Below, one piece after another: positions 1 to 64,000 of a stretch of 64,000 nt of DNA. Both the position numbers and the translations under genes were made by a program. Numbering within the stretch: position 1 is the first letter of the stretch; the number at the start of each line of letters is the position of its first letter. A model generated the notes under the pieces. That model ran no database searches. It had not been told where the DNA came from and saw only the letters and a program-made list of their open reading frames with translations. The stretch comes from an uncultured delta proteobacterium. GTDB lineage: Bacteria > Desulfobacterota > Desulfobacteria > Desulfobacterales > B30-G6. The DNA lies in the NCBI GenBank assembly GCA_963823335.1, contig CAWGLD010000001.1:1088001-1152000 (forward strand), given 5' to 3'.

Positions 1-613
1 GGTAGATATCAAAGCGCTGGTGGTGGTGGAAGATAAGACACCCTGCCTGGAGCCGATTCAGGAGGCCGCTAAAAAACTGGAGAGAATGGGCTGTCGGGCC
101 ATTGTCGCAGAGTGCGGTTATTTTGCTCTTTTTCAGAAGGAAATAGCCAAACACGTGAATGTCCCGGTTTTCATGTCCAGTCTCTTACAGGTCCCATGGG
201 CACAGCAACTCGTGGGCCCAGATAAGCTCGTTGGTATCCTGGTGGCCGAAAAAATGTATCTTACGGATGCACATCTCGCCGCAGTTGATGTCGAGATCGG
301 CAGCAACTATGTGATCGCCGGTGCTGAGGATGAATATCACTGTCCTGAATTCGAGCACCTGTGGAGCCAGTCAAAACGGACGGACCCGCCGGGTGCCAAT
401 TATGAAAAAGCAGAATTCGATTTTGTTGCTGCAGGTGTCGACTTCTATCGTAAACATCCGAAAATGAGTGCCATGGTACTTGAATGTACAGGATTTCCCC
501 CCTTTGCCAGAGCACTTCAGCGTGAGATCAACATTCCTTTGTTCAGTTGGGGAACACTTCTCGATTTTGCCTACGGCATCAGCGTCCACCGCGATTATTA
601 CGGACATGTTTGA
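1..613 (+). CDS. Asp/Glu/hydantoin racemase superfamily protein, 5'-truncated by window edge
   Basis: Frame open from the window start; two Cys motifs AIVAECGYF and MVLECTGFPPF typical of the racemase superfamily. Confidence 0.75.
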   Translation, partial: VDIKALVVVEDKTPCLEPIQEAAKKLERMGCRAIVAECGYFALFQKEIAKHVNVPVFMSSLLQVPWAQQLVGPDKLVGILVAEKMYLTDAHLAAVDVEIGSNYVIAGAEDEYHCPEFEHLWSQSKRTDPPGANYEKAEFDFVAAGVDFYRKHPKMSAMVLECTGFPPFARALQREINIPLFSWGTLLDFAYGISVHRDYYGHV

Positions 614-807
614 ATCGTCCACTATAAACATGCTTGAGCAATACAGGGAGTCGCGGCGATACGAAGAGAAAATGTCACGCTATACCGTTTGCCAGAATGA
701 CGTTCCGAAACTGCGTCGGCAAATAACCTCAAACAACAGTTATAAAAGCCCCAAGAATCCTTTTGGCCGAAAACTGGCAGGAGAGCGACCTTTTCAAAAG
801 GAGTAAA

Positions 808-2028
808 ATGATGGATTTCGGAGCGCCTCACAAAGAGAACTTTTTAAGATATCTTGAAAATGAAACAACTGCCTTGAAGGAAAGCGGTCTTTACAAGACA
901 GAACACGAGATTACCACTCCCCAGGCAGTGGAAATTACCATTCAAGATGATAAAAACTGTATCAACTTCTGTGCCAACAACTATCTTGGCCTCGCCAATC
1001 ATCCGGAGTTGATCAAGGCGGCACAGGACGGTGCAGGGCGATACGGGTTTGGCATGGCTTCTGTGCGGTTTATCTGTGGCACGCAGATACTTCATAAAGA
1101 CCTGGAAGCGCGCTTGAGTCGATTTCTGGGCACAGGGGACACCATTCTGTACTCTTCCTGTTTTGATGCCAATGGAGGTTTGTTTGAAACCATTCTTGGC
1201 CTGGAAGATGCTGTTATTTCAGATGAATTGAATCATGCATCCATCATCGATGGTGTTCGGTTATGTAAAGCCATGCGTTTCCGATATAAGAACAATGATA
1301 TGGATGATCTTGAAGCAAAACTTCGGGAAGCAGATAACGCAGGTGCCCGCTTCAAACTGATTGCCACCGATGGTGTCTTTTCCATGGACGGTATCATCGC
1401 CAATTTAAAAGTTATTTGTGATCTTGCCGACCAATATGGCGCCCTGGTCATGGTGGACGATTCTCATGCGGTGGGTTTTATGGGTAAAAATGGCCGCGGC
1501 ACACCGGAGTTTTGCGGTGTTGAAGACCGGATCGACATCCTGACCGGCACATTGGGAAAGGCCCTGGGGGGGGCGTCCGGGGGGTATACCAGCGGGAGTA
1601 AAGAACTGGTTGCCTGGCTGCGTCAGCGATCTCGGCCTTACCTGTTTTCCAACACCCTGGCACCCATGATTGCCGCAGCGTCTCTAAAAGTGCTGGACTT
1701 GTTAGACGAGAGCGATGAGCTTCGTGTCAAACTGATAAAAAACAATCAGTACTTCAGAACAGAAATGGAAGACCTGGGTTTTAACCTGGTACCGGGAGAG
1801 CATCCCATCATTCCAATCATGCTTGGTGATGCCAAGCTCGCATCGGAAATGGCCGATCGAATGCTAAAAGAAGGCATCTACGTTACCAGTTTCAGCTATC
1901 CGGTTGTCCCCAAAGGCAGGGCCCGCATTCGGACACAGATGTCTGCCGCTCACGAGAGACACCATCTGGACAAGGCTATCGCAGCTTTTGCAAAAGTGGG
2001 CCGTGATCTGGGTGTCATTTCATCATAG
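808..2028 (+). CDS. kbl: Glycine C-acetyltransferase (2-amino-3-ketobutyrate CoA ligase)
   Basis: [31 protein letters not shown] (PLP Lys), [19 protein letters not shown] before ATG 808. Confidence 0.95.
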
Positions 2029-2131
2029 ACGCGGAAACGTTACATCACATAAATCGCGAGGTTATACTATCGTGCAAAACCGGGTTTTTTAAGCCCGGGA
2101 ATCAATTCTTTTTTCCTCACCGGAGGATAAT

Positions 2132-3163
2132 ATGAAAGCGCTTGTAAAGGCAAAGCCGGAACCGGGTGTTTGGCTCTCAGATGTGGCCGAACCGGATGTC
2201 GGTATCAACGATGTGTTGATCCGGGTTCATAAAACCGCCATCTGTGGCACGGATGTCCATATCTATAACTGGAATGCCTGGGCCAGGAAAACAATTCCCA
2301 TCCCCATGCATTTTGGTCATGAATTTGTTGGTAAGGTGGTGGACACCGGTCAAAATGTTCACGATTTCAAACCAGGTGATATCGTGTCGGGTGAAGGACA
2401 CCTGGTTTGTGGAAAATGTCGCAACTGCCTGGCCGGCAGGAGACATCTGTGTATGAAAACCAGCGGTGTGGGTGTCAATCGACCGGGTGCCTTTGCTGAA
2501 TACCTGAGTATTCCGGTTACCAATGTCTGGTACTGTGACCCAAAGATCCCCATGGATATTCTGGCATGTTTTGACCCTCTGGGAAATGCGACCCATACCG
2601 CCCTCAGTTTTGATTTGCTGGGAGAGGATGTTCTTATCACCGGCGCAGGTCCCATTGGATGCATGGCCGCGGCCATCGCCAGGCACGCAGGAGCAAGGCA
2701 CGTGGTTGTCACCGATGTAAATACCTATCGTCTTGGGCTGGCAAAATCCATGGGAGCCACCATGACCCTGGATGTACGTAAAGAAAAAATTGAAGATGCC
2801 CAGGCGGCTCTGGGTATGAAGGAAGGGTTTGATGTGGGCATGGAAATGTCCGGCAACCCTGAAGCGCTTCAAAATATGCTTTCCAACATGTGTCACGGCG
2901 CCAAAATTGCACTTCTGGGAATACTTTCGCCGGAAACGACCATTAATTGGGATTTTGTCATTTTCAATGGTTTGACCATCCAGGGTATCTATGGTCGGGA
3001 AATGTATGAAACCTGGTATAAGATGACCGTCATGATTCAATCGGGTTTGGATATTCAGCCGATCATCACCCATCGATATGATTTCAGCGAGTACGAAGCC
3101 GCCTTTCAGGCAATGCGCTCCGGCCAATCAGGAAAAGTGATTTTAAACTGGTTTAGTGATTGA
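2132..3163 (+). CDS. tdh: L-threonine 3-dehydrogenase
   Basis: [34 protein letters not shown]; adjacent to kbl. Confidence 0.95.
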
Positions 3164-3241
3164 ATTTTAGGAACAGCTATTTTATAGAGGATTCTGATAA
3201 ATGCGAGAGGTCCCACAAACCCGAATAGGAGATATCTAAAC

Positions 3242-3877
3242 ATGAACGATCTGTATGAAAAAATGGCCCAGGAGTTGATTACAGGAAATGTAGTGGAGGT
3301 CAAGAAGCTGACCCAGGAAGCCTTGGACAAGGGGGCTAATCCAAAGGAAGTGCTCGACAAAGGATTGTTGGCAGGTATGGAAGTTGTGGGTAAACGTTTC
3401 AAGGCTGGGGATATGTTTATTCCGGAAGTGCTGCTCTGCGCCAGAACCATGCATGCCGCCATGGATATTCTCAAGCCCCTTCTGTCGGATGCCGATGCAG
3501 CCGGGGCAGGTACCGTTGTTATCGGAACAGTAGAAGGAGACTTGCATGATATTGGAAAAAATCTGGTGGCGATGATGCTCCAGGGGGCAGGCTTCAAGGT
3601 CATCGATCTGGGTGTCAATATCAAGCCTCAGGGATTTGTCGATGCCGTCAAAGAACACAAACCCAATATCCTCGGCATGTCAGCACTTTTGACGACCACC
3701 ATGCCCAAGATGGCGGAAACCATCACGGCGCTCAAGGAAGCCGGTATTCGCGACCAGGTAAAAATCATGGCGGGTGGTGCACCTGTAACCCAGGATTTTA
3801 TCGAAAAAATCGGCGCGGATGCCTATGGTGCAAACGCTGCGTCCGCATCTGAAAACGCCAAAGCACTTATTGCCTGA
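3242..3877 (+). CDS. Methyltransferase cognate corrinoid (B12-binding) protein
   Basis: GTVEGDLHDIGKNLV (DxHxxG), MSALLTTTM, GGAPVT; N-terminal cap FIPEVL. Confidence 0.92.
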   Translation: MNDLYEKMAQELITGNVVEVKKLTQEALDKGANPKEVLDKGLLAGMEVVGKRFKAGDMFIPEVLLCARTMHAAMDILKPLLSDADAAGAGTVVIGTVEGDLHDIGKNLVAMMLQGAGFKVIDLGVNIKPQGFVDAVKEHKPNILGMSALLTTTMPKMAETITALKEAGIRDQVKIMAGGAPVTQDFIEKIGADAYGANAASASENAKALIA

Positions 3878-3897
3878 TCATTCTCTTTAATTAAACA

Positions 3898-5481
3898 ATG
3901 ATTACTCTCCTCGATTATGGCGCAGGTAATGTCCGAAGCGTTATCAACGCCATCGAAAAGCTGGGCGAGACCGTCCGGGTTGTAAAAAAGAGCCAGGATA
4001 TTCTATCCGCTGAAAAACTCGTTTTCCCCGGTGTGGGCAATTTTGGAAACATGATCCATATATTGAACAAAAAACAGTATATGGATCCCTTGAAAATTTA
4101 CCTGCAAAACAATCGACCGTTTTTGGGTATCTGCCTGGGCCTGCATGCCTTGTTTGAAGAGAGCGAAGAAGCCCCCGGTCTCAAGGGGCTCGGTATTTTC
4201 AAAGGGTGTGCCCGCCGATTTCGTGTGAAGCAATCAGTCCCTCACATCGGATGGAACGGTATCAAGGTGGAACAATCGTCCATCCTGTTTGACGGGTTAA
4301 AAGGTGATGAAAAGTTCTATTTTGTTCATTCCTACTATGTCGACCCCACTGATGCATCGGTTGTCATGACAACCACGGACTATGGCATAGAATTTGTCAG
4401 CGGTATCCAGAAGGGCAATATTCTGGCCACACAATTCCATCCTGAAAAGAGCGGTTCTGCGGGGCTTACACTCCTGAAAAATTTCATTCAAAAAGACAGC
4501 CAAGCGACATCACCCGCGATTCGGCCTGTGAAAACAAAGCTTGCCAGACGGATTATTGCCTGCCTGGACGTTCGATCCAATGATCAGGGTGATCTCGTGG
4601 TAACCAAAGGGGATCAGTACGATGTACGGGAAGAAGGGGCGGTCAGAAATCTTGGCAAACCAGTAGAACTTGCCCAACGATATTACGATGAATGCGCCGA
4701 TGAAATCACGTTTTTGAACATTACGGGATTTCGGGCTTTTCCTCTCGAAGATATGCCCATGCTGGAGGTCTTGAAGCAGACTTCCAAGACGGTGTTTGTG
4801 CCGCTGACCATCGGCGGCGGCATTCGGGATTATACAGATAAAGACGGCCGGCAGTATTCCGCACTGGCGGTAGCCGAAGAATATTTCAGGTCAGGTGCCG
4901 ACAAGATCTCCATTGGAAGCGATGCCGTGTATATCGCCGAGACCTATCTGAAAACAGGCGTAAAGACTGACAAAAGCTCCATAGAGCAGATTTCAAAGAT
5001 ATATGGCAACCAGGCGGTAGTCATTTCCATTGACCCCAGGCGTGTATACGTTCACACCTCCGATGCCGTGAACCACCCTGTTATCGAAACCCGAATACCC
5101 GGTCCGGACGGTGAGACCTTGTGCTGGTTTCAATGTACCGTCCAAGGTGGAAGAGAAGGCCGGGATCTGGATGCCATCACGCTTGCCAGGGTGTGTGAAG
5201 TTCTGGGAGCCGGTGAAATATTGCTTAACTGCATCGACAGGGATGGTACCAACATTGGTTTTGATATCGAGTTGATCAATGCGGTCAAGCAGGCTGTAAG
5301 CATTCCGGTGATTGCCTCGAGTGGTGCCGGATGTGTTGAGCACTTCCAGGAAGTGTTCGAGGAGACAGATGTCGAATCAGCCTTGGCGGCAGGTATCTTT
5401 CATCGAAGAGAGGTCCCCATTTTTCAGGTAAAAAATTTTCTAATGAGCAAACAGGAAATCCGTCCTTGTCCCGGTTTTTAG
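3898..5481 (+). CDS. hisHF: Bifunctional imidazole glycerol phosphate synthase (HisH-HisF fusion)
   Basis: N-terminal DYGAGN, GICLG, QFHPEKS; C-terminal RIIACLDVR, VTKGDQYDVRE, GGGIR, ALAAGIFH. Confidence 0.92.
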   Translation: MITLLDYGAGNVRSVINAIEKLGETVRVVKKSQDILSAEKLVFPGVGNFGNMIHILNKKQYMDPLKIYLQNNRPFLGICLGLHALFEESEEAPGLKGLGIFKGCARRFRVKQSVPHIGWNGIKVEQSSILFDGLKGDEKFYFVHSYYVDPTDASVVMTTTDYGIEFVSGIQKGNILATQFHPEKSGSAGLTLLKNFIQKDSQATSPAIRPVKTKLARRIIACLDVRSNDQGDLVVTKGDQYDVREEGAVRNLGKPVELAQRYYDECADEITFLNITGFRAFPLEDMPMLEVLKQTSKTVFVPLTIGGGIRDYTDKDGRQYSALAVAEEYFRSGADKISIGSDAVYIAETYLKTGVKTDKSSIEQISKIYGNQAVVISIDPRRVYVHTSDAVNHPVIETRIPGPDGETLCWFQCTVQGGREGRDLDAITLARVCEVLGAGEILLNCIDRDGTNIGFDIELINAVKQAVSIPVIASSGAGCVEHFQEVFEETDVESALAAGIFHRREVPIFQVKNFLMSKQEIRPCPGF

Positions 5482-5529
5482 AGAACTGTACGATGATGAT
5501 TCTTTCTAATTAATTTCAGGGATGCAACA

Positions 5530-6564
5530 CTATCGGTTCGGTTTGATAACCGTTCGCACTTGACCTTTGAATTGTTCGAGCTCTTCGAGGACCTTGTTGA
5601 TAGCGTCGGCATCCAGGGATACGGAATCTGTGATGACATGAGAAAGATCAATTCTGCCCTGGCGCAAAAACTCCAGAAGAATCGGCAATTCCTCTAGAAG
5701 GTGATCTGAACAGCCGATAATTTCAACCTCCTTACCCAGCAATTCCCGGTAGGAATCAACCTCGAACGGGGATTCAGCGATGCCTGCCAGGGCGGCCCGC
5801 CCGAATACACCCAGACAACGAACCGCCTGCTGCATGGTTTCCGGCAATCCGATAACCTCCAGAGAAACATCAACACCCTTTCCCCGGGTTTTTTGATGAA
5901 GTGTTTCAACCGGGTCGCATGCCGAAGCATCCACCGGGAGGGCACCATATGTCTCAGCCGTTGCTAATTTTTGCGGACTGATATCGATGGCAAAAACAGC
6001 CGAGGCGCCCATGGCGTAGGCCAGTTGAATGGCGGACATACCCAGACCTCCGGCACCGAAAACGGCAACGGTTTCGCCGGCACTCAATCGGGCCTTGCGC
6101 AGCGCATGAAAGGAGGTGGATGTCGAACACATGAGAACCGCACCCTGTTCAAAGGAAACTGCATCCGGGAGGGGAACGGCATTCCGTGCCGGAACCGCAA
6201 TGTACTCTGCATATCCTCCATCCCGATGTTTTCCGATCATCGTGCCTGTCACACAGAACTGTTCCCGGCCTTGTCTACAGTAATCACAGTCGCCGCAGGT
6301 CAGCAGATAATGAAGGCTGACCCTTTCCCCGACGCGGTCATTCGATACGCTGGTGCCAACCTTTTCAATGAGGCCGGCAACTTCATGTCCCAAGGTCTGG
6401 GGCAAAATACCCACCGGAGACTTGCCTGCCCGGTAGTGCACGTCCGAGTGGCAGATACCGGCTGCCATCACGCGAACTAGGACATCGTGTTCTACCACAG
6501 CTGGAATGGGGACTTCCTGTTCCTGTAGTGGTTTTCCAATTTCCACCAACCTGACGGCTTTCAT
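5530..6564 (-). CDS. Zinc-dependent alcohol dehydrogenase family protein
   Basis: GICHSD, GHEVAG, CGDCDYC, GAGGLG. Confidence 0.9.
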   Translation of the reverse strand: MKAVRLVEIGKPLQEQEVPIPAVVEHDVLVRVMAAGICHSDVHYRAGKSPVGILPQTLGHEVAGLIEKVGTSVSNDRVGERVSLHYLLTCGDCDYCRQGREQFCVTGTMIGKHRDGGYAEYIAVPARNAVPLPDAVSFEQGAVLMCSTSTSFHALRKARLSAGETVAVFGAGGLGMSAIQLAYAMGASAVFAIDISPQKLATAETYGALPVDASACDPVETLHQKTRGKGVDVSLEVIGLPETMQQAVRCLGVFGRAALAGIAESPFEVDSYRELLGKEVEIIGCSDHLLEELPILLEFLRQGRIDLSHVITDSVSLDADAINKVLEELEQFKGQVRTVIKPNR

Positions 6565-6607
6565 GACGACTCCTTTTTTTCACCTAAACACTCAATTTAG
6601 ATATCGT

Positions 6608-7357
6608 TTATGATGGTATTGTCTCCATACTCGCGAATTTTGGCTCGTGAAGCGGGATTAACACGTCTGCCATTTTCTTGACCGTTGTCATGATGTCATA
6701 GGCTTCATAGGTGTTCACATGGGTTCCAGGAGGTATGACATCCATCTCCATGGCGCGGATTTCTCTTGGGGGGTTGAAATTCTCATCGATAACACAAAAG
6801 CCGGTGATGGCGGCGCTTCCCTTTTTCGTGTCAATGAACACCGTCATGCCGCCTTTCGTGTGGACGGGGGTGTGCATAACGCTTATCCCGGGAACGATTT
6901 CCGTATCCCGGGAAAGGGATCTGACCTGGCCGTTATCTTCAACGTCTTCAATATAATCTTCCAGGTAGCGGTAATCCAGGGGGTGCGGATTGTGAATACT
7001 TTCCAGTTCTTTTTCGTGAACAAAAATTTCGGCATTGCTGCACTTGTAGTCATTTTCACAATGATCATTGTGCAGGTGGGTATGGATTACAATATCGATG
7101 ACTTCTGGTGTGAGCCCCCATCGGGCAAGCCCCTCCTCGAAACTGTATATCCTGCCATTGATGGCGGTCTCCCTTTCTTTTGACTGGATCGGGCTCATCT
7201 CACCGGTGTCGACGAGTATTTTTTTTTCTCCTCCTTCGATATACCAGCAATAGATGGGGATGGTATAGGTTTCACCGTAGCCATGCTGGTAGGTCATCAT
7301 GGTTTTGTCGAAAATTTTTGTGCCCATTACGATTGGATGTATTTTAAATTTTGGCAT
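6608..7357 (-). CDS. MBL-fold metallohydrolase, N-acyl homoserine lactonase-like
   Basis: LVDTG, HTHLHNDH (HxHxDH), HTPVHT, C-terminal IPLHE. Confidence 0.8.
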   Translation of the reverse strand: MPKFKIHPIVMGTKIFDKTMMTYQHGYGETYTIPIYCWYIEGGEKKILVDTGEMSPIQSKERETAINGRIYSFEEGLARWGLTPEVIDIVIHTHLHNDHCENDYKCSNAEIFVHEKELESIHNPHPLDYRYLEDYIEDVEDNGQVRSLSRDTEIVPGISVMHTPVHTKGGMTVFIDTKKGSAAITGFCVIDENFNPPREIRAMEMDVIPPGTHVNTYEAYDIMTTVKKMADVLIPLHEPKFASMETIPS

Positions 7358-7456
7358 ACTGTAACATTCCTTAATATAAAGACTTTTTATGTGACAAAGA
7401 TGCAGCCATTTGTACGCTTCTGGCGTAGGGACCGGCTTTATTTGATCTGTTGACGG

Positions 7457-8857
7457 TTATTCCTTGATGCAGGCTAAAACATTTCCAATAAAGGCTTCGT
7501 GGCTCCAGGAATCATCGTGGGTGACACCCAGCCTCACGATGACGATATCACGTGACGGTATGATCGCAACGATCTGGAAATTGAAGCCACCCAGATAGGC
7601 CATGTCTTTTGGAAGCGATGGATACAATGTGTCTTCCGACTGGTCTTCTCGCCCGGCATTTAGCCAGAATTGTGCACCATACTTCCCTTTGGGTGCCTGG
7701 GGCGTCGGTGTCAGGGAATAATTCACCCAGCCTTCCGGCAGGATACGCACACCGTTCCAGACTCCGTCGTTCTTTATAAAAACGCCGAACCTGGCCCAAT
7801 CTCTGGCCGTGGCAAACATATAACTGGAGCCCACAAACGAACCGGATGCATCTGCTTCGATGATGGCTGAGTACATGTTGATGCGATCAAACAGTTCTCT
7901 TTGTGCAAAACTAATGACAGCGGGCAGAGAGCCACCAACTGTATCACGAACGATCCTGGCTAAAATGTTGGTTGTTCCACTGGAATAATACCATTCTTGA
8001 TCCGGTTTTGCCCTCAGGGGTTTTGCCGCGGCAAAGTCGGCCATGCTTTTTGATTTGTAAAGCATCTGGGTGGCATCTTTGAAGGGTGCATAGACCTCCT
8101 CGAATTCGAGTCCACTGGACATGCGAAGCATTTGATCGAGGGTTATGGCCCCTCTTTCATCACCAGGTGTCTGCCAGGCATCAACAGGCGCCGGCTGCAT
8201 GATGTCGAGTTTGCCTTTCCCTACCAGTATGCCTATCAGTGCATTGGTTATGCTTTTTGTCATGGACCATCCCAGCATGGGTGTTTGTAGGGAAAACTGC
8301 GTTTCATATTTTTCGGCAATGACCCTGTCCCGGTAAACGACGACAATCGCTTGCGTGTTTCGCATCGTGTCTGCTCCTGGTTCCTGAAATGCTTCTTCGA
8401 TTACCGCCATCAGCTTGTCCTGATCGACATTTTTAGGGATGCTGCCATAGTCAATGGTTTCACCCTGAGGCCAGTTTTCGTCGGACACTTTCTGCAGCTC
8501 CAGTTTTAGTCCCTTGCTCTGTTCCAACAGGTCATCGCGCGATGAGTCGACTGTCAAGGTGCACCCACAGCCGTCGCGATAAACGGCTGTGGCTTTGCTT
8601 AAAAACCCGAAAGCGGTAGCCGTCACTGTTTTATTGTCTCTGTCCACAGTGTTTGTGATGAATCTGAAAAGTGGATGTGTCGGGAGTACGTCATTCTTAA
8701 AGACCAGATCAGGATTCCTGTCTGCCAGAAAAACCTGAGAGCAGAGATATTTGGATGAATATCCAGAACCGACGATTAGGGCTGAATTTAGAAAATAAAT
8801 GCCTATGCCGATAGCAACGGCAAAAAATAATATCATTACTTTCAGGATTTTTTTCAT
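7457..8857 (-). CDS. Serine hydrolase (beta-lactamase class C-like), N-terminally anchored
   Basis: WSMTKS (SxxK), LRMSSGL, WYYSSG; hydrophobic N-terminus; GAGGTG RBS before ATG 8857. Confidence 0.85.
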   Translation of the reverse strand: MKKILKVMILFFAVAIGIGIYFLNSALIVGSGYSSKYLCSQVFLADRNPDLVFKNDVLPTHPLFRFITNTVDRDNKTVTATAFGFLSKATAVYRDGCGCTLTVDSSRDDLLEQSKGLKLELQKVSDENWPQGETIDYGSIPKNVDQDKLMAVIEEAFQEPGADTMRNTQAIVVVYRDRVIAEKYETQFSLQTPMLGWSMTKSITNALIGILVGKGKLDIMQPAPVDAWQTPGDERGAITLDQMLRMSSGLEFEEVYAPFKDATQMLYKSKSMADFAAAKPLRAKPDQEWYYSSGTTNILARIVRDTVGGSLPAVISFAQRELFDRINMYSAIIEADASGSFVGSSYMFATARDWARFGVFIKNDGVWNGVRILPEGWVNYSLTPTPQAPKGKYGAQFWLNAGREDQSEDTLYPSLPKDMAYLGGFNFQIVAIIPSRDIVIVRLGVTHDDSWSHEAFIGNVLACIKE

Positions 8858-9122
8858 TAGCACCTCTTTTTTAATTGAAGAATCTCGCGGCCTCGACAAA
8901 CCGGAATTTTCGACAAGTTTCGGTGATAGCGCTCACTGTTGCAGTTCGGGTGTTTTTATTTTTATCCGAATAGGCTATGATCAAATACGTTAGGTATTTA
9001 TTCGGAATCCATGATTGGAGCATATCGCAAAAAAGAGAATATTTGGAATGGCTACCCATGTCAAACAGTTTACTGCTCATCCTTTGATCAATTATACACA
9101 TGGGTAGTGAGAGAATTTCATT

Positions 9123-10958
9123 ATGGGCATCTACGGCAAGATACTGAATGTCGACCTGACAGAAAAGCGACATTTTTTTTCACCTCTTCAGGACCTGACA
9201 TTAAAAACTTCCATCGGCGGAAGAGGGTTCAACGTGGCCTATCTGTATGACCGTTTTTCAGAGGAGATCGATCCTCTTGGAAAAGACAACTGTTTGCTCT
9301 TCAGTTGTGGTCTTCTCACCGGGACCGCCGCCCCGGCATCTTCACGTCTGCATATCAATGCCGTCTCACCCCTGACCGGTCTTTTGGGGAGTTCGAACAT
9401 CGGAGGCCAGGCCGGCGCATGGCTGCGGTCCTGCGGCCTGCAAAGCATCATTGTCCGAGGCCGATCAGACAATCTTGTATACCTGTATATTGAAGATGCT
9501 CGTGCAGAAATCCGCGATGCCCGCTTTTTAAAAGGTCTTGATACCTTTGAGACTCAGGAAAGAATCAAGGATGTCCTGGGAAACCGTCACCTGACCTGCC
9601 TGGTCATTGGTCCTGCAGGGGAAAACTTGGCCAGGTTCGCCTGTATCATATCCGGCAGGGATCACGCAGCCGGAAGGACCGGTATGGGTGCTGTCATGGG
9701 GTCAAAAAACCTCAAGGCCATTGTATTGGCAAAAGGGGGTAAAAGGAAGTTCCCGGTAAAAACATCCCTGGCCAGGGAGGCTGTCAAGCTATATGCCAAA
9801 AAGATCAAAGCCTCTCCAGACTTTAAAACCTTTGCGCAATATGGTGGCGCCGGATATGTGAAATGGGCCGACGACATGGGTATCATGCCCGCACGTAACT
9901 ATCGGGAAAATCGCTTTTCTCAGGTGGACAGCATCGATGGAAAACATCTGGACGTATTCAAACTCAAATCCAGCGGGTGCTACAATTGTCCGGTTCAGTG
10001 CAAAGCGATTCTCAGCTTTGACCGGAAAAAAAAACCTGAGAAAACAGCAACCCGGCCAGAGTTCGAACCCATGCTGAATATCGGTGCCAAATGTGGTCTG
10101 AATGATCTTGAGGCCATCGTTTATCTCGACAATCTTTGTTCAAAATTCGGCATCGATTCCACGTCAGCCGCCGCCACCATGGCGTTTGCCATGGATCTCT
10201 ATGGTCGCGGTATTTTGACCCGGAAAGACACCCATGGTCTGGACCTGACCTGGGGCAATGCCCATGTGATGGAAACCCTCATAACCCAAATGGCGTTTGC
10301 AGAAGGTTTTGGCGCGCTTCTCTCGAAAGGCGTCAGACAGGCCGCCAGGGTTATCGGTAAAGGTGCTGATCAATACGCCGCCCATGTCAAGGGGCTGGAG
10401 CTGTCTGCATATCACCCGGGAAGTATCATGGGTACGGCCCTGGGATACGCTGTTTCCAGTCGTGGTGGTGATTATAACAATGTGTATGCCTCCCTTGAAT
10501 ACCGCTGGTCCAAGGAGCAGGCCACCAGACATTTCGGTAGTCCGGAAGCCGTTGACATGCAGGCCACCCGCGGTAAGGGAAAGCTGATTCGCCGGGCCGT
10601 TCTGGTGAATATCGTTCTTGATTCCCTGGGGATATGCAAGGTGCCGGCCCTAAGTATGATCGGGACCTTCGACCTAAAAAGTGAAGCGACCCTTGCCAGT
10701 TCCCTGTTGAATCTTCCCGTTACAGCCGACGAACTCTTTGCAGTTGGAGATCGTATCGCAAGTCTGGAAAGGGGATTCAACCTGAGACAGGCGCCCGGTA
10801 TGGCCGGGGATACCCTGCCGTCCATGTTTATGGATCAACCCGGTTCTAATCTGAACCAGGAGACACTCGACGAAATGATAGGTGATTATTACACGGCCAT
10901 GGGCTGGGATAAAAATGGAAACCCGGACCCAGACTTACTGAAAGGCACAGGTAAATGA
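9123..10958 (+). CDS. Aldehyde:ferredoxin oxidoreductase (W-pterin family)
   Basis: IGPAGENL, AAGRTGMGAVMGSKNLKAI, CYNCPVQC, HVKGLEL, DSLGIC, YYTAMGWD. Confidence 0.92.
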   Translation: MGIYGKILNVDLTEKRHFFSPLQDLTLKTSIGGRGFNVAYLYDRFSEEIDPLGKDNCLLFSCGLLTGTAAPASSRLHINAVSPLTGLLGSSNIGGQAGAWLRSCGLQSIIVRGRSDNLVYLYIEDARAEIRDARFLKGLDTFETQERIKDVLGNRHLTCLVIGPAGENLARFACIISGRDHAAGRTGMGAVMGSKNLKAIVLAKGGKRKFPVKTSLAREAVKLYAKKIKASPDFKTFAQYGGAGYVKWADDMGIMPARNYRENRFSQVDSIDGKHLDVFKLKSSGCYNCPVQCKAILSFDRKKKPEKTATRPEFEPMLNIGAKCGLNDLEAIVYLDNLCSKFGIDSTSAAATMAFAMDLYGRGILTRKDTHGLDLTWGNAHVMETLITQMAFAEGFGALLSKGVRQAARVIGKGADQYAAHVKGLELSAYHPGSIMGTALGYAVSSRGGDYNNVYASLEYRWSKEQATRHFGSPEAVDMQATRGKGKLIRRAVLVNIVLDSLGICKVPALSMIGTFDLKSEATLASSLLNLPVTADELFAVGDRIASLERGFNLRQAPGMAGDTLPSMFMDQPGSNLNQETLDEMIGDYYTAMGWDKNGNPDPDLLKGTGK

Positions 10959-12403
10959 CCGATATGGGAAATGGATTCAAACCCGAATTAAGAGTGTTGT
11001 CTCTGGAAGATAAAGAGAAAATTTTCAATGCTGCCTTACAGGTATTGGAAGGTGTGGGTATGCAGTTGTTCCATGACGAGGCTCTTGCTCTCATGGAAAG
11101 GGCCGGCAGTGTTGTGACAGGCAAGCAAACCGTCAAGATACCCCGAAAACAGGTGCTAAAAGCCATTGCTTCCGCACCGGAGAATATCCCCGTCTACAAC
11201 CGCGAGGGGGAACACGTAATGGATCTGGGCGGGCGAAGGGCCTATTTCGGTACCGGCTCCGACCTGATGTACGCTTACGACGCGGATAAAGGGGAACGTC
11301 ATTTGACCGGTCTGCCCGACATTGAGCGTGCGGCACGGGTGTGTGATGCCCTGCCGAATATCGATTTTATCATGTCTTTTGCACATCCCCAGGAACTGCA
11401 CCCCGACGCAGCCTATCTGGAGAGCTTTCAATGCATGGCGTTAAATTCCGTCAAGCCCATCGTGAATACAGCCAAGGACCGAGGCGATCTGTCCGCCATG
11501 TGGGAAATCAGCAAAATATTGCGGGGCAGCGAGGCGGATTGCCGTCAGAAACCCTACACCATCCAGTATGCAGAACCCATCAGTCCCCTCAAGCATCCCT
11601 ATGCGAGTATTGACAAACTTATTTTCTGTGCGGAAAAAGGCATGCCGGTCATCTACTCACCCGCTCCCATTGCCGGATCGACGGCGCCCATGACCATTGC
11701 CGGCCATGTTGTCCAGGGGTTGGCGGAATGTCTATTCGGGCTTGTCATACACCAGTTGATCACCGAAGGCGCACCGTTCCTGATGGGTATCGGCACCGCC
11801 GTGCTGGACATGAGCACGAGCCAGTGTTCCTACAATGCACCGGAATACCTGATGGCCTACCTGGCAACGGTTGAAATGAGTCACCATCTCAACTTGCCGA
11901 ACTGGGGCTATGCCGGAACCAGTGATGCGCAGATACCGGATGGCCAGGCAACCTTCGAGGCCGGCTTGATGTCTTATCTATCACTTGTTGCAGGATCGAA
12001 CCTGAACCATGATGTGGGGTATCTCGATTTTGGGCTGACCGGGTCTCTCGAAATGGTGGTCATCATGGACGAGGTAATCGATCAGATTCGCAGGATGCAA
12101 CAGGGAATACCCGTAAACGAGGAGACTCTGGCTGTACAGGTTATCGAGGAAGGCGCCCGCCGGGGCGAGTTTTTGTCCCACCCACACACCTTGACCCATT
12201 TGCGCAGCACCCAATGGCGACCCCAGCTCATGAACCGCATGGGGCATGATCAGTGGGATCTATCCGGCAGGAAAGATCTTCTGTTACGGGCCCGGGAAGT
12301 GTTGAAAAAAATCATGGATACGCATCAGGCAAGATCCGTCTCCAAGGACCAGGTCGTTCAGATTCAGGCCTGTATGGATCGGTTTCATAAAAATGTTCTA
12401 TAA
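10955..12403 (+). CDS. MttB-family corrinoid methyltransferase, non-pyrrolysine
   Basis: EPISPLKH, GSTAPMTIAG, AGTSDAQIPDGQA, NLNHDVGYLD; no in-frame TAG; ATGA overlap with AOR stop. Confidence 0.9.
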   Translation: MTDMGNGFKPELRVLSLEDKEKIFNAALQVLEGVGMQLFHDEALALMERAGSVVTGKQTVKIPRKQVLKAIASAPENIPVYNREGEHVMDLGGRRAYFGTGSDLMYAYDADKGERHLTGLPDIERAARVCDALPNIDFIMSFAHPQELHPDAAYLESFQCMALNSVKPIVNTAKDRGDLSAMWEISKILRGSEADCRQKPYTIQYAEPISPLKHPYASIDKLIFCAEKGMPVIYSPAPIAGSTAPMTIAGHVVQGLAECLFGLVIHQLITEGAPFLMGIGTAVLDMSTSQCSYNAPEYLMAYLATVEMSHHLNLPNWGYAGTSDAQIPDGQATFEAGLMSYLSLVAGSNLNHDVGYLDFGLTGSLEMVVIMDEVIDQIRRMQQGIPVNEETLAVQVIEEGARRGEFLSHPHTLTHLRSTQWRPQLMNRMGHDQWDLSGRKDLLLRAREVLKKIMDTHQARSVSKDQVVQIQACMDRFHKNVL

Positions 12404-12482
12404 AAGGTGTTTTGCCGGGAGCAAATAAAAAGTAACCGTCGGGAGAAGGAAATCGGCTTCTGTTGACGGAGGGGCTTCTGTT

Positions 12483-12662
12483 TTATTCTGTTTGTTTCAG
12501 TTTCTCGATCTGTATCAGAAGGGCGTCATACGCATCCTCGAGTGTCAAAAGATCCATCATTACCGGTGGTTTCACGGAGTGAGCCGGTAGTCGTTTTTTT
12601 GTTTCGGTGATTTCTTCATCCAATTCTCGAAGTCTTTTTTTAAGCGTTTCCAATCGGTTCAT
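12483..12662 (-). CDS. Small coiled-coil hypothetical protein
   Basis: GGAGG RBS before ATG 12662; helical sequence containing RLPAHSVKP; follows the FadR gene on the same strand. Confidence 0.6.
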   Translation of the reverse strand: MNRLETLKKRLRELDEEITETKKRLPAHSVKPPVMMDLLTLEDAYDALLIQIEKLKQTE

Positions 12663-12707
12663 GCGTCCTCCAGACAGCAAACTCTCCAATAAAATCGTAC
12701 AACAATT

Positions 12708-13421
12708 TTACTTTTGGATAAGGTGATGCCATACATTGTCGAACATCTCCTGAGATGCTTTGTAGGCGGCCTCGGGGTCTTTTTGATCAATACCATTCAC
12801 GATGGCGACATGAAACGGCAGGGACTCTTTCTGAACGCCGATATCCGCCGTGTCGCTTTCTCTGGCTTTGTGCACCGCATTTCGGACCGTACTGCCTATT
12901 TGGGATAAAAGATCATTGTGACTTGCCCTGAGAATTTTTGAATGAAAGAGGATATCCAGGGACAGGTAGTCATCATACACATATCGATTTCCGTCACTTA
13001 ATATGGTCTGCATTTGCGACAGGGTGCCCCTGATGTCCGCCACTTCAGAACGCGTGGCCCTGCGGGCAGCCTGGCGGGCGGCCTCGGACTCGATCATTCG
13101 GCGCACCTCGGTGACATCTTTTAAAAACGTGGTCTTGTCTTCGATCTGCAGTCGCCAGACCAGGACATCCGGATCAAACAGATTCCAGTTTTCACGCGGC
13201 AGCACCTGGGTGCCCACCCGGGGACGGGTTTGGATCAGTCCTTTCTGCGTCAATACTTTGATGGCTTCGCGCAGAACACCGCGGCTTACGTGCAATTCCC
13301 CGCTCAGCTGATCTTCGGTGGGCAGCACTTCTTGTATACGATACTTTCCCCTGATAATCCGCTGGCCGATTTCATCGACAATATATTGATAAAGTTTGCG
13401 GTGGTAGGTGTTGGCATGCAT
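12708..13421 (-). CDS. GntR/FadR-family transcriptional regulator
   Basis: wHTH LPTEDQLSGELHVSRGVLREAIKVL; FCD-like C-terminus (DILFH, ASHN). Confidence 0.92.
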   Translation of the reverse strand: MHANTYHRKLYQYIVDEIGQRIIRGKYRIQEVLPTEDQLSGELHVSRGVLREAIKVLTQKGLIQTRPRVGTQVLPRENWNLFDPDVLVWRLQIEDKTTFLKDVTEVRRMIESEAARQAARRATRSEVADIRGTLSQMQTILSDGNRYVYDDYLSLDILFHSKILRASHNDLLSQIGSTVRNAVHKARESDTADIGVQKESLPFHVAIVNGIDQKDPEAAYKASQEMFDNVWHHLIQK

Positions 13422-13432
13422 GTTGTCACTCC

Positions 13433-13616
13433 ATAATTATATAATCATTGAATGATTATATCTTAAGTCATGTCGGACGTCAACTCAACCCCGACAGGGC
13501 ACAGTCATCGCGGGTCAACACCTAATAAAATAATTATATCAGTTAATTAATTGACAAAACAACCCTGTGGCGTAAAGGAAAAAGACTTGACATCAAAAAT
13601 ATAATTATATAATCAT
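13433..13616. promoter_or_regulatory. Divergent control region with two copies of the near-palindrome ATAATTATATAATCAT (13433-13448, 13601-13616); candidate FadR operators
   Basis: Exact 16-bp repeat seen directly; second copy follows TTGACA (13587-13592) and contains TATAAT. Confidence 0.65.
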
Positions 13617-13681
13617 ACTACAAATAAAGCATATTTAAAGGGGTGCAAGATGGTTTATAAAATTCTGAAAGGGAGGCGGAG

Positions 13682-14878
13682 ATGTCTTTAAAATACATTG
13701 CACTGGAAGAGCAATATGGTGCGCACAACTACAAGCCCCTGGATGTCGTTCTCAGCAGAGGAGAAGGTGTCTGGGTTTGGGATGCGGATGGAAACCGCTA
13801 TATGGATTGCCTGTCTGCCTATTCCGCGGTAAATCAAGGTCACTGCCACAAGAAAATTTTGCAGACACTCATGGATCAGGCACAGAAACTGACCTTGACA
13901 TCAAGGGCCTTTCGCAACGATCAACTCGGTCCCTTTTATAAAGAGTTGTGTGAACTGACCCGCTCTCACAAAGCCCTGCCCATGAACAGCGGGGCTGAGG
14001 CCGTCGAAACCGCCATTAAAACAGTACGCAAATGGGGGTATACGGTCAAGGGTGTTCCGGAAAACGAGGCCGAGATCGTTGTGTGTGAAAACAATTTTCA
14101 TGGCAGAACCATATCCATCGTCAGTTTCAGCACAGACCCACATGCACGCAAAGGATTCGGCCCTTTTACACCGGGCTTCAAGGTAATCCCCTATGGTGAT
14201 GCTGCTGCACTTGAGGCAGCCATTACACCAAAAACCGTGGCGTTTCTTGTGGAACCGATTCAGGGGGAGGCTGGTGTCATTATTCCCCCTGAGGGGTATC
14301 TCAAAAAAATCAGGAAGATATGTACCCAGGAGAACGTCATGCTTATTCTGGATGAGATTCAGACAGGATTGGGTCGTACGGGTAAGCTTCTAGCCGAAGA
14401 ACACGAAGGAATTGAAGCGGACCTGACCCTCATCGGCAAAGCGTTGTCAGGCGGTTTTTATCCGGTATCGGCTGTCCTGTCGAATTCAGAGGTCATGAAT
14501 GTCCTGCAACCCGGTGAGCACGGCTCGACATTTGGTGGCAACCCCCTGGCATGTGCTGTGGCGCGAACAGCCCTGAAGGTGCTAATTGACGAGGGTATGA
14601 TCGAAAATGCAGAAAAAATGGGTGCTGTCTTTTTAAACGGATTAAAACAGATCGCCAATCCCCTGATTAAAGATATTCGGGGGAAAGGCCTGATGCTCGC
14701 CGTGGAGTTTTACCCCAAAGCCGGTGGCGCTCGTCAATACTGTTTAAAGCTCAAAGAAAAAGGATTGCTCTGCAAAGAGACCCATCAAGACACGATCCGT
14801 TTTGCGCCGCCACTGATTATCACCCAATCGGAGGTTGAATGGGCTTTGGATATAATTGCCAACGTTGTCACTGCATAA
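13682..14878 (+). CDS. rocD: Ornithine aminotransferase
   Basis: [59 protein letters not shown]. Confidence 0.93.
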
Positions 14879-14948
14879 ACCGTCAACGAACAAGCGACAC
14901 CGTCGCGGATTATAAAATCGGTCCAACGATTTTATGGAGGAAACAGAA

Positions 14949-16265
14949 ATGGTGGAAAATGTTATTATCATGGGCGCTGCCGGTCGGGATTTTCATAATT
15001 TTAACGTCTATTTCAGAGATAATCCGAGGTACAATGTCATCTGTTTTACCGCCACGCAGATTCCTGACATCGATGGGCGCCAGTACCCTTCCCAGCTTGC
15101 CGGGTCCATGTATCCCCATGGGATTCCCATAAGAAGTGATGAGCGATTGATGGAAATGATCAAAGAGGACAAGATCGACCTGGTAGCCTTTTCATACAGT
15201 GATGTCCCCCACACGGAGGTGATGCACAAAGCTTCTCAGGCCATCGCCGCCGGGGCAGATTTTATCATCATCGGCGCATCCTATACCATGATCCCCTCCA
15301 CGAAAAAGGTTGTTTCGGTTTGTGCCATACGGACCGGCTGCGGGAAATCCCAGACCAGCAGACAAATCGTACAGGTTCTCAAAGACGCGGGGGAGAAAGT
15401 CGTTTCCGTTCGTCATCCCATGCCTTACGGGGATTTGACCAAGCAGATTGTTCAGCGCTTTGCCACCTATGAAGATTTTGCGAAACATGCCTGCACCATT
15501 GAAGAACGCGAAGAATATGAACCGGTGGTTGATATGGGGGCCATCATATATGCAGGCGTGGACTACGAGAAAATACTCCGTCTGGCCGAACAGGAAGCGG
15601 ACATTATCGTTTGGGACGGCGGTAACAATGATACACCGTTTTACAAACCGGATGTGCATGTGGTGGTTTTCGACCCGCACCGTGTTGGTCATGAAACAAC
15701 GTTCCATCCCGGCGAAGCAAACATGCTGCTGGCCGATATCGCTGTCATCAACAAGGTGGACAGTGCCGATCCTAAGGATGTGGAAACGCTGAAGAAGACT
15801 ATCGCACGGCACAACCCCAATGCCCGAATTGTTTTAGCCGATTCAGAAGTAAGCGCTGATAACGGAGAAAGCATGCTGGGCAAACGTGTTCTGGTCATTG
15901 AGGATGGACCGACCCTTACGCATGGGAATATGACATTCGGTGCCGGTGTCATTGCAGCGCAGCGTTACGGGGCGGCAGAGATGGTGGATCCACGGCCGTA
16001 CCTGGTGGGATCTCTCAGGCAAACCTTCCAGACCTATCCGGAAATCGGTAAGGTGCTTCCGGCCATGGGATATGGCGACCAACAGGTGAAAGACCTGGAG
16101 GCGACCATTGATGCATGTGCGTGTGATATGGTTGTTTCGGCCACGCCCATAGATCTGACACGACTGGTGAAAATCAAGAAACCGATCCTCCGGGTCCGCT
16201 ATAACTACCGGGACAACAGCGTACCCACCCTGGGTGAACTTGTCATAGAAATGCTCAATTGTTAA
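14949..16265 (+). CDS. Cyclic-2,3-DPG-synthetase-like P-loop protein; probable arginine synthetase (ArcE-like)
   Basis: IIMGAAGRDFHNFN, FTATQIPDI, RTGCGKSQ, RHPMPYG, CTIEEREEYE, WDGGNND, EDGPTLTHG; lies between rocD and carbamate kinase. Confidence 0.75.
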   Translation: MVENVIIMGAAGRDFHNFNVYFRDNPRYNVICFTATQIPDIDGRQYPSQLAGSMYPHGIPIRSDERLMEMIKEDKIDLVAFSYSDVPHTEVMHKASQAIAAGADFIIIGASYTMIPSTKKVVSVCAIRTGCGKSQTSRQIVQVLKDAGEKVVSVRHPMPYGDLTKQIVQRFATYEDFAKHACTIEEREEYEPVVDMGAIIYAGVDYEKILRLAEQEADIIVWDGGNNDTPFYKPDVHVVVFDPHRVGHETTFHPGEANMLLADIAVINKVDSADPKDVETLKKTIARHNPNARIVLADSEVSADNGESMLGKRVLVIEDGPTLTHGNMTFGAGVIAAQRYGAAEMVDPRPYLVGSLRQTFQTYPEIGKVLPAMGYGDQQVKDLEATIDACACDMVVSATPIDLTRLVKIKKPILRVRYNYRDNSVPTLGELVIEMLNC

Positions 16266-16345
16266 AACACTGTCCCCAAACCGCCCATGCTTTGGCGGGC
16301 GGTCTATCGGAAAATATTTCTTTTTATTGATGAGATAGGAGGGGC

Positions 16346-17296
16346 ATGATGAATCATGACAGCATTGCTCCAGTAAAACCTACTTTGGTGATTGCCCTGG
16401 GGGGAAATGCGCTGATCCGGAAAGGGCAGCAGGGGACGATTTCAGAACAATTCGAGAATCTCAGAATTCCCATTGGCCAGATTGCAGGACTTGTCCATGA
16501 ATATAACATCATCATCACCCATGGCAACGGTCCACAGGTAGGGAATCTGATGCTGCAGCAGGAATCCTGTTTTGCAGTGCCTAAACTGCCCCTGGAAATA
16601 CTTGTGGCCCAGACCCAGGGACAGATCGGGTATATGATCGAATCGGTTCTGGACGAAGCGCTCATGGAACAGGGTGCGGATTTTCACCCCCTTGTTTCGT
16701 TGATCACCTACGTGGTTGTGGACAGAAAAGACCCTGCATTTGTCCATCCCACAAAACCTATCGGACCATGCTTTACAGCGGCCGAAGCCGAAAAACTGCC
16801 ATATCCCACCACCCAGACACCCAAGGGATTTCGACGTGTTGTGGCATCGCCCAATCCCGTAACCATCATTGAAAAAAGAGAAATCAAGCGATTAATAAAT
16901 GCCGGGTTCCTTGTTATCTGCTGTGGCGGCGGCGGCATTCCCGTGGTTCGAAACGGACGGGCTTTCAATGGTGTAGATGCTGTTATCGACAAGGACCTTG
17001 CCAGTTCTCTTCTGGCCATGGAAGTCGGCGCTGAACTGCTGGTGATCGCCACGGATGTGGATGGTGTTTTGGCTGACTTTGGTACGGATAAGGAAAAGCT
17101 GATACAACGTCTTTCAGTAAAAGAGGCCAGAGCGTTTTTAAACCATGACCATACCGGCAAGGGGTCCATGGAACCCAAGGTGGCGGCGGCTGTTCAATTT
17201 TTGGAACAAGGTGGCAAGCGTGTCGTTATCACCTGTCTTGATGCGATTGTCACGGGGGTCAAGGGAACGGCAGGCACTCAGATTGTTTGTGGATGA
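16346..17296 (+). CDS. arcC: Carbamate kinase
   Basis: IALGGNAL, THGNGPQVG, PTKPIGP, RRVVASP, GGGGIPV, AVIDKD, GSMEPKV. Confidence 0.93.
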   Translation: MMNHDSIAPVKPTLVIALGGNALIRKGQQGTISEQFENLRIPIGQIAGLVHEYNIIITHGNGPQVGNLMLQQESCFAVPKLPLEILVAQTQGQIGYMIESVLDEALMEQGADFHPLVSLITYVVVDRKDPAFVHPTKPIGPCFTAAEAEKLPYPTTQTPKGFRRVVASPNPVTIIEKREIKRLINAGFLVICCGGGGIPVVRNGRAFNGVDAVIDKDLASSLLAMEVGAELLVIATDVDGVLADFGTDKEKLIQRLSVKEARAFLNHDHTGKGSMEPKVAAAVQFLEQGGKRVVITCLDAIVTGVKGTAGTQIVCG

Positions 17297-17342
17297 AGGT
17301 CTTCTATCATGACGGAAAATGATGAATCGATAAGCTGCAAGC

Positions 17343-18290
17343 TTATGGCTCATTGAGCTTCCGGGTCAAGGCCGGGAGAATGGTAAACAGATCGCCAATG
17401 ACATAATAGTCGCTGTGGGCCAGGATGGCGGCTTTTGCATCGGTATTGATGGCGATGATCAAGCCGGCTGTTTTCATGCCGGCCAGATGCTGGATAGAGC
17501 CGGAAATACCACAGGCGATATAAACCTTGGGGTTGACCTTGGTACCAGTCTGGCCCACCTGCATGGCATAGGGTACCCAACCCTCGTCCACTGCAACCCG
17601 AGAAGCACCCACTGCGGCGTCTTCGATAGACTCGGCACACTCAAAGAGAAAATTGAAATTTTCCCCATTTATCATACCGCGCCCACCGGAAACGATTACA
17701 TGCGCTTCCGACAGATTCTGAGCCCCCGGTTTTCCCGGAATCACTTCCAGAACACGCAATTTTATCTCTTCCGGGATATCTATGACCTGTTGCGTGATGT
17801 GAGGTGTTGTCGGGTGAACAACGGCGGCAATGGCATTGGGTCGCATGCCATATAGGATCCGTTCCCCGGTCAGGTGAAAGGTGGCCATGGTTTTGCCCGA
17901 ATACTGGGATGTTTTTGCCACCTGGCGGTCGATATCCACATGAACGCAGTCCATCACCAGGGGCGCATCGAGGATAGCGGCAATTCGCGGCAGGAGATCT
18001 TTTCCCTGGGCAGAGGTTATTCCCATGAGTATATGGATGTCCAGGGTCTCAAGAACCGTGACAACGGCCTGAGCCCAGCGCGCGGGGTTCCAGTCGGGTC
18101 GATTCATCACAACGTTCACGATATGATCGACCCCATACCGGGCCAGTTGTTGCTGAATGTCTGATGTCACTGCTTCCATCAGGACAGCGAAAATCTCGTG
18201 CCCTTCCTTTACGGCGGCAGTAATCATTCCCAGATTTGCCGGTTTTAGGGCTCCCTCTTTTAGCTCGATGAGTAGACCGATTTTTTTCAT
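17343..18290 (-). CDS. etfA: Electron transfer flavoprotein alpha subunit
   Basis: VSGGRG, VGASRVAVD, QVGQTG, GISGSIQH, AINTD. Confidence 0.93.
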   Translation of the reverse strand: MKKIGLLIELKEGALKPANLGMITAAVKEGHEIFAVLMEAVTSDIQQQLARYGVDHIVNVVMNRPDWNPARWAQAVVTVLETLDIHILMGITSAQGKDLLPRIAAILDAPLVMDCVHVDIDRQVAKTSQYSGKTMATFHLTGERILYGMRPNAIAAVVHPTTPHITQQVIDIPEEIKLRVLEVIPGKPGAQNLSEAHVIVSGGRGMINGENFNFLFECAESIEDAAVGASRVAVDEGWVPYAMQVGQTGTKVNPKVYIACGISGSIQHLAGMKTAGLIIAINTDAKAAILAHSDYYVIGDLFTILPALTRKLNEP

Positions 18291-18373
18291 ACTTTTTTTA
18301 TCTTTTGCCCTGTTTTAAAACGAACACCCACCGACCTCCGTGATCAGTGTCACTTGAACTCTCGCTCCCTTCC

Positions 18374-19141
18374 TTATATCACCCGGGCCTCCTCCTTAAG
18401 AATGGTGACGAGCTGTTCTGCAATGGATGTGGTTGTGCCGGTTATCTCTTTGGGCTTTCGTTTCTCCTGTGCCGGTGTAAGGCGCACCAGCTCTACGCGG
18501 CCGGCCGGTTCCGGAATGCCGAGTGTTTTGAAATCGATGGTTTTGATTTCTTTTTTGCGCGATGTGACAATATCTGGAAAGGTCGGGTACCTGGGGGTAT
18601 TGAGGCCCTTGCCGGCGGCCAGAACGCAAGGCATTTCCAGTTTCAGTATCTCACGGACGCCGGCCTCTTTTTCACAGGTTGCCAGGGCAGCATTCTCTGC
18701 AGTTTCGATCTTAACGACATTGGTTGCTGCCGGCATGTCAAAGAGATGTGCCAGTCGAAACATGGTCTGCATGCCCTCCCTGTCGATGGATTCTTTCCCC
18801 GTGAGGATGAGATCGGGTTGACCGTCCCGGGCGATAGCCGTCTTCAAGATTCTGGCGGTCATGATGGGGTCATGGTCATTTTCGGCGGTTATCAGGATGC
18901 CGCGGTCGGCTCCCATGGCCAGGGCCGATCTCAGGGTGCCTTCGGCCTCGGGTTTGGAAAAGCAGACGGCGATCACCTCCGACCCGGGAAAGTGCTCACT
19001 CAACCGACGCGCTTCGGTCACTGCATGTTCGTCATAGGGATTCATGAGAAAGGTGATTCCTTCTTCGATCCCGGTTTCTCCCTTGACAGTGATGGTGGCG
19101 GCTGAATCGGGGACGTGCTTGACGCAGACGTAAATCTTCAT
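18374..19141 (-). CDS. etfB: Electron transfer flavoprotein beta subunit
   Basis: MKIYVCVKHVPD, NPYDEHA, ALAMGADR, GKESID, NTPRYP. Confidence 0.93.
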   Translation of the reverse strand: MKIYVCVKHVPDSAATITVKGETGIEEGITFLMNPYDEHAVTEARRLSEHFPGSEVIAVCFSKPEAEGTLRSALAMGADRGILITAENDHDPIMTARILKTAIARDGQPDLILTGKESIDREGMQTMFRLAHLFDMPAATNVVKIETAENAALATCEKEAGVREILKLEMPCVLAAGKGLNTPRYPTFPDIVTSRKKEIKTIDFKTLGIPEPAGRVELVRLTPAQEKRKPKEITGTTTSIAEQLVTILKEEARVI

Positions 19142-19145
19142 CAAT

Positions 19146-20483
19146 CTAACCGTTGACGGAGAAACTGGAATTGTAATTGATTTCTCGTTTGCGCGAGTAA
19201 AAACCGACATCCATTTTGCGACCGGTGTATTTCATGGTGAATTGAAACGGCTCTTTATCGTGATCCAGGCCTTTTTCACAGGCATCGATGAGTTCTGCCA
19301 TCATGGCACCCACCACGGGGGCATTCTTGTACTGGTTACCGCTGGTGCCGATGGCCATATAAAAACCGCCCAGATCGGATTTGTCGTAAACCGGAATCCA
19401 GTCATCGGAGCAATCGTAGAGATCCACAACCCCTTTGGGCTGGTTGGGTACCTGCAGGGTGGGGATGCGGCGGCCCAGACGATAGCACTGGGCTTTCCAC
19501 TGTTCCTCGCTGAGCTGGTTGTTGCGGCCATGGCCTCCTTTTCCAGCATAGAATTCGTCCGGGTCAACCCATTCCTGGGGATCGCAGTCCGGGTCTTCGG
19601 AGCCGATGAGGAACATGTTGCCGGTTTCCGGACGAATGTAACAACCAATATCACCATCACTCTGGTGATAACCGGTATTGATATAATCATAGTCCTCAGG
19701 TGATGGGCAGTACATGACTTCGTGGCGCAGGGCCTTGGTTTTGATGTTGCAGCCTTCCCAGACACCCTCGGCCATCTGATTGATTTTGTATGAATGAGGT
19801 CCGGCACAATTGACAACAACAGGAGCATCGATCAGGGTCCCGTCTGCCAGGGTGATACCCTGAACTTTTCCATGGGCACTTCGGATCGCAGTAACTTCGG
19901 CATTGAAAAGGAATTCGGCGCCTTTGGCCTCGGCGGCACGCATGATATTGTGAGCTGAAAGGGCGGGATCATTTACATAACCGCCTTCCGGGCAGAAAAG
20001 CCCCCCTTCGAGTTCTTTTTCGGGTTCGTCAAAGAAGGTGGGATCTTCGGGTCGTCGCACCGGCCAGAACTCGTGCAGGTCCAGTACGGGGACGTGTTCA
20101 AGAATCTTTTGGTTGTCCCATTCCTCGTATTTTACACCTACAGCGTCATAATGTTTTTTGACTTCCTGCCATTTATGACCCTGGGACTTAAGAAGAATGG
20201 ATCCGGTGTTCATGTACCTGGCTAAGCCTTTTTCATCCTCCACATGATCCAGATAATTTTGCCAGTCCAGCCAGTATTTGAAGCCTTCATAGGCAAAAGC
20301 AACACCATCTTCGGTAGAGTAATGGGCTCTTACGATAGCGCAGGACCCAGCTGTCGAACCCTCACCAGCATCAGGCAGCTTGTCAACACTCAGGGTTTTA
20401 TATCCCTTTTTTGTCAGTTCGTATGCGATGGGAGCCCCGATGACTCCGACTCCGATGATAATGGCGTCAAAATTTTTGTTCAT
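19146..20483 (-). CDS. FAD-dependent amine oxidoreductase (SoxB/DAO family)
   Basis: IIGVGVIG, GSTAGSCAIVR, NCAGP, GTSGNQYKNAP; stop lies 4 nt before etfB start. Confidence 0.85.
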   Translation of the reverse strand: MNKNFDAIIIGVGVIGAPIAYELTKKGYKTLSVDKLPDAGEGSTAGSCAIVRAHYSTEDGVAFAYEGFKYWLDWQNYLDHVEDEKGLARYMNTGSILLKSQGHKWQEVKKHYDAVGVKYEEWDNQKILEHVPVLDLHEFWPVRRPEDPTFFDEPEKELEGGLFCPEGGYVNDPALSAHNIMRAAEAKGAEFLFNAEVTAIRSAHGKVQGITLADGTLIDAPVVVNCAGPHSYKINQMAEGVWEGCNIKTKALRHEVMYCPSPEDYDYINTGYHQSDGDIGCYIRPETGNMFLIGSEDPDCDPQEWVDPDEFYAGKGGHGRNNQLSEEQWKAQCYRLGRRIPTLQVPNQPKGVVDLYDCSDDWIPVYDKSDLGGFYMAIGTSGNQYKNAPVVGAMMAELIDACEKGLDHDKEPFQFTMKYTGRKMDVGFYSRKREINYNSSFSVNG

Positions 20484-20569
20484 GATCTCCTCCTGTGCAG
20501 ATTGATTCTATATGATATTAAAAGAGAATAAACATAAAAGAAAGTTTATGCAAAGGCATTATTTATCAA

Positions 20570-21220
20570 TTACATTGTCTGGTCTTGAACCGCCTGAACC
20601 CAGTTGGCAAACCGTTTTTCACCGGCCGGGCAAAGGCCAAACTCTTGGCCGGAATCGAGTACGGCATGGGTCATGCTGTCAGCATATCCACGGCTACAGG
20701 TCAGCAGAAACCCGCCGGACATATCTTCATTTTTCTCCAGAATTACGATTTGGCACGGGACATGGCACAAAGGACCCTGCAGCAGAAATGGAGCGGTTCT
20801 GGCGGGATCGGTTAAGTCAAGCGCCGTCAATTTTTCAGCTACATGGAATGTATCCGGGCCAAAAAGGGCCAGAAAGACCGTTGCTTCGGTGACATCCGTG
20901 CAGCCTTTGAAGTCCGGTAATATCATTTCCCGTTTCCCCAGATGCCAGATGGCAGCCTGGGTTCCATTCATACGATTGACCAGGATATCTTTATTAAAAG
21001 CGCATGTTCCCGGGTCAGCCGGCACGGTGATCCCGCTGGGTGAGAGATCATCGATCTGACTGTCCTGCAGGTCCCAGCGTGTTTTGTGACTCAGGTCCAC
21101 CAACCAGGGGCCGGGGCCTTCCTCATGGTAGGCCAAAACAACCTCCCAGTTGTCACGGATTTCAGAATTTTTTACGCTGGATTCAAACGTCACCGGTGAA
21201 TATCTTTGTATACCTGTCAT
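20570..21220 (-). CDS. Sarcosine oxidase gamma subunit-like
   Basis: LVDLSH, GPDTFHVAEKLTALDL, CSRGYA; position after the alpha subunit. Confidence 0.75.
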   Translation of the reverse strand: MTGIQRYSPVTFESSVKNSEIRDNWEVVLAYHEEGPGPWLVDLSHKTRWDLQDSQIDDLSPSGITVPADPGTCAFNKDILVNRMNGTQAAIWHLGKREMILPDFKGCTDVTEATVFLALFGPDTFHVAEKLTALDLTDPARTAPFLLQGPLCHVPCQIVILEKNEDMSGGFLLTCSRGYADSMTHAVLDSGQEFGLCPAGEKRFANWVQAVQDQTM

Positions 21221-21230
21221 TTCTCTTTCC

Positions 21231-24146
21231 TCACATTTTCATGCGTTCGCCTTCAGGGTCATAAAAGGGCATGGGAACCACCCTGGCGTTCAACCGTTTT
21301 TCGTTGCATTCATCTTCATAAATTTGCAGTCGTGAGCCCGGTTTGCTGAGTTGGGATTCCACCAGGGCCATGCCCACGGCTTCTCCGGTGGTAAAGCTTT
21401 TTCGGGCCGTAGCCACGTATCCGCGAACGCGGGTGTCTACGATCAAGGCCCCGTCCCGGGGTGCCCGGGTATCGTCTTCCATACGTATGCCCACCAATTT
21501 GAACCGGCCGGGGTCGTTTTCGGCCTGACGGAGGGCCACAGAGCCGACAGTTTTGGCATCTGCTTTTTTTCGATCCCAGAGGAATCCCAGGCCCAGGTCC
21601 AGGAGGTTGGTCCGTTGCTCTGACTCCTGCCCGAGAATAATGTGGCCTTTTTCCATACGCAGCACATTCTGGGCTTCCAGGCCAAAATTCTGGATATTAA
21701 ATTCAGCGCCAGCGGCCATCAGCATGTCCCAGACAGATTGCATGTAAGAGGCGGGCACATGAAGTTCATATGATAATTCGCCCACAAAACCCAGACGCAT
21801 GGCGCGTACCGGAATCGTGTTTTTAATAGTGAACTCACAGTATCCGGCATAAGGGAAGGCTTTGTTGGATATGTCGGCATCCACTATTTTTGTTAAAACC
21901 TTGCGGGCATTGGGTCCGGAAACGTTGATCACACCCATGGCATCGGTGAGGTTGACCATGTGGTATTTCCACCCATCGTAGCGCGTGTGAAATCGGAACC
22001 ACTCCACGGTATTACCGGCCCGTCCGCTGGATGTCGTGATGTAGTAGTCATTATCACCCCGTTTAATCACGATTCCGTCATCGATAACACAGCCGTCATC
22101 ATTGCACATGGCGGAATATTTGATACGGCCTGTTTTGATGCGGCTCATGTCAGACACATAAAGACGTTGAAGGGCCTTGAGTGCATCCGGACCGAAAATT
22201 CGAAATTTTCCCAGGGTAGAACTGTCCAGCATGCCCACGTTATTGCGTACATTGAGAATTTCATTCTTGCATTCGAAATCCTGGGAAAAGTACCGAGCTC
22301 TCTGCCAAACACCAATGTTGCGGAAGATACCGCCCTCTTTTTTCTGGGACACATGTAAAGGAGTTCGTTTGAACATATGATGGTGGGCACCTGCATAGGT
22401 TGCCAGAAGCGTGGGCACCAGCGGTGGCCGCACGGTTGTGGGCATAGGCTTGGAAACAGCGGCCGTGTATTTAGACACATAGAGTGGCAGATTATGACCC
22501 GGAATGCCCCCCTGACCCGGTCCGGTGCCTGCCGAGGTAAATCGCTTGATCAGCTCTGGGACATCAAAGCCCATATCGATGGCCTGCTTGATATTTTTGA
22601 TGGTGGTGTCCTCGTCAAAGCAGATAAAACTTTTCCGTCCTTTTACCGGGGCTGTGACCAGTTTGCAGCCCCGGTCTGCTCCGGGCAGTAGATCTGCTGC
22701 CTTTTGAGCGCTGGAGACTGTATCATCATCGGCCAGGCCTATGACGGCTAATGCCTTTTTAGCGGCCAATCGGCCTGAAGCCTCAATAGATAGCGGATGA
22801 TTGCATCCGGTCATTCGGCCTGCTGAAAACATCTTTTCAGGTAGTTTCTGGGGCAGGAAATATCCGGTGTGGTTGTCATAGGTCATTTTGGCCTGAGCCA
22901 GAATCAAGGGACCATTCACAGGTGTGTGCCCGGCTGACGCTACCAGCAGGTCGCAGGGGATTTGACGCCTGATGGTTCCGTCCAGCGTGCTCAGGGTCAC
23001 CTTGGTTACCTTTTTGCAGCCATAAGTTTTGGCGGCAACCCAGCCCTTGAGTACCGGCACCTTTCTTTGAGCGAGTGCCTCAAGCAGGCTGTCGTCATGG
23101 CCATCCTCGCGGATATCGGCCACGGTTTGGATCTTAAGACCCAGGTCAAACAAATCAAGTGCAGCCTCGAGCCCCAGGTCATGACCTACGCTGAAAACAG
23201 CTTCTTTACCGGGCAGAAGACCATAGCTTCGAGCCAGGCGATGGGCGCAGGCCACCTGCATGACGCCGGGTCTTTCGTTGTTCTCAAAAACCAGGGGTCG
23301 CTCGATACAACCGGTGGCGACCACCACGCTTTTGGAACGGATTTCGATATAGCGCTCCGTAAAGGCATCGTCACGCTTGCCCACCTGAAAGGCCGTGATT
23401 AGATTGTTGTTGTAAGCGCCCACCATGGAGGTATGTTTAAACACCCGGAGATTGGGAGCATTTTCCACCTGTTTCGCCAATTCTCTGGACCGGGTGAAAA
23501 GCGGTGTGCTTTCATTGTACGCGGCCGTCCGGTAATCCCAGCTTCCGCCCAGGTATGGTCGCGATTCCAATAGAACAACCCGAACGCCCGCTTCCGCAGC
23601 AGTCAGGGCTGCCATCATACCGGCAGCACCACCGCCGATAACACACACATCGGCTGTCAGGAAGATTTCATCATAGCGGCCTTTTACCTCGTAATTGGCG
23701 GAGATGGTTCCCACGCCTGCGGCTTTACGGATAGCTTTCATGGCAACGGGCCAGATCGCTGCCGGCTTGTGCATGGTCTTGTAATAGAAACCAGCCGGCA
23801 TCATCCAGTCTAATTTATCGGTAAATGCCATCAAGTCAAATTCCGCCGAGCCCTTGACGTTCTGGGCCTTGACCACCATTCCGTCTTTAAGCAGTGTGTT
23901 TTCAGTTCTCACATTGGGCACGCCATCCACTTCCATACAGGTGTTGCTGGATTCACCGTCAAGGCTGTACAACCCCCTGGGGCGATGATATTTCAGGCTG
24001 CGCGAAAAAATCCGGATACCATTGGAATAAAGAGCAGTTGCAACCGTATCTCCGGAAAATCCCTGATATGATTTTCCCCGATAGGCCAGAGAACGTGTTT
24101 CACCGGTATCGATCCGCAGCGTTGGCAATTCATGAAGCCTGTTCAT
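21231..24146 (-). CDS. soxA: Sarcosine oxidase alpha subunit-like (NAD-binding plus GcvT folate-binding)
   Basis: GDTVATAL, SRSLKYHRPRG, IGGGAAG, NNERPG, KRFTSAGTGPGQG, GELSYEL, LRMEKG, PFYDPEG. Confidence 0.85.
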   Translation of the reverse strand: MNRLHELPTLRIDTGETRSLAYRGKSYQGFSGDTVATALYSNGIRIFSRSLKYHRPRGLYSLDGESSNTCMEVDGVPNVRTENTLLKDGMVVKAQNVKGSAEFDLMAFTDKLDWMMPAGFYYKTMHKPAAIWPVAMKAIRKAAGVGTISANYEVKGRYDEIFLTADVCVIGGGAAGMMAALTAAEAGVRVVLLESRPYLGGSWDYRTAAYNESTPLFTRSRELAKQVENAPNLRVFKHTSMVGAYNNNLITAFQVGKRDDAFTERYIEIRSKSVVVATGCIERPLVFENNERPGVMQVACAHRLARSYGLLPGKEAVFSVGHDLGLEAALDLFDLGLKIQTVADIREDGHDDSLLEALAQRKVPVLKGWVAAKTYGCKKVTKVTLSTLDGTIRRQIPCDLLVASAGHTPVNGPLILAQAKMTYDNHTGYFLPQKLPEKMFSAGRMTGCNHPLSIEASGRLAAKKALAVIGLADDDTVSSAQKAADLLPGADRGCKLVTAPVKGRKSFICFDEDTTIKNIKQAIDMGFDVPELIKRFTSAGTGPGQGGIPGHNLPLYVSKYTAAVSKPMPTTVRPPLVPTLLATYAGAHHHMFKRTPLHVSQKKEGGIFRNIGVWQRARYFSQDFECKNEILNVRNNVGMLDSSTLGKFRIFGPDALKALQRLYVSDMSRIKTGRIKYSAMCNDDGCVIDDGIVIKRGDNDYYITTSSGRAGNTVEWFRFHTRYDGWKYHMVNLTDAMGVINVSGPNARKVLTKIVDADISNKAFPYAGYCEFTIKNTIPVRAMRLGFVGELSYELHVPASYMQSVWDMLMAAGAEFNIQNFGLEAQNVLRMEKGHIILGQESEQRTNLLDLGLGFLWDRKKADAKTVGSVALRQAENDPGRFKLVGIRMEDDTRAPRDGALIVDTRVRGYVATARKSFTTGEAVGMALVESQLSKPGSRLQIYEDECNEKRLNARVVPMPFYDPEGERMKM

Positions 24147-24403
24147 TTGCTATCCTCCGGTGCGCTTACTTCAAGGTTGCTGATGGTGTTACGAAAGGTG
24201 CTGAACCATGATCCGCATCCATCCCGGTGAAACCACCACTCTTTCTGAACACCTGCTATACAGGTGTTCATGTGGACATAATCGCACCATTCAGCAGGTG
24301 TCAGGCCGTCTTCATCTGGTCGGGGTCCTTTATCTTCTCCACCATAGCGAAATTCATACCCATTGCGTTTCCCGCAGATGGGACAGGTGAGAGTCAGTGC
24401 CAT
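24143..24403 (-). CDS. soxD: Sarcosine oxidase delta subunit
   Basis: CPICGKR..EF.YGG, EWWFHRDGC, RNT. Confidence 0.88.
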   Translation of the reverse strand: MALTLTCPICGKRNGYEFRYGGEDKGPRPDEDGLTPAEWCDYVHMNTCIAGVQKEWWFHRDGCGSWFSTFRNTISNLEVSAPEDSK

Positions 24404-24427
24404 TGTTTTCCTCCTGTTATATTGCGG

Positions 24428-25651
24428 CTAATTGTCAGGCGTATAACTCACCAGCGCCGCTGTTTCACCCATGAGCTGGTGTTTTTCATAACGTCGCAGG
24501 TTAAACGGTTTAAGCATATCGGGGCAGTTCTCCGTCGCCAGGTACTGGGCCATGTATTTTCCGGCGGCGGAACAGGATTTAAATCCAAAATACCCCCAGC
24601 CACAGTCCATGTAAAAACCCTCGATGGGATCATTGCCATCCAGAATTGGTGCCATGTCCGGGGTCATGTCGGCCAGACCACCCCAGATCCGCATGAACCT
24701 GACGCCCCGCAGGCAGGGCAGCCAGTCCGACAGGGCTTCAGCCTGATGCTTGATGTAGTGTGCTGTGTTTTGGGTTGTGTAATTGGGCCATGGATCCATG
24801 TGAGCACCGGTGGCAATTTCACCTTTAAGTGTCTGGTTGGCATAGCAGTGATAGGCACCGGAAGAAACCACGTGGTTGAGCAGTGGTTTCAGCGGTTGGG
24901 TGACCATGGCCTGGATGGTCAATACACTGATGGGAAGTCTGATACCCAGCATCTGGTTGATGACGCCTGCGCTGTAACCACCGGCGGATACCAGCACCCT
25001 GGGGGTATTAATGTGACCGCGGCTGGTGGTGACACCGGTGACTTTACCTCCCTGCGTGTGAATGGCTGAGGCCTCTGTCCGCTGGTGGATGTGAACCCCA
25101 TTTTTTGCACAGCCCTTGGCCAGACCCCACACAACCGCGTCATGGCGAACAATACCTCCGGGGGGATGATACATGGCGCCTTGTATGGGAAAGGTAATAT
25201 CTTCTGAAATGTTCAGTGCCGGTACCATCTCTTTGGCCTGTTTGGCATCGATGAGGTGACTCTCTACACCGTGGAACTGCGCCGTTGCGATGGTCATGCG
25301 GGCGGCCTTCATGGCGGCTTCACTGTGCATCAGATTCAGGTTCCCGCAATTGTTGAACATTAAATTGAAATCGAGCTCTTTCGTAAGTACCGGCCAGAGG
25401 TCGAGTGCCTCTTTGTAGAGGGGGACATTATACTGTGTCCGCTGGTTAGCACGCACGATGGCGGTGTTTCTCCCGGCCCCGCCAAACCCAATGTATCTTT
25501 TTTCAATAATGGCCACATCGGTGAGACCATAATCCCTGGCCAGATAGTAGGCTGTGGCAAGACCATGAAGCCCACCCCCTATGATCACCGCTTCGTAACT
25601 GGATTTCAGTTTGGGCTGTTTTCCCCACAGGGGTTTATGTTTAGAAAACAT
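24428..25651 (-). CDS. soxB: Sarcosine oxidase beta subunit
   Basis: IGGGLHGLATAYYLA, GRNTAIVRAN, GIVRHDAVVWG, WGGLADMTPD, GWGYFGFK. Confidence 0.88.
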   Translation of the reverse strand: MFSKHKPLWGKQPKLKSSYEAVIIGGGLHGLATAYYLARDYGLTDVAIIEKRYIGFGGAGRNTAIVRANQRTQYNVPLYKEALDLWPVLTKELDFNLMFNNCGNLNLMHSEAAMKAARMTIATAQFHGVESHLIDAKQAKEMVPALNISEDITFPIQGAMYHPPGGIVRHDAVVWGLAKGCAKNGVHIHQRTEASAIHTQGGKVTGVTTSRGHINTPRVLVSAGGYSAGVINQMLGIRLPISVLTIQAMVTQPLKPLLNHVVSSGAYHCYANQTLKGEIATGAHMDPWPNYTTQNTAHYIKHQAEALSDWLPCLRGVRFMRIWGGLADMTPDMAPILDGNDPIEGFYMDCGWGYFGFKSCSAAGKYMAQYLATENCPDMLKPFNLRRYEKHQLMGETAALVSYTPDN

Positions 25652-25947
25652 TATCGGTGCTCCTTTTTGGTGTCACGTCATATTGCGATGGGTAGTTACG
25701 GTGCTTCCTAAAAGGGTCATAATATCATTTGTCAAATAACGTTCGGTTTACTCCGAAAAGTGAAACCCCTGGCGTCGTGAAACGCATTCGGAACCTAGTT
25801 ATGACAAGCCCTATAGCACTATGCCAATGTAAGAAAACATGTCAAGCAAAAAAGAAAGTATGTCTTTGATTATTTCAAAATCAATTGACATCTTTTGTTG
25901 GTTATGGTTATTTTCTATTATATCTTTATGGTTATGGGCTTTAATGC

Positions 25948-25969
25948 AAATGAAAGAAATGTTTCATTT
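25948..25969. promoter_or_regulatory. Palindrome AAATGAAA-N6-TTTCATTT, candidate RpiR-family operator
   Basis: Perfect 8-bp arms 20 nt upstream of the RpiR start, downstream of TTGACA at 25885-25890. Confidence 0.5.
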
Positions 25970-25989
25970 ATGTGCCTGGGAAATAATTT

Positions 25990-26877
25990 ATGAAAGAAAA
26001 TCAGTCGCACCCAGTTATTAAGCAAATTATGATGAATCTGGCCTCCTTGACACCCAAGGGGCGAATTCTCGGAAAATATATCATACAGTATCCGCGCAAA
26101 GCGGTGTTCATGACCACGAGGGAACTAGCCGAAACCTGTGATGTCAGTGAAGCGACGGTGGTCAGATTTGTCAGTCAGCTGGGATATGGCGCCTATGGGG
26201 AATTTCTCCAAGCCTTGCGGGATTTCGTCGACACCGGGTTGACCCTGCAGGATCGGGTCGATCTCCCGGGTATGAAAGAACCGGGAGCCGACCGATTTCA
26301 CCGGGTCGTGTTTGATGAGATGAGCAATTTAAAGCAGTTCTACGAAGCCATCGACATGAATACCATGCAGATCTTCCTGGAAGCCATTTCGGAAAGTCCC
26401 TGGGTTTATGTTGTCGGATCCCGTCTTTCCTATACCTTTGCCTATTACTTGGGCTGGTCTCTGACCAAGGTGCGCAAGGGGGTGCATATTTTGAATGGCA
26501 GCGACAGCACAGCCATCGACTGGCTTACCAATGCCCCTGCCGACAGCCTGATCGTGATGATCGCTACATCACGGTATCCCAATGAATTGATCAAACTGGG
26601 TAAAGTGGCACGGCGCCTGGGGCATCGACTTCTGGTTATCGCAGACAGCACCCTTTGTCCCCTGATTCAATTTGCGCACACATCTTTGGTTGCCCCATCA
26701 AAATCGATTCCCCTGATCGGCAATCCAAGCACAATTACCTGTATAGCAAACTATCTAGTGCTGGAACTGGCCAGTCGCCAGGACAACCGTTTTAGTTTAC
26801 ATCAGGAAAAGCTGGAACAGGTTTATCTGGAGAATGATATTCTGTTTAATCTGCGTATGGAAGATTTTGACCAATAG
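25990..26877 (+). CDS. MurR/RpiR-family transcriptional regulator
   Basis: ELAETCDVSEATVVRFVSQLGY HTH plus SIS-type domain. Confidence 0.92.
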   Translation: MKENQSHPVIKQIMMNLASLTPKGRILGKYIIQYPRKAVFMTTRELAETCDVSEATVVRFVSQLGYGAYGEFLQALRDFVDTGLTLQDRVDLPGMKEPGADRFHRVVFDEMSNLKQFYEAIDMNTMQIFLEAISESPWVYVVGSRLSYTFAYYLGWSLTKVRKGVHILNGSDSTAIDWLTNAPADSLIVMIATSRYPNELIKLGKVARRLGHRLLVIADSTLCPLIQFAHTSLVAPSKSIPLIGNPSTITCIANYLVLELASRQDNRFSLHQEKLEQVYLENDILFNLRMEDFDQ

Positions 26878-26911
26878 ATATCCTCAACAGGTAGCAATGG
26901 AAGGAGTTATC

Positions 26912-29329
26912 ATGAAAAAACATGCTAGAGTCGTTGTCATCGGCGGTGGTGCCATTGGTGTAAGCGTGGCTTATCACCTGGCAAGATATGGTTGGCAGGA
27001 TGTGGTCCTGGTTGAAAAACACGAACTGACTTCAGGGTCCACCTGGATGGCTGCTGGGAACTGCTCTTTTTTTCATGGGAATTATTATTGCACCCAGGTT
27101 AATATGAAAAGCATCGAATTGTACCAGCAACTGGAAAAGGAAACGGGGCAGTCTGTGGGCTGGCACACCACCGGATCCATAAGGACGGCTGACAATCCGG
27201 GTCGAATGGAAGAGCTTGGGTACATTTACAGCATGAACCGCTGTTTGGGATTGGATGTGAACTGGGTGACTCCGGAAGACATGGCGAAGATGCATCCACT
27301 GCTCAACGCGGATGGTTTTATCGGAGGTCTTTACTGGCCTGATGACGGCGATGTCGATCCCAATGGCATCACCATGGCCATGAGTATGGGAGCTAAAAAA
27401 TTTGGTGCGGAGATTAATACTCACACCCGTGTGACCGACATCGAGCAGACCCCTTCCGGCGAATGGCGGGTGCACACCGACAAGGGTGACATCACCTGTG
27501 AGGTTGTGGTCAACGCTGCAGGCCTCTGGGCACCGCAGGTTGCTAAAATGGTAGGTCTGGAGATTCCCTCTATCGCGGGTGAACATACCCACATTCTATT
27601 TGAAACAATTAATGCCGTGGAAGAGCGAGACAGTTATCTACCTCTGGTGCGTGATCCCGACCGCTCCATATACATACGTCAGGAAATGGACAGCCTGATC
27701 CTGGGTCTGTACGAAAGCAAGGTTAAACAGTGGCATCCTGAAGGCGTACCCTGGGATTATGCACAGAACGAGTTGCAACCGGACATCGATCACATCGCAG
27801 ACTTTATCGAAAACGGCATCTATCGTTTTCCCATCATGGGCGAAACCGGTTTCAAACATGTCACCGACGGACCCATTACCTACACTCCGAATGGAGATCC
27901 GCTGGTGGGACCGGCTTATCCACTAAAAAATTTCTATCACGCCTGCGGCTACAGCTTCGGTATTACCCAGGCAGGGGGTATCGGCCACTACCTGGCAGGC
28001 TGGATCATGGAAGGCGAACCAGAAATCGACCTGTGGCCGGTAGACAGCCGACGTTACGGTGCCTCTGTCAACTGGGCCTACAACCATGAAAAGATCGAAG
28101 ACACCTATCCAAGGCTTTACGCCATTATCTGTCCCAATGATTGGCGGGACGCTGCCCGTCCCAACAGGACCAGCCCCATCTATGAATACCAGAAGCAGGC
28201 GGGTGCTGTTTTTGGAGATTATTACGGATGGGAATGCCCCAACTATTTTACTCAAACAGCGGCGGACAAGCGGGAAACCCCCGGCTGGAGCCGCAACAAT
28301 ACTTTTCCCTATGTGGCAGAAGAGTGTCGGCATGTGATGAATCATGTGGGTTTGCTTGATCTGACCCGTTTTGCAAAGACGAGAATCAGCGGCCCCGGCG
28401 CGGAAAAATGGTTGAACAGTATGACCTGCCAGAAGGTTCCTTCGAAAGAGGGACAGATCGCTTTGAGCCCCATGCTGGATCACAACGGGAATTTCAAATC
28501 CGATATGACCATTACCAAAATTAGGGATGAGGAATATTTCTGTGTGACCGCCAGTGTCGGGAAGCGCCACGACCAGCACTGGCTGATGCAGAATCTGCCG
28601 GAGGATGGTTTGGTGGAAATGACCGATATGACCTATCAACAGGGATGTCTGGTCGTTACGGGACCCAAAAGCCGTGACCTGTTACAGGCTGTTTGTTACG
28701 GTGACCTGTCCGATGAGGTGTTTCCCTTTGGAACCAGCCGGGAAATTTATGTGGGCCGGGTCAAATGCCGGATCAATCGCATGACCTATGTGGGAGAGTT
28801 GGGTTATGAAATATTTCATCCCATCGAACAGCAGATTTCGGTATATTTGGCCCTGACCGGTGCGGGAGATACTTTTGACCTGCGGATGTTTGGTATGTAT
28901 GCCATGGAGTCCATGAGATTGGAGAAAGGCTATCTGGCCTGGAAGAGTGAAATGAATGTTCACCATACACCCCTTGAGACACCCGTGGCCTGGACCGTCA
29001 AATGGGATAAGGATTTCATTGGAAAGCGTGGCCTGGAAAAACAAAAAACTGCCGGAATCCCCCGTCAGTTGGTATGTATGACAGTTGCGGCGGAAGATGC
29101 TGATCCATGGGGCTACAATCCCATTTTTAGCGGTGATGAGATTATCGGCATGACATCATCGGGTGGGTATGGTCATCGCGTGGAGCAAAGCATGGCCCTA
29201 GGATACATACCGCCCGAATTTGCAATCCCTGGAACCCGTTTGGCGGTTGAGGTTCTGGGAAAAAAACTGCCGGCTGAGGTTATGACCATGCCATTGTACG
29301 ACCCTGAAAATAAGCGTATGAAAGTATGA
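26912..29329 (+). CDS. Dimethylglycine dehydrogenase-like flavoprotein (DAO plus GcvT domains)
   Basis: VVVIGGGAIG, ELTSGSTWMAAG, GPITYTPNG, GWECPNYF, YVGELGYE, SMRLEKGY; RBS before ATG 26912. Confidence 0.85.
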   Translation: MKKHARVVVIGGGAIGVSVAYHLARYGWQDVVLVEKHELTSGSTWMAAGNCSFFHGNYYCTQVNMKSIELYQQLEKETGQSVGWHTTGSIRTADNPGRMEELGYIYSMNRCLGLDVNWVTPEDMAKMHPLLNADGFIGGLYWPDDGDVDPNGITMAMSMGAKKFGAEINTHTRVTDIEQTPSGEWRVHTDKGDITCEVVVNAAGLWAPQVAKMVGLEIPSIAGEHTHILFETINAVEERDSYLPLVRDPDRSIYIRQEMDSLILGLYESKVKQWHPEGVPWDYAQNELQPDIDHIADFIENGIYRFPIMGETGFKHVTDGPITYTPNGDPLVGPAYPLKNFYHACGYSFGITQAGGIGHYLAGWIMEGEPEIDLWPVDSRRYGASVNWAYNHEKIEDTYPRLYAIICPNDWRDAARPNRTSPIYEYQKQAGAVFGDYYGWECPNYFTQTAADKRETPGWSRNNTFPYVAEECRHVMNHVGLLDLTRFAKTRISGPGAEKWLNSMTCQKVPSKEGQIALSPMLDHNGNFKSDMTITKIRDEEYFCVTASVGKRHDQHWLMQNLPEDGLVEMTDMTYQQGCLVVTGPKSRDLLQAVCYGDLSDEVFPFGTSREIYVGRVKCRINRMTYVGELGYEIFHPIEQQISVYLALTGAGDTFDLRMFGMYAMESMRLEKGYLAWKSEMNVHHTPLETPVAWTVKWDKDFIGKRGLEKQKTAGIPRQLVCMTVAAEDADPWGYNPIFSGDEIIGMTSSGGYGHRVEQSMALGYIPPEFAIPGTRLAVEVLGKKLPAEVMTMPLYDPENKRMKV

Positions 29330-29410
29330 ACATTTTCTATAAAGCACCAACCCGAAGTGGGCTTTTGATAAAATCGTGAAACATTTTTTAACCCGTGGAA
29401 AGGTTCGCCG

Positions 29411-30916
29411 ATGAGGAAGCGGAATAAGAAACTCATCAAGCTGTTTGATAATGCAGTTTTCTCGGAAAAAGAATATAATTTTCAGAAAGCGAAGGATTAC
29501 TATCAACAAGTCGTGGTGCTGCACCCAAACAGTCCTGAGGCAGATATCGCCAGGGAGCGAATCCAGGATATGGAGACCCTCTCCAAGGAGAAGGGGATAT
29601 ATCAGCGGATACATGCCAACGCCAAGAGAATACTGACCGAAATCGGCATGGATATATCGGCCAGTCCTGTCTTGATGGAGCTTCTCCTTTCCGCCGATGC
29701 TATTGATACGAATAGTGAACAGGCGTTGTTCATTCCCATAAAGACAGATTATCTGGAAGCCTGTCTGGATGCAGTGCCCAGGGACATGCCGGAAGATCCC
29801 GGTGAAAACGCTTTCGGCACCGGCGCTACGCCACCATTTCTACTCCGCCCTGGAAGAGACGATCTTGCTCCTGCTAATCGTGGGGAATTCGAAGAAATTG
29901 TCAGAAATGCCGCTCAATATGCCGACTCACTGGGCATTTTCAGTATCCCCGTGGCAACGGATAAATCGATTTCCGTTTTTGAGAGCTCCATGATGATGGA
30001 GAAACATTTTCCAGATCTCAAGATGACCTACACTCGAAATATGTCGGACGCCGAGACAGCCTATTTTCAGAACAGAGAGGATTGGATGGATGGTACCAGC
30101 CTGTTGACATCCATGACCTTCATGCCCAACATGGTGGATCCGTTTATAAGAAGTGCCAGGGCCGGCAACAACCTGCTGCTTCTGGATCTCACCATAGCCG
30201 GGGCTTCGGGGCCTGCAAGCCCGGAGGCTCTGCTGACCCAGATACACGCCCAGGTGTTGTTTATGATGATGCTGGCCCAGACCATCCATCCCGGCATCGG
30301 GTGTGTTCATGGGGGTATTCCCGATGTTCTGGGTGTTGGCGGCGATCTTGATTACAGCGATCCGGGGCAGCCGATTATCAATTCTGCCATGGCGCGTCTC
30401 AATCTGTGGGTGACGGGCTTTCCATCGGCTCAATCGGGCGGCAGTACCAGCATCGTCAACGATATACCGGCGGCGGTCGAGGAGTCGGAACGTTCTCGAA
30501 ATACACTGAGATTATATGGCGTGCATATCCTGCGCCATGCTATGGGCGCCATGGGGAACTTGAACTATTTCAGTCTAGAAAAATTTGTGGAGGATTGTAA
30601 GCGCGAAAGAACCGCCAGGTTACAATGGCTCAGGACCCGACATGATTTTGTGGTGCCACTTCACCTGCCGGAAGATCCTGATGCGGTATCGGGAATTCGG
30701 GAAATAGCACAGAAAGGGGGTGCCAAATATGCAGATCACACCCTTAACCATGTGGATGCATTTGCCCGGTGGCACAAGATATTAGAAGCTGCTGGTGAGA
30801 AAAAGGCCTATTTCCCGGAGCTAAGGGATGTCGCCGCGGATATCGGAGAAGAGGTAGAACGCGGTCCCGAAGAAGAAACCATTACCCAACTCCAGGAGAC
30901 CTTCCTTAAAAGCTAA
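29411..30916 (+). CDS. Divergent MttB-like methyltransferase with N-terminal TPR-like hairpin
   Basis: IYQRIHANAKRILTEIGM, AFGTGA, IAGASGPAS, FSLEKFVED, DHTLNH resemble MttB; N-terminal AKDYYQQVVVLHPNSPEADIARERI. Confidence 0.65.
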   Translation: MRKRNKKLIKLFDNAVFSEKEYNFQKAKDYYQQVVVLHPNSPEADIARERIQDMETLSKEKGIYQRIHANAKRILTEIGMDISASPVLMELLLSADAIDTNSEQALFIPIKTDYLEACLDAVPRDMPEDPGENAFGTGATPPFLLRPGRDDLAPANRGEFEEIVRNAAQYADSLGIFSIPVATDKSISVFESSMMMEKHFPDLKMTYTRNMSDAETAYFQNREDWMDGTSLLTSMTFMPNMVDPFIRSARAGNNLLLLDLTIAGASGPASPEALLTQIHAQVLFMMMLAQTIHPGIGCVHGGIPDVLGVGGDLDYSDPGQPIINSAMARLNLWVTGFPSAQSGGSTSIVNDIPAAVEESERSRNTLRLYGVHILRHAMGAMGNLNYFSLEKFVEDCKRERTARLQWLRTRHDFVVPLHLPEDPDAVSGIREIAQKGGAKYADHTLNHVDAFARWHKILEAAGEKKAYFPELRDVAADIGEEVERGPEEETITQLQETFLKS

Positions 30917-30946
30917 CCCGAACATTTCATGAAATATTCCGGGCTA
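30914..30946. repeat. 33-bp imperfect palindrome TAACCCGAACATTTCATGAAATATTCCGGGCTA
   Basis: Seen directly; TA at both ends; its first 17 nt recur with 16/17 identity at 45444-45460. Confidence 0.6.
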
Positions 30947-30989
30947 AGACGAGTATTTGAGGACATTTGCCGAAAGACGTTCGGTCTAA

Positions 30990-32447
30990 TCAGTTTGCCT
31001 CCATCAATTTCTCACCATTTTCTCTGATTTTGCGGATCGCCGACAAGGTTTTATCAGCGAGGGCTGGTGACTCATGAGTCTCGAGAATCTCTTGCAGTTT
31101 TTCCTGGATCACGGCAGCCAGATCTTTGGAGCCTGCCTGGTGCCATGTCTCGCGGGGCTCTCGTGTCATCAAACCCGGCACCCAGAGTTCATCCTTAAAA
31201 TGTTCAAGGGTATGGGTTTCCTGTAAGAAATGCCCGCCGGGCCCCACGTTTTCAATCACTTTACGAGCTAGTGTTTCCTGATTGACCGTAATGCCACGGA
31301 TGAAGCGTTTGGTCATGCCGATATTTTCATTGCCCAAAACCAGTTGAGCCGTCGAGCAAATCATACCGTTGTCCATATAGCCCACGTCATGGATCAGGTT
31401 GAGACCGCCAAGACCTTGGGCCAGAATCGAAAAGGCCGACTCGGCACCGGCTTGTGCATCCAGTACTTTCGCACCTGTTGACCCAGCTAAGCCCCATGTG
31501 GGCAAGCCAAAAGACAATGCCACTTCGGCCTGAGCCGCCAGGGCCAGACTCATTTCAGGGCATGCCAGGGACAGAAGTCCGGAGGACATGTCTAATGCAC
31601 CGAAATTACATCCCATACTGCAAGGACATCCTGGATTCCTGAGTTGGGCCAGCACAACGCACATGAGGGCTTCCGCCGTTCCCTGGACAAGTCCACCAGC
31701 AAGGGTCACCGGGGCTGTCGCCCCGAATTGGATCGATGGGCCCTGCATTTGAGGCAGATTCAGGTCGGCACATGCGAAAATCCTGTCGACGACATCTGCG
31801 GGATGGACCAGGGGAGATATGGGTTCGGGATAGAAAATGAGAAAAGGGCGATCCTGGAGATTTTCCAGTCCCCCGGCAACTTCCGCCGCCATTTCATACA
31901 CCAGTTCCACGCCTTTAGGCGTGTAGCCGATAAAGACAATGGGCTTGGTGGTATTTGTTACAACGGCTTCAAATTCATACAGGTCTGCAACGGTAGGTGG
32001 AACATCCTGAACCGAACCCATGGGCATAACCCAGTCGATGTGTTCCAAGGCATCAGCGACTTTGGCCCCATTGGCGATATCGGTAACCAGCGTTGGATGA
32101 ATGTCACCTGTAAGCGCATCCATGGTATTGGGGCTGGCGGTGGACGTGCCATAATAGCTTTTGCGTCCCTCCACCTGCAGGGCCGGTCGGCCATCGCGGC
32201 TGTAGATCGTGTATCCCTTGGGAGTAGTCTCCAGACATGCATTCACCACATGCTCAGGGATCTTCACATGGTCGTCTTTGACAATACAGCCGACCTGTTT
32301 GAGCATTTTTCTGGCGCCTTTGTGAAGTACCTTGAATCCTACCTTGGCCATGACATCATAGCTGGCACGTTTGATTTCCTCCACCTGGTCGTTGGTAAGT
32401 ACCTGGAACGAAAGCGATTTTTTTTCAACTAAGCCTGTCTGTATCAT
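30990..32447 (-). CDS. MttB-family corrinoid methyltransferase, non-pyrrolysine
   Basis: EPISPLVH, GATAPVTLAG, GLAGSTGAKVLDAQAG, NLIHDVGYMD, VGPGGHFL; no in-frame TAG. Confidence 0.92.
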   Translation of the reverse strand: MIQTGLVEKKSLSFQVLTNDQVEEIKRASYDVMAKVGFKVLHKGARKMLKQVGCIVKDDHVKIPEHVVNACLETTPKGYTIYSRDGRPALQVEGRKSYYGTSTASPNTMDALTGDIHPTLVTDIANGAKVADALEHIDWVMPMGSVQDVPPTVADLYEFEAVVTNTTKPIVFIGYTPKGVELVYEMAAEVAGGLENLQDRPFLIFYPEPISPLVHPADVVDRIFACADLNLPQMQGPSIQFGATAPVTLAGGLVQGTAEALMCVVLAQLRNPGCPCSMGCNFGALDMSSGLLSLACPEMSLALAAQAEVALSFGLPTWGLAGSTGAKVLDAQAGAESAFSILAQGLGGLNLIHDVGYMDNGMICSTAQLVLGNENIGMTKRFIRGITVNQETLARKVIENVGPGGHFLQETHTLEHFKDELWVPGLMTREPRETWHQAGSKDLAAVIQEKLQEILETHESPALADKTLSAIRKIRENGEKLMEAN

Positions 32448-32619
32448 AATGCCTCCTCAAGGATCCATGCGCCATTCGCATCGCGTATAAATATTAATCT
32501 TTCTCATATCGTACAACGGAAATACTATCCATCAGACGTTATAGCACCTTCGTATTGACATTGGTTTTTCGATATTCAATAGTTATTCACCTCCAAACTT
32601 TTCAAGAAAGGAGAACATA

Positions 32620-33012
32620 ATGAAGATACTTGTGGGTTATAACGACTCGAAGGCAAATGAAAATGTAATAAAGTGGGCTCTTAAACATGGACTCGCATTT
32701 AAAGCAGATGTCCATATCATAACCTCCTTGGAACAAAGTCCTACCTTGAAAAGAGAGCAGATCGATAGAGCTGAAAGCAAGCTGGAAAATCTTAAAAAAC
32801 CTTTCAAAGCAGATGGGATTGTCTGTGAAACCCGCACATCTGTCAGCTACAATTCTCCCGGAGAAGATCTGGTCCGATTTGCCAAAGAAAATGGTATTGA
32901 TGAAATTATTATCGGTGTTAAAAAAAAATCAAAAGTGGGAAAAATAGTTTTTGGGTCCACCGCTCAATATGTCATCCTGAAAGCACACTGCCCGGTTCTT
33001 GCTGTCAAATGA
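32620..33012 (+). CDS. Universal stress protein
   Basis: MKILVGY, IIIG..KKSKVGKIVFGSTAQYVIL..HCPVLAVK. Confidence 0.92.
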   Translation: MKILVGYNDSKANENVIKWALKHGLAFKADVHIITSLEQSPTLKREQIDRAESKLENLKKPFKADGIVCETRTSVSYNSPGEDLVRFAKENGIDEIIIGVKKKSKVGKIVFGSTAQYVILKAHCPVLAVK

Positions 33013-33344
33013 ATATCGAAAACAACCTCATTGTACTTGTCACAGCGATACGCCATTTTTTAGAAGGTCTCAACAACGTTCATTTGAAACCATTTCTGGC
33101 TAACTGGTCTTCCACAACGTGTGTGACAGGTTCTTTCGCGCCGAACAGTCTTCCCGTTCTTTCCTATAACAGGAAGATCCCTCTGGCAGCGGGGTGATCA
33201 AGATTGGATCTATCGATCTCCTGGGCTGCCCATATGTCATGCCTCCTGGGAGTCGCATGACATGAGAACAGAAGCGTATCGTTGCTTGCCCTCTATCTCT
33301 GGCGGGGAGGTGACCTGGTCCAGAAATCACTTCTGACGCCATAG
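33009..33344 (+). pseudogene. Decayed DMSP-lyase-family (DddQ/DddL-like) cupin gene
   Basis: Three joined frames read ...PNSLPVLSY / TGRSLWQRGDQDWIYRSPGLPICHASWESHDMRTEAY / LLALYLWRGGDLVQKSLLTP*; central part missing. Confidence 0.65.
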
Positions 33345-33382
33345 CCGGCCGGTTTAAAATTCAGGATTACCCACAGTTGCGA

Positions 33383-35500
33383 TCAATCGGCACCTAACTG
33401 CCGTATGTGGAGACGTTCCGCTTCATCCGGTACATGGATTACAGGCGCCACCTTTTTCAACTCTTCCATGGAGATATGACATTTGATGACATGACGGTCT
33501 GCCACTGTTTGCTCCGGTGGGAGCTCATTATCGCAAACATCACCAATTCGCCGGTGGCAGCGGGTACAAAATGGGCAGCCTTTGGGCGGATTCATGGCGC
33601 TGGGCAGGTCGCCTTCCAGCACAATTTCACGCTTGGTTACTTCTGGATCAGCGATGGGTACTGCTGATAATAGCGCTTCTGTGTATGGGTGATAGGGTGG
33701 TGCGAAGATCTCCTCCGTTGTCCCTCTTTCAAAGATATGTCCGAGATACATGACCACAATGCGATCCGATATGTAACGAACAACACTTAGATCGTGACTG
33801 ATGAATAGCAATGTTGTTTTATGTTTGCGCTGGATATCCATGAGCAGTTCTGTTACAGCTGCTGCCACTGAAACGTCCAGTGCGGAGACCGGTTCATCTG
33901 CAATGACCATGCTCGGGTTACCTGCAAAGGCCCGGGCAATACCGATACGCTGTTTTTGCCCCCCTGAAAGTTGTCTGGGTTTTCTAAAGTAGAAATCCCT
34001 TGGAAGTTTGACCGTGTCCAGCAGCTTCATAACGCGATCGAATATTTTTTTCTTGTCAGATTCCACACCAAACTTCTTGATTACCCGTGAGATCTGACCA
34101 CCGATACTGTGGCTTGGGTTCAGGGTGTCAAACGGATTTTGAAATACCATCTGAAGTGAGCTGATCTGTTTGGCGCTGCGATCTCGAACGGCGATGTCGG
34201 AAATGTCCTTGCCTTTGTGGCGCACCTCGCCCTCGGTACTTGTCTCCAATCCCATCAGCACCTTGGCAAAGGTTGATTTACCACAACCGGATTCACCAAC
34301 AATCGCTACCGTTTCACCCTCTCTGGCAGTAAAGTTCAACGCTTCATTGGCTTTTACATAACGCGTTCGTTTCCCGCTAATTAAAGCCCGCAGCGAGCTG
34401 TCACGAATCTCATAGTACTTTTTCATGCCGTCTACATTGAGAACCCGTTTACCGAGTTTAAGTGCCTCTTTGACTTCATCAACCGGCGCCGCAAGGCGAT
34501 GATCGATTTCCTTATAGCGTAAACAGCGTACGCGATGGTCGGCCGCACTATCTTCAACATGTTCCATTTTGAAATGCTCAACGTCACACAGTCCGGGTTT
34601 GAAATGATCACAGCGCGGGTGGTAATAACAGCCCTGGGGTCGATCGAATGGTAACGGGAGTTGACCCCGGATCGGTTTTAGCGGGGCAGCGTTCTTGTCA
34701 GCCGTCGGCAACGGAATACAGGCAAATAGGCCGTGGGTGTAAGGGTGCTTTGGCCAGGTAAACAGCGAGTTAATCGTTCCTTCTTCTACAACTTCACCGG
34801 AATACATCACGAATACCCGGTCACATGTTTCCAGAATCAGTCCCAGATTATGGGAGATATAGATCTGGGAAGTGCCATATTTCTTGCTGATTTCAGCCAC
34901 CAGTTTGACGATGCCGGCTTCAACCGTAACATCCAGGGCGGTCGTGGGCTCATCCAGCAGTAACAGAGATGGATTTGACAAAAGCCCCATGGCGATAACC
35001 ACCCTTTGTTGCTGCCCACCAGATAGCTGATGCGGATATGAGTCCATCAGCCGTTCAGGATCAGGCAGCTTGACATCCCCGAGCATCTGCACAGCCCTCT
35101 GTCGCGCTTCTTCTTTGGAAATGCTCTCATGCGCAAGCGGCACCTCTATAAGCTGGGTGCTTATTTTGAGGCTTGGATTCAAAGAGGCAAAAGGCTCCTG
35201 GTAAATCATTGCGATCTCCGATCCTCGAATATGGCGTAGCTCATGCTCCGACAGTTGGGTCAAATCACGGCCTTTGAAGGTGATACTGCCGCTCTTGATA
35301 CCGCCGTTGGCGCCCATGTGTTGCATGATCGCCATGGCAACGGTAGATTTTCCGCAGCCCGATTCGCCGACAATACCGATCGTTTCACCGGGCTTTACCG
35401 TCAACGAAAAATCCACCACCGCAGGAATCTCTCCTGCCCGGGTATAGTAAGAGATGCAGAGATCCTTGCAGACCAGCACCGGTGCTTGATCGTCGTTCAT
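33383..35500 (-). CDS. Dpp/Opp-type ABC transporter, fused double ATPase
   Basis: Two GESGCGKS Walker A motifs, two LSGGQ signatures, Cys-containing C-terminal extensions. Confidence 0.93.
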   Translation of the reverse strand: MNDDQAPVLVCKDLCISYYTRAGEIPAVVDFSLTVKPGETIGIVGESGCGKSTVAMAIMQHMGANGGIKSGSITFKGRDLTQLSEHELRHIRGSEIAMIYQEPFASLNPSLKISTQLIEVPLAHESISKEEARQRAVQMLGDVKLPDPERLMDSYPHQLSGGQQQRVVIAMGLLSNPSLLLLDEPTTALDVTVEAGIVKLVAEISKKYGTSQIYISHNLGLILETCDRVFVMYSGEVVEEGTINSLFTWPKHPYTHGLFACIPLPTADKNAAPLKPIRGQLPLPFDRPQGCYYHPRCDHFKPGLCDVEHFKMEHVEDSAADHRVRCLRYKEIDHRLAAPVDEVKEALKLGKRVLNVDGMKKYYEIRDSSLRALISGKRTRYVKANEALNFTAREGETVAIVGESGCGKSTFAKVLMGLETSTEGEVRHKGKDISDIAVRDRSAKQISSLQMVFQNPFDTLNPSHSIGGQISRVIKKFGVESDKKKIFDRVMKLLDTVKLPRDFYFRKPRQLSGGQKQRIGIARAFAGNPSMVIADEPVSALDVSVAAAVTELLMDIQRKHKTTLLFISHDLSVVRYISDRIVVMYLGHIFERGTTEEIFAPPYHPYTEALLSAVPIADPEVTKREIVLEGDLPSAMNPPKGCPFCTRCHRRIGDVCDNELPPEQTVADRHVIKCHISMEELKKVAPVIHVPDEAERLHIRQLGAD

Positions 35501-35514
35501 ATGTTGCTTCCCTC

Positions 35515-36408
35515 CTAATCACGCAATGAGATTTCACGTAGACCGTCTGCCAGTAGGTTAAACCCCAGGATCAACGAAGATATCGCGATGCAGGGAAAGA
35601 GCGTCATGTGCGGAAAAGCCATGGCCATTTGCCGGGTTTCGTTTACCATGCCACCCCAATCAGGATCCGGTGGCGGTAGACCCAGGCCCAGAAAACCAAG
35701 TACACCGATGGTGATAATGACATAACCCAGGCGTAGGCAGGCATCGACAATAAGTGGGCCACGTGCATTGGGTAAGATTTCAACCAGCATTACGCGCCAG
35801 TCTGATTCACCCCTAGTCTGGGCCGCCGCAACATAGTCACGATTGCGAAGATCCAGCACCAATCCACGCACGATACGCATGATCCCCGGTGAGGATGCAA
35901 AAGTGATGGCAATAATGATGTTAAATCCGGATGCGCCGATGGTGGCGATGATGATAATATACAGCACCAATACCGGAAAAGAGAGAATTATGTCTGCTAT
36001 GCGAGACAGGATATCATCCGTCCAGCCGCCGCGATATCCGGCCGCAAGCCCCATGAAAATACCCAAGGTGTAAGCGCAAATTGTTGCGAGGGGTGCATAA
36101 ATCAGCACCGTACGCGAGCCCCAAATAATACGGGACAGGATATCCCGCCCGATATGATCGGTGCCGAGCCAGAATGTGCCGCCGACCTTGACCGCCTCCA
36201 TACCCGGTTTGGCAAACGGTTGGATGGACGAGTTGGGGTCAAACGGTGCAATCAACGGTGCCAAGATGGCAACCAGCACCCAGAATAAAACAAGGAAGGC
36301 CCCCAACATACCGACCCAACTCTCCCGCAACAGAGCAAAAGATTTCAGACCACGCCACAAAGCCGCGCCATATCCAGCCGTGGGCATTTCTGTTATAGAT
36401 GTCGTCAT
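35515..36408 (-). CDS. Dpp/Opp-type ABC permease (DppC-like)
   Basis: LGTDHIGRDILSR, DYVAAAQTRG, LGFLGLG..PPDPDWG. Confidence 0.92.
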   Translation of the reverse strand: MTTSITEMPTAGYGAALWRGLKSFALLRESWVGMLGAFLVLFWVLVAILAPLIAPFDPNSSIQPFAKPGMEAVKVGGTFWLGTDHIGRDILSRIIWGSRTVLIYAPLATICAYTLGIFMGLAAGYRGGWTDDILSRIADIILSFPVLVLYIIIIATIGASGFNIIIAITFASSPGIMRIVRGLVLDLRNRDYVAAAQTRGESDWRVMLVEILPNARGPLIVDACLRLGYVIITIGVLGFLGLGLPPPDPDWGGMVNETRQMAMAFPHMTLFPCIAISSLILGFNLLADGLREISLRD

Positions 36409-36423
36409 GAGTATAAAGCCTCC

Positions 36424-37359
36424 TTAGCTGAAACGGATACGGGGATTGAGAAACGTGTAGCCAATATCGGCGAGGGTTTGCGTCGTAACTGCAACACAAA
36501 CGGCCACCATGGCGCACGCTTCCAGAAGGGCGATATCGTTGTTAAGAGAAGCTTCCAGGATCAGCGCACCAAAGCCCTTGTAAGCAAAGAAAAACTCAAC
36601 CACAATGACCCCTGACAACAGCCAGTTGATCTGCAGCATGATAACTGTGAAGGGTGCGATGAGTGCGTTGCGTAATGCATGTTTTATAATCACCGATTTG
36701 TAGGGCAGACCTTTCAGTACGGCCGTCCGTATATACTGAGAGGTCATTACTTCGGCCATGGATGCCCGGGTCATACGGGCGACATAGCCAAAATCATAGA
36801 CGATCAGAACCATGGCAGGCATAACCAACTGTTTGAACTCGAACCCGCCCGACATGCTGCTGGTGCCCGGCAACCATTTCAGACCGAAGACAAAAAGGGC
36901 GGAGAAAATTACCGCGCTGGCAAATTCCGGCACAGACGTTGTCAAAATGCCGAACACCGAGATAGCTCTATCGAGCTTAGAGCCTTCCTTCATGCCCGAC
37001 AGGACGCCTAATATCAATGATAAGGGGATCATAATCGCAAACGTCCAAAACCCCAATATGGCAGTATTCCATAGCCGGGGTAACATCACATCAGCGACAG
37101 GGCTTTTAAATCGGATGGATTCCCCAAGGTTTCCGGTCGCAAAATTGCCCAGCCACTTCACATAACGTAATATCACGGGTTGATTATACCCGTGTTGTTC
37201 CCGCCACATCTCCCGCTGTTCTTCGTTTGAAAATTGGCCCAGCACCCGGGCTGCCGGATCACCCGTAAGCTCTGTTTCCAGCAACATAAAAAGAATCAGC
37301 GATACGACAAGCATGGTAAAAATCATGAATCCGAAACGCTTTACCACCAAGGTGACCAT
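36424..37359 (-). CDS. Dpp/Opp-type ABC permease (DppB-like)
   Basis: GDPAARVLG, YIRTAVLKGL, HALRNAL, LNPRIR; GGAGG RBS before ATG 37359. Confidence 0.92.
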   Translation of the reverse strand: MVTLVVKRFGFMIFTMLVVSLILFMLLETELTGDPAARVLGQFSNEEQREMWREQHGYNQPVILRYVKWLGNFATGNLGESIRFKSPVADVMLPRLWNTAILGFWTFAIMIPLSLILGVLSGMKEGSKLDRAISVFGILTTSVPEFASAVIFSALFVFGLKWLPGTSSMSGGFEFKQLVMPAMVLIVYDFGYVARMTRASMAEVMTSQYIRTAVLKGLPYKSVIIKHALRNALIAPFTVIMLQINWLLSGVIVVEFFFAYKGFGALILEASLNNDIALLEACAMVAVCVAVTTQTLADIGYTFLNPRIRFS

Positions 37360-37398
37360 ATGGGTGCCTCCTGATATAATGATAGGTTTTGGGGGAGA

Positions 37399-37438
37399 TT
37401 CCAGGGCGGGGAACGTCGCAGCGCTCCCCGCCCCGGAA
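37399..37438 (-). other. GC-rich intercistronic stem-loop after the binding-protein gene
   Basis: TTCCAGGGCGGGGA...TCCCCGCCCCGGAA imperfect inverted repeat; usual position for an mRNA-stabilising hairpin. Confidence 0.55.
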
Positions 37439-37452
37439 TGCACGCTATTTTA

Positions 37453-39120
37453 CTAGGTCAGAGAGACCTTGTGGAAGCGGTAGTATCGGGTTGGATGCAT
37501 TTCAAAGCCCACGACACTGTCACGGACCGCAGTGAATACGGAACGGAAGAAGGGCTGGATTAGAACGGCGTCATCCTGTAGAATTTTCTCAACCTTCTCC
37601 ATTTTGGCCCGGCGTTGTTCAATATTCAGTGTTGATTCTGCCTCGGTCAAGGCCGCATCAAACGCAGGGTTGGCATAACTGGACTCATTCCAGGGTACAC
37701 CGGTGCGGTAGGCCAGACCCAGTACCATGACGGCCAGGGGCCGGTGGGTCCAGGAGGTCAGGCTCAAGGGCGCCTTGGTCCAGACATCCCAATATGATGC
37801 CATGGGCATCACATTCATTTTGATATTGATCCCGGCTTTGGCGGCATCTTCTTTGAGCACGGCAACGGAGTCCTGCTCCCAAACGCCGTCCGTATTCCCC
37901 ACATTGCAGGTCAATTCAATGCCATTGGGGTATCCGGCCTCGGCCAGCAGTTTTTTTGCCCCTGCAATGTCCTGCTTGATCGGCGGCAGGGCAAAATATT
38001 CAGGGTGGATAGTGGCCACATGATGGTGTTCCGCAACGATCCCTAAACCCTGGTGAGCGATATCGAGCTGTCGCTGGGCATCGCAGGTTTTCTGCACGGC
38101 TTTGCGTACGCGGATATCGGTAAACGGCTTCTCGGTAACTTTCATGCGAATAACACCGGTCTGGGTCGATGGTATGTCGACAACCTTGATTCCCGGAATA
38201 TTCTTGGCCGCCTCCAGGGTCGTCAGGTCAAGATTGTAGATGACATCCACCTGCTTTGAAGCGATAGCGGCCAGATAAGCACCGGCATCTTCCCCCAGAT
38301 CAATAATGCGAATCTCATCCAGAAAGACCTCACCGCCCCACCAGGGTTCTTTACGTTTTTTAAGGACAGCCAGTTCACCAACCCTGAACTCGGTGAGGGT
38401 ATATGGACCGGTTCCCACGGGATTTTTGGATAGATCCCCGCCTTCTTTTTCAAAATTTCTGTGAACGATGCCAGTCGGATAATTGTAAAGATTTTCAGGA
38501 ATCGACAACACCGGCGAGTTCAGATTGAGTTGAACCGTATGCCCATCCACTTTCTGCACCGCAGTTTTAGACATGCGTTTGATCATGTTGCCTTTGGCAT
38601 CTTTCTCACCGGTCTCCTCGAGCATGGCATCGAACAGACCCAGATTGGATGACCCGGTTTTTGGATCGAGCCAGCGGGTAAAATTAAACACCACATCGTC
38701 TGCATTGAAATCATCGCCGTTGGACCATTTGACCCCTTTGCGCAGATGGAAGGTCCAGGTTTTCAGATCATCGGATGCCTCCCAGCTGGTTGCCAGAGAT
38801 GGTCGGGTGATATTATCCGGACCGGTCTCTACCAGGTACTCGGTGATATGGCGAGAAACGATGGATTTCTGGGTCCATGAATACGTTGCGGGGTCGGCCA
38901 TTTCTTGCACCTGCATGCCATATTTTAATACGCCGCCTTTTTTCTGTGTGGCGGCTATGGCAGATGAAACAAAACCCGGTAACCCTGCCATACTGTAGGC
39001 TGCCGTTGCCGAAACACCCAGCAACGTGACCGTGCGTAGAAATTCGCGTCGTGAGCACTTGCCGTCAGCTAGAGCTTTTTTCATTTGTTCAACACCAGGG
39101 TGCACTTTTTTTGTCTTCAT
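37453..39120 (-). CDS. Family-5 ABC substrate-binding protein with Tat signal
   Basis: SRREFL twin-arginine motif; [31 protein letters not shown]. Confidence 0.92.
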
Positions 39121-39469
39121 GATGATTTCCTCCTCTTCAATTTATCGGATTGGTAAGAAAGATCCCTGCAGCCGGTATAGACATTTCGCCTGCAGCAATA
39201 TAATAAGGATTAAAATCAATATATTAGATGCGTTGGCAAGACTTGTTAAGTCCCCCAGTATGTAACTAAATTGTTGTTATCAGCGTAATTGCTATCTAAT
39301 TAATTCTATTCAGATGTATTAAAAGCGGGTATGGACTAAATGAGATCCATGCATAACCGCCAGAAAGGCATAACGTTATGCGGTGTAAGGCAGAATGCCA
39401 AACAATAAGTGTATATATTTAGAAAATTAAAGATTTTATGTCAAGCATTTATCCCGGTAGCGACTTGCT

Positions 39470-39946
39470 TTAATTGTACTTGGCCAGATAATCATCCGGG
39501 ATTTGTACGGCCACAACCTTTCCCCTGGCGCAAAGGGTGTCACCGGAGTACAGGTCAATGGAAACCACGACTTTCCTGCCTTTGATCTCATCAATTTTGC
39601 CGCGCATGAGAATTTCCTGCTTGATGGGTACGGGAGCGAGATAATCCACGTGCAGGGATGCGGTTACGAAACGGGAAAGCGGCTCGGTGCCGAGCGTCTT
39701 ACCATCGTTTCTGTGCTTTGCCGCTGAAGCCGTTCCGGCGGCATGACAGTCGATGAGGGAAGCCACCAGACCGCCATACACGAAATTCTGGGCGCCGGTG
39801 TGAAAAGGTTCCGGCTGAAACCGGCAGACGGTCTCGTCGCCATCCCAGAAACTCTTGAGTTGATGACCATGTTCATTCAGTCTTCCACAGCCGTAGCAGA
39901 TGGCAAAATCATCGGGGTAGTAATCTTGAAAACCTTTTTCAGTCAT
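39470..39946 (-). CDS. PaaI/hotdog-fold thioesterase
   Basis: CYGCG..N..G, VYGGLVASLIDCH, VTASLHVDYLAP. Confidence 0.85.
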   Translation of the reverse strand: MTEKGFQDYYPDDFAICYGCGRLNEHGHQLKSFWDGDETVCRFQPEPFHTGAQNFVYGGLVASLIDCHAAGTASAAKHRNDGKTLGTEPLSRFVTASLHVDYLAPVPIKQEILMRGKIDEIKGRKVVVSIDLYSGDTLCARGKVVAVQIPDDYLAKYN

Positions 39947-40151
39947 GTGTTTCTCCTTCTCGTTTTTGGGAACCTATCCTATATCACAAATGCAGGTTTG
40001 TCTCCAAGCGTTTGCCCGGCGCATCCGCAGGAAATTCGTATGGAAGCACCACGTCCGTTCACTGTCGAATGTTGATCCGATCTGTTTTTTTTCTTGACAA
40101 TTTTCCGGCTACGGAATAGATAAAACAGCTTCATTTGCTGTGTTCAGACAA

Positions 40152-40227
40152 TCCCTGGTAGCTCAATCGGCAGAGCGGGTGGCTGTTAACCACTAGGTTG
40201 TAGGTTCAAGTCCTACCCAGGGAGCCA
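40152..40227 (+). tRNA. tRNA-Asn (GTT)
   Basis: TCCCTGG/CCAGGGA acceptor stem, anticodon loop CTGTTAA, GGTTCAAGTCC T-arm, encoded CCA; 76 nt. Confidence 0.97.
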
Positions 40228-40233
40228 AAACTC

Positions 40234-40269
40234 AAGCTCTGTCTTTGAAATTTAGACAGAGCTTTTTTA
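40234..40269 (+). terminator. Rho-independent terminator between tRNA-Asn and the convergent AEC gene
   Basis: AAGCTCTGTCT-loop-AGACAGAGCTT followed by a T run. Confidence 0.8.
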
Positions 40270-40276
40270 TTTAATT

Positions 40277-41197
40277 TTACCCCGCAACATTCAGCCAGAA
40301 GGTATAGGCCAGCGACGACAGCAGTGTGCTCATGGAGATGGCTATCACAGCAAAATCCGGGTCACCTTTCATTTCTTTTGCCATGACATAGGAGATGGTC
40401 GCTGTGGGGGATGCCAGCAGGATGAGTCCCGGGAGGTACTCCCCGGGAGGAAAGCCCATGGCACGAAAGACGACATAGCCCAAACCCGGCATGAGGAACA
40501 GCTTGATGGTGCTTGATGAAAGAACCCATTTCATTTTATGACGGATTTCCTGAAAAGAGATAGACGCCCCAATGATGAGCAGGGCCATGGGCAGTGCCAG
40601 GCCACTCAGGATATCGAGGCTTTGCTGAGCGATCAGCGGAATGGAAATATTGAAAAACGAGCAGACAATACCGGCCATTGCCGATAAAATGACCGGATTC
40701 CCGGCGATGTTTCTGAAGATGGTTCGAGCATGCCCGGCCGAATCCGGCTGATAGGCGTTGACGGTCAGGGACAGGACCGATAATAGATTTTGCACGATCA
40801 TCAAGAATCCGGTCAGGATGCTGGCTTTGACCAATCCGTCTTCCCCCAGGTAGTAGAACGCTACGGCAAGACCTATGTAGCCAAGGTTGCCGTGAAATGA
40901 AGACTGGATATAGGACCCCAGTTGGCCCTGTTTCAGCCGGTGGAGTTTTCCTAAAATCCAGGCCAGAATGAAACCGAGCATGGCAGTTGCAATGGTAATG
41001 ACCAGGATGCCTATATTGAAGTGCGCCGTCAGGGTCGCCCTGGATATGGCGCTGAATATCATGGCTGGTAAGGCCAGATAGAAAACAAGCGAATTGGCCG
41101 GCCCGATGAAGTCTGTGTGAATAAATCCCTTTTTTCTGGATATCCACCCCAGCAGGATAATGGCAAAAACAGGGATGATGGTGGCGAAAATATTCAT
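40277..41197 (-). CDS. AEC (auxin efflux carrier) family transporter
   Basis: LVFYLALPAMIF, GNLGYIGL, ASPTATISYVMA; about 10 hydrophobic segments. Confidence 0.88.
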   Translation of the reverse strand: MNIFATIIPVFAIILLGWISRKKGFIHTDFIGPANSLVFYLALPAMIFSAISRATLTAHFNIGILVITIATAMLGFILAWILGKLHRLKQGQLGSYIQSSFHGNLGYIGLAVAFYYLGEDGLVKASILTGFLMIVQNLLSVLSLTVNAYQPDSAGHARTIFRNIAGNPVILSAMAGIVCSFFNISIPLIAQQSLDILSGLALPMALLIIGASISFQEIRHKMKWVLSSSTIKLFLMPGLGYVVFRAMGFPPGEYLPGLILLASPTATISYVMAKEMKGDPDFAVIAISMSTLLSSLAYTFWLNVAG

Positions 41198-41240
41198 TAT
41201 AGAAGCGACAACGTCTTGTTTTATAATCCGTGTTACGAAT

Positions 41241-43028
41241 TTATTTGATGATCGGCTTGACCTTCAGATAGAGCTCATCCAGTTGTTTTTTGCCGGCATT
41301 AGAAGGCGCGCCGGTAAGGAGACATGCTGCGCGCTGGGTTTTGGGAAAAGCGATAATGTCCCTTATGGAGGGCTGGCCGCACATGAGCATGACCAGGCGG
41401 TCAAACCCGAAGGCGATGCCGCCATGCGGCGGAGCACCGGATTCCAGGGCTGAAATCAGGAACCCGAATTTTTCTTGGTAGGTTTCTGGTGTCAGGCCCA
41501 GGGCATTGAAGACCTGTTCCTGGATTTCTTTCTGGTGGATACGGATACTGCCACCGCCGATTTCGAACCCGTTCAGTACCAGGTCGTAGGCCCGGGAGCG
41601 GACATTGAGGGGGTCTGTTTCGAGCTTGTCATAATCCACTTCAAAGGGCGCGGTGAAGGGGTGGTGCAGGGCCTGGTATCGTTTTTCGGTATCGTCGTAT
41701 TCCATCAGGGGAAACTGTGTTACCCACACAAAATTATGTGTATTGTCCTCGATGAGATTCAATCGTTTTCCCAGATGGTTCCGAAGGTGACCCAATGCTT
41801 CGTTGGTAATCTTTGGCTGATCCGCTACAAAGAAAACCAGGTCGCCTGTTTCCATGCCGATACGCTCTTTCATGGTTGCTTTTTCTTCTTCGCTGAAAAA
41901 TTTGGTGATGGGTGATTGCCATTCGTTTTCCCGAACCTTTATCCAGGCCAGACCCTTGGCCTTGTAGATGGATACCAGATCTGTCAGGTCATCGATTTCC
42001 TTACGCGAAAAATCGAGGCAGCCCTTGGCATTCAACGCCTTGACCAGGCCGCCGTTTTTCACGACGGATGAGAAGACCTTGAAGCCTGAATTCTCGACGA
42101 TATCTGAAAGGTCCACCAGTTCCAGACCGAAGCGGGTGTCTGGCTTGTCAAGGCCGTAGCGCCCGACCGCTTCGTCATAGGTCAGCCTGTTGAAAGGTGC
42201 GTCCAGGGTGATGTCCAGCACATCCTTATACAGTGCCTGGATCATGCCTTCGCTCAGGGCCATGATATCTTCTTCTCCAACAAAGGACATTTCGATATCG
42301 ATCTGGGTAAACTCAGGCTGCCGGTCGGCCCTTAAGTCTTCATCCCGGAAACAGCGAACAATCTGGTAATATCGATCAAACCCGGAGATCATGAGCAGTT
42401 GCTTGAATAACTGCGGTGACTGGGGCAATGCATAAAACTGACCTGGATTTACCCTGCTGGGCACCAGGTAGTCCCGGGCGCCTTCGGGCGTGCTGCGGGT
42501 CAGGCATGGCGTCTCGATGTCGATAAAGCCATGGGTATTCAAAAAGGTTCTGACGGACGATGCAGCCCGATGCCTCAGGATGATATTCTGCTGCAGTTGC
42601 GGCCGCCTCAAATCAAGATGACGGTAGGTGAGGCGCAGGCTTTCGGAGACATCCACGGTATCTTCGATTAAAAATGGTGGTGTTACAGCCGCATTTAAAA
42701 TTCTAAGCTCGGTTACCAGAACTTCGATAGCGCCGGTGGCTAGATTCGGGTTGATCATCCCCTCCGGGCGGCTTTCGACGGTTCCCCTTACCGCGATGAC
42801 GAATTCACTTCTGATGACATGTGCCTTTGAATGAACTGCTTTGTCGACTTCGGGATTGAACACCACCTGGGTAATACCTTCCCTGTCCCGCAGATCCACA
42901 AAAATGACGCCACCATGATCCCTGCGGCGCTGTACCCAGCCCATCAGGATGACTTCGGTTCCCATATCGGTTTTCCCCAAAGCACAACAGCTATGGGTTC
43001 TTCTCATTGATTCAAGATTGTCGGGCAA
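41241..43028 (-). CDS. aspS: Aspartate-tRNA ligase, probably non-discriminating
   Basis: [52 protein letters not shown] start. Confidence 0.96.
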
Positions 43029-43055
43029 TTCTCAAACTCCTTTATTTAGATCGTT

Positions 43056-44312
43056 TCACGATTGTATTCGTTTTGAAATGCTTTCCACCAGCCGATTCAG
43101 GGGGACGTCCTCTTGGTCCTTGGTGGACATGTTTCGGAGAAGGGCAAACCCGTTTTCAAGTTCATTGTCTCCCAGCATCAATACATACGGGGCGCCGAGT
43201 CTGCCTGCGCGCTTCATCTGACTTTTTAGACTCCTGTCCTGAAAGTCCATCTCAGTATAGAAACCTTTGGCGCTCAATTCACAGACCCAGCCAAATGCCA
43301 GGGTCTGACTCTTTTCTCCCATGGCGGCAATATAAAGATCCGGTTTTCGCATGAGATCAGCCCCGCTGACCTCTACGATCTCGGCCAGCCGGTCGAATCC
43401 AATGGCAAATCCTGTAGCCGGGATGTCCGGGCCACCCAACATCTGGACAAGGGCATCGTATCTGCCACCGCCGGCCACTGCGCTCTGGGCACCCAGGGAG
43501 CGGGTCTGGATTTCAAACGTCGCGCGGGTGTAATAGTCGAGCCCCCGGACCAGGCGTTTGTCCAGCACAAAAGGTACCTTCAGCCGATCCAGTGCCGATT
43601 GCAACAGCGCGAATTCACGATCGCATACATCGCAGAGACATGCCAGTATGGAAGGGGCGTCCGTCATGGCTTCCCGACAAGTGGGAACCTTACAATCCAG
43701 CACGCGCAAGGGGTTGCGGTCTTTACGGCGTGTGCAGTCAGCGCAAAGCCTCTCGGATACAGATGCGATATGTTCCTGAAGCCGGACTTTGAAGCCGGGG
43801 CGGCACTGCGGGCAACCCAGCGAGTTTATGCGCGCCTCCACGTCCTTTACCGCCAGCCTTTCACATAAAGTTTTTAGAAGAAAAATCAGCTCTGCATCCG
43901 CAAGCGCCGATGAAACACCGAAAATTTCCACATTTATCTGATAAAACTGCCGGTAGCGACCCTTTTGAGGCCGTTCCCTTCGAAACATGGGACCGATGGT
44001 GTAAAATTTCTTGACAGGGTCATCGGCAAACATCTTGTGCTGTATATACGACCGGCAGATCGCTGCGGTGGCTTCAGGACGCAGGGTGACAAGGTCTCCT
44101 TTTCGATCGGAAAAGGTGTACATTTCTTTTTCCACGATATCCGTGTCTTCCCCGATACTGCGTGCAAAAAGTTCCGTGCGTTCCATGATGGGTGTGCGGA
44201 TTTCCCTGAATCCGAAATCCTCGAACAGCAACCGGGCAACCTTCTCGATCTGCTGCCAGGTTTCGACCTCACCGGGAAGGATGTCCTTGAAACCTCTGAT
44301 TAATTGAATCAT
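43056..44312 (-). CDS. hisS: Histidine-tRNA ligase
   Basis: RGFKD, KEMYTF, LRPEATA, RERPQKGRYRQF, LVRGLDYY, GGGRYD. Confidence 0.96.
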   Translation of the reverse strand: MIQLIRGFKDILPGEVETWQQIEKVARLLFEDFGFREIRTPIMERTELFARSIGEDTDIVEKEMYTFSDRKGDLVTLRPEATAAICRSYIQHKMFADDPVKKFYTIGPMFRRERPQKGRYRQFYQINVEIFGVSSALADAELIFLLKTLCERLAVKDVEARINSLGCPQCRPGFKVRLQEHIASVSERLCADCTRRKDRNPLRVLDCKVPTCREAMTDAPSILACLCDVCDREFALLQSALDRLKVPFVLDKRLVRGLDYYTRATFEIQTRSLGAQSAVAGGGRYDALVQMLGGPDIPATGFAIGFDRLAEIVEVSGADLMRKPDLYIAAMGEKSQTLAFGWVCELSAKGFYTEMDFQDRSLKSQMKRAGRLGAPYVLMLGDNELENGFALLRNMSTKDQEDVPLNRLVESISKRIQS

Positions 44313-44507
44313 TCTGTTCACTCACAAGTCGTTACAATTAGCATAAACTATTATAGTTATGATGATTGCTTTTTTTAGTCAACAGGAATATTTTCTGTGG
44401 CCGGTTATCGCAGAAACACCCGTTTTGTTGACAAGATTTTTAAGTTCCGCTAATTATGTCGGCAGGTTAATTTCGCATTAATTCATCCGACTTGAGGGGT
44501 TCTTCAA

Positions 44508-45446
44508 ATGAAAGAACATGTCACTGTGCCACACTTTCATTTATCTAATAAAAAAAAGAACCTTGAGCTCCGGGCTGCCATCATGACGGCCGTGCGGCGC
44601 TACTTTAGGTTAAAAGGCTATCTTGAGGTTGAAACGCCAAACCGGATACCGGCTCCGGCGCCTGAAGCCAACATCGAGGCCCAGCCAAGCGGGTCCTGGT
44701 TTTTGCAAACATCGCCTGAGCTGTGCATGAAACGTCTTCTGGCCGCCGGCTTTGAACGGATTTTTCAGATCTGCAAATGTTACCGAAAAGATGAACGGGG
44801 GCGGCTGCACCTGCCCGAGATGACAATGCTGGAGTGGTATACTACGGGACACGATTACCTGGACATGATGCAGCAATGCGAAGACCTCATCACCACTGTG
44901 GCGCAATCCATTGATCATGGAAAGGGAATTCACTATCAAGGGCGGTGGATTGATCTTACAAAACCCTGGGCCCGGATGACTGTGGATCAAGCCTTTGAGA
45001 AGTTTTCGTCGGAATCCCTGGATACCGCCATCCGGAACGGGCATTTTGATGAGATCGTCGGTTGTGACATCGCTCCTAACCTGGGGTGGGTAAAACCGGT
45101 TTTTTTGTATGATTATCCTGCGGAGCTGGGCTCACTTGCCCGGTTGAAACCGGGGAACAAAAGCGTGGCGGAACGTTTTGAGCTATATATCGCGGGTATC
45201 GAAATCTGCAATGCCTTTTCCGAACTGACAGACCCGGACGAGCAGCGAAGACGATTCGAAACAGAAATGACCCATCGCCGGGCATCAGGCAAGACCTCAT
45301 ATCCTCTATCGGAGACCTTTTTGCAGGCCCTGGACGACATGCCGGATGCTGCCGGAAATGCACTCGGCATGGACCGGTTGATCATGCTCTTTGCGGATAC
45401 GTCAGAAATCGAGGCAGTGGTGGCATTTACACCTGAAGTCAGTTAA
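44508..45446 (+). CDS. epmA: EF-P lysine aminoacylase (GenX/PoxA)
   Basis: LQTSPELCMKRLLA, HLPEMTMLEWY, ERFELY, NAFSELTD, ALGMDRL; no anticodon-binding domain. Confidence 0.9.
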   Translation: MKEHVTVPHFHLSNKKKNLELRAAIMTAVRRYFRLKGYLEVETPNRIPAPAPEANIEAQPSGSWFLQTSPELCMKRLLAAGFERIFQICKCYRKDERGRLHLPEMTMLEWYTTGHDYLDMMQQCEDLITTVAQSIDHGKGIHYQGRWIDLTKPWARMTVDQAFEKFSSESLDTAIRNGHFDEIVGCDIAPNLGWVKPVFLYDYPAELGSLARLKPGNKSVAERFELYIAGIEICNAFSELTDPDEQRRRFETEMTHRRASGKTSYPLSETFLQALDDMPDAAGNALGMDRLIMLFADTSEIEAVVAFTPEVS

Positions 45447-45456
45447 CCCGAATATT

Positions 45457-46653
45457 TCATATGATATTTTCCTGTGTTCTGCGCCGCTTTCCGGGCCTGG
45501 TGAGGGTAAAGAAAGTCAGAACCCCGGCCAAGCTGATAACTGCCCCAAGGGAAAACGCGTCCCGCAAGTCGGTCATGTCCATTATCAGTCCGGCAAAGGA
45601 AGAGCCAATCAACATTCCCAGGCTGTGGGCCATGGTCATCAGCCCCATGAGAGATCCCATGGCGTCGGATTGATTACCCTTGAAAACCGCAATGGCCATG
45701 TGGGCCGGCATGGAGACACCTCCGCCGAGACCGAAGAATATACTTGCGACAACCAGATCGGTCAGGGAACTGGAACAAGCAAAATATATCATCCCGACGG
45801 CCACCAGCAGACCGCCGAAAACAATCATCATTCGACGGCTGATGTGGTCGGCCACATAGCCCATGGGCAGGTGGATGATGCCGCTGATGAAGACGCCCAG
45901 CATGACCAGAAAGCCGATGTTTGAACTCGAAAGAGCAAAGCGGGTGTCTGCAAACACCGGCAAAAACCCCCAGATGATACCGATGCAGGCGGTGTAATTC
46001 AATCGGAAACAGAAAAGCCCGATGATTTCCCGGTCCTGCAGCAGCACTTTCCATGGCAGGGGCGTGCGGCGTTTCTGCATGATTTTCTCCTCATGACTGG
46101 GCGGTAAAAAGGAGAGGCTCAAGAAAAAACCCACCAGGGATAGAATTCCCATACTCAAGAACGAGGCATCGAGGCCCCAGTAATCTTTAATGCCCCCACC
46201 GAGAACGGGGCCAAGGCTCAACCCGAAGAAAATGGACATATTGAAGAACCCCATGGTAAACCCCTCCCGTCCCTGGGGCGTGATATCTCCAACATAGGCC
46301 TGTATGGCAGGCATCATCATGGAAGAGGCAATTCCCTGAAAAAAACGTATGAGTACAAGGGAAGTGACATTTTGGGCCAGCATGAACGCCAGAGAAAGGC
46401 AGGCATAGGAGAACAGACCGGTGACGATGAGACGTTTACGACCTTTTCTGTCAGAAAGTCGTCCAAAATAAGGCAGGAAGAAGGTTCGTGACATGGCAAA
46501 GGACCCGAAAATGAATCCGATGGCCATCCCGCTGGCGCCAAGGTCATGGGCATAAACCGGCAACAGCGGTACAACGATGCCGACACCCGTGACGGTGACA
46601 AAAATGGAAAAAAAAAGGGTGCCGAATATTTTTTTGTCGATACTGGATGTCAT
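45457..46653 (-). CDS. MFS transporter
   Basis: GRLSDRKGRK motif A, RFFQG; ATG 46653 overlaps the upstream stop. Confidence 0.88.
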   Translation of the reverse strand: MTSSIDKKIFGTLFFSIFVTVTGVGIVVPLLPVYAHDLGASGMAIGFIFGSFAMSRTFFLPYFGRLSDRKGRKRLIVTGLFSYACLSLAFMLAQNVTSLVLIRFFQGIASSMMMPAIQAYVGDITPQGREGFTMGFFNMSIFFGLSLGPVLGGGIKDYWGLDASFLSMGILSLVGFFLSLSFLPPSHEEKIMQKRRTPLPWKVLLQDREIIGLFCFRLNYTACIGIIWGFLPVFADTRFALSSSNIGFLVMLGVFISGIIHLPMGYVADHISRRMMIVFGGLLVAVGMIYFACSSSLTDLVVASIFFGLGGGVSMPAHMAIAVFKGNQSDAMGSLMGLMTMAHSLGMLIGSSFAGLIMDMTDLRDAFSLGAVISLAGVLTFFTLTRPGKRRRTQENII

Positions 46654-48008
46654 TGAATTTGTTTCTGGATATCCCTCAGGACGGTTTCCACAAGTTCCCG
46701 AATTTCCTGAAGCCTGTTTTCCGTCATGGCCTCGAAGCGCAGGACCAGGGCGGGTTGTGTGTTGGAGGCTCGGACGAGCCCCCAACCATCTGGAAACAAA
46801 ACACGCACACCGTCAATGTCGATGACATCGTGGCGTTCTTTGAAATAGGCGGTTACCTTGTCCACCACCGCAAACTTGATATGATCGGGACATTCGACAC
46901 GGATTTCAGGTGTGGAAACAGTTTTCGGGACATCGGCCAGCAGATCGGAGATCTTTTTGCCGGTGTCGGCCAGGATTTCAAGGAGCCGGCAGGAAGCATA
47001 GACCGCATCGTCAAAACCGAAATACCGGTCGCTAAAAAAGATGTGTCCGCTCATCTCCCCGGCCAGTTCTGCTTTTTCCATTTTCATTTTCTGCTTGATC
47101 AGGGAGTGGCCTGTTTTCCACATGATGGCCCTGCCGCCGTTTTTTTCGATATCGTCATACAGTGTCTTGGAGCATTTGACCTCGGAAATGAACGTGGCGC
47201 CAGGTTTGCGGGACAAAATTTCCCGGGAAAAAATAATCATCAACTTATCCCCATAGATAAGATTTCCATCGGCATCCACGACACCGATCCGATCTCCGTC
47301 ACCATCATAACCAAAACCGATATCCAGCTTTTTTTCTTTGACCAGGGCGATGAGTTCCTGCATGTTTTTGAGCACCGTGGGATCTGCCTCGTGGTTGGGA
47401 AAAGATCCGTCGGGGTCACAATACAGATCGTGTACCTCACAACCCAGGGTTTTTAAAATCGGGACGGCCGTGATGCCTGCAGTGCCATTGCCTGCATCGA
47501 CCCCTACCCTGAGAGAACGGGTCAGGGTGATATTGTTCAGCAGATAGTCTTTGTAGGGTGTCAGGATGTCAAAGGTTCCGACAATACCGGTGCCGGTTTC
47601 AAAATCCTCCTCCTGGATGATCTTAAGAATTTCTTGTATCTGGTCACCAAACACCGAGTCGACACCGCTACAAATTTTGAACCCGTTGTATTCAGGAGGA
47701 TTATGACTGGCAGTTACCATGACGTTGCCCTGTTTATCTAAATGGCGGATGGAAAAATAGCCCACGGGTGTCGAGCAGACACCGATGTCTACTACATGGC
47801 ATCCGGTGCTCAGCAGTCCCTGGATCAGTTTCTCAGAATATTGATCCGATGTTACCCGGCAGTCCCGTCCTACCGTGATGTCGGTATTGCCCTGCCGTCC
47901 AAGATACGTGCCGATGCCTTTGCCGATGAGCACGACATCCGATGTATCCATATCTTTGCCGGCAATACCCCTGATGTCGTATTCTCTGAACATATTAGGA
48001 TTTAACAT
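46650..48008 (-). CDS. Phosphomannomutase/phosphoglucomutase
   Basis: FREYDIRG, TASHNP, DGDGDR, GEMSGH, VRASNT. Confidence 0.95.
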   Translation of the reverse strand: MLNPNMFREYDIRGIAGKDMDTSDVVLIGKGIGTYLGRQGNTDITVGRDCRVTSDQYSEKLIQGLLSTGCHVVDIGVCSTPVGYFSIRHLDKQGNVMVTASHNPPEYNGFKICSGVDSVFGDQIQEILKIIQEEDFETGTGIVGTFDILTPYKDYLLNNITLTRSLRVGVDAGNGTAGITAVPILKTLGCEVHDLYCDPDGSFPNHEADPTVLKNMQELIALVKEKKLDIGFGYDGDGDRIGVVDADGNLIYGDKLMIIFSREILSRKPGATFISEVKCSKTLYDDIEKNGGRAIMWKTGHSLIKQKMKMEKAELAGEMSGHIFFSDRYFGFDDAVYASCRLLEILADTGKKISDLLADVPKTVSTPEIRVECPDHIKFAVVDKVTAYFKERHDVIDIDGVRVLFPDGWGLVRASNTQPALVLRFEAMTENRLQEIRELVETVLRDIQKQIQ

Positions 48009-48231
48009 ATTGTTTTCCTTTCAAAATTGTTCGAATCATTTGAATTTTCGTTTCCTGGACAACATGGTATCGAAAAGCGCTTACACCTGTCAATCGCCAA
48101 ATAAAATCGTTGCCGGATTTATAAAATGAGACTTTCGGATATCCTGGTGTCTATCGGCTTGACAGGCAACGGCCTGGCTTTTATACTCATCCCTCTTTAA
48201 CCTCAATATAATTTTACACGCTGCTTTGCCC

Positions 48232-49191
48232 ATGAAAGTAGATCGAAAATATTCATGCCTTTTCATGTTGGTTCTTGGGGGTGTCTTCTTTGGGCTGGTT
48301 TTCCCTGTGTTTGCAGCGGTTCCAGCGGACGAGCCAAAACAACTGACCACCACCCAGGCTGTCATTCTTGGTGTCGTGGAAGGATTGACCGAATATCTGC
48401 CAATCAGTTCCACGGGTCATCTGCTGATAACCAAGGATCTTCTCGGTATGAATACCACAGGATCCGATATCGTGCAGCAGACGACGGAAACGGATGCCAT
48501 CAATGCCTATCTCGTATGCATCCAGTTCGGCGCAATCCTGGCTATTCTTGCTGTATGCGCTCACCGATTCAAGAAAATTTTGAAAGGACTGTTTCAGGGG
48601 GATAACGAAGGCAGACGATTGCTGACCCATCTGATCCTGGCGCTGTTGCCGGCGGTGGGCATCGGACTGCTCCTGGAAAGCTCTATCAAGAAGTTCCTTT
48701 TTGGCACCTATCCTGTTATTGTGGCCTGGTTTGTCGGTGGCGTGGCCATTCTGTTCATCTCGTTTCATTTCAAAAACCGACACAGAGACCTTCATCAGGG
48801 AAAAGAGATCGAGGACATGAATCCGAAGATGGCCATTTTTATCGGCCTTGTCCAGTGCCTGGCCATGTGGCCCGGCGTTAGCCGTAGTCTGGCAACCATT
48901 CTGGGTGGCCTGTTTCTGGGTCTATCCATGAAGGCAACGGTGGAATTCAGCTTTCTGCTGGGTGCCGTCACCTTAACTGCCGCTACGGCTTATGATGTTC
49001 TCAAACACGGCCGTGACATGCTGGCGGTTCTCGATATCCATTCCATGTTTCTGGGACTGGTGTTCGCTTTTGTGGCGGCGGTTTTGTCCGTAAAATGGAT
49101 GATCCACTATTTGAATAAATATGGTCTCGAAATTTTTGGATATTACCGGATTGTTCTGGCGCTTGCAACTGCGTGGTTCTACCTAAAGTGA
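48232..49191 (+). CDS. uppP: Undecaprenyl-diphosphate phosphatase (start uncertain)
   Basis: GVVEGLTEYLPISSTGH, IQFGAILA, PGVSRS, EFSFLL, FGYYRI. Confidence 0.9.
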   Translation: MKVDRKYSCLFMLVLGGVFFGLVFPVFAAVPADEPKQLTTTQAVILGVVEGLTEYLPISSTGHLLITKDLLGMNTTGSDIVQQTTETDAINAYLVCIQFGAILAILAVCAHRFKKILKGLFQGDNEGRRLLTHLILALLPAVGIGLLLESSIKKFLFGTYPVIVAWFVGGVAILFISFHFKNRHRDLHQGKEIEDMNPKMAIFIGLVQCLAMWPGVSRSLATILGGLFLGLSMKATVEFSFLLGAVTLTAATAYDVLKHGRDMLAVLDIHSMFLGLVFAFVAAVLSVKWMIHYLNKYGLEIFGYYRIVLALATAWFYLK

Positions 49192-49241
49192 GCGTTTCAA
49201 ATTTTAAGAATGTCGAAGTTTGCATAGCTATTTAGGAGAAT

Positions 49242-49982
49242 ATGGTGAATACGACCATTGAGACCATGCGATCACATCGGTCTGTCCGAAAATTTAAGGA
49301 CAAGGCAATTTCCGATGAGATGCTTGAAACCATCCTGAGCTCGGCGCAATGCGCAGCTACTTCCAATTTTGTCCAGGCCTACACGATTATTCGTGTCGAT
49401 GATAAACAGAACAGACAGGCTATTGCAAAACTTAGCGGATCCCAGCAGTGGATAATTGATGCGCCGGTATTTCTTGTTTTTCTTGCAGATTTAAACCGTC
49501 TGGAAGCAGCCTGCCGGAAACATGGAAAGGAAATGGCCGACGGATACATGGAGCAGTTTATCGTCGCGACGGTTGACACAGCCCTGATCGGTCAAAACAC
49601 CCTGCTGGCAGCAGAGTCCATGGGTTTGGGAGGCCTTTTTATCGGGGCCATTCGCAACAACCCCAAGAAGATCTGCGACATGCTGGATATACCTGAACAC
49701 GCCTATCCAGTTTTCGGGATGTGTCTGGGATACCCGGATGATCTGCCGCCGGTAAAACCGCGCTTGCCGCTTGAGGGGATTTTTAAGAAGGAAACATACC
49801 AGGCGGATGGAGGTGAGGCTGTCCTGGAAGCCTATGATGAAACGACCCGGGCGTATTACATGTCACGGGACAGCAACTTAAAAGATGAGACCTGGAGCCA
49901 GCAGATGGCCGGGTTCATGAGTAAGATTGTCCGGCCGCATATGAAAGCATTCATCGCCTCAAAGGGTTTTTGTATCCGTTAA
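49242..49982 (+). CDS. nfsA: Oxygen-insensitive NADPH nitroreductase
   Basis: HRSVRKF, AATSNFVQAY, AAESMGLG..IGAIRN, KPRLP. Confidence 0.88.
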   Translation: MVNTTIETMRSHRSVRKFKDKAISDEMLETILSSAQCAATSNFVQAYTIIRVDDKQNRQAIAKLSGSQQWIIDAPVFLVFLADLNRLEAACRKHGKEMADGYMEQFIVATVDTALIGQNTLLAAESMGLGGLFIGAIRNNPKKICDMLDIPEHAYPVFGMCLGYPDDLPPVKPRLPLEGIFKKETYQADGGEAVLEAYDETTRAYYMSRDSNLKDETWSQQMAGFMSKIVRPHMKAFIASKGFCIR

Positions 49983-49996
49983 CCAAAATTGTTCAA

Positions 49997-50144
49997 TAAA
50001 AGTGGTTTCAAAACCTTCAATCGGGTCCAAGATCAAGGCGAGGCGAATTGTTTAACCGCAAGAATACACTTAGTATTTTGAGGATTAAACGATTCGCCTT
50101 AACACAGAAATTGGGCTCGAGAGGAGATTTTGAAACCACTTTTA
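49997..50144. repeat. 148-bp fold-back element with 17-bp perfect terminal inverted repeats (MITE/REP-like)
   Basis: TAAAAGTGGTTTCAAAA...TTTTGAAACCACTTTTA plus inner arms AGGCGAATTGTTTAA/TTAAACGATTCGCCT. Confidence 0.75.
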
Positions 50145-51587
50145 GCCTTTTACTACCGCCATGGGTTTAAGCCTGGCTACCTTCCTGGAGATACCGGCAC
50201 TGTGAACGACCCCTACGACTTTTGATATATCCTTGTAGGCATCCGGCATCTCTTCGGCCAGGGTCGACCGTCCGGTCCACCGAACCATGATGCCCTTGTC
50301 CGCCAATTCCCGCTGGATCGATCTCCCCTTGCTCAGCCTTTTGGCGGCGGTTCTGCTCAATACCCTTCCTGCGCCATGACAGGTGGAGCCAAAAGTTTCC
50401 GCCATAGCTGTTTCCGTACCAACCAGAACATAGGATGCCGTGCCCATGTCACCAGGCACCAGGATGGGCTGGCCCGTGGAAAGATGGGTGTTGCAAAGCG
50501 CTTCGTGATTCGGTGGGAAAGCTCGTGTGGCCCCCTTTCGATGCACGCAAAGAATCCTTTTTTCTCCTTCCACCATATGGGTTTCTTTTTTGGCGATGTT
50601 GTGACTGACATCATAGACCAGATTCATGTCGAGGTCTTTCGGACCGATGCCCAGGGCATGTTGGAACACTTCCCGGCAGAGATGCATCAATATCTGGCGA
50701 TTGGCCCAGGCATAGTTGGCTGCACAGGCCATGGCATTAAAATATCGCTGCCCCTGCTCTGATTGAATCATGGCACAGGCCAGCTGCCTGTCTGGTAGGT
50801 CTATTCCGAGTCGATTTACATGCTGGTTCATCTGCTTTATGTAATCGTCGCAAACCTGATAGCCGAAACCTCTGGAACCGGAGTGAAGCATCAACGTCAC
50901 CTGGCCCTCAAAGAGCCCAAAGACTTGTGCAACTTCTGCATCGAACACCTTGTCCACAAGACCGACTTCCAAAAAATGGTTGCCGGATCCGAGGGTGCCG
51001 AGCTGCTTTCTTCCTCTTTCCAATGCCCGAGGACTGATGATATCCGGATCCGCGTTTGTCATACAACCGGCATCTTCAGTGTGCGCAAGATCTCTGTTTT
51101 CTCCAAATCCCCGGCGAACAGCCCATTGGCTGCCCTCACTGAGAACCTGTTTTTCTTCCTTTACCGAAAGCCTGACCGGCCCGGTGGAACCCAGCCCCGA
51201 GGGTATCTGCCGGTATAGCTCTGTTACAAGAGTTTCAAGCCGGGGCCGGACATCAGTTTCTTCCAGTGCCGTGGTCACCAGGCGAACACCACAGTTGATG
51301 TCGTAACCAACACCGCCGGGAGATATCACGCCCGTATCCCAGTCGAAAGCGGCCACGCCACCGATGGGAAACCCATACCCCCAATGCATATCTGGCATGA
51401 CCAGGGAGCCTTTTACGATCCCGGGCAGCGTGGCGACATTGGCGACTTGCTTCAAAGGTTCATTGTGCTCCTTGCCTTGGAGCATGTCGCGTTCGGCATA
51501 GATGATTCCAGGAACACGCATTTTTCCGGTTTTCGGAAGCTCCCATTTGTATGGAGTAATTTCTCTTAATTCCATTTTTCCCATCAT
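50142..51587 (-). CDS. rtcB: RNA-splicing ligase RtcB
   Basis: MPDMHWGYGFPIG, GVGYDINCG, GTLGSGNHF, HSGSRG, HRKGAT, PGDMGT, HGAGR, AYKD. Confidence 0.95.
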   Translation of the reverse strand: MMGKMELREITPYKWELPKTGKMRVPGIIYAERDMLQGKEHNEPLKQVANVATLPGIVKGSLVMPDMHWGYGFPIGGVAAFDWDTGVISPGGVGYDINCGVRLVTTALEETDVRPRLETLVTELYRQIPSGLGSTGPVRLSVKEEKQVLSEGSQWAVRRGFGENRDLAHTEDAGCMTNADPDIISPRALERGRKQLGTLGSGNHFLEVGLVDKVFDAEVAQVFGLFEGQVTLMLHSGSRGFGYQVCDDYIKQMNQHVNRLGIDLPDRQLACAMIQSEQGQRYFNAMACAANYAWANRQILMHLCREVFQHALGIGPKDLDMNLVYDVSHNIAKKETHMVEGEKRILCVHRKGATRAFPPNHEALCNTHLSTGQPILVPGDMGTASYVLVGTETAMAETFGSTCHGAGRVLSRTAAKRLSKGRSIQRELADKGIMVRWTGRSTLAEEMPDAYKDISKVVGVVHSAGISRKVARLKPMAVVKG

Positions 51588-51789
51588 CGTGTTGAAGTCA
51601 AATAAAGCTATTCATAAAAACGACCCTGTCGAGTTTGATAAAATCGCAAATACAAGTTTTCAGGTCCATGATAAATTAGTTTGCGTATGTATAAAATGGA
51701 TTTTATAATGTTTTAGCGTAAGAAACCAGGATCCTCAAGCTTAATTCTCTGGATCATGGGATCCTATTCAAAAAATAAAAGGAAAGACC

Positions 51790-52755
51790 GTGCTAGCGGA
51801 AGAAATAGAAAAGATCGCCGCGTTGAACGACAAACTGATGCGAACCATCGATATCCGACTGACGACGAGTCGTGATGCACGCAGTCAGGTTCTTAAGGCC
51901 TTCGGCAGGGAGCTGGTCGAAAATGCACCCAAGATACGGATGGTTTTTGAAAAGAACGACGAAACGGAGGCGCTACCCGGACTGCATATCGCCTCATCCA
52001 TTGTATATCATGCCGTCCCCCACGGGACTGAATTGTTGCCGTTTCTCGACATGCTTGCTGACATTTCTGAACAAAAAGGGGAAAACCCGCGGACCGGACC
52101 GGTCCAGGAGCGCCAGCTGCCGGCCAGGCTGAAGTTGTATGTGTCGAGCATGTGTACATTCTGTCCTTCTGTGGTGCGGAAGTTGCTGCCCCTGGCCTTG
52201 CAGAATACAGGCATCCGGCTTGCTGTTATCGATGGCGTTCTCTTTCCTGAAATGGTGGATATTGATCACATCCGATCGGTTCCAACATTGATTCTGGACG
52301 ACCAATTCCGCTGGACCGGTACGGTGGACCTCAAGGAGGTTCTCAATACCATTCAGCGCCGCGATCCGACACAACTGAGTGCGGAGACACTCGCAGCCAT
52401 GATATCTGACGGCAATGCCTATGGACTGTCCGAAATGATGCTGAAGAAGGGATGCATATTCCCAGCATTTATCGATCTGTTGACCCATGAAGTCTTTTCG
52501 ATACGTCTGGGCGCAATGGCCGCGGCCGAAGAGATTGCCGAAAGTCGTATTTCCCTGGCTGTTCAGATGGCAGCACCCCTGGTGCAAAGGTTTGAAGAAC
52601 AGAGTGATGCCGTGAAAGGAGATATTCTCTACATTATAGGCATTACAGGTGATTTCAGGAGTTTTGACTTTCTCGGGAAAATTTCGACCGGAAAATATAC
52701 CAAAGACGTCAAAGAGGCCGCCGCCGAAGCCCTGGAAGAGCTCCGCTCCCGTTAA
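51790..52755 (+). CDS. Thioredoxin-fold (AhpF N-terminal-like) protein with HEAT-like C-terminus
   Basis: CTFC CxxC motif, IRSVPT cis-Pro; helical repeats IRLGAMAAAE and VKEAAAEAL. Confidence 0.7.
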   Translation: MLAEEIEKIAALNDKLMRTIDIRLTTSRDARSQVLKAFGRELVENAPKIRMVFEKNDETEALPGLHIASSIVYHAVPHGTELLPFLDMLADISEQKGENPRTGPVQERQLPARLKLYVSSMCTFCPSVVRKLLPLALQNTGIRLAVIDGVLFPEMVDIDHIRSVPTLILDDQFRWTGTVDLKEVLNTIQRRDPTQLSAETLAAMISDGNAYGLSEMMLKKGCIFPAFIDLLTHEVFSIRLGAMAAAEEIAESRISLAVQMAAPLVQRFEEQSDAVKGDILYIIGITGDFRSFDFLGKISTGKYTKDVKEAAAEALEELRSR

Positions 52756-53885
52756 AACTTCAGTGTAGCACCAATGGTATAGCGTGTATCCTTGCTTTTG
52801 TCGGGGTCGTTAAAATCTTTTTCAAGATATCCCAGATAGCAATAGACGTTTTTGTCGAAGTGCAAGCTCATACCAAGGACCCAGCCGGTGTGGCCATCTT
52901 TGCTCTCCCTGCCCTTGTCGGAATCTTTTCGCCGGCCGTATTCATATAATAACGTGACCTTTCCGATTTTGTAGGATGTGCCCAGAAACCACACATCTGC
53001 TCCGGTTGTCTTGTTTTTTTTGAAGGTGTTGTCGTCATCGGCTGTGCTTACATCATCGGTACTGAGCGAAGAGATACCCTCAGCCAGGGAGATCAATCCC
53101 TTGTCGTACTCATACTGGCCAAAAAGCGAGAAGGTATCTGATCCGAGTTTCCCACCGAATTTGACGGCTTCGTCATCCCCGGATTGGCCGTTGTCATAAT
53201 ACTGCATGAATAGGGATACGCTCTGTGACGTGTAGATAATCCCACCGCCGAAACCAGGGTCCGTATTCTCGCTGTTGTCGATTGTGGTAAACAATTGACT
53301 TGTCACACCAGATTTAGATATAGGCGAGTCGTAGCGAAGGGTATTGGTAGCGCGCCCACGTCCTTTGCCTGTGTTGTGGTGCAGCGCGGACTGAATGTCC
53401 ACAAAAAAGCGACTCGAGAGAGCGTCGCTGGAAAAAGGATCCAGCGTATTGCCGGTCTGCATGTAGGGTGTTTCCATGGTGCCGCCTCTGAATAGACCCC
53501 AGTTGCTGTTTATGCCGAGGTATTGATCGTAACTGCTGAGGATTGTATCATCATCGCCTTCAGGCGTATCGATCCGCCATTCTGTCTTGAAAACCGCACT
53601 CATGCCGCTTCCCATCTGGCGGGCACCGCTGATAGAAATATGTGAGATATCGCCTGTCAGGTATTTATCGGAATCTTCATAGGCGGTCGTATTGGTATCT
53701 GTTGTGCGCCAGATATCCTGACAGTCAGCATCGCAGTCTTCCTGATTATAGCTTATTCTCAGGGCACCACCGATATTGAGCATCCAATCACCGGCATTTA
53801 TTTCTGCCGCATGGCATGCAAAAGGGCTAAATAAAACAATGGTGGTCAACCAAAGGATTGCGTTACGTCTCAGAATACGTTTCAT
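52752..53885 (-). CDS. Outer-membrane porin
   Basis: Signal peptide, NTLRYDSP, amphipathic beta strands, terminal Phe (GATLKF). Confidence 0.75.
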   Translation of the reverse strand: MKRILRRNAILWLTTIVLFSPFACHAAEINAGDWMLNIGGALRISYNQEDCDADCQDIWRTTDTNTTAYEDSDKYLTGDISHISISGARQMGSGMSAVFKTEWRIDTPEGDDDTILSSYDQYLGINSNWGLFRGGTMETPYMQTGNTLDPFSSDALSSRFFVDIQSALHHNTGKGRGRATNTLRYDSPISKSGVTSQLFTTIDNSENTDPGFGGGIIYTSQSVSLFMQYYDNGQSGDDEAVKFGGKLGSDTFSLFGQYEYDKGLISLAEGISSLSTDDVSTADDDNTFKKNKTTGADVWFLGTSYKIGKVTLLYEYGRRKDSDKGRESKDGHTGWVLGMSLHFDKNVYCYLGYLEKDFNDPDKSKDTRYTIGATLKF

Positions 53886-53914
53886 TTTCCTCCTTTCTCC
53901 TAATTTGATTATAT

Positions 53915-54349
53915 TCAAGTATCAAAAATGACCTTGGTTTCCCATCTGTTGCCTGTTTCATAGACCTTGATCTGATGATATGTTACCGCCTTGATCTCTG
54001 ATATTAACTTGTGCCGCTCAGAGGAAAACAGATCCACCCACAAATGCGCTGTCAGGCTCGTTTCCGTTATTGATTTGATTTGAATCGATTGGACGAAGCT
54101 TTCTTCTCCAGTCCACAGGTACAGTATTTCTCTAAGCCAGTTGACCATGAGGTCCGGCCAGTCTTTTCCTTCTATGAGTATCCTTCTTTCTTCTCGGGCG
54201 AGAAGGTCCGCCGTTTCTACAAGCTGATCCATCAGGGCCAGGGCCGCATTCTGGAAGAGGTCTTTTGCATTGTTTCCAAACACATGAAGACCAAAATCTG
54301 CAGTGTGATCAATCAGTTCATAATAAGGTTTTTGCGCCATGTTTTTCAT
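53915..54349 (-). CDS. Archease
   Basis: IDHTAD, IKAVTYH, C-terminal IFD. Confidence 0.93.
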   Translation of the reverse strand: MKNMAQKPYYELIDHTADFGLHVFGNNAKDLFQNAALALMDQLVETADLLAREERRILIEGKDWPDLMVNWLREILYLWTGEESFVQSIQIKSITETSLTAHLWVDLFSSERHKLISEIKAVTYHQIKVYETGNRWETKVIFDT

Positions 54350-54457
54350 CTTCGACCGTAAGGAATTCTGTCTGATTCAGATTCGCTCACTGACCCCGCA
54401 GCATGCGAACCACTGCCGCAAGGCAGAACCTACGGGGAATGCGCCCGCTGTTTCGGT

Positions 54458-56386
54458 TCAAAGAAGAATGGTCCCGGTTTTTTTTGTGCTGTAACCCCCA
54501 AGGGCCTCCACGCGCTTCTTGAACACACCAGAATTGATAATATCCAATAGGATTTGCATCTGCTTCATGTCAATGTAAATCTGGGGTATCACCAGGTCGT
54601 ATTGTTCGGTGACCAGGGGAATAAAATCGAGATCAAGAGCTTTTGCTGCAGCATAAATTCCGAGCCCCACATCCACCGTGCCGCTGAGAACAGCCACCGC
54701 CACCGACATGTGGGTAAACTCTTCTATCTCGTAGCCATTGATCATACCAGCGTCTATTCCGGATTGTTCCAGACGATAATCCAGAAGGATACGGGTTCCG
54801 GAGCCACTCTGCCGATTGATAAACCGGATGTCTTTCCGGCAGATATCTTCGATCCCTCTGATATGTTTGGGATTTCCTTTGGGAACGATAAATCCCTGGT
54901 CTCGGAAAACCAGATTGACCAGCCTGACATCGATATCCGGCAGATATTTTTTCAAGTATCGGACATTATAGGAACCGTCTTCAATATCCAGAAGGTGACA
55001 GCCGGCCATATGGCACACACCCTTCTTGACGGCCATTAAACCTCCCATGCTGCCGACATGGCTGGATGAGAGGGTGAGATTTGATTTTTCGGCTTTGAGC
55101 TGGTCTGCCAGAATATCGAGCGTGTTGTCATGACTGCCCACCGCAACCAGGGTGTTTTGAATCGCGCTGATGGGCCGCAGAAGCTCTGCTGAAACATCGT
55201 CGTTGTCCTTGATGCCCTCCACGTGGCTGGGAACGCGGATGATGCCATCGGCTTCTGTAATACTGGTGATGCATCCGGCCCCTCTCGGCAAGGGTGTGGC
55301 CACGATGCGATCGCCCACAAGACCGAGCTTTACCCGGATAAATTCTTCAAGACCGAGTTTAGAAGCAATCTTTCGGGTGGGTTCCACGGATACGGTCTGT
55401 CGTACTTTCCCGGGTTGTCCCAGAAACTGATCGATCAATGGCTGAACAAACTGTTCAAAAGCAATAATCGCGGAAACAGGGTAACCGGGAATACCAAAAA
55501 TCGGCTTGTGGTTGATATTTCCGACGATAATTGGTTTGCCGGGCATAATCGTTACCCCATGGACCAGGATCTTGCCCAAGGTCTCAATAACATCTTTTGA
55601 ATAATCTTCGGAACCGGCAGAGGATCCACCGACAGTAAGAATGATATCGGCATCAGAATGGGCGGCCAGGCGAACCTTCTCAGTGAGGGTTGCCAGATCA
55701 TCCATCAAAGGCTCATGGCGGACGACAGTGGCTCCGGATTCTGTTGCAAGACCGCCAAGGACATAAGAGTTGGTATCCAGAACCTGGCCGGGTTGGAGTG
55801 CTTTATCTTTCATCTGCTGCCAGTCAACCAGCTCTGAACCGGTGGGGATGATCAAAATTTTCGGCTTTTTTTTGACCGTCACCGAAAAGACGCCACCAGA
55901 CAGCAGGGCCCCGAGACAGTAGGGTGTGATGAGGTGGTTTTGGGGAAATAACAACTCCGTGGCAACGATGTCTTCGCCGATTTTTCGAATGTGCTGCCAG
56001 GGAAAGGCCGGTGAATCGATCTCGAGGGCAAGCTCGTCGATTACATTGATATGCTCAACCATAATGACGGCATCGGTATTGGCCGGAAGAACATGACCGG
56101 TGTTGACCCAGTAAGCATCCTTGCCGATGGCAAGCTGCTTTGGCTGTGCCTCGCTGGAACCGAATGTATCGGATGCTTTAACTGCGATGCCATCCATTGC
56201 GGCCGCATGAAAATGGGGTGCTGACAAACGGGCATGGACAGGCTCCGCCAGAACCCTGCCCACGGCTTCCGTTACGGCGATTGTTTCCATTGCCCATTGA
56301 CCGGTTGTATTGAATTCATTCAGGATGATATCCCTGGCTTCAGCCAGTGTTTTCATCTTGAGATAGACATTTCGTTTTTTGTTCAT
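54458..56386 (-). CDS. moeA: MoeA fused to C-terminal periplasmic-binding-protein-like domain
   Basis: AAMDG, PTGSEL, GSSAGSED, PGKP, PGYPVS; C-terminal GSHD, HVGSMGG, NRQSGSGTR. Confidence 0.9.
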   Translation of the reverse strand: MNKKRNVYLKMKTLAEARDIILNEFNTTGQWAMETIAVTEAVGRVLAEPVHARLSAPHFHAAAMDGIAVKASDTFGSSEAQPKQLAIGKDAYWVNTGHVLPANTDAVIMVEHINVIDELALEIDSPAFPWQHIRKIGEDIVATELLFPQNHLITPYCLGALLSGGVFSVTVKKKPKILIIPTGSELVDWQQMKDKALQPGQVLDTNSYVLGGLATESGATVVRHEPLMDDLATLTEKVRLAAHSDADIILTVGGSSAGSEDYSKDVIETLGKILVHGVTIMPGKPIIVGNINHKPIFGIPGYPVSAIIAFEQFVQPLIDQFLGQPGKVRQTVSVEPTRKIASKLGLEEFIRVKLGLVGDRIVATPLPRGAGCITSITEADGIIRVPSHVEGIKDNDDVSAELLRPISAIQNTLVAVGSHDNTLDILADQLKAEKSNLTLSSSHVGSMGGLMAVKKGVCHMAGCHLLDIEDGSYNVRYLKKYLPDIDVRLVNLVFRDQGFIVPKGNPKHIRGIEDICRKDIRFINRQSGSGTRILLDYRLEQSGIDAGMINGYEIEEFTHMSVAVAVLSGTVDVGLGIYAAAKALDLDFIPLVTEQYDLVIPQIYIDMKQMQILLDIINSGVFKKRVEALGGYSTKKTGTILL

Positions 56387-56402
56387 TTCTTCACCAGATT
56401 GA

Positions 56403-57635
56403 TTATATCAGAAGAGCCACCTCGACGATGCTTCCCTTGTCCAGGCCTTCCGTGTTTTTATCGATCCTGACAAGCCCATCCGCTTTTGTCATGGTGTGAA
56501 TCAGCCCTGACTTGCCCAGGACCGGTTCGGCCGACAGGGTGCCATCTTTGTGATGCAGTTTTACGCGGATGTAATCGACGCGACCCTGCTTTGATGACAG
56601 ATTTCTATTCAATCGCGCGTAGCATGACCGTGTATTTCCGTGGGCCGGGTTTTTACCGCCGATATGTTCCAGAAACGGGCGGACCACCACATGAAAAACG
56701 ACCATGGCCGATGTCACATGACCCGGTAGTCCCCAGAAAAGCGTATTGCCGACTTTTGCAAGGATGGTTGGTTTCCCGGGGCTGATTGAAATTCCATGCG
56801 CGAGAATTTCTGCATCCGGTATGGCCCTAAGTACCTCTATGGTGAAATCGCGCATTCCCACTGAACTTCCCCCGGAAATAAAGACCATGTCCGACCGTTG
56901 AATGGCGGTCTGACACATGTCTCGAAGGGCGCCGAAATCATCCTTTACGATACCCATTCGAGCAGGCAGGCCGCCGGCCTGTGTTACCTGACCGGAAAGG
57001 GTAAAAGAATTGATGTCTCGAATTTTGCCGAGGGTAGGTGTTTCGCTGATGGGAAGAATTTCGTCACCCGTGGAAATAATGCTGATGACCGGCTGCTGAT
57101 ACACGGAAACTGTTTCGATCCCAAGGGCTGCAAGAATGCCTATTTCCTGCGGCCGCAACTGCTGTCCTTGGAACAGAATGGTTTCACTGACCCGGATATC
57201 TTCGCCGACTTGAATCATATGTTGTCCCGGTGCCACACTGCGATACACCTCGATGGTGGTATCATCGATAACATCTGTGTGCTCAATCATGACAACGCTG
57301 TCGGCACCCCCGGGTAGCATTCCCCCGGTAGATATTTTGGCGGTTTCGCCCGGCTTGATAGAGAGCGTCGGGTCTTCACCCATGGCAATGGTGCCTACGA
57401 CGTTCAAATATGCAGGGTTTCCTTCAGATGCTCCAAAGGTCGATGCGGCTCTCACGGCATATCCATCCATGATCGCCCGGGGAAAATCCGGCAGGTTGAT
57501 ATCCGATTGGATGTCCGTTCCCAGAATTCGGCCAAGAGCACTGGTCAGAGGGATAGGTTCTTTTTCTACGGGTTGAAAAAGAGATGTCCATCCAAGAACT
57601 GTTTCAAGATCGGTTACCTTAAAAAATTCTTTCAT
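56403..57635 (-). CDS. moeA: Molybdopterin molybdenumtransferase MoeA
   Basis: MDGYA, ISTGG, STGDE, SGGSSVG, PGKPT, GLPG. Confidence 0.93.
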   Translation of the reverse strand: MKEFFKVTDLETVLGWTSLFQPVEKEPIPLTSALGRILGTDIQSDINLPDFPRAIMDGYAVRAASTFGASEGNPAYLNVVGTIAMGEDPTLSIKPGETAKISTGGMLPGGADSVVMIEHTDVIDDTTIEVYRSVAPGQHMIQVGEDIRVSETILFQGQQLRPQEIGILAALGIETVSVYQQPVISIISTGDEILPISETPTLGKIRDINSFTLSGQVTQAGGLPARMGIVKDDFGALRDMCQTAIQRSDMVFISGGSSVGMRDFTIEVLRAIPDAEILAHGISISPGKPTILAKVGNTLFWGLPGHVTSAMVVFHVVVRPFLEHIGGKNPAHGNTRSCYARLNRNLSSKQGRVDYIRVKLHHKDGTLSAEPVLGKSGLIHTMTKADGLVRIDKNTEGLDKGSIVEVALLI

Positions 57636-57681
57636 TAATAAATTTTCTCCGAAAATTTATTTAAAGCGTCTTTGCCGCCAT

Positions 57682-57969
57682 TTATGACATCAGGGAGCGG
57701 CCCGCTCCAACCAGCATCCAAACACCTGCGACAACAAAGAAGATACCGGCGCCGATCTTGATATAACTTTCCGGAACGAAACGGCTCAATGTTGAGCCTA
57801 AAACAACCGCGATGAGTGTACTCAGTACCAGCGCCAGGGCTGCGCCGGCAAAGACGGATACTTTTGGATCGCAGTCGGCCGCCAGACAAAATGTAGCCAG
57901 TTGGGTTTTGTCACCCAACTCGGCCAGGAAAACCATACCGAATGTGGTTAAGAAAATTTGAAAATCCAT
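57682..57969 (-). CDS. TMEM165/GDT1 (UPF0016) family, half-size
   Basis: Single AELGDKTQ motif, three hydrophobic segments. Confidence 0.88.
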   Translation of the reverse strand: MDFQIFLTTFGMVFLAELGDKTQLATFCLAADCDPKVSVFAGAALALVLSTLIAVVLGSTLSRFVPESYIKIGAGIFFVVAGVWMLVGAGRSLMS

Positions 57970-58050
57970 GGTTTATGCTACCTTTTTTTGTCAACGTCAG
58001 GGATTCTGAACCAAACGAGCGCCAATCTGCCCTGACAATGTAATGAATTC

Positions 58051-58123
58051 TTAGCAGTTAGCTGTAAGCGATAAGCCGTAAGCTTACTGCGGCTAATGGT
58101 TTATTGCTTACGGCTTACCGCTG
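58051..58123. repeat. Degenerate heptamer array followed by its inverted copy
   Basis: TTAGCAG TTAGCTG TAAGCGA TAAGCCG TAAGC then TGGTTTA TTGCTTA CGGCTTA. Confidence 0.65.
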
Positions 58124-58127
58124 TTAA

Positions 58128-58997
58128 TCACAAGGCCCTCATCCACTCCGGTTTGAGGGCGATTTTCCCGGAGAGGGCCTGGTCGATCTGCTGGAGGGTT
58201 CGTTCCTTATCCTTTGGCATCCGCGCCTTGATGGGAAGATAATTGGAAGCATGGTTCGCATGAAACAGACCCTTGGAGAGATGCGTGTGGGCAATCATCT
58301 GTCGCAATTCCCTGAGCATTTCGTCCGGTTCCAGCAAAGGAAAAATTCCCTTCTCGTGATCGTTGCTGAGCGGCGTTCCCGGTATGAGCATCAAGCTGAG
58401 GGCACCCACGTATTCCGGGTCGATGGCTGATAGGACATTTCCTGTTTCCTGCGCATGCATCATGGATCGTTGCCTGCCCGCCAGGCCAAGCAGAACGGTT
58501 ATGGACAGCTTGATACCCGCTTTGCGGATCTTTTTGCCCATGGCAATCATTTTTTCGGCCGTCGCCCCCTTTCGGACAGCTTTCAGGGTAACGTCATCCC
58601 CTGTTTCCAGGCCCATGTAGGCAATGCCTAATCCATGTTGGTGAAGCTCTGCCAACTCCTCGGACGTTTTCATCTGAATACTTTTGGTGTTGGCATAGAC
58701 ACCGACCCGGGTGACCCAGGGAAGGTTTGTCTCGATTTTTTTCAGAATGTTCACCAGGCGCTTCTGTGGGAGAATGAGCGCATCACCGTCGCACAGAAAA
58801 ACACGTCGTTGCCGACGGCAATATTCTTTTGCAAATTGAATGTCCTGATCGACAATCTCGTCAGACTTGATCTTGAACCTTTCCCCGGCATATGTTCCGC
58901 AAAAAGTACATTTGTTGTGTGAACACCCCACGGTTACCTGCAGCAAAATGCTGTTGGCTTCACTGGGGGGACGGATAATCATTCCTTCATAGTGCAT
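58128..58997 (-). CDS. Radical SAM protein
   Basis: RPPSEA..GCSHNKCTFC (CX3CX2C), FLCDGD, GLETGD, NHASNY. Confidence 0.9.
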   Translation of the reverse strand: MHYEGMIIRPPSEANSILLQVTVGCSHNKCTFCGTYAGERFKIKSDEIVDQDIQFAKEYCRRQRRVFLCDGDALILPQKRLVNILKKIETNLPWVTRVGVYANTKSIQMKTSEELAELHQHGLGIAYMGLETGDDVTLKAVRKGATAEKMIAMGKKIRKAGIKLSITVLLGLAGRQRSMMHAQETGNVLSAIDPEYVGALSLMLIPGTPLSNDHEKGIFPLLEPDEMLRELRQMIAHTHLSKGLFHANHASNYLPIKARMPKDKERTLQQIDQALSGKIALKPEWMRAL

Positions 58998-59162
58998 TGT
59001 GTCAACCTTCTATCAATGGATTTGCCGGTTTTTTTCAATTGTCGCCAACCCAATATCCAGAGCGGTTGTCTTTTTTCACTATGGAGTCGATGCCACAGAT
59101 AGTGAGTTGAAAAAACCGGCAATTGCTGTTAATAATAATTCTGTGCCGGGCAATCGATTGTT

Positions 59163-59282
59163 CTACAAACCGCGTGCTAAGCACGCGGTTCCGAACCGAA
59201 ATGTTCGGAGACGTGCCGTCTCCCAATCATTTTCCTCTTTTCGGAAAAATGAAAGCCGCCCGTTTTACGGGTGGTCGTTTAC
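59163..59282 (-). mobile_element. About 120-bp multi-hairpin element with IS200/IS605-like ends (non-autonomous derivative or structured RNA)
   Basis: Minus strand starts GTAAACGACCACCCGTAAAACGGGCGGCTT and ends near AACCGCGTGC-TTA-GCACGCGGTT; five consecutive hairpins. Confidence 0.5.
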
Positions 59283-59421
59283 TCGTTGACCGCACGATGG
59301 CCGCCACCTTTGACGATGGGAAACCATGCTGCTATTCTAGTTACCTTTACGTTAAATGCAACCGTAAAGTGTCTATTACCTTATTAGCGGTATATTTATC
59401 AATAAAGGATTCCATGTTTTC

Positions 59422-59787
59422 ATGAACAGAGAAATCGAAGAAAAAAGAAAATTTCCGAGACACCGGGTATACACCCAGGCACAGCTGGAAATGTTTGACG
59501 GTTCGTTGCCGGTGTCTGTTATGGAACTGTCGGTCGAGGGGGTCAGGCTTCATTCTGCCAGTTCGGTTTCTCCCGAGACACATGTCGCCATCCGTGTCAA
59601 CGTGGGTAGAGAGATTGTCTTCCACGGACAGGTTGTGTGGGTAATAAATGTATTGACAGCCAAGGGTCATCTATACAAGATGGGCATTCAGACAGATGTT
59701 ATTCTGGACAGGGGCGATGAGATCTTCGGTATTACCGAAAGAGAAATCCTGATACAGGAGATCGTCATTCTCACTAAACGTGAGTAA
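59422..59787 (+). CDS. PilZ domain protein
   Basis: EKRKFPR (RxxxR), ELSVEG (variant of D/NxSxxG), GQVVW, MGIQ. Confidence 0.75.
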   Translation: MNREIEEKRKFPRHRVYTQAQLEMFDGSLPVSVMELSVEGVRLHSASSVSPETHVAIRVNVGREIVFHGQVVWVINVLTAKGHLYKMGIQTDVILDRGDEIFGITEREILIQEIVILTKRE

Positions 59788-59894
59788 CCAGACCTTGGAC
59801 AACTGCTTCAGACGATGGCGAATTTAAGAAAATGTGCCTCTGCAGCACTTGACTGTCACAGGAATCAGTTTTCACATTAAGGGGTGTTTGTGAA

Positions 59895-60395
59895 ATGAAA
59901 GTAACACTTCTGATGGCATTGACGGCGGATGGCAAGATTGGAAAAGATGCCGCGCATTTTCCAGACTGGTCCGGAAAAGAAGACAAGAAACGCTTTAAGC
60001 AAATTACATTGAAGGCCGGCGTGGTCATCATGGGATCGGCAACCTACGACACCATCGGACGGCCATTGCCCGGTCGTAAAAATATCGTTTTGACCCGCAA
60101 GACCGATAGATGTTCAAACCAGGACAACCTGGTTTTCACGAATCAGAAACCAGTTCAAATCCTGGAGGATCTGACATCGGAAGGTTTTGAGCATGCGATA
60201 TTGATCGGTGGTGCCCAGATCAATTATCTGTTTGCACGGGAGGGTCTTGTCGATGCAATGATTCTGACCTATTGCCCGAAAATATTCGGTACGGGTCTTG
60301 CCGTTTTTTCAGAAGAGATCTTGTTGAATCTCAGTCTGTTATCCGTGGAGAAACTCGACGAAAATGTGGTTTGTGTGCATTACAAGGTACTTTAG
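59895..60395 (+). CDS. folA: Dihydrofolate reductase family protein
   Basis: MALTADGKIG, DKKRFK, IMGSATY, PLPGRKNIVLT, IGGAQI. Confidence 0.8.
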   Translation: MKVTLLMALTADGKIGKDAAHFPDWSGKEDKKRFKQITLKAGVVIMGSATYDTIGRPLPGRKNIVLTRKTDRCSNQDNLVFTNQKPVQILEDLTSEGFEHAILIGGAQINYLFAREGLVDAMILTYCPKIFGTGLAVFSEEILLNLSLLSVEKLDENVVCVHYKVL

Positions 60396-60469
60396 CCCGA
60401 AAATTGACTGCAACAGCTTGTAATCCTTTCTTTGCCTGAGCGATAACGTCGTGTCTGGTAAAATCGTTC

Positions 60470-61228
60470 CTATGCTTTCAGTTTGACCATTTCCAAGATC
60501 TTATCCAGGATAATCCCTGCCTTTTCCGTGATGAGGACATCACACATGTCGTCACAAGGTGTTTCGGACAGATTGATAATGGCCAGGACGGCATTGTTCT
60601 GTTTGGCATAGATGGGCATGTGGGCAGCCGGCTGCACCAGCAACGTGGACCCCACCACGATAAAGAGATCACTGTTTTGAGACAGGGTGATGGCCTGATT
60701 GACCTTGTCCATGGGCATGGACTGGCCAAAGGAAATCGTGTCTGGCTTTAAAAAGCCCCCGCAGTCGCAGACCGGCGCAAGCTCGCCGCTGGAAAGCCGC
60801 TTTTGCACTTCCTGGACGGCGGAAACCTTACGGCAGGACATGCAGCGGATCCGCAGTGTGTTGCCATGCAGTTCGATGACGGCGGATTCCGGTATCCCCG
60901 ATGCCTGGTGAAGACCATCGATGTTCTGAGTGACAACGGCTTGTACCAGCCCCATATGATACAGTTCGGCGATGGCCTGATGGCCCTTGTTGGGTGTTGC
61001 CTGTCGTAATCCCTGATAGAGCTCCTGCCAGCGCTGCCAGTATTCCACACGGGCATCTTCCCGGGACATGAATTCGTCGAAATAGACCGGCTTGAACTTG
61101 TCCCAGATACCCCCCTGGCTGCGGTAGTCGGGAATCCCGCTTTCCGTAGAGATGCCGGCACCGGTGAAAATTACGGTATTCCCCCCCTGGAGGATTTTCT
61201 CTACGATTGTGTTGATGCCAGAATTCAT
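60470..61228 (-). CDS. Sir2-family NAD-dependent deacylase
   Basis: TGAGISTESGIPDYR, TQNIDGLH, ELHG, two CxxC-type Zn pairs, GSTLLVQPA. Confidence 0.93.
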   Translation of the reverse strand: MNSGINTIVEKILQGGNTVIFTGAGISTESGIPDYRSQGGIWDKFKPVYFDEFMSREDARVEYWQRWQELYQGLRQATPNKGHQAIAELYHMGLVQAVVTQNIDGLHQASGIPESAVIELHGNTLRIRCMSCRKVSAVQEVQKRLSSGELAPVCDCGGFLKPDTISFGQSMPMDKVNQAITLSQNSDLFIVVGSTLLVQPAAHMPIYAKQNNAVLAIINLSETPCDDMCDVLITEKAGIILDKILEMVKLKA

Positions 61229-61257
61229 TTGTATAAGTCTCCCATTTGAACATATCT

Positions 61258-61390
61258 TAGGGGACGTCCTTGACTAAATTGACTAATTTCTATCTGTCCG
61301 AAAAGTTATCTTTGATCAATATTCAAGTGGTGACATGGTATAGAGTCTGTAATATGCCTAATTAGTCAATTTAGTCAAGGACGTCCCCTA
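61258..61390. repeat. 133-bp element with 31-bp perfect inverted repeats
   Basis: TAGGGGACGTCCTTGACTAAATTGACTAATT (61258-61288) and its exact reverse complement (61360-61390). Confidence 0.85.
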
Positions 61391-61511
61391 TTTTTTCAAG
61401 ACGTTTCTGGGTCCTTCTGGCAATTTCATCCTGGACGATGGGGACAAAAAAATTGCAATTTTTAGGGAGCATACTCGAGATGGCGGCCTGCTTCAATCAG
61501 GGAAAAGTCTA

Positions 61512-62348
61512 CAACCCATCTCAAAAAAAACGAAACAGTATTAAAGCACAACCAAGTTGAAGCATACCAAGGAAATTCTCTACATGGTATTCGTATCGAA
61601 CAACAAGACGCCTGAAGTTTTGGAGCCAGGCAAAAAGCCGTTCGACTTTCCAGCGACGAGTATAGCGTCTAAGTTTACGGCCATCTTGGGTGCGCGGTTT
61701 CTTCCTTCCTTTGCGATGTGGCGAGATCATTTCAATGCCACGTTCCTCGCTAAGCTGCTGATCAAGTTTGTCGCTATCGTAGGCCTTATCCCCAATTATT
61801 TTATCAGGGGCATATTTGGTAAAACCACTGTCAATAGTGGCTTCAACCAATTTCACCTCATGGGGCGAAGCGCTTTCAACGTGAGCGGCGATAGGAAGAC
61901 CAGAAGCGTCTGCGATGGCCATGATCTTGGTGCCTTTGCCGCGTTTCGTCTTGCCGACAGCAAGACCCCTTTTTTTGCCGGCGCGAAGCTGCCGTCTATG
62001 AACGCCTCACGAATGTCAATTTTACCGCGTTCATATAGGTCTTCTGCCAGCTCTTGGACAATCCGTTGGAAAATTCCCTGTCGCACCCATTGCTGGAACC
62101 GCCTATGGCATGTCTGGTATGGCGGATACCGTGGGGGCAGATCTTTCCAAGGTGCTCCGGTTCGAAGAATCCACATTATTCCATTCAATACTTCCCGTGG
62201 ATCCCTTGGCCGGCGGCCTCTCGGGTCTTTTATTGGTGTTAAGGATGAAATCACTGGCTCTATCCGGTTCCATTGTTCGATTGTGAGTTCCATCCTAATT
62301 CTATTACATATTCAGTTCCTTATGTCTAGATTTTTTTGAGATAGGTTG
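61512..62348 (-). mobile_element. IS5-family (IS427-like) insertion sequence
   Basis: Inverted ends CAACCCATCTCAAAAAAA / TTTTTTTGAGATAGGTTG flanked by TA on both sides; 837 bp; two-ORF transposase. Confidence 0.88.
61521..62293 (-). CDS. IS5-family transposase, orfA (61853-62293) and orfB joined by a frameshift
   Basis: [39 protein letters not shown]7G4 slippery run at 61966-61976. Confidence 0.88.
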
Positions 62349-62390
62349 TAGTAATTAATACAAATAGTTTAACAATAACTTTCTGTTTCT

Positions 62391-62579
62391 TTAGTCAAAA
62401 CGGGAATTCTTTTTCCTTTTAATTGATAAAATCATTAGACATGCTCCCAATGCTAATCCGATAGAACCCCAGTTGGGGCTGATAATAACACTGCCAACTG
62501 AAATAAAATTATCAGAGCTCATCCAATAACCAGAGGCTAACATTACTATTAAAGCTATAATAGTTAAAAAGTTATTCAT
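62391..62579 (-). CDS. Small two-TM protein, candidate Rhs immunity protein
   Basis: AAGGA RBS, two hydrophobic segments and a basic tail; begins 22 nt after the Rhs tip stop; AT-rich. Confidence 0.45.
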   Translation of the reverse strand: MNNFLTIIALIVMLASGYWMSSDNFISVGSVIISPNWGSIGLALGACLMILSIKRKKNSRFD

Positions 62580-62601
62580 AAGAATTTCCTTTTGTGAAAT
62601 G

Positions 62602-64000
62602 TTACATTTTTGGGAGATTGTTTGTTTCAATATATAAATTTATGGACTCTTCAATGATTTTATCGACGATAGGATCAATAGCAGGATGTGCTTGAACAGC
62701 GGATTGAACTCCTTGTGATATAGCGTCATTACAAGGTGTATCACTGTAAAGAGAACTTTTTAACGCCCTTGCAAAAACACCAATGAACGTAAATGTTGCA
62801 GTAGCTGGAATGTTTCCAGAAAGACCAGATGCAGTACCAAAGACAGTTGCACTATCTATTGTAACATTTAATGTTTTTTCTGAAGGCTTCATATTGTTTC
62901 CAATAAACTTTCCAGCCTCACTGATCGCATGAGCGCCCCCTTTTGTCCCCATTACAAATGCCTTCCCAACTCCAGGAAGGATGTCAGACATCTCTAACCC
63001 ATATGGATCAATAAAATTAGCCGGATTATTTTGTACATACCCATAAAGATCTATATCGCCACCTTCAAATAAAATAGGATCCTTGGCTGTCCATCTTCCG
63101 ATATCGGGGTCGTAATCCCGGTAACCGAATCGGACAAGACGGTGTCTTTGTCGTAAATACTGCCGCCAAACCCAAAGGGGACGTCAAAGAGCGGATTGGT
63201 ATCGAGAATGACATTGCCGAAAGTGTCATACGTTATTTTCTTTATCACGTTTCCTGCTTCATCTGCAACCAGCCTCAAGGAGCCAATAGGATCATATGAC
63301 AGGTAGTAGGTCATATCACCCTGTCTCATTGCCAAGGGCATTCTTCCATCGGCATACTCAAACCGCATGAGAAGATTATCACTGCCATCATATATTGCCA
63401 ACAGTCTTGTCATGCCCAGCCAGAGGTATTTCTCAGTAATAGCGCCATTGATCTTTTTGGCAATTCGTTTGCCTGAGGGGTCATAGATGTATTCGATCTG
63501 CCTGTTGTCAGGCAGTATTACGCTCAAAAGCTCACCATGAGCGGAATAATCATATTGAGTTACATTTGCACCGGCGGTTTTACTGGTTAAAAAGCCATCC
63601 AGGTCGTATTCATAGGAAACAGTACCGACAGTCAGGAGGTGGTCTTCATCTGAATAGGCAAAGCTTCTACCGGGGATATCCCTCAAGCTGTTCATCTCAT
63701 AGGTTCGGGTGCCATTGGAATTATACTGATATTCTTCCACCGGTGTACCGTCTCTGGTTACGATCTGAAGCCTTCCCATGGCATCATAGGTATAAACAAA
63801 ATCAGATGACACACCGGCAATCGTTTCGGTCTTTTGGGTGATCCTGCCGTTATTGTCTCGGGTGAGGTTCCATGAACCGAGGTCCAGCATATTAATCATT
63901 GAGCTTTCTGCCTCGATTTCACCATATCCATTGAAAGTTCGATTGAGATTCAGAGAGGCGCTAATCACCGATTCAGGCAGCCCGTTGTCGATATTCCGGG
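62602..64000 (-). pseudogene. Rhs/YD-repeat protein 3' part with a 1-nt frameshift and a variable C-terminal tip; 5' end outside window
   Basis: YD repeats; restoring one base near 63140 gives [25 protein letters not shown]...[15 protein letters not shown] followed by a 130-aa tip. Confidence 0.85.

Follow-up and report, generated by a model that had tools for sequence, protein, structure and literature searches.

Does a stretch of about 40 kb that is dense in candidate N-demethylation genes encode one pathway, several, or none? The locus lies in a window of 64,000 nucleotides from a sediment Desulfobacterales sulfate reducer whose genome, searched as a 94%-complete assembly, encodes dsrA/dsrB and, as an anaerobe trait, the acs gamma subunit and MeTr. 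A sequence-only reading had proposed a complete O2-independent route from betaine through dimethylglycine and sarcosine to glycine, possibly with a DMSP branch. Family assignments were made with Pfam and NCBIfam, and 32 window ORFs were scanned at E<=1e-5. The best explanation, held with middling confidence, is a non-mobile chromosomal neighbourhood of a pyrrolysine-decoding Desulfobacterales sulfate reducer in which several semi-independent O2-free N-demethylation modules have accumulated.

Methyltransferases, corrinoid protein and their neighbours

The three non-pyrrolysine MttB genes read from the sequence are indeed uninterrupted MttB-family ORFs: MttB1 (10955-12403, +; 264 bits), the divergent MttB2 (29411-30916, +; 72.6 bits) and MttB3 (30990-32447, -; 307.6 bits), none with an internal stop. 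A fourth non-Pyl MttB lies 0.2 kb upstream of the window (L052:18342-19814; 253.7 bits). The genome holds 21 MttB-family genes, six of them pyrrolysine-type (TAG-containing), and four of the 21 are packed in ~43 kb of 4.37 Mb; this clustering, together with the arrangement kept in relatives, is more than chance. Locally, the four MttBs face a single corrinoid protein (3242-3877, +), which proved to be as announced, with B12-binding and B12-binding_2 domains and the DxHxxG motif as DLHDIG. It passes the TIGR02370 cut-off (219 bits against 215), has MtgC_2 as its best NCBIfam match (249 bits, below the cut-off of 370), is the sole one of the four corrinoid proteins in the genome on contig C1, and is flanked by the housekeeping-looking tdh and hisHF.

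Betaine as the substrate finds little echo in these enzymes. Arg312 is essential in MtgB and kept in MtcB, MtpB, MthB and MtyB (PMC13080624); the R312 position is W, W, M and A in the four local MttBs, hence Arg in 0/4, and MttB3 retains one of the four glycine-betaine contact residues of MtgB. MttB3 is as far from MtgB (194 bits) as from the Pyl-MttB 7XCL (196 bits), and so is MttB1 (168 and 171 bits). The claim of completeness fails within the window, where neither a methylcorrinoid:THF methyltransferase nor RamA is encoded; these functions are encoded on other contigs or at a distance of 305 kb. A stand-alone MeTr-type methyltransferase adjoins pylB (PRK07535, 359 bits, above the 259 cut-off), the genome contains four RamA-like genes and three glycine-cleavage P-protein loci, and the demethylation system is complete at genome level.

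Several partners accompany the MttBs. The AOR, a tungsten-type aldehyde:ferredoxin oxidoreductase (9123-10958, +), carries the expected AFOR_N and AFOR_C domains, is closer to AOR 9g7j (311 bits) than to FOR 1b25 (258 bits), and overlaps the start of MttB1 by 4 nt with its end; an AOR gene and an MttB share a locus in 12 of 51 loci, AOR being deleted in G005 and MttB1 in G004. The predicted racemase-family gene (Asp/Glu/hydantoin; 2-613, +) is present, follows the fourth MttB and is cut at its 5' end by the window edge; its ORF scores 189 bits to NF005679, below the 231 cut-off, and a rac-like gene adjoins an MttB in 10/51 loci and at the host's own C8:5010. The ABC importer exists (33383-39120, -), separated from MttB3 by a Usp gene (+, within 30990-39120), but it is of the Opp/Dpp type and not of the betaine (OpuA/ProU) type: besides two permeases it comprises a fused DppD/F ATPase and an SBP_bac_5 protein, which among solved structures is nearest to binders of peptides, opines and nickel. 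No OpuAC match or BCCT homolog was found in the 94%-complete genome. MttB3 and the same ABC system (at least 80% identity) occur together in 13/51 loci, and, of the 21 MttB paralogs, 7 have Opp-type components at a distance of 10 kb or less.

Flavin- and folate-dependent modules

On the minus strand, soxB (24428-25651), soxD (24143-24403; 83 bits to PF04267, the SoxD zinc-finger family), soxA (21231-24146, with a folate GCV_T domain), a soxG-like gene, a conserved 445-aa DAO-family flavoprotein gene (19146-20483) and etfB/etfA (17343-19210) form one co-directional operon (17343-25651), soxB and soxA being assigned by Pfam/NCBIfam. The soxBDAG and etfBA genes previously read here therefore stand, except that soxG is only probable: the 216-aa product encoded in its position has a sub-threshold GCV_T match alone (22.4 bits). 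SoxA and SoxB stay under their NCBIfam cut-offs (700 against 1164 and 398 against 529), and SoxB scores 293-301 bits to TSOX (301 to the true beta subunit), against 146 bits for the Pyrococcus chain 1y56_B. An RpiR/SIS regulator (25990-26877, +) is divergent from soxB, an arrangement kept in 32/40 distant loci (those with at least 3.2 kb upstream), and the sox-DAO-etfBA order is kept in 4/4 close and 25/33 distant loci with enough flank. The soxA gene is present in 8/9 same-genus and 12/14 same-family genomes, and the core from RpiR to etfBA is found in Desulfosarcina, Desulfospira, Desulfobacula and Olavius symbionts, with Desulfosarcina alkanivorans PL12 and Desulfospira joergensenii DSM 10085 among the cultured carriers.

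The surroundings of this operon vary. BCCT transporters adjoin it in 11 of 59 loci of relatives, including a 592-bit one upstream in Desulfosarcina-group loci, and an MttB, with or without a corrinoid protein, adjoins it in nine (L069, L072, L076, L080, L081, L096, L097, L099, L102). Among the 31 distant loci of at least 15 kb, 7 carry an MttB no more than 10 kb from soxA and 24 do not, so that the modules need not work together. We infer that oxygen is excluded as the physiological acceptor of the Sox complex in this host; a membrane ETF-oxidising partner is not encoded in the window.

The DMGDH-like gene (26834-29329, +), followed by MttB2, lived up to its earlier description, with the four-domain architecture DAO+FAO_M+GCV_T+GCV_T_C and 603-604 bits over its full length to mammalian DMGDH (4pab, 5l46); the N,N-dimethylglycine oxidase 1pj5 reaches 311 bits. 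ETF is the electron acceptor of the mammalian enzyme, O2 that of the oxidase. MttB-DMGDH-like pairs stand at four places in the genome, the four DMGDH-like paralogs (34-36% identity) each lying beside a different MttB. The DMGDH-MttB2 pair recurs at the host's own C6:85882-89602 and in L097, L099 and L102; DMGDH gives way to another MttB paralog in L004 and L006, and L003 lacks MttB2. The etf genes, 7.6 kb from the DMGDH-like gene here, are adjacent in the C6 copy, L099 and L102.

Interleaved genes, borders and conservation

Both kbl (763-2028, +; 680 bits) and tdh (2132-3163, +; 566 bits) exceed their NCBIfam equivalog cut-offs (460 and 380), in agreement with the original call. Together they turn threonine into glycine and acetyl-CoA and may be housekeeping; all other genome matches are distant (one for kbl at 34% identity, those for tdh at 21-27%), and tdh-kbl adjoins an MttB in 1/51 loci (L025). 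The fused HisH-HisF imidazole-glycerol-phosphate synthase (3898-5481, +; hisF 306 bits, above 294; hisH 215, above 105) has no other hisH or hisF homolog in the genome and is probably housekeeping, outside the demethylation route. Three minus-strand genes follow, for a Zn-dependent alcohol dehydrogenase (5530-6564), an MBL-fold lactonase-like protein (6608-7357) and a serine beta-lactamase-fold protein (7457-8899), in a block that varies among relatives (G001 and G002 lack 7345/7679-8951). The 12708-17296 block encodes a GntR/FCD regulator (-), an ornithine aminotransferase, a 443-aa CobW-like GTPase and a carbamate kinase (all +); it is conserved (L053, L055, L057, L072), with at most a tentative link to demethylation, and arcC and the GTPase gene adjoin AOR-MttB in L027. 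The earlier gene list lacked the fused hisHF, Zn-ADH, MBL, beta-lactamase-fold, GntR, ornithine aminotransferase, CobW-like GTPase, carbamate kinase, RpiR, Usp and 4HBT thioesterase genes.

The cluster begins ~3.2 kb before the window with Lrp, Usp and the fourth MttB, a glycyl-radical HypD gene, a further mark of an anaerobe, lying 12 kb upstream. On the right, a 4HBT thioesterase gene (39470-39946, -) precedes the terminal tRNA-Asn (40152-40227, +), after which housekeeping genes follow; the 4HBT-Mem_trans-aspS stretch is collinear in L002, L003 and L005. Promoter-like (23 against 19.1+/-4.8 by chance) and terminator-like sites (17 against 16.7+/-4.1) show no excess. RNA-library contigs (four estuary libraries, at least 95% identical) cover 27-30 of the 30 bins of 17300-37299, a weak signal given possible DNA carry-over. 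The supposed DMSP-lyase-like remnant was not recovered, since none of the 32 ORFs (E<=1e-5) and no intergenic frame of at least 35 aa matches a DMSP-lyase family; no test supports a DMSP branch.

Synteny across Desulfobacterales holds at short range and dissolves at long range. The whole 1-40 kb is collinear in the same-genus MAG G004 and piecewise so in G001, G002, G003 and G005; single genes are gained or lost among the same-genus MAGs, MttB1, AOR, MttB2 and DMGDH being dispensable. In more distant relatives the modules separate, and DMGDH-MttB2, AOR-MttB, rac-MttB and MttB-Opp-ABC recur as distinct pairs; the scattering that would speak against a joint island is thus found in part.

Pathway or assembly of modules

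A single dedicated complete pathway, in which an MttB with the corrinoid protein converts betaine to dimethylglycine, the DMGDH-like enzyme yields sarcosine and SoxBDAG glycine, with kbl-tdh and the importer included, seems doubtful. The three needed enzyme classes do lie within 30 kb, with DMGDH and SoxB nearest to enzymes of exactly these steps, yet the four DMGDH-like paralogs with their different MttBs argue for several substrates. MtgC_2 heads the corrinoid protein's NCBIfam matches, but R312 is absent from all four MttBs, MttB3 keeps a single betaine contact, and MT2 and RamA are outside the cluster. The BCCT gene of the Desulfosarcina-group loci speaks for the pathway; in the present genome neither OpuAC nor BCCT was found, and the importer resembles peptide, opine and nickel systems. 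This hybrid route has been documented in an aerobe, Ruegeria pomeroyi (PMC12478193); PMC6716910 cites betaine demethylation by marine Desulfobacterium but, citing Heijthuijsen and Hansen 1989, has cultured Desulfobacterium stop at dimethylglycine.

Less probable still is a set of neighbours that share no pathway, that is, a hot spot shuffling MttB paralogs and partners beside housekeeping genes, with sox-DAO-etf serving another N-alkyl amino acid (e.g. N-methylproline, hydroxyproline derivatives or opine-like compounds). The variable gene content of same-genus MAGs, the interleaving of the sole-copy hisHF and of kbl and tdh with their distant matches alone, the Opp/opine-type importer, and HypD and ornithine aminotransferase as hints of proline/hydroxyproline metabolism fit it. 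However, the folate domains of SoxA and DMGDH point to N-methyl as the removed unit, and SoxB matches true sarcosine oxidase with twice its score to 1y56_B. The sox operon lacks a nearby MttB in those 24/31 distant loci, but in several unrelated lineages (L069, L078, L080, L087, L096, L097, L099, L102) its neighbours include MttB, corrinoid-protein or DMGDH genes.

Under the preferred reading of semi-independent modules, Opp-type ABC systems would import methylated nitrogen compounds, and an MttB-family enzyme would demethylate a quaternary amine once, loading the methyl onto the Co(I) corrinoid protein. From there a methyltransferase encoded elsewhere would bring it to tetrahydrofolate, with RamA-type activases, also encoded elsewhere, holding the cobalt reduced. 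The DMGDH-like protein, the complex of SoxBDAG type and the DAO-family flavoprotein may oxidise the residual tertiary and secondary amines, the folate domains catching the C1 unit as methylene-THF and EtfAB carrying electrons to the sulfate-respiring chain; C1 units would be oxidised by the reverse Wood-Ljungdahl pathway and any glycine would enter glycine cleavage. Families, gene order, the conservation and recombination of modules and the genomic sites of the missing parts are observed, whereas we infer all substrates, ETF as acceptor and flow between modules; the series glycine betaine, dimethylglycine and sarcosine is a plausible set of substrates, likely not the sole one. The proposed O2-independent combination of corrinoid and flavin/folate demethylation is backed by the co-encoded etf genes and the anaerobic host, but the complete betaine-to-glycine route is not. 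The locus places B12-type and flavin-type N-demethylation enzymes side by side in a sulfate reducer, apparently as several loosely linked modules.

Among known systems, the glycine betaine:THF methyltransferase system MtgB/MtgC/MtgA of Desulfitobacterium hafniense (PDB 2QNE, 9YCE; PMC13080624) shares the non-pyrrolysine MttB-superfamily TIM-barrel methyltransferases and the cap-plus-Rossmann corrinoid protein with DxHxxG; the local MttBs do not retain R312, Y97 or F356, have neither MtgA nor RamA as a neighbour, and number four MT1 genes to one corrinoid protein. The Ruegeria pomeroyi route (PMC12478193) likewise has a corrinoid step (MtgBCD) followed by flavin/folate demethylation of dimethylglycine and sarcosine, and the paper reports that in marine Alpha-, Gamma- and Deltaproteobacteria the later-step genes often neighbour mtgBCD. 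Ruegeria is aerobic, whereas the present host is a strict anaerobe with flavoenzymes in an operon with EtfAB, and the corrinoid protein here is of the methanogen/MtgC type, with no sign of a dual role in methionine synthesis.

The heterotetrameric sarcosine oxidase TSOX (SoxBDAG; PDB 2GAG, 1VRQ/3AD7) has the same B-D-A-(G) order, SoxD zinc finger, SoxA folate domain and SoxB similarity, whereas the sox proteins here fall under the NCBIfam subfamily cut-offs and are followed by an extra conserved DAO-family flavoprotein and etfBA. Mammalian mitochondrial DMGDH (PDB 4PAB, 5L46) matches in architecture and full-length score, while the local protein is bacterial, paired with a divergent MttB-like gene and one of four paralogs. 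Pyl-decoding marine Deltaproteobacteria with many MttB paralogs (PMC8318568; PMC1976440) are the same kind of organism; the word sarcosine occurs 0 times in PMC8318568, the passages of which contain no sox-etf, DMGDH-MttB, AOR-MttB or Opp-ABC links of the kind that the present locus and its relatives display.

Gene content and plasticity of the neighbourhood

The neighbourhood is best read as a set of recombining modules for oxygen-free N-demethylation, with an ETF-linked Sox-type dehydrogenase operon, widespread in marine Desulfobacterales, as its stable core. The host genome (4.37 Mb in 11 contigs, 93.9% complete; the window is C1:1088001-1152000) encodes dsrA/dsrB, the acetyl-CoA synthase gamma subunit with MeTr (a methylcorrinoid:THF-type methyltransferase), and pylB, and its nearest public relatives are Desulfobacterales MAGs (MttB3 87-93% identical), with the Olavius algarvensis Delta 3 symbiont at 75%.

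Six-frame ORFs of the window, searched against Pfam and NCBIfam, give a map of the first 40 kb that opens with a racemase-family gene truncated by the window edge (2-613), kbl (763-2028), tdh (2132-3163), the gene of a corrinoid protein (3242-3877) and a fused hisH-hisF (3898-5481), followed on the minus strand by genes for a Zn-ADH, an MBL-fold protein and a beta-lactamase-fold protein (5530-8899). AOR (9123-10958) shares 4 nt with the beginning of MttB1 (10955-12403), the first of three non-Pyl MttB-family genes, and precedes GntR (12708-13421, minus strand) and a group comprising ornithine aminotransferase, a 443-aa CobW-like GTPase and carbamate kinase (13682-17296). The minus-strand operon soxB, soxD, soxA, a 216-aa ORF in the soxG position, DAO445 (a 445-aa DAO-family flavoprotein), etfB and etfA runs from 25651 down to 17343; then come RpiR (25990-26877), a DMGDH-like gene (26834-29329), the divergent MttB2 (29411-30916), MttB3 (30990-32447, minus), Usp, an Opp/Dpp-type ABC system (33383-39120, minus), a 4HBT thioesterase gene and tRNA-Asn (40152-40227). 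Beyond 40 kb, Pfam matches are to housekeeping genes (aspS, hisS, PGM, uppP, rtcB, moeA and others). At 54458-56386 a MoeA fused to a PBP-like domain adjoins a second moeA, and at the window's end (61521-63998) a DDE transposase remnant and an RHS/YD-repeat gene lie in DNA of lower GC (0.42).

On this map the gene list of the sequence-only reading is correct except for its DMSP-lyase-like remnant: none of the 32 ORFs matches a DMSP-lyase family in Pfam at E<=1e-5, intergenic frames of at least 35 aa contain nothing of the kind, and PRK12486, the DmdA model, reaches 78-79 bits against a cut-off of 410, in matches confined to GCV_T domains. The Rfam scan of the window returned tRNA only, with no cobalamin or other riboswitch, and promoter and terminator counts at 17000-33500 were not above those of shuffled sequence. 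Short intergenic elements at 681-737 and 14892-14935, immediately 5' of the start codons of kbl and of the 443-aa GTPase-like ORF, recur in dozens of copies across five related genomes (9 and 4 copies in the own genome), and the former contains an inverted repeat and is REP-like in appearance.

The fusion of HisH and HisF is the arrangement of the eukaryotic His7 enzyme; here hisHF is the sole IGP synthase homolog found in the genome and keeps its position in same-genus MAGs, while other genome matches to kbl and tdh are distant only (34% and 21-27% identity, respectively). These three may be merely housekeeping genes that flank the corrinoid gene, although a tdh-kbl pair adjoins an MttB at another locus (L025). 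The 443-aa ORF has a borderline cobW match (20.9 bits), with no family clearly above threshold, and falls in Atlas clusters named 'putative GTPase'; with carbamate kinase it forms a conserved pair (14934-17296) that adjoins AOR-MttB also in a distant Desulfobacteraceae MAG (L027:13468-15700, 62% identity).

The sequence-only reading had described these genes as an island of about 40 kb. The tRNA-Asn at the right end is the sole island-like trait; GC is 0.47-0.53 throughout, no integrase or transposase gene was detected in 1-40 kb (Pfam, NCBIfam) and the flanks are collinear in relatives, and on these grounds a mobile genomic island is rejected. Synteny was assessed by comparing the DNA of 1-17300 with the five closest genomes and the proteins with fetched loci. 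In one related genome (G004) all of 1-17300 except MttB1 is collinear and passes without a break into the right-hand part; another (G005) is without AOR, one locus (L003) is without MttB2, and two (L004, L006) carry a different MttB paralog at the place of the DMGDH-like gene. Across Desulfobacterales, synteny holds in same-genus MAGs, where the genes are collinear apart from single gains and losses, and in more distant relatives the genes separate into modules. The gains and losses, the even GC, the collinear flanks and the lack of mobility genes indicate a chromosomal neighbourhood with plastic gene content.

Directly before the window lies a fourth non-Pyl MttB gene (upstream MttB, L052:18342-19814), preceded by Usp and an Lrp regulator, beyond which are dapL, lysA and serB-like genes and then a glycyl-radical trans-4-hydroxyproline dehydratase with its activase. 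This HypD (NF043068, 1215 bits, above the cut-off of 1100) and its activase occupy L052:3045-6319 (C1:1071045-1074319), 12 kb upstream of the window, and are preceded by Fer4 and NrfD genes; taken with the window's ornithine aminotransferase, they are a hint of hydroxyproline/P5C metabolism close to the MttB cluster. At L052:11776-13895, five genes away from the upstream MttB, a 297-aa protein weakly matches the ADP-dependent serine kinase SerK (55 bits) and neighbours an ACT-HAD SerB-like phosphatase. MthK, the choline kinase that serves MthB, has been described as a serine-kinase relative (PMC12155760).

The sox-DAO445-etf operon

The operon has the beta, delta and alpha subunit genes of a sarcosine-oxidase-type complex in the order B-D-A, with the folate (GCV_T) domain on alpha. 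Specifically, soxD codes for 86 aa (PF04267, 83 bits) and soxA for 971 aa with Fer2_4, FAD, SO_alpha_A3 and GCV_T domains, and SoxB scores 301 and 293 bits against the beta subunits of solved heterotetrameric sarcosine oxidases and 146 bits against the Pyrococcus chain 1y56_B. NCBIfam subfamily cut-offs are missed by both soxA (700 against 1164) and soxB (398 against 529). The 216-aa ORF has a GCV_T match of 22.4 bits, below the cut-off of 25.6, and no SoxG family match, and is kept 3' of soxA in relatives. The presence of etfBA in the operon and the anaerobic host suggest that the Sox complex is a dehydrogenase; no membrane partner for the ETF was detected in the window. DAO445 is better conserved across genera than SoxA (77-95% versus 62-93% identity); its best match among solved chains is 36 bits (PDB sequences), and its Atlas clusters carry only the generic name 'FAD-dependent oxidoreductase'.

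Probing with soxA yielded 59 loci, 56 of them with a usable soxA match, divided into 7 of the window's lineage and 49 more distant ones (62-80% identity). DAO445-etfB-etfA directly follows the soxG-like ORF in 25 of the 33 distant loci that have at least 4.5 kb 3' of soxA (23 counted by script, plus L087 and L099, with a second etf copy, seen in locus maps), and of the 40 distant loci that extend far enough upstream, 32 have a divergent RpiR ahead of the operon. Whole-genome searches found soxA in 8 of 9 genomes from the same genus, in 12 of 14 from the same family and in 3 of 16 genomes that each represent another family of the order. Carriers of the operon include Desulfobacula MAGs, the Olavius Delta 1, 3 and 4 symbionts, one Desulfarculaceae MAG, one Anaerolineales MAG and the cultured Desulfosarcina alkanivorans PL12 and Desulfospira joergensenii DSM 10085. 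In one same-genus MAG soxA appears as two pieces (residues 1-395 and 419-971; L056, G012:C10:38892-41806), which may mean that the gene is disrupted or that the assembly is at fault.

Of the 31 distant loci at least 15 kb long, only 7 have an MttB-family gene in the 10 kb fetched on either side of soxA. In the Desulfosarcina group a BCCT transporter is found upstream of the sox operon instead (11 of 59 loci; 592 bits in L100).

Parts of 17343-27300 are present in 20 public runs, 6 of which are estuary RNA libraries. Contigs from four of these six libraries, at least 95% identical, cover 27-30 of the 30 bins of 17300-37299; as such libraries may contain DNA, this coverage is at most compatible with in situ transcription. 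The contigs of all four skip 33050-33335, a 286-bp intergenic segment between Usp and the ABC ATPase gene, which occurs once in the own genome, is not a repeat, and therefore is probably a strain-level indel.

MttB proteins, their partners and the substrate question

MttB1, MttB2 and MttB3 match PF06253 with 264, 72.6 and 307.6 bits and have no internal stop, placing them in the MttB-superfamily fold, and the pyrrolysine column of the four local MttBs is occupied by T, S, S and A. They belong to a family of 21 full-length genes in this genome, 6 of which have a single in-frame TAG at the pyrrolysine position; large MttB families in bacteria of this kind are already on record (PMC8318568; PMC1976440). 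MttB1 and MttB3 are equally close to the Pyl-MttB 7XCL and to MtgB.

The sequence-only reading had proposed a complete oxygen-independent route from betaine via dimethylglycine and sarcosine to glycine, possibly with a DMSP branch. The active site of MtgB comprises Y97, F356, R312 and H348; the R312L change eliminates activity, and R312 is retained in MtcB, MtpB, MthB and MtyB (PMC13080624). This set of betaine contacts is not reproduced in the local MttBs: MttB3 has T/W/H/G at Y97/R312/H348/F356 (phmmer alignment to 9YCE/2QNE), MttB2 aligns A with R312, H with H348 and L with F356 of MtgB, and the R312 column holds W in MttB1 and M in the upstream MttB (MAFFT of the 21 paralogs, anchored on the conserved [GN]-x-P motif preceding the site), with Arg in just 2 of the 21 paralogs, both non-local. 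The importer points the same way as regards type, its binding protein being SBP_bac_5 (258 bits) rather than of the OpuA/ProU or BCCT betaine-importer kind, with uncharacterised, peptide, haem, opine or nickel binders as its nearest solved relatives; in the genome, at 93.9% completeness, a search for OpuAC (PF04069) gave no match, and tblastn with the Desulfosarcina BCCT gave none either. Glycine betaine as a substrate is thus not established by the local MttBs and transporters. These arguments from R312 are made at the level of alignment, and its charge could be supplied by a different residue in three dimensions. The series glycine betaine, dimethylglycine and sarcosine is a plausible but unproven set of substrates for the neighbourhood, and the local MttBs more likely act on substrates outside it.

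The completeness of the route is not established by the window, where the MttB-type (MT1) genes and one corrinoid protein, encoded 7-27 kb from the MttBs, are all the methyl-transfer parts. The corrinoid protein has the MtgC-type domains (B12-binding_2 cap, 80 bits; B12-binding, 103 bits; motif DLHDIG, DxHxxG) and passes TIGR02370 (219 bits, cut-off 215), and it misses the NCBIfam MtgC cut-offs (NF047996, 249 against 370; NF047995, 181 against 310). Matches to Pterin_bind and RACo_C_ter, the domains of MtgA and RamA types, are absent from the window and all lie elsewhere in the genome: three for Pterin_bind, namely FolP on C7, the MeTr of the acs cluster on C4 and, at C1:1457355-1458218, a MeTr that stands alone (359 bits, cut-off 259), and four genes like that of the corrinoid activase RamA, on C4, C5, C7 and C8. 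The stand-alone MeTr opens a row (L112:3355-8487, C1:1457355-1462487) of methyl-THF:corrinoid methyltransferase, GABA aminotransferase, an AOR paralog and pylB, so that AOR paralogs stand beside corrinoid methyl-transfer genes at more than one site in the genome.

The DMGDH-like protein has the DAO, FAO_M, GCV_T and GCV_T_C architecture of dimethylglycine dehydrogenases and scores 603-604 bits over its full length against the rat and human enzymes (604 to 4pab, residues 28-828) and 311 bits against an Arthrobacter oxidase; its paralogs (34-36% identity) adjoin MttB genes at four sites in the own genome. A DMGDH-like gene with an MttB2-type gene, usually accompanied by a second etfBA, recurs at L097, L099, L102 and the own C6:83517-89602. 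Among 51 loci, MttB3 is found with this ABC system (at least 80% identity) in 13, AOR with an MttB in 12, a DAO445 paralog (52-61%) beside an MttB3-like gene in 14 and a racemase-family gene beside an MttB in 10, and 7 of the own genome's 21 MttB genes have Opp-type components no more than 10 kb away. AOR scores 311 bits against AOR proper and 258 against FOR, scores compatible both with the oxidation of aldehydes in general and with that of formaldehyde. These recurrent pairings of MttB with AOR, racemase-family, DAO flavoprotein and Opp-type importer genes offer handles for substrate assignment in a large, mostly uncharacterised superfamily.

Fate of methylated amino acids and comparison with known systems

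Taken as a whole, the observations of the sequence-only reading are confirmed in part, and its pathway finds partial support. A tentative joint reading, rather unlikely to hold in both its halves, is that SoxBDAG, DAO445 and EtfAB form an oxygen-independent, respiration-linked dehydrogenase of N-methyl amino acids (sarcosine type) that is widespread in marine sulfate reducers, and that the R312-less MttBs, with family-5 (Opp-type) importers, AOR and racemase-family partners, act on onium substrates new to MttB enzymes, with uncharged compounds or sulfonium compounds, DMSP among them, as candidates.

In marine sediments, glycine betaine and osmolytes related to it are major sources of carbon and nitrogen, and the textbook anaerobic routes either end at dimethylglycine or cleave betaine to trimethylamine, a food of methanogens. 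If the first half of the joint reading were true, dimethylglycine and sarcosine formed from betaine would undergo complete mineralisation in anoxic sediments rather than being end products. If sulfate reducers can also strip the second and third methyls through ETF-linked flavoenzymes, a larger share of osmolyte carbon would end up as CO2, with sulfide formed, and a smaller one as methane precursors, and the fate of dimethylglycine and sarcosine in such sediments would be explained.

The literature searches turned up no description, for sulfate reducers, of a sox operon linked to ETF or of a route through DMGDH and MttB. Two studies of anoxic habitats report that betaine is demethylated to dimethylglycine or reduced to trimethylamine (PMC6716910, PMC8547467), and a figure legend in the latter includes mtgB, soxB and DMGDH in its listing of genes from cold-seep clusters (PMC8547467). 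In the aerobic Ruegeria pomeroyi, a corrinoid MtgB step is followed by the demethylation of dimethylglycine and sarcosine, as established by proteomics and genetics in a study which also states that in marine Alpha-, Gamma- and Deltaproteobacteria the genes of the later steps frequently lie close to mtgBCD (PMC12478193).

Follow-up and report, generated by a model that had tools for sequence, protein, structure and literature searches.

Three consecutive genes, encoding an ornithine aminotransferase, a P-loop protein and a carbamate kinase, raise the question of whether they constitute a pathway for the breakdown of arginine and what the P-loop protein contributes to it. They lie in the window, i.e. 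the whole 64-kb stretch of DNA that was analysed (C1:1088001–1152000 of the genome), and according to the list of open reading frames they form a head-to-tail trio on the + strand. The first gene, rocD (13682–14878, + strand), has GGGAGG preceding its ATG and encodes an ornithine--oxo-acid aminotransferase of 398 aa, with 571.4 bits to TIGR01885 (cut-off 378.4). The last, arcC (16346–17296, + strand), encodes a carbamate kinase of 316 aa which scores 310.7 bits against NF009007 (cut-off 266) and 351.7 bits against TIGR00746, slightly below the cut-off of 358.25. The middle gene (14949–16265, + strand), separated from arcC by 80 nt, encodes the P-loop enzyme of 438 aa, a putative arginine synthetase of the ArcE type. 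Its start at 14949, also the one given in the original prediction, is favoured over an upstream ATG at 14934 (ORF 14934–16265, + strand, 443 aa) because GGAGG is found at 14937–14941, 7 nt upstream of the ATG, and because most close homologues are 437–438 aa long. The family scans identify both flanking genes and so agree with the original prediction of a P-loop protein flanked by an ornithine aminotransferase and a carbamate kinase, and the motifs quoted there are all present, GAAGRDFHNFN at residues 14–24, RTGCGKS at 133–139 and WDGGNND at 227–233. As had also been stated, no arginine deiminase, arginase or ornithine carbamoyltransferase (OTC) was found in the window. A gene for a GntR/FCD-family transcription regulator is divergent from rocD (12708–13421, - strand; Pfam GntR 62.4 bits, FCD 82.1 bits) and an etfA gene is convergent with the operon. 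No RNA family was found by Rfam at gathering thresholds in 9000–26000, and a scan for terminators gave 2 sites, against a shuffle mean of 5.6, with no convincing one between the genes.

The middle protein has no match in NCBIfam, only "putative GTPase" clusters were found in the ESM Atlas, and those of its homologues that have a name are "predicted GTPase" or "GTPase" in public sources, with cDPG synthase as an NCBI name. Judged by sequence and predicted structure it is a member of the widespread "predicted GTPase" family named ArcE (arginine synthetase) by Michimori, Yokooji and Atomi in 2024 (PMC11032458), and it is likened to TK2200 by published description and through intermediate relatives. 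The homologues of TK2200 were formerly annotated as hypothetical proteins or putative GTPases, and Desulfosarcina is among the genera listed with an arcE homologue (PMC11032458); a homologue from a Desulfosarcina sp. MAG (P0038) shows 84% identity to the window ArcE, and archaeal family members show 51–61%. Homologues are very numerous, with all 8000 of 8000 scored candidates at E ≤ 0.001, 3614 representatives at 50% identity with E ≤ 1e-3, and matches in 106 of 201 genomes in an archaeal search around one archaeal match. When the clusters of 20 distant representatives were looked up, the names included Gaiella, Saccharicrinis, Thermoproteota and Anstonellales but not Thermococcus, which is also missing from the 80 named loci of many phyla obtained by a search with 7 sequences. 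In a family alignment of 22 sequences the window ArcE retains 6 invariant and 24 near-invariant columns, and in its Walker A motif, RTGCGKS, G137 and K138 are nearly invariant. In the literature examined, a measured activity was found for no bacterial ArcE member.

The public naming as "predicted GTPase" might suggest for the middle protein a regulatory or metallochaperone role as a GTPase like CobW, HypB or UreG, and there is a Pfam cobW match, but this is partial and borderline (20.9 bits, cut-off 20.7) and limited to the 65 residues 236–300. HypB and UreG match the P-loop core structurally with Z 15–18, but the extra N- and C-terminal domains are common to cDPG synthetase and LpxK and not to G3E GTPases. 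The sequence "NKVD" is not kept as an NKxD motif, since its N and D vary among the 22 sequences and only K274 is nearly invariant, and the characterised family member uses ADP/ATP (PMC11032458). A GTPase of this kind is thus highly improbable.

The predicted model of ArcE has a mean pLDDT of 93.2, and its nearest solved structure over the whole length is the cDPG synthetase 8oru, with a Foldseek E of 1.5e-18 at 12% identity and a VIA Z of 22.3 over 353 aligned residues at an rmsd of 12.0. Together with the NCBI name cDPG synthase carried by the close homologues P0038 and P0067, this fold could indicate a cyclic 2,3-diphosphoglycerate synthetase. The solved cDPG synthetases (8oru, 8ork, 9sxb) are however only 12–16% identical in the structural alignments, the best sequence match in the PDB, 9sxb, scores only 20.9 bits (E 1.4e-3) and is limited to residues 212–304 (93 of 443), and the gene context is one of arginine and ornithine metabolism. 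Homologues of cDPG synthase are moreover only distantly similar according to the paper, where the legend of SI Fig. S10 gives them as the outgroup of the tree (PMC11032458), and this reading is extremely unlikely. LpxK (4ehy) matches the ArcE model with a Foldseek E of 1.1e-9 and a VIA Z of 20.1, with an rmsd of 3.1 over 278 aligned residues. 4EHY is the structure that the authors superimposed on their model of TK2200, with an ATP-Mg pocket and a P-loop core (PMC11032458), and the LpxK-like P-loop core reported for TK2200 is also present in the model of the window ArcE. Foldseek also matched dethiobiotin synthetase and cobyrinic acid a,c-diamide synthase, with E values of roughly 4e-4 to 6e-4, and by analogy with these two enzymes we infer that the ArcE reaction might proceed through a phosphorylated ureido (isourea) intermediate, a suggestion that is ours and not that of PMC11032458.

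The genome, which is 93.9% complete, was searched as a whole for the relevant families. The original prediction held that the OTC would be encoded elsewhere and that argF/arcB should be located, and a single OTC gene is found at C1:1844607–1845029, about 0.74 Mb from the operon. There is one ArcE and one carbamate kinase, no match to a canonical arginine deiminase (arcA, TIGR01078) in the 93.9%-complete genome, and a single gene of the arginase family, located on contig C6, which encodes an agmatinase. Presence of a carbamate kinase with absence of the deiminase is as expected if ArcE replaces the deiminase. The only PF02274 match in the genome is a DDAH-like protein of 267 aa (229–234 bits to solved dimethylarginine dimethylaminohydrolases), which from its sequence could be another source of citrulline and might have a side activity on arginine. 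The genes carB (1502.7 bits), argG and argH are present elsewhere in the genome, and arginine biosynthesis should therefore be independent of the operon. The operon is most likely catabolic, because there is no canonical arginine deiminase and no arginase but a full biosynthetic set (carB, argG, argH).

In the proposed pathway, ArcE would turn arginine into citrulline and ammonia, with formation of ATP from ADP and phosphate. The unlinked single OTC (argF), if used catabolically as we assume, would split citrulline by phosphorolysis to ornithine and carbamoyl phosphate, from which carbamate kinase would form a second ATP. With rocD in the operon, ornithine should therefore pass to glutamate semialdehyde/pyrroline-5-carboxylate by the action of RocD. 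Family, fold, conserved context and genome content agree with the original prediction of an ArcE-type arginine synthetase whose partners are a carbamate kinase, an ornithine aminotransferase and an OTC from elsewhere in the genome. We put the probability that the operon constitutes a catabolic arginine synthetase pathway at roughly 85%. The identities of the genes, membership of the family by sequence and fold, the conserved context and the gene content of the genome are shown by the data, while the reaction and its direction, the participation of the distant OTC and the way the operon is regulated are what we infer.

The same genes could also work in the biosynthetic direction, carbamate kinase making carbamoyl phosphate and ArcE making arginine from citrulline, ATP and ammonia, which would be cheaper than carbamoyl phosphate synthetase with ArgG/ArgH. 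ArcE catalyses its reaction in both directions and in T. kodakarensis sustained the synthesis of arginine in vivo, and the paper raises such a role for organisms without argG/argH (PMC11032458). The genome analysed here already has carB, argG and argH, however, and the operon contains the ornithine-consuming rocD at 18 of 20 related loci, so that a biosynthetic operon is unlikely.

The preferred, catabolic reading resembles the pathway of T. kodakarensis (TK2200/ArcE, ArcB, ArcC; PMC11032458), with which it shares the LpxK-like P-loop core of ArcE, the linkage of arcE to arcC, which in relatives extends to arcB, a predicted yield of 2 ATP per arginine, and a carbamate kinase in a genome where no arginine deiminase was found. 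Unlike T. kodakarensis the host is a bacterium, its named relatives being Desulfobacterales/Thermodesulfobacteriota, rocD is joined to the operon, there is one OTC gene, not linked to the operon and presumably used by biosynthesis as well, and a GntR/FCD protein is the candidate for the regulator; carB, argG and argH are present, whereas T. kodakarensis is without them (PMC11032458). The OTC and carbamate kinase steps are identical to those of the classical arginine deiminase pathway (arcABC), which yields ornithine, CO2, two NH3 and substrate-level ATP from arginine, but the first step would here fall to a P-loop enzyme, unrelated to the hydrolytic deiminase in whose place it stands, with the energy conserved as ATP.

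The gene order is well conserved among 20 loci of the same order, where arcC is adjacent to arcE in 19 and rocD in 18. An OTC gene is located between rocD and arcE in five of them (L033, L037, L038, L042, L043), and in the genomes of these five it is the only match above the TIGR00658 cut-off; four of the five OTCs are 67–70% identical to the OTC of the window's genome, and the ArcE proteins encoded beside them are 65–72% identical to the window ArcE. Within the taxonomic family of the window none of 12 loci has the OTC in the operon. One OTC gene apparently serves both arginine synthesis and breakdown, being in the operon in some families and distant in that of the window. A paralogue resembling ATCase adjoins arcC in L037 and L038 and is absent at the window operon. 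Of the 80 named loci, as far as their flanking DNA was retrieved, 25 have carbamate kinase next to arcE, 12 have OTC and 10 have both, with neither in 53, and the support for ArcE function from context therefore comes mainly from some lineages. In the tree, from which L071, L086 and L114 are omitted as their matched span contains a stop codon, the window ArcE falls in a clade of 35 Thermodesulfobacteriota sequences with an SH-aLRT support of 100. Carbamate kinase alone is linked in 22 of these, OTC and carbamate kinase in 8, OTC alone in 1 and neither in 4, and the window ArcE sits on an ordinary branch, with no long branch, in this clade that holds OTC-linked members.

RocD is specific for ornithine, which is relevant to the further possibility that ArcE of the window's genus acts on creatine, guanidinoacetate, agmatine or methylarginines and is tied to the sarcosine/methylamine genes. 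The operon is without an OTC, and in this genus it is located between AFOR-MttB and an ETF/DAO/Sox-like operon. Such Sox/ETF/MttB/AFOR neighbours are found in all 8 loci of the genus but at none of the other 12, while conservation of rocD-arcE-arcC extends over the whole order, the orthologues at 65–72% identity carry an OTC in the operon, and both the ordinary branch and the retained family columns speak against a changed substrate, as does the ornithine specificity of RocD. No creatinase or amidinotransferase families were found among the window ORFs scanned. The more speculative idea in the original prediction, that the substrate could be creatine or another guanidino compound, is accordingly not supported, since the sarcosine-type neighbours are limited to the window's genus, rocD-arcE-arcC occurs order-wide, OTC is present in 5 of 20 operons and the branch is an ordinary one, and we regard it as very unlikely. 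Since the operon of this genus has lost its linked OTC and is placed within an island of methylamine/dimethylglycine/sarcosine genes, its ArcE might nevertheless have been recruited to make ATP from another guanidino compound, for instance from creatine or guanidinoacetate with an N-carbamoyl product, or from methylated arginines together with the DDAH-like enzyme; the chance of this is very small, but if true it would be an undescribed energy-conserving route.

The divergent GntR/FCD protein probably controls the operon by way of two near-palindromic 16-mers located between its own gene and rocD. The operator-like 16-mer ATAATTATATAATCAT occurs in exactly two exact copies in the 64-kb window, one at 13433–13448, 12 nt upstream of the start codon of the regulator, and one at 13601–13616, where it overlaps the second hexamer of a promoter-like TTGACA-18-AATCAT (13587–13616, + strand). 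With as many as 3 mismatches allowed, the two strands together give 5 matches, where shuffled sequence averages 0.55. Of the 8 loci of the genus, 7 (L025–L031, not L032) have the core ATTATATAAT in the corresponding position upstream of rocD, and at 12 of the 20 related loci (L025–L036) the operon is adjoined by a homologue of the regulator with 47–91% identity. Contigs from 4 estuary RNA libraries span the rocD/arcE and arcE/arcC junctions, a weak hint of expression, as DNA carry-over is possible; one contig continues into the convergent etfA gene, and the promoter region 13400–13667 is without contig cover in 3 of 4 runs, from which we conclude nothing.

The operon is most likely a new example of the known arginine synthetase pathway and not a new pathway, and it opens no new question, since the 2024 paper already described the enzyme, its pathway and how widely both occur among bacteria (PMC11032458). 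The public labels "GTPase" and "cDPG synthase" could be corrected, as the present results support. For the biology of the family, the locus would provide a bacterial example, from relatives of sediment sulfate reducers, of the arginine synthetase pathway with its two ATP, in a variant layout where the ornithine aminotransferase gene is joined to the operon.

The rocD, arcE and arcC reading frames lie in tandem on the plus strand, separated by spacers of 55–70 and 80 nt. The first, at 13682–14878, encodes an ornithine--oxo-acid aminotransferase of 398 aa (TIGR01885, 571.4 bits, cut-off 378.4), and arcC at 16346–17296 encodes a carbamate kinase of 316 aa which scores 310.7 bits with NF009007 (cut-off 266) and 351.7 bits with TIGR00746, slightly under the cut-off of 358.25. 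The middle frame, arcE, is open from 14934 to 16265 (443 aa from 14934), and the likelier start is ATG 14949, as in the original prediction, since it is located seven nt downstream of a GGAGG (14937–14941) and most close homologues are 437–438 aa long. In the spacer between arcE and arcC (16266–16345) there is a G+C-rich hairpin (CCGCC...GGCGG), with a T-rich stretch some way behind it. This element, which a consensus terminator scan did not flag, could be an incomplete terminator or a site of processing.

The middle protein gave no match in an NCBIfam scan, and with Pfam only a partial and borderline match to cobW (20.9 bits, residues 236–300), and all three motifs quoted in the original prediction are present in it. 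The family is large, with at least 8000 homologues at E ≤ 0.001 in a 90%-cluster database (8000 of 8000 scored candidates) and 3614 among 50%-identity representatives at E ≤ 1e-3, 628 of them at 1e-30. The best 90%-cluster homologues are 75–97% identical and, if they bear a name at all, are labelled "predicted GTPase", "GTPase" or "cyclic 2,3-diphosphoglycerate synthase", and a protein from a Desulfosarcina sp. MAG shows 84% identity. A scan of species genomes gave 80 named loci with 56–71% identity in many bacterial phyla and in archaea, the latter represented by Thermoplasmata, Bathyarchaeia, Heimdallarchaeota and Aciduliprofundum. Around one archaeal match, 106 of 201 sampled archaeal genomes have a homologue, at 51–60% identity except for three of partial length with 56–61%. 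In an alignment of 22 family members, G137 and K138 of the Walker A motif are almost invariant, and the label "GTPase" is poorly founded since the N and D of "NKVD" are not conserved.

The top match among sequences of solved structures is the cyclic 2,3-diphosphoglycerate (cDPG) synthetase 9sxb (E 1.4e-3, 20.9 bits, residues 212–304). An AlphaFold2 model made from the 22-sequence alignment has a mean pLDDT of 93.2 and a pTM of 0.92, and its top Foldseek match is 8oru, a cDPG synthetase (E 1.5e-18, 12% identity); LpxK, 4ehy, comes third (E 1.1e-9), with MinD, dethiobiotin synthetase and cobyrinic acid a,c-diamide synthase lower down (E about 4e-4 to 6e-4). A second structural aligner gave Z 22.3 for 8oru (rmsd 12.0, 353 aligned) and Z 20.1 for 4ehy (rmsd 3.1, 278 aligned), followed by HypB, UreG, MeaB, ParA-type and SRP GTPase cores.

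Michimori, Yokooji and Atomi 2024 (PMC11032458) identified TK2200 of Thermococcus kodakarensis as ArcE, the enzyme of the reaction Arg + ADP + Pi <-> Cit + ATP + NH3, and superimposed their TK2200 model on 4EHY, a fold match shared by the window protein. According to the available text of that paper, earlier annotations of TK2200 homologues were hypothetical protein or putative GTPase; the homologues are found widely among archaea and bacteria (Desulfosarcina, Geobacter and Desulfovibrio are among those named), show weak similarity to cDPG synthases, have arcB and/or arcC nearby in some genomes, and occur in a pattern complementary to that of arginine deiminase. The window protein fits all the ArcE traits listed there, the link to TK2200 being by description, fold and relatives. 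The available text of PMC11032458 and PMC13260591 contains no assay of a bacterial ArcE.

Among 41 genomes from the order of the window's genome, 26 have an ArcE homologue, that genome included. About 15 kb was fetched around 20 of the 26 genes, and neighbours were searched by tblastn with the window proteins and the genome's own ornithine carbamoyltransferase (OTC) as queries. In these loci arcC adjoins arcE in 19 of 20 and rocD does so in 18 of 20, while OTC is found between rocD and arcE in five (L033, L037, L038, L042 and L043), all from other families of the order. The 12 loci from the window's own family all lack an OTC at this place. Four of the five in-operon OTCs are 67–70% identical to the OTC of the window's genome. 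The five genomes have no second match above the TIGR00658 cut-off, and because the in-operon OTC is thus the sole one, there appears to be a single OTC per genome, placed in the operon or elsewhere by lineage. In two relatives (G030, L037:4694–5494, and G025, L038:4716–5495) a carbamoyltransferase paralogue lies directly 3' of arcC. Its identity to OTC is 25% and its score on the OTC model 131–134 bits, under the cut-off; a paralogue of this type is absent from the window. In one genome of the same genus, G004, the operon is present three times, each time on a different contig (L026, L027 and L028). Two of the copies agree in their neighbours and encode identical ArcE proteins; contamination is given as 5%, and these duplicates may be assembly redundancy or mixed strains.

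Of the 80 named loci, some with short flanks, 25 have carbamate kinase adjacent and 12 have OTC, counting in each case the 10 that have both, and 53 have neither; a rocD match occurs in 8, and in 5 of these its identity is at least 56%. A maximum-likelihood tree of 98 ArcE rows, with three loci containing stop codons left out, places the window protein in a clade of 35 Thermodesulfobacteriota rows (SH-aLRT 100), of which 22 have only carbamate kinase, 8 OTC and carbamate kinase, 1 only OTC and 4 neither. There are no long branches on this tree, and at the sequence level the presumed loss of OTC linkage shows no sign of an accompanying change of enzyme.

On one side the operon is flanked by an aldehyde:ferredoxin oxidoreductase (AFOR) gene and an MttB-family gene, and on the other by a convergent ETF/FAD-oxidoreductase/sarcosine-oxidase-like operon. 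The original prediction had speculated that ArcE might act on a non-arginine guanidino substrate such as creatine. We consider this very improbable, as these neighbours are present in 8 of 8 loci of the window's genus (L025–L032), with AFOR and MttB-family genes both beside the operon in 5 of the 8, and in 0 of the other 12, where rocD-arcE-arcC persists; nor is any creatinase or amidinotransferase family found among the scanned window ORFs.

At 9123–12403 (plus strand) the AFOR gene overlaps by 4 nt the start of the uninterrupted MttB-family methyltransferase gene, which scores 337.7 bits with TIGR02369, under the cut-off of 525. The convergent genes at 17343–25651 (minus strand) encode a SoxB-like protein and then, after some 280 nt in which a SoxD could be encoded, SoxA-like (971 aa) and SoxG-like proteins, a further FAD oxidoreductase, ETF beta and ETF alpha. 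The set resembles a sarcosine-oxidase-type complex linked to ETF in an apparent anaerobe. A corrinoid protein, a dimethylglycine-dehydrogenase-like fusion (DAO + FAO_M + GCV_T) and two further MttB-family genes are encoded at 3242–3877 and 26834–32447, and form with the AFOR-MttB and Sox/ETF genes a methylated-amine/glycine-betaine type island. At 763–3163 (plus strand) a glycine C-acetyltransferase gene, kbl (NF005394, 680.6 bits), is located beside a zinc alcohol-dehydrogenase-family gene and looks like a threonine-to-glycine pair, in keeping with a glycine-centred region. In 62001–64000 the G+C content falls to 0.424, with a fragment of an RHS/YD-repeat protein at 63051–63968 (minus strand).

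A GntR/FCD regulator is encoded divergently from rocD (12708–13421, minus strand). The 16-mer ATAATTATATAATCAT has exactly two copies in the 64-kb window, 13433–13448 and 13601–13616, both between the regulator and rocD, and when up to 3 mismatches are allowed the number of matches is 5, where shuffling gave a mean of 0.55. The second copy overlaps the second hexamer of a promoter-like TTGACA-18-AATCAT, and its core ATTATATAAT recurs at this position upstream of rocD in 7 of 8 same-genus loci. Both copies are candidate operators. Twenty public runs, belonging to 13 studies, contain parts of the operon; all are marine, estuary, sediment or aquatic metagenomes, and 7 are RNA libraries. When contig sets of four estuary metatranscriptomes were aligned to the operon, the rocD/arcE junction was spanned by contigs X10 (14357–15178), X13 (14679–15107) and X7 (14680–15707), and the arcE/arcC junction by X10 (16067–16619), X14 (15864–16548) and X7 (15983–17400 and beyond). 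These contigs hint weakly at expression, DNA carry-over being possible and a two-gene contig being no proof of one transcript.

The window's genome (11 contigs, 93.9% complete) has one ArcE, one carbamate kinase and a sole OTC, which the original prediction had expected to be encoded elsewhere and which is located at C1:1844607–1845029, some 0.74 Mb away from the operon, with a DnaJ-like gene and a gene for a PAS sensor kinase on either side. The arcA model gave no match in this 93.9% complete genome, and the sole arginase-family gene is an agmatinase. The sole Pfam match to the ADI superfamily is a 267-aa protein (contig C9, L155:1258–2061, minus strand), whose gene has an FGE-sulfatase-domain gene on one side and a GAF-GGDEF gene on the other. 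The protein gives 229–234 bits to solved dimethylarginine dimethylaminohydrolases (3rhy/1h70) and 254 bits with the NCBIfam DDAH model, under the cut-off of 450, is remote from true deiminases, and could release citrulline and methylamines from methylarginines. The genes carB (1502.7 bits), argG and argH are present, carB and argG being clustered with argB and pyrB, and arginine biosynthesis should therefore need neither ArcE nor carbamate kinase.

The gene arrangement noted in the original prediction is confirmed. Family, fold, context and genome content agree with its main reading, a route of ArcE and carbamate kinase with OTC encoded elsewhere, and support the operon as a predicted bacterial representative of the arginine synthetase pathway already published. 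It differs from the published pathway in that rocD is fused in and the single OTC is unlinked in the window's lineage. Since biosynthesis is independent of the operon and rocD is part of it, the evidence points to a role in arginine catabolism.
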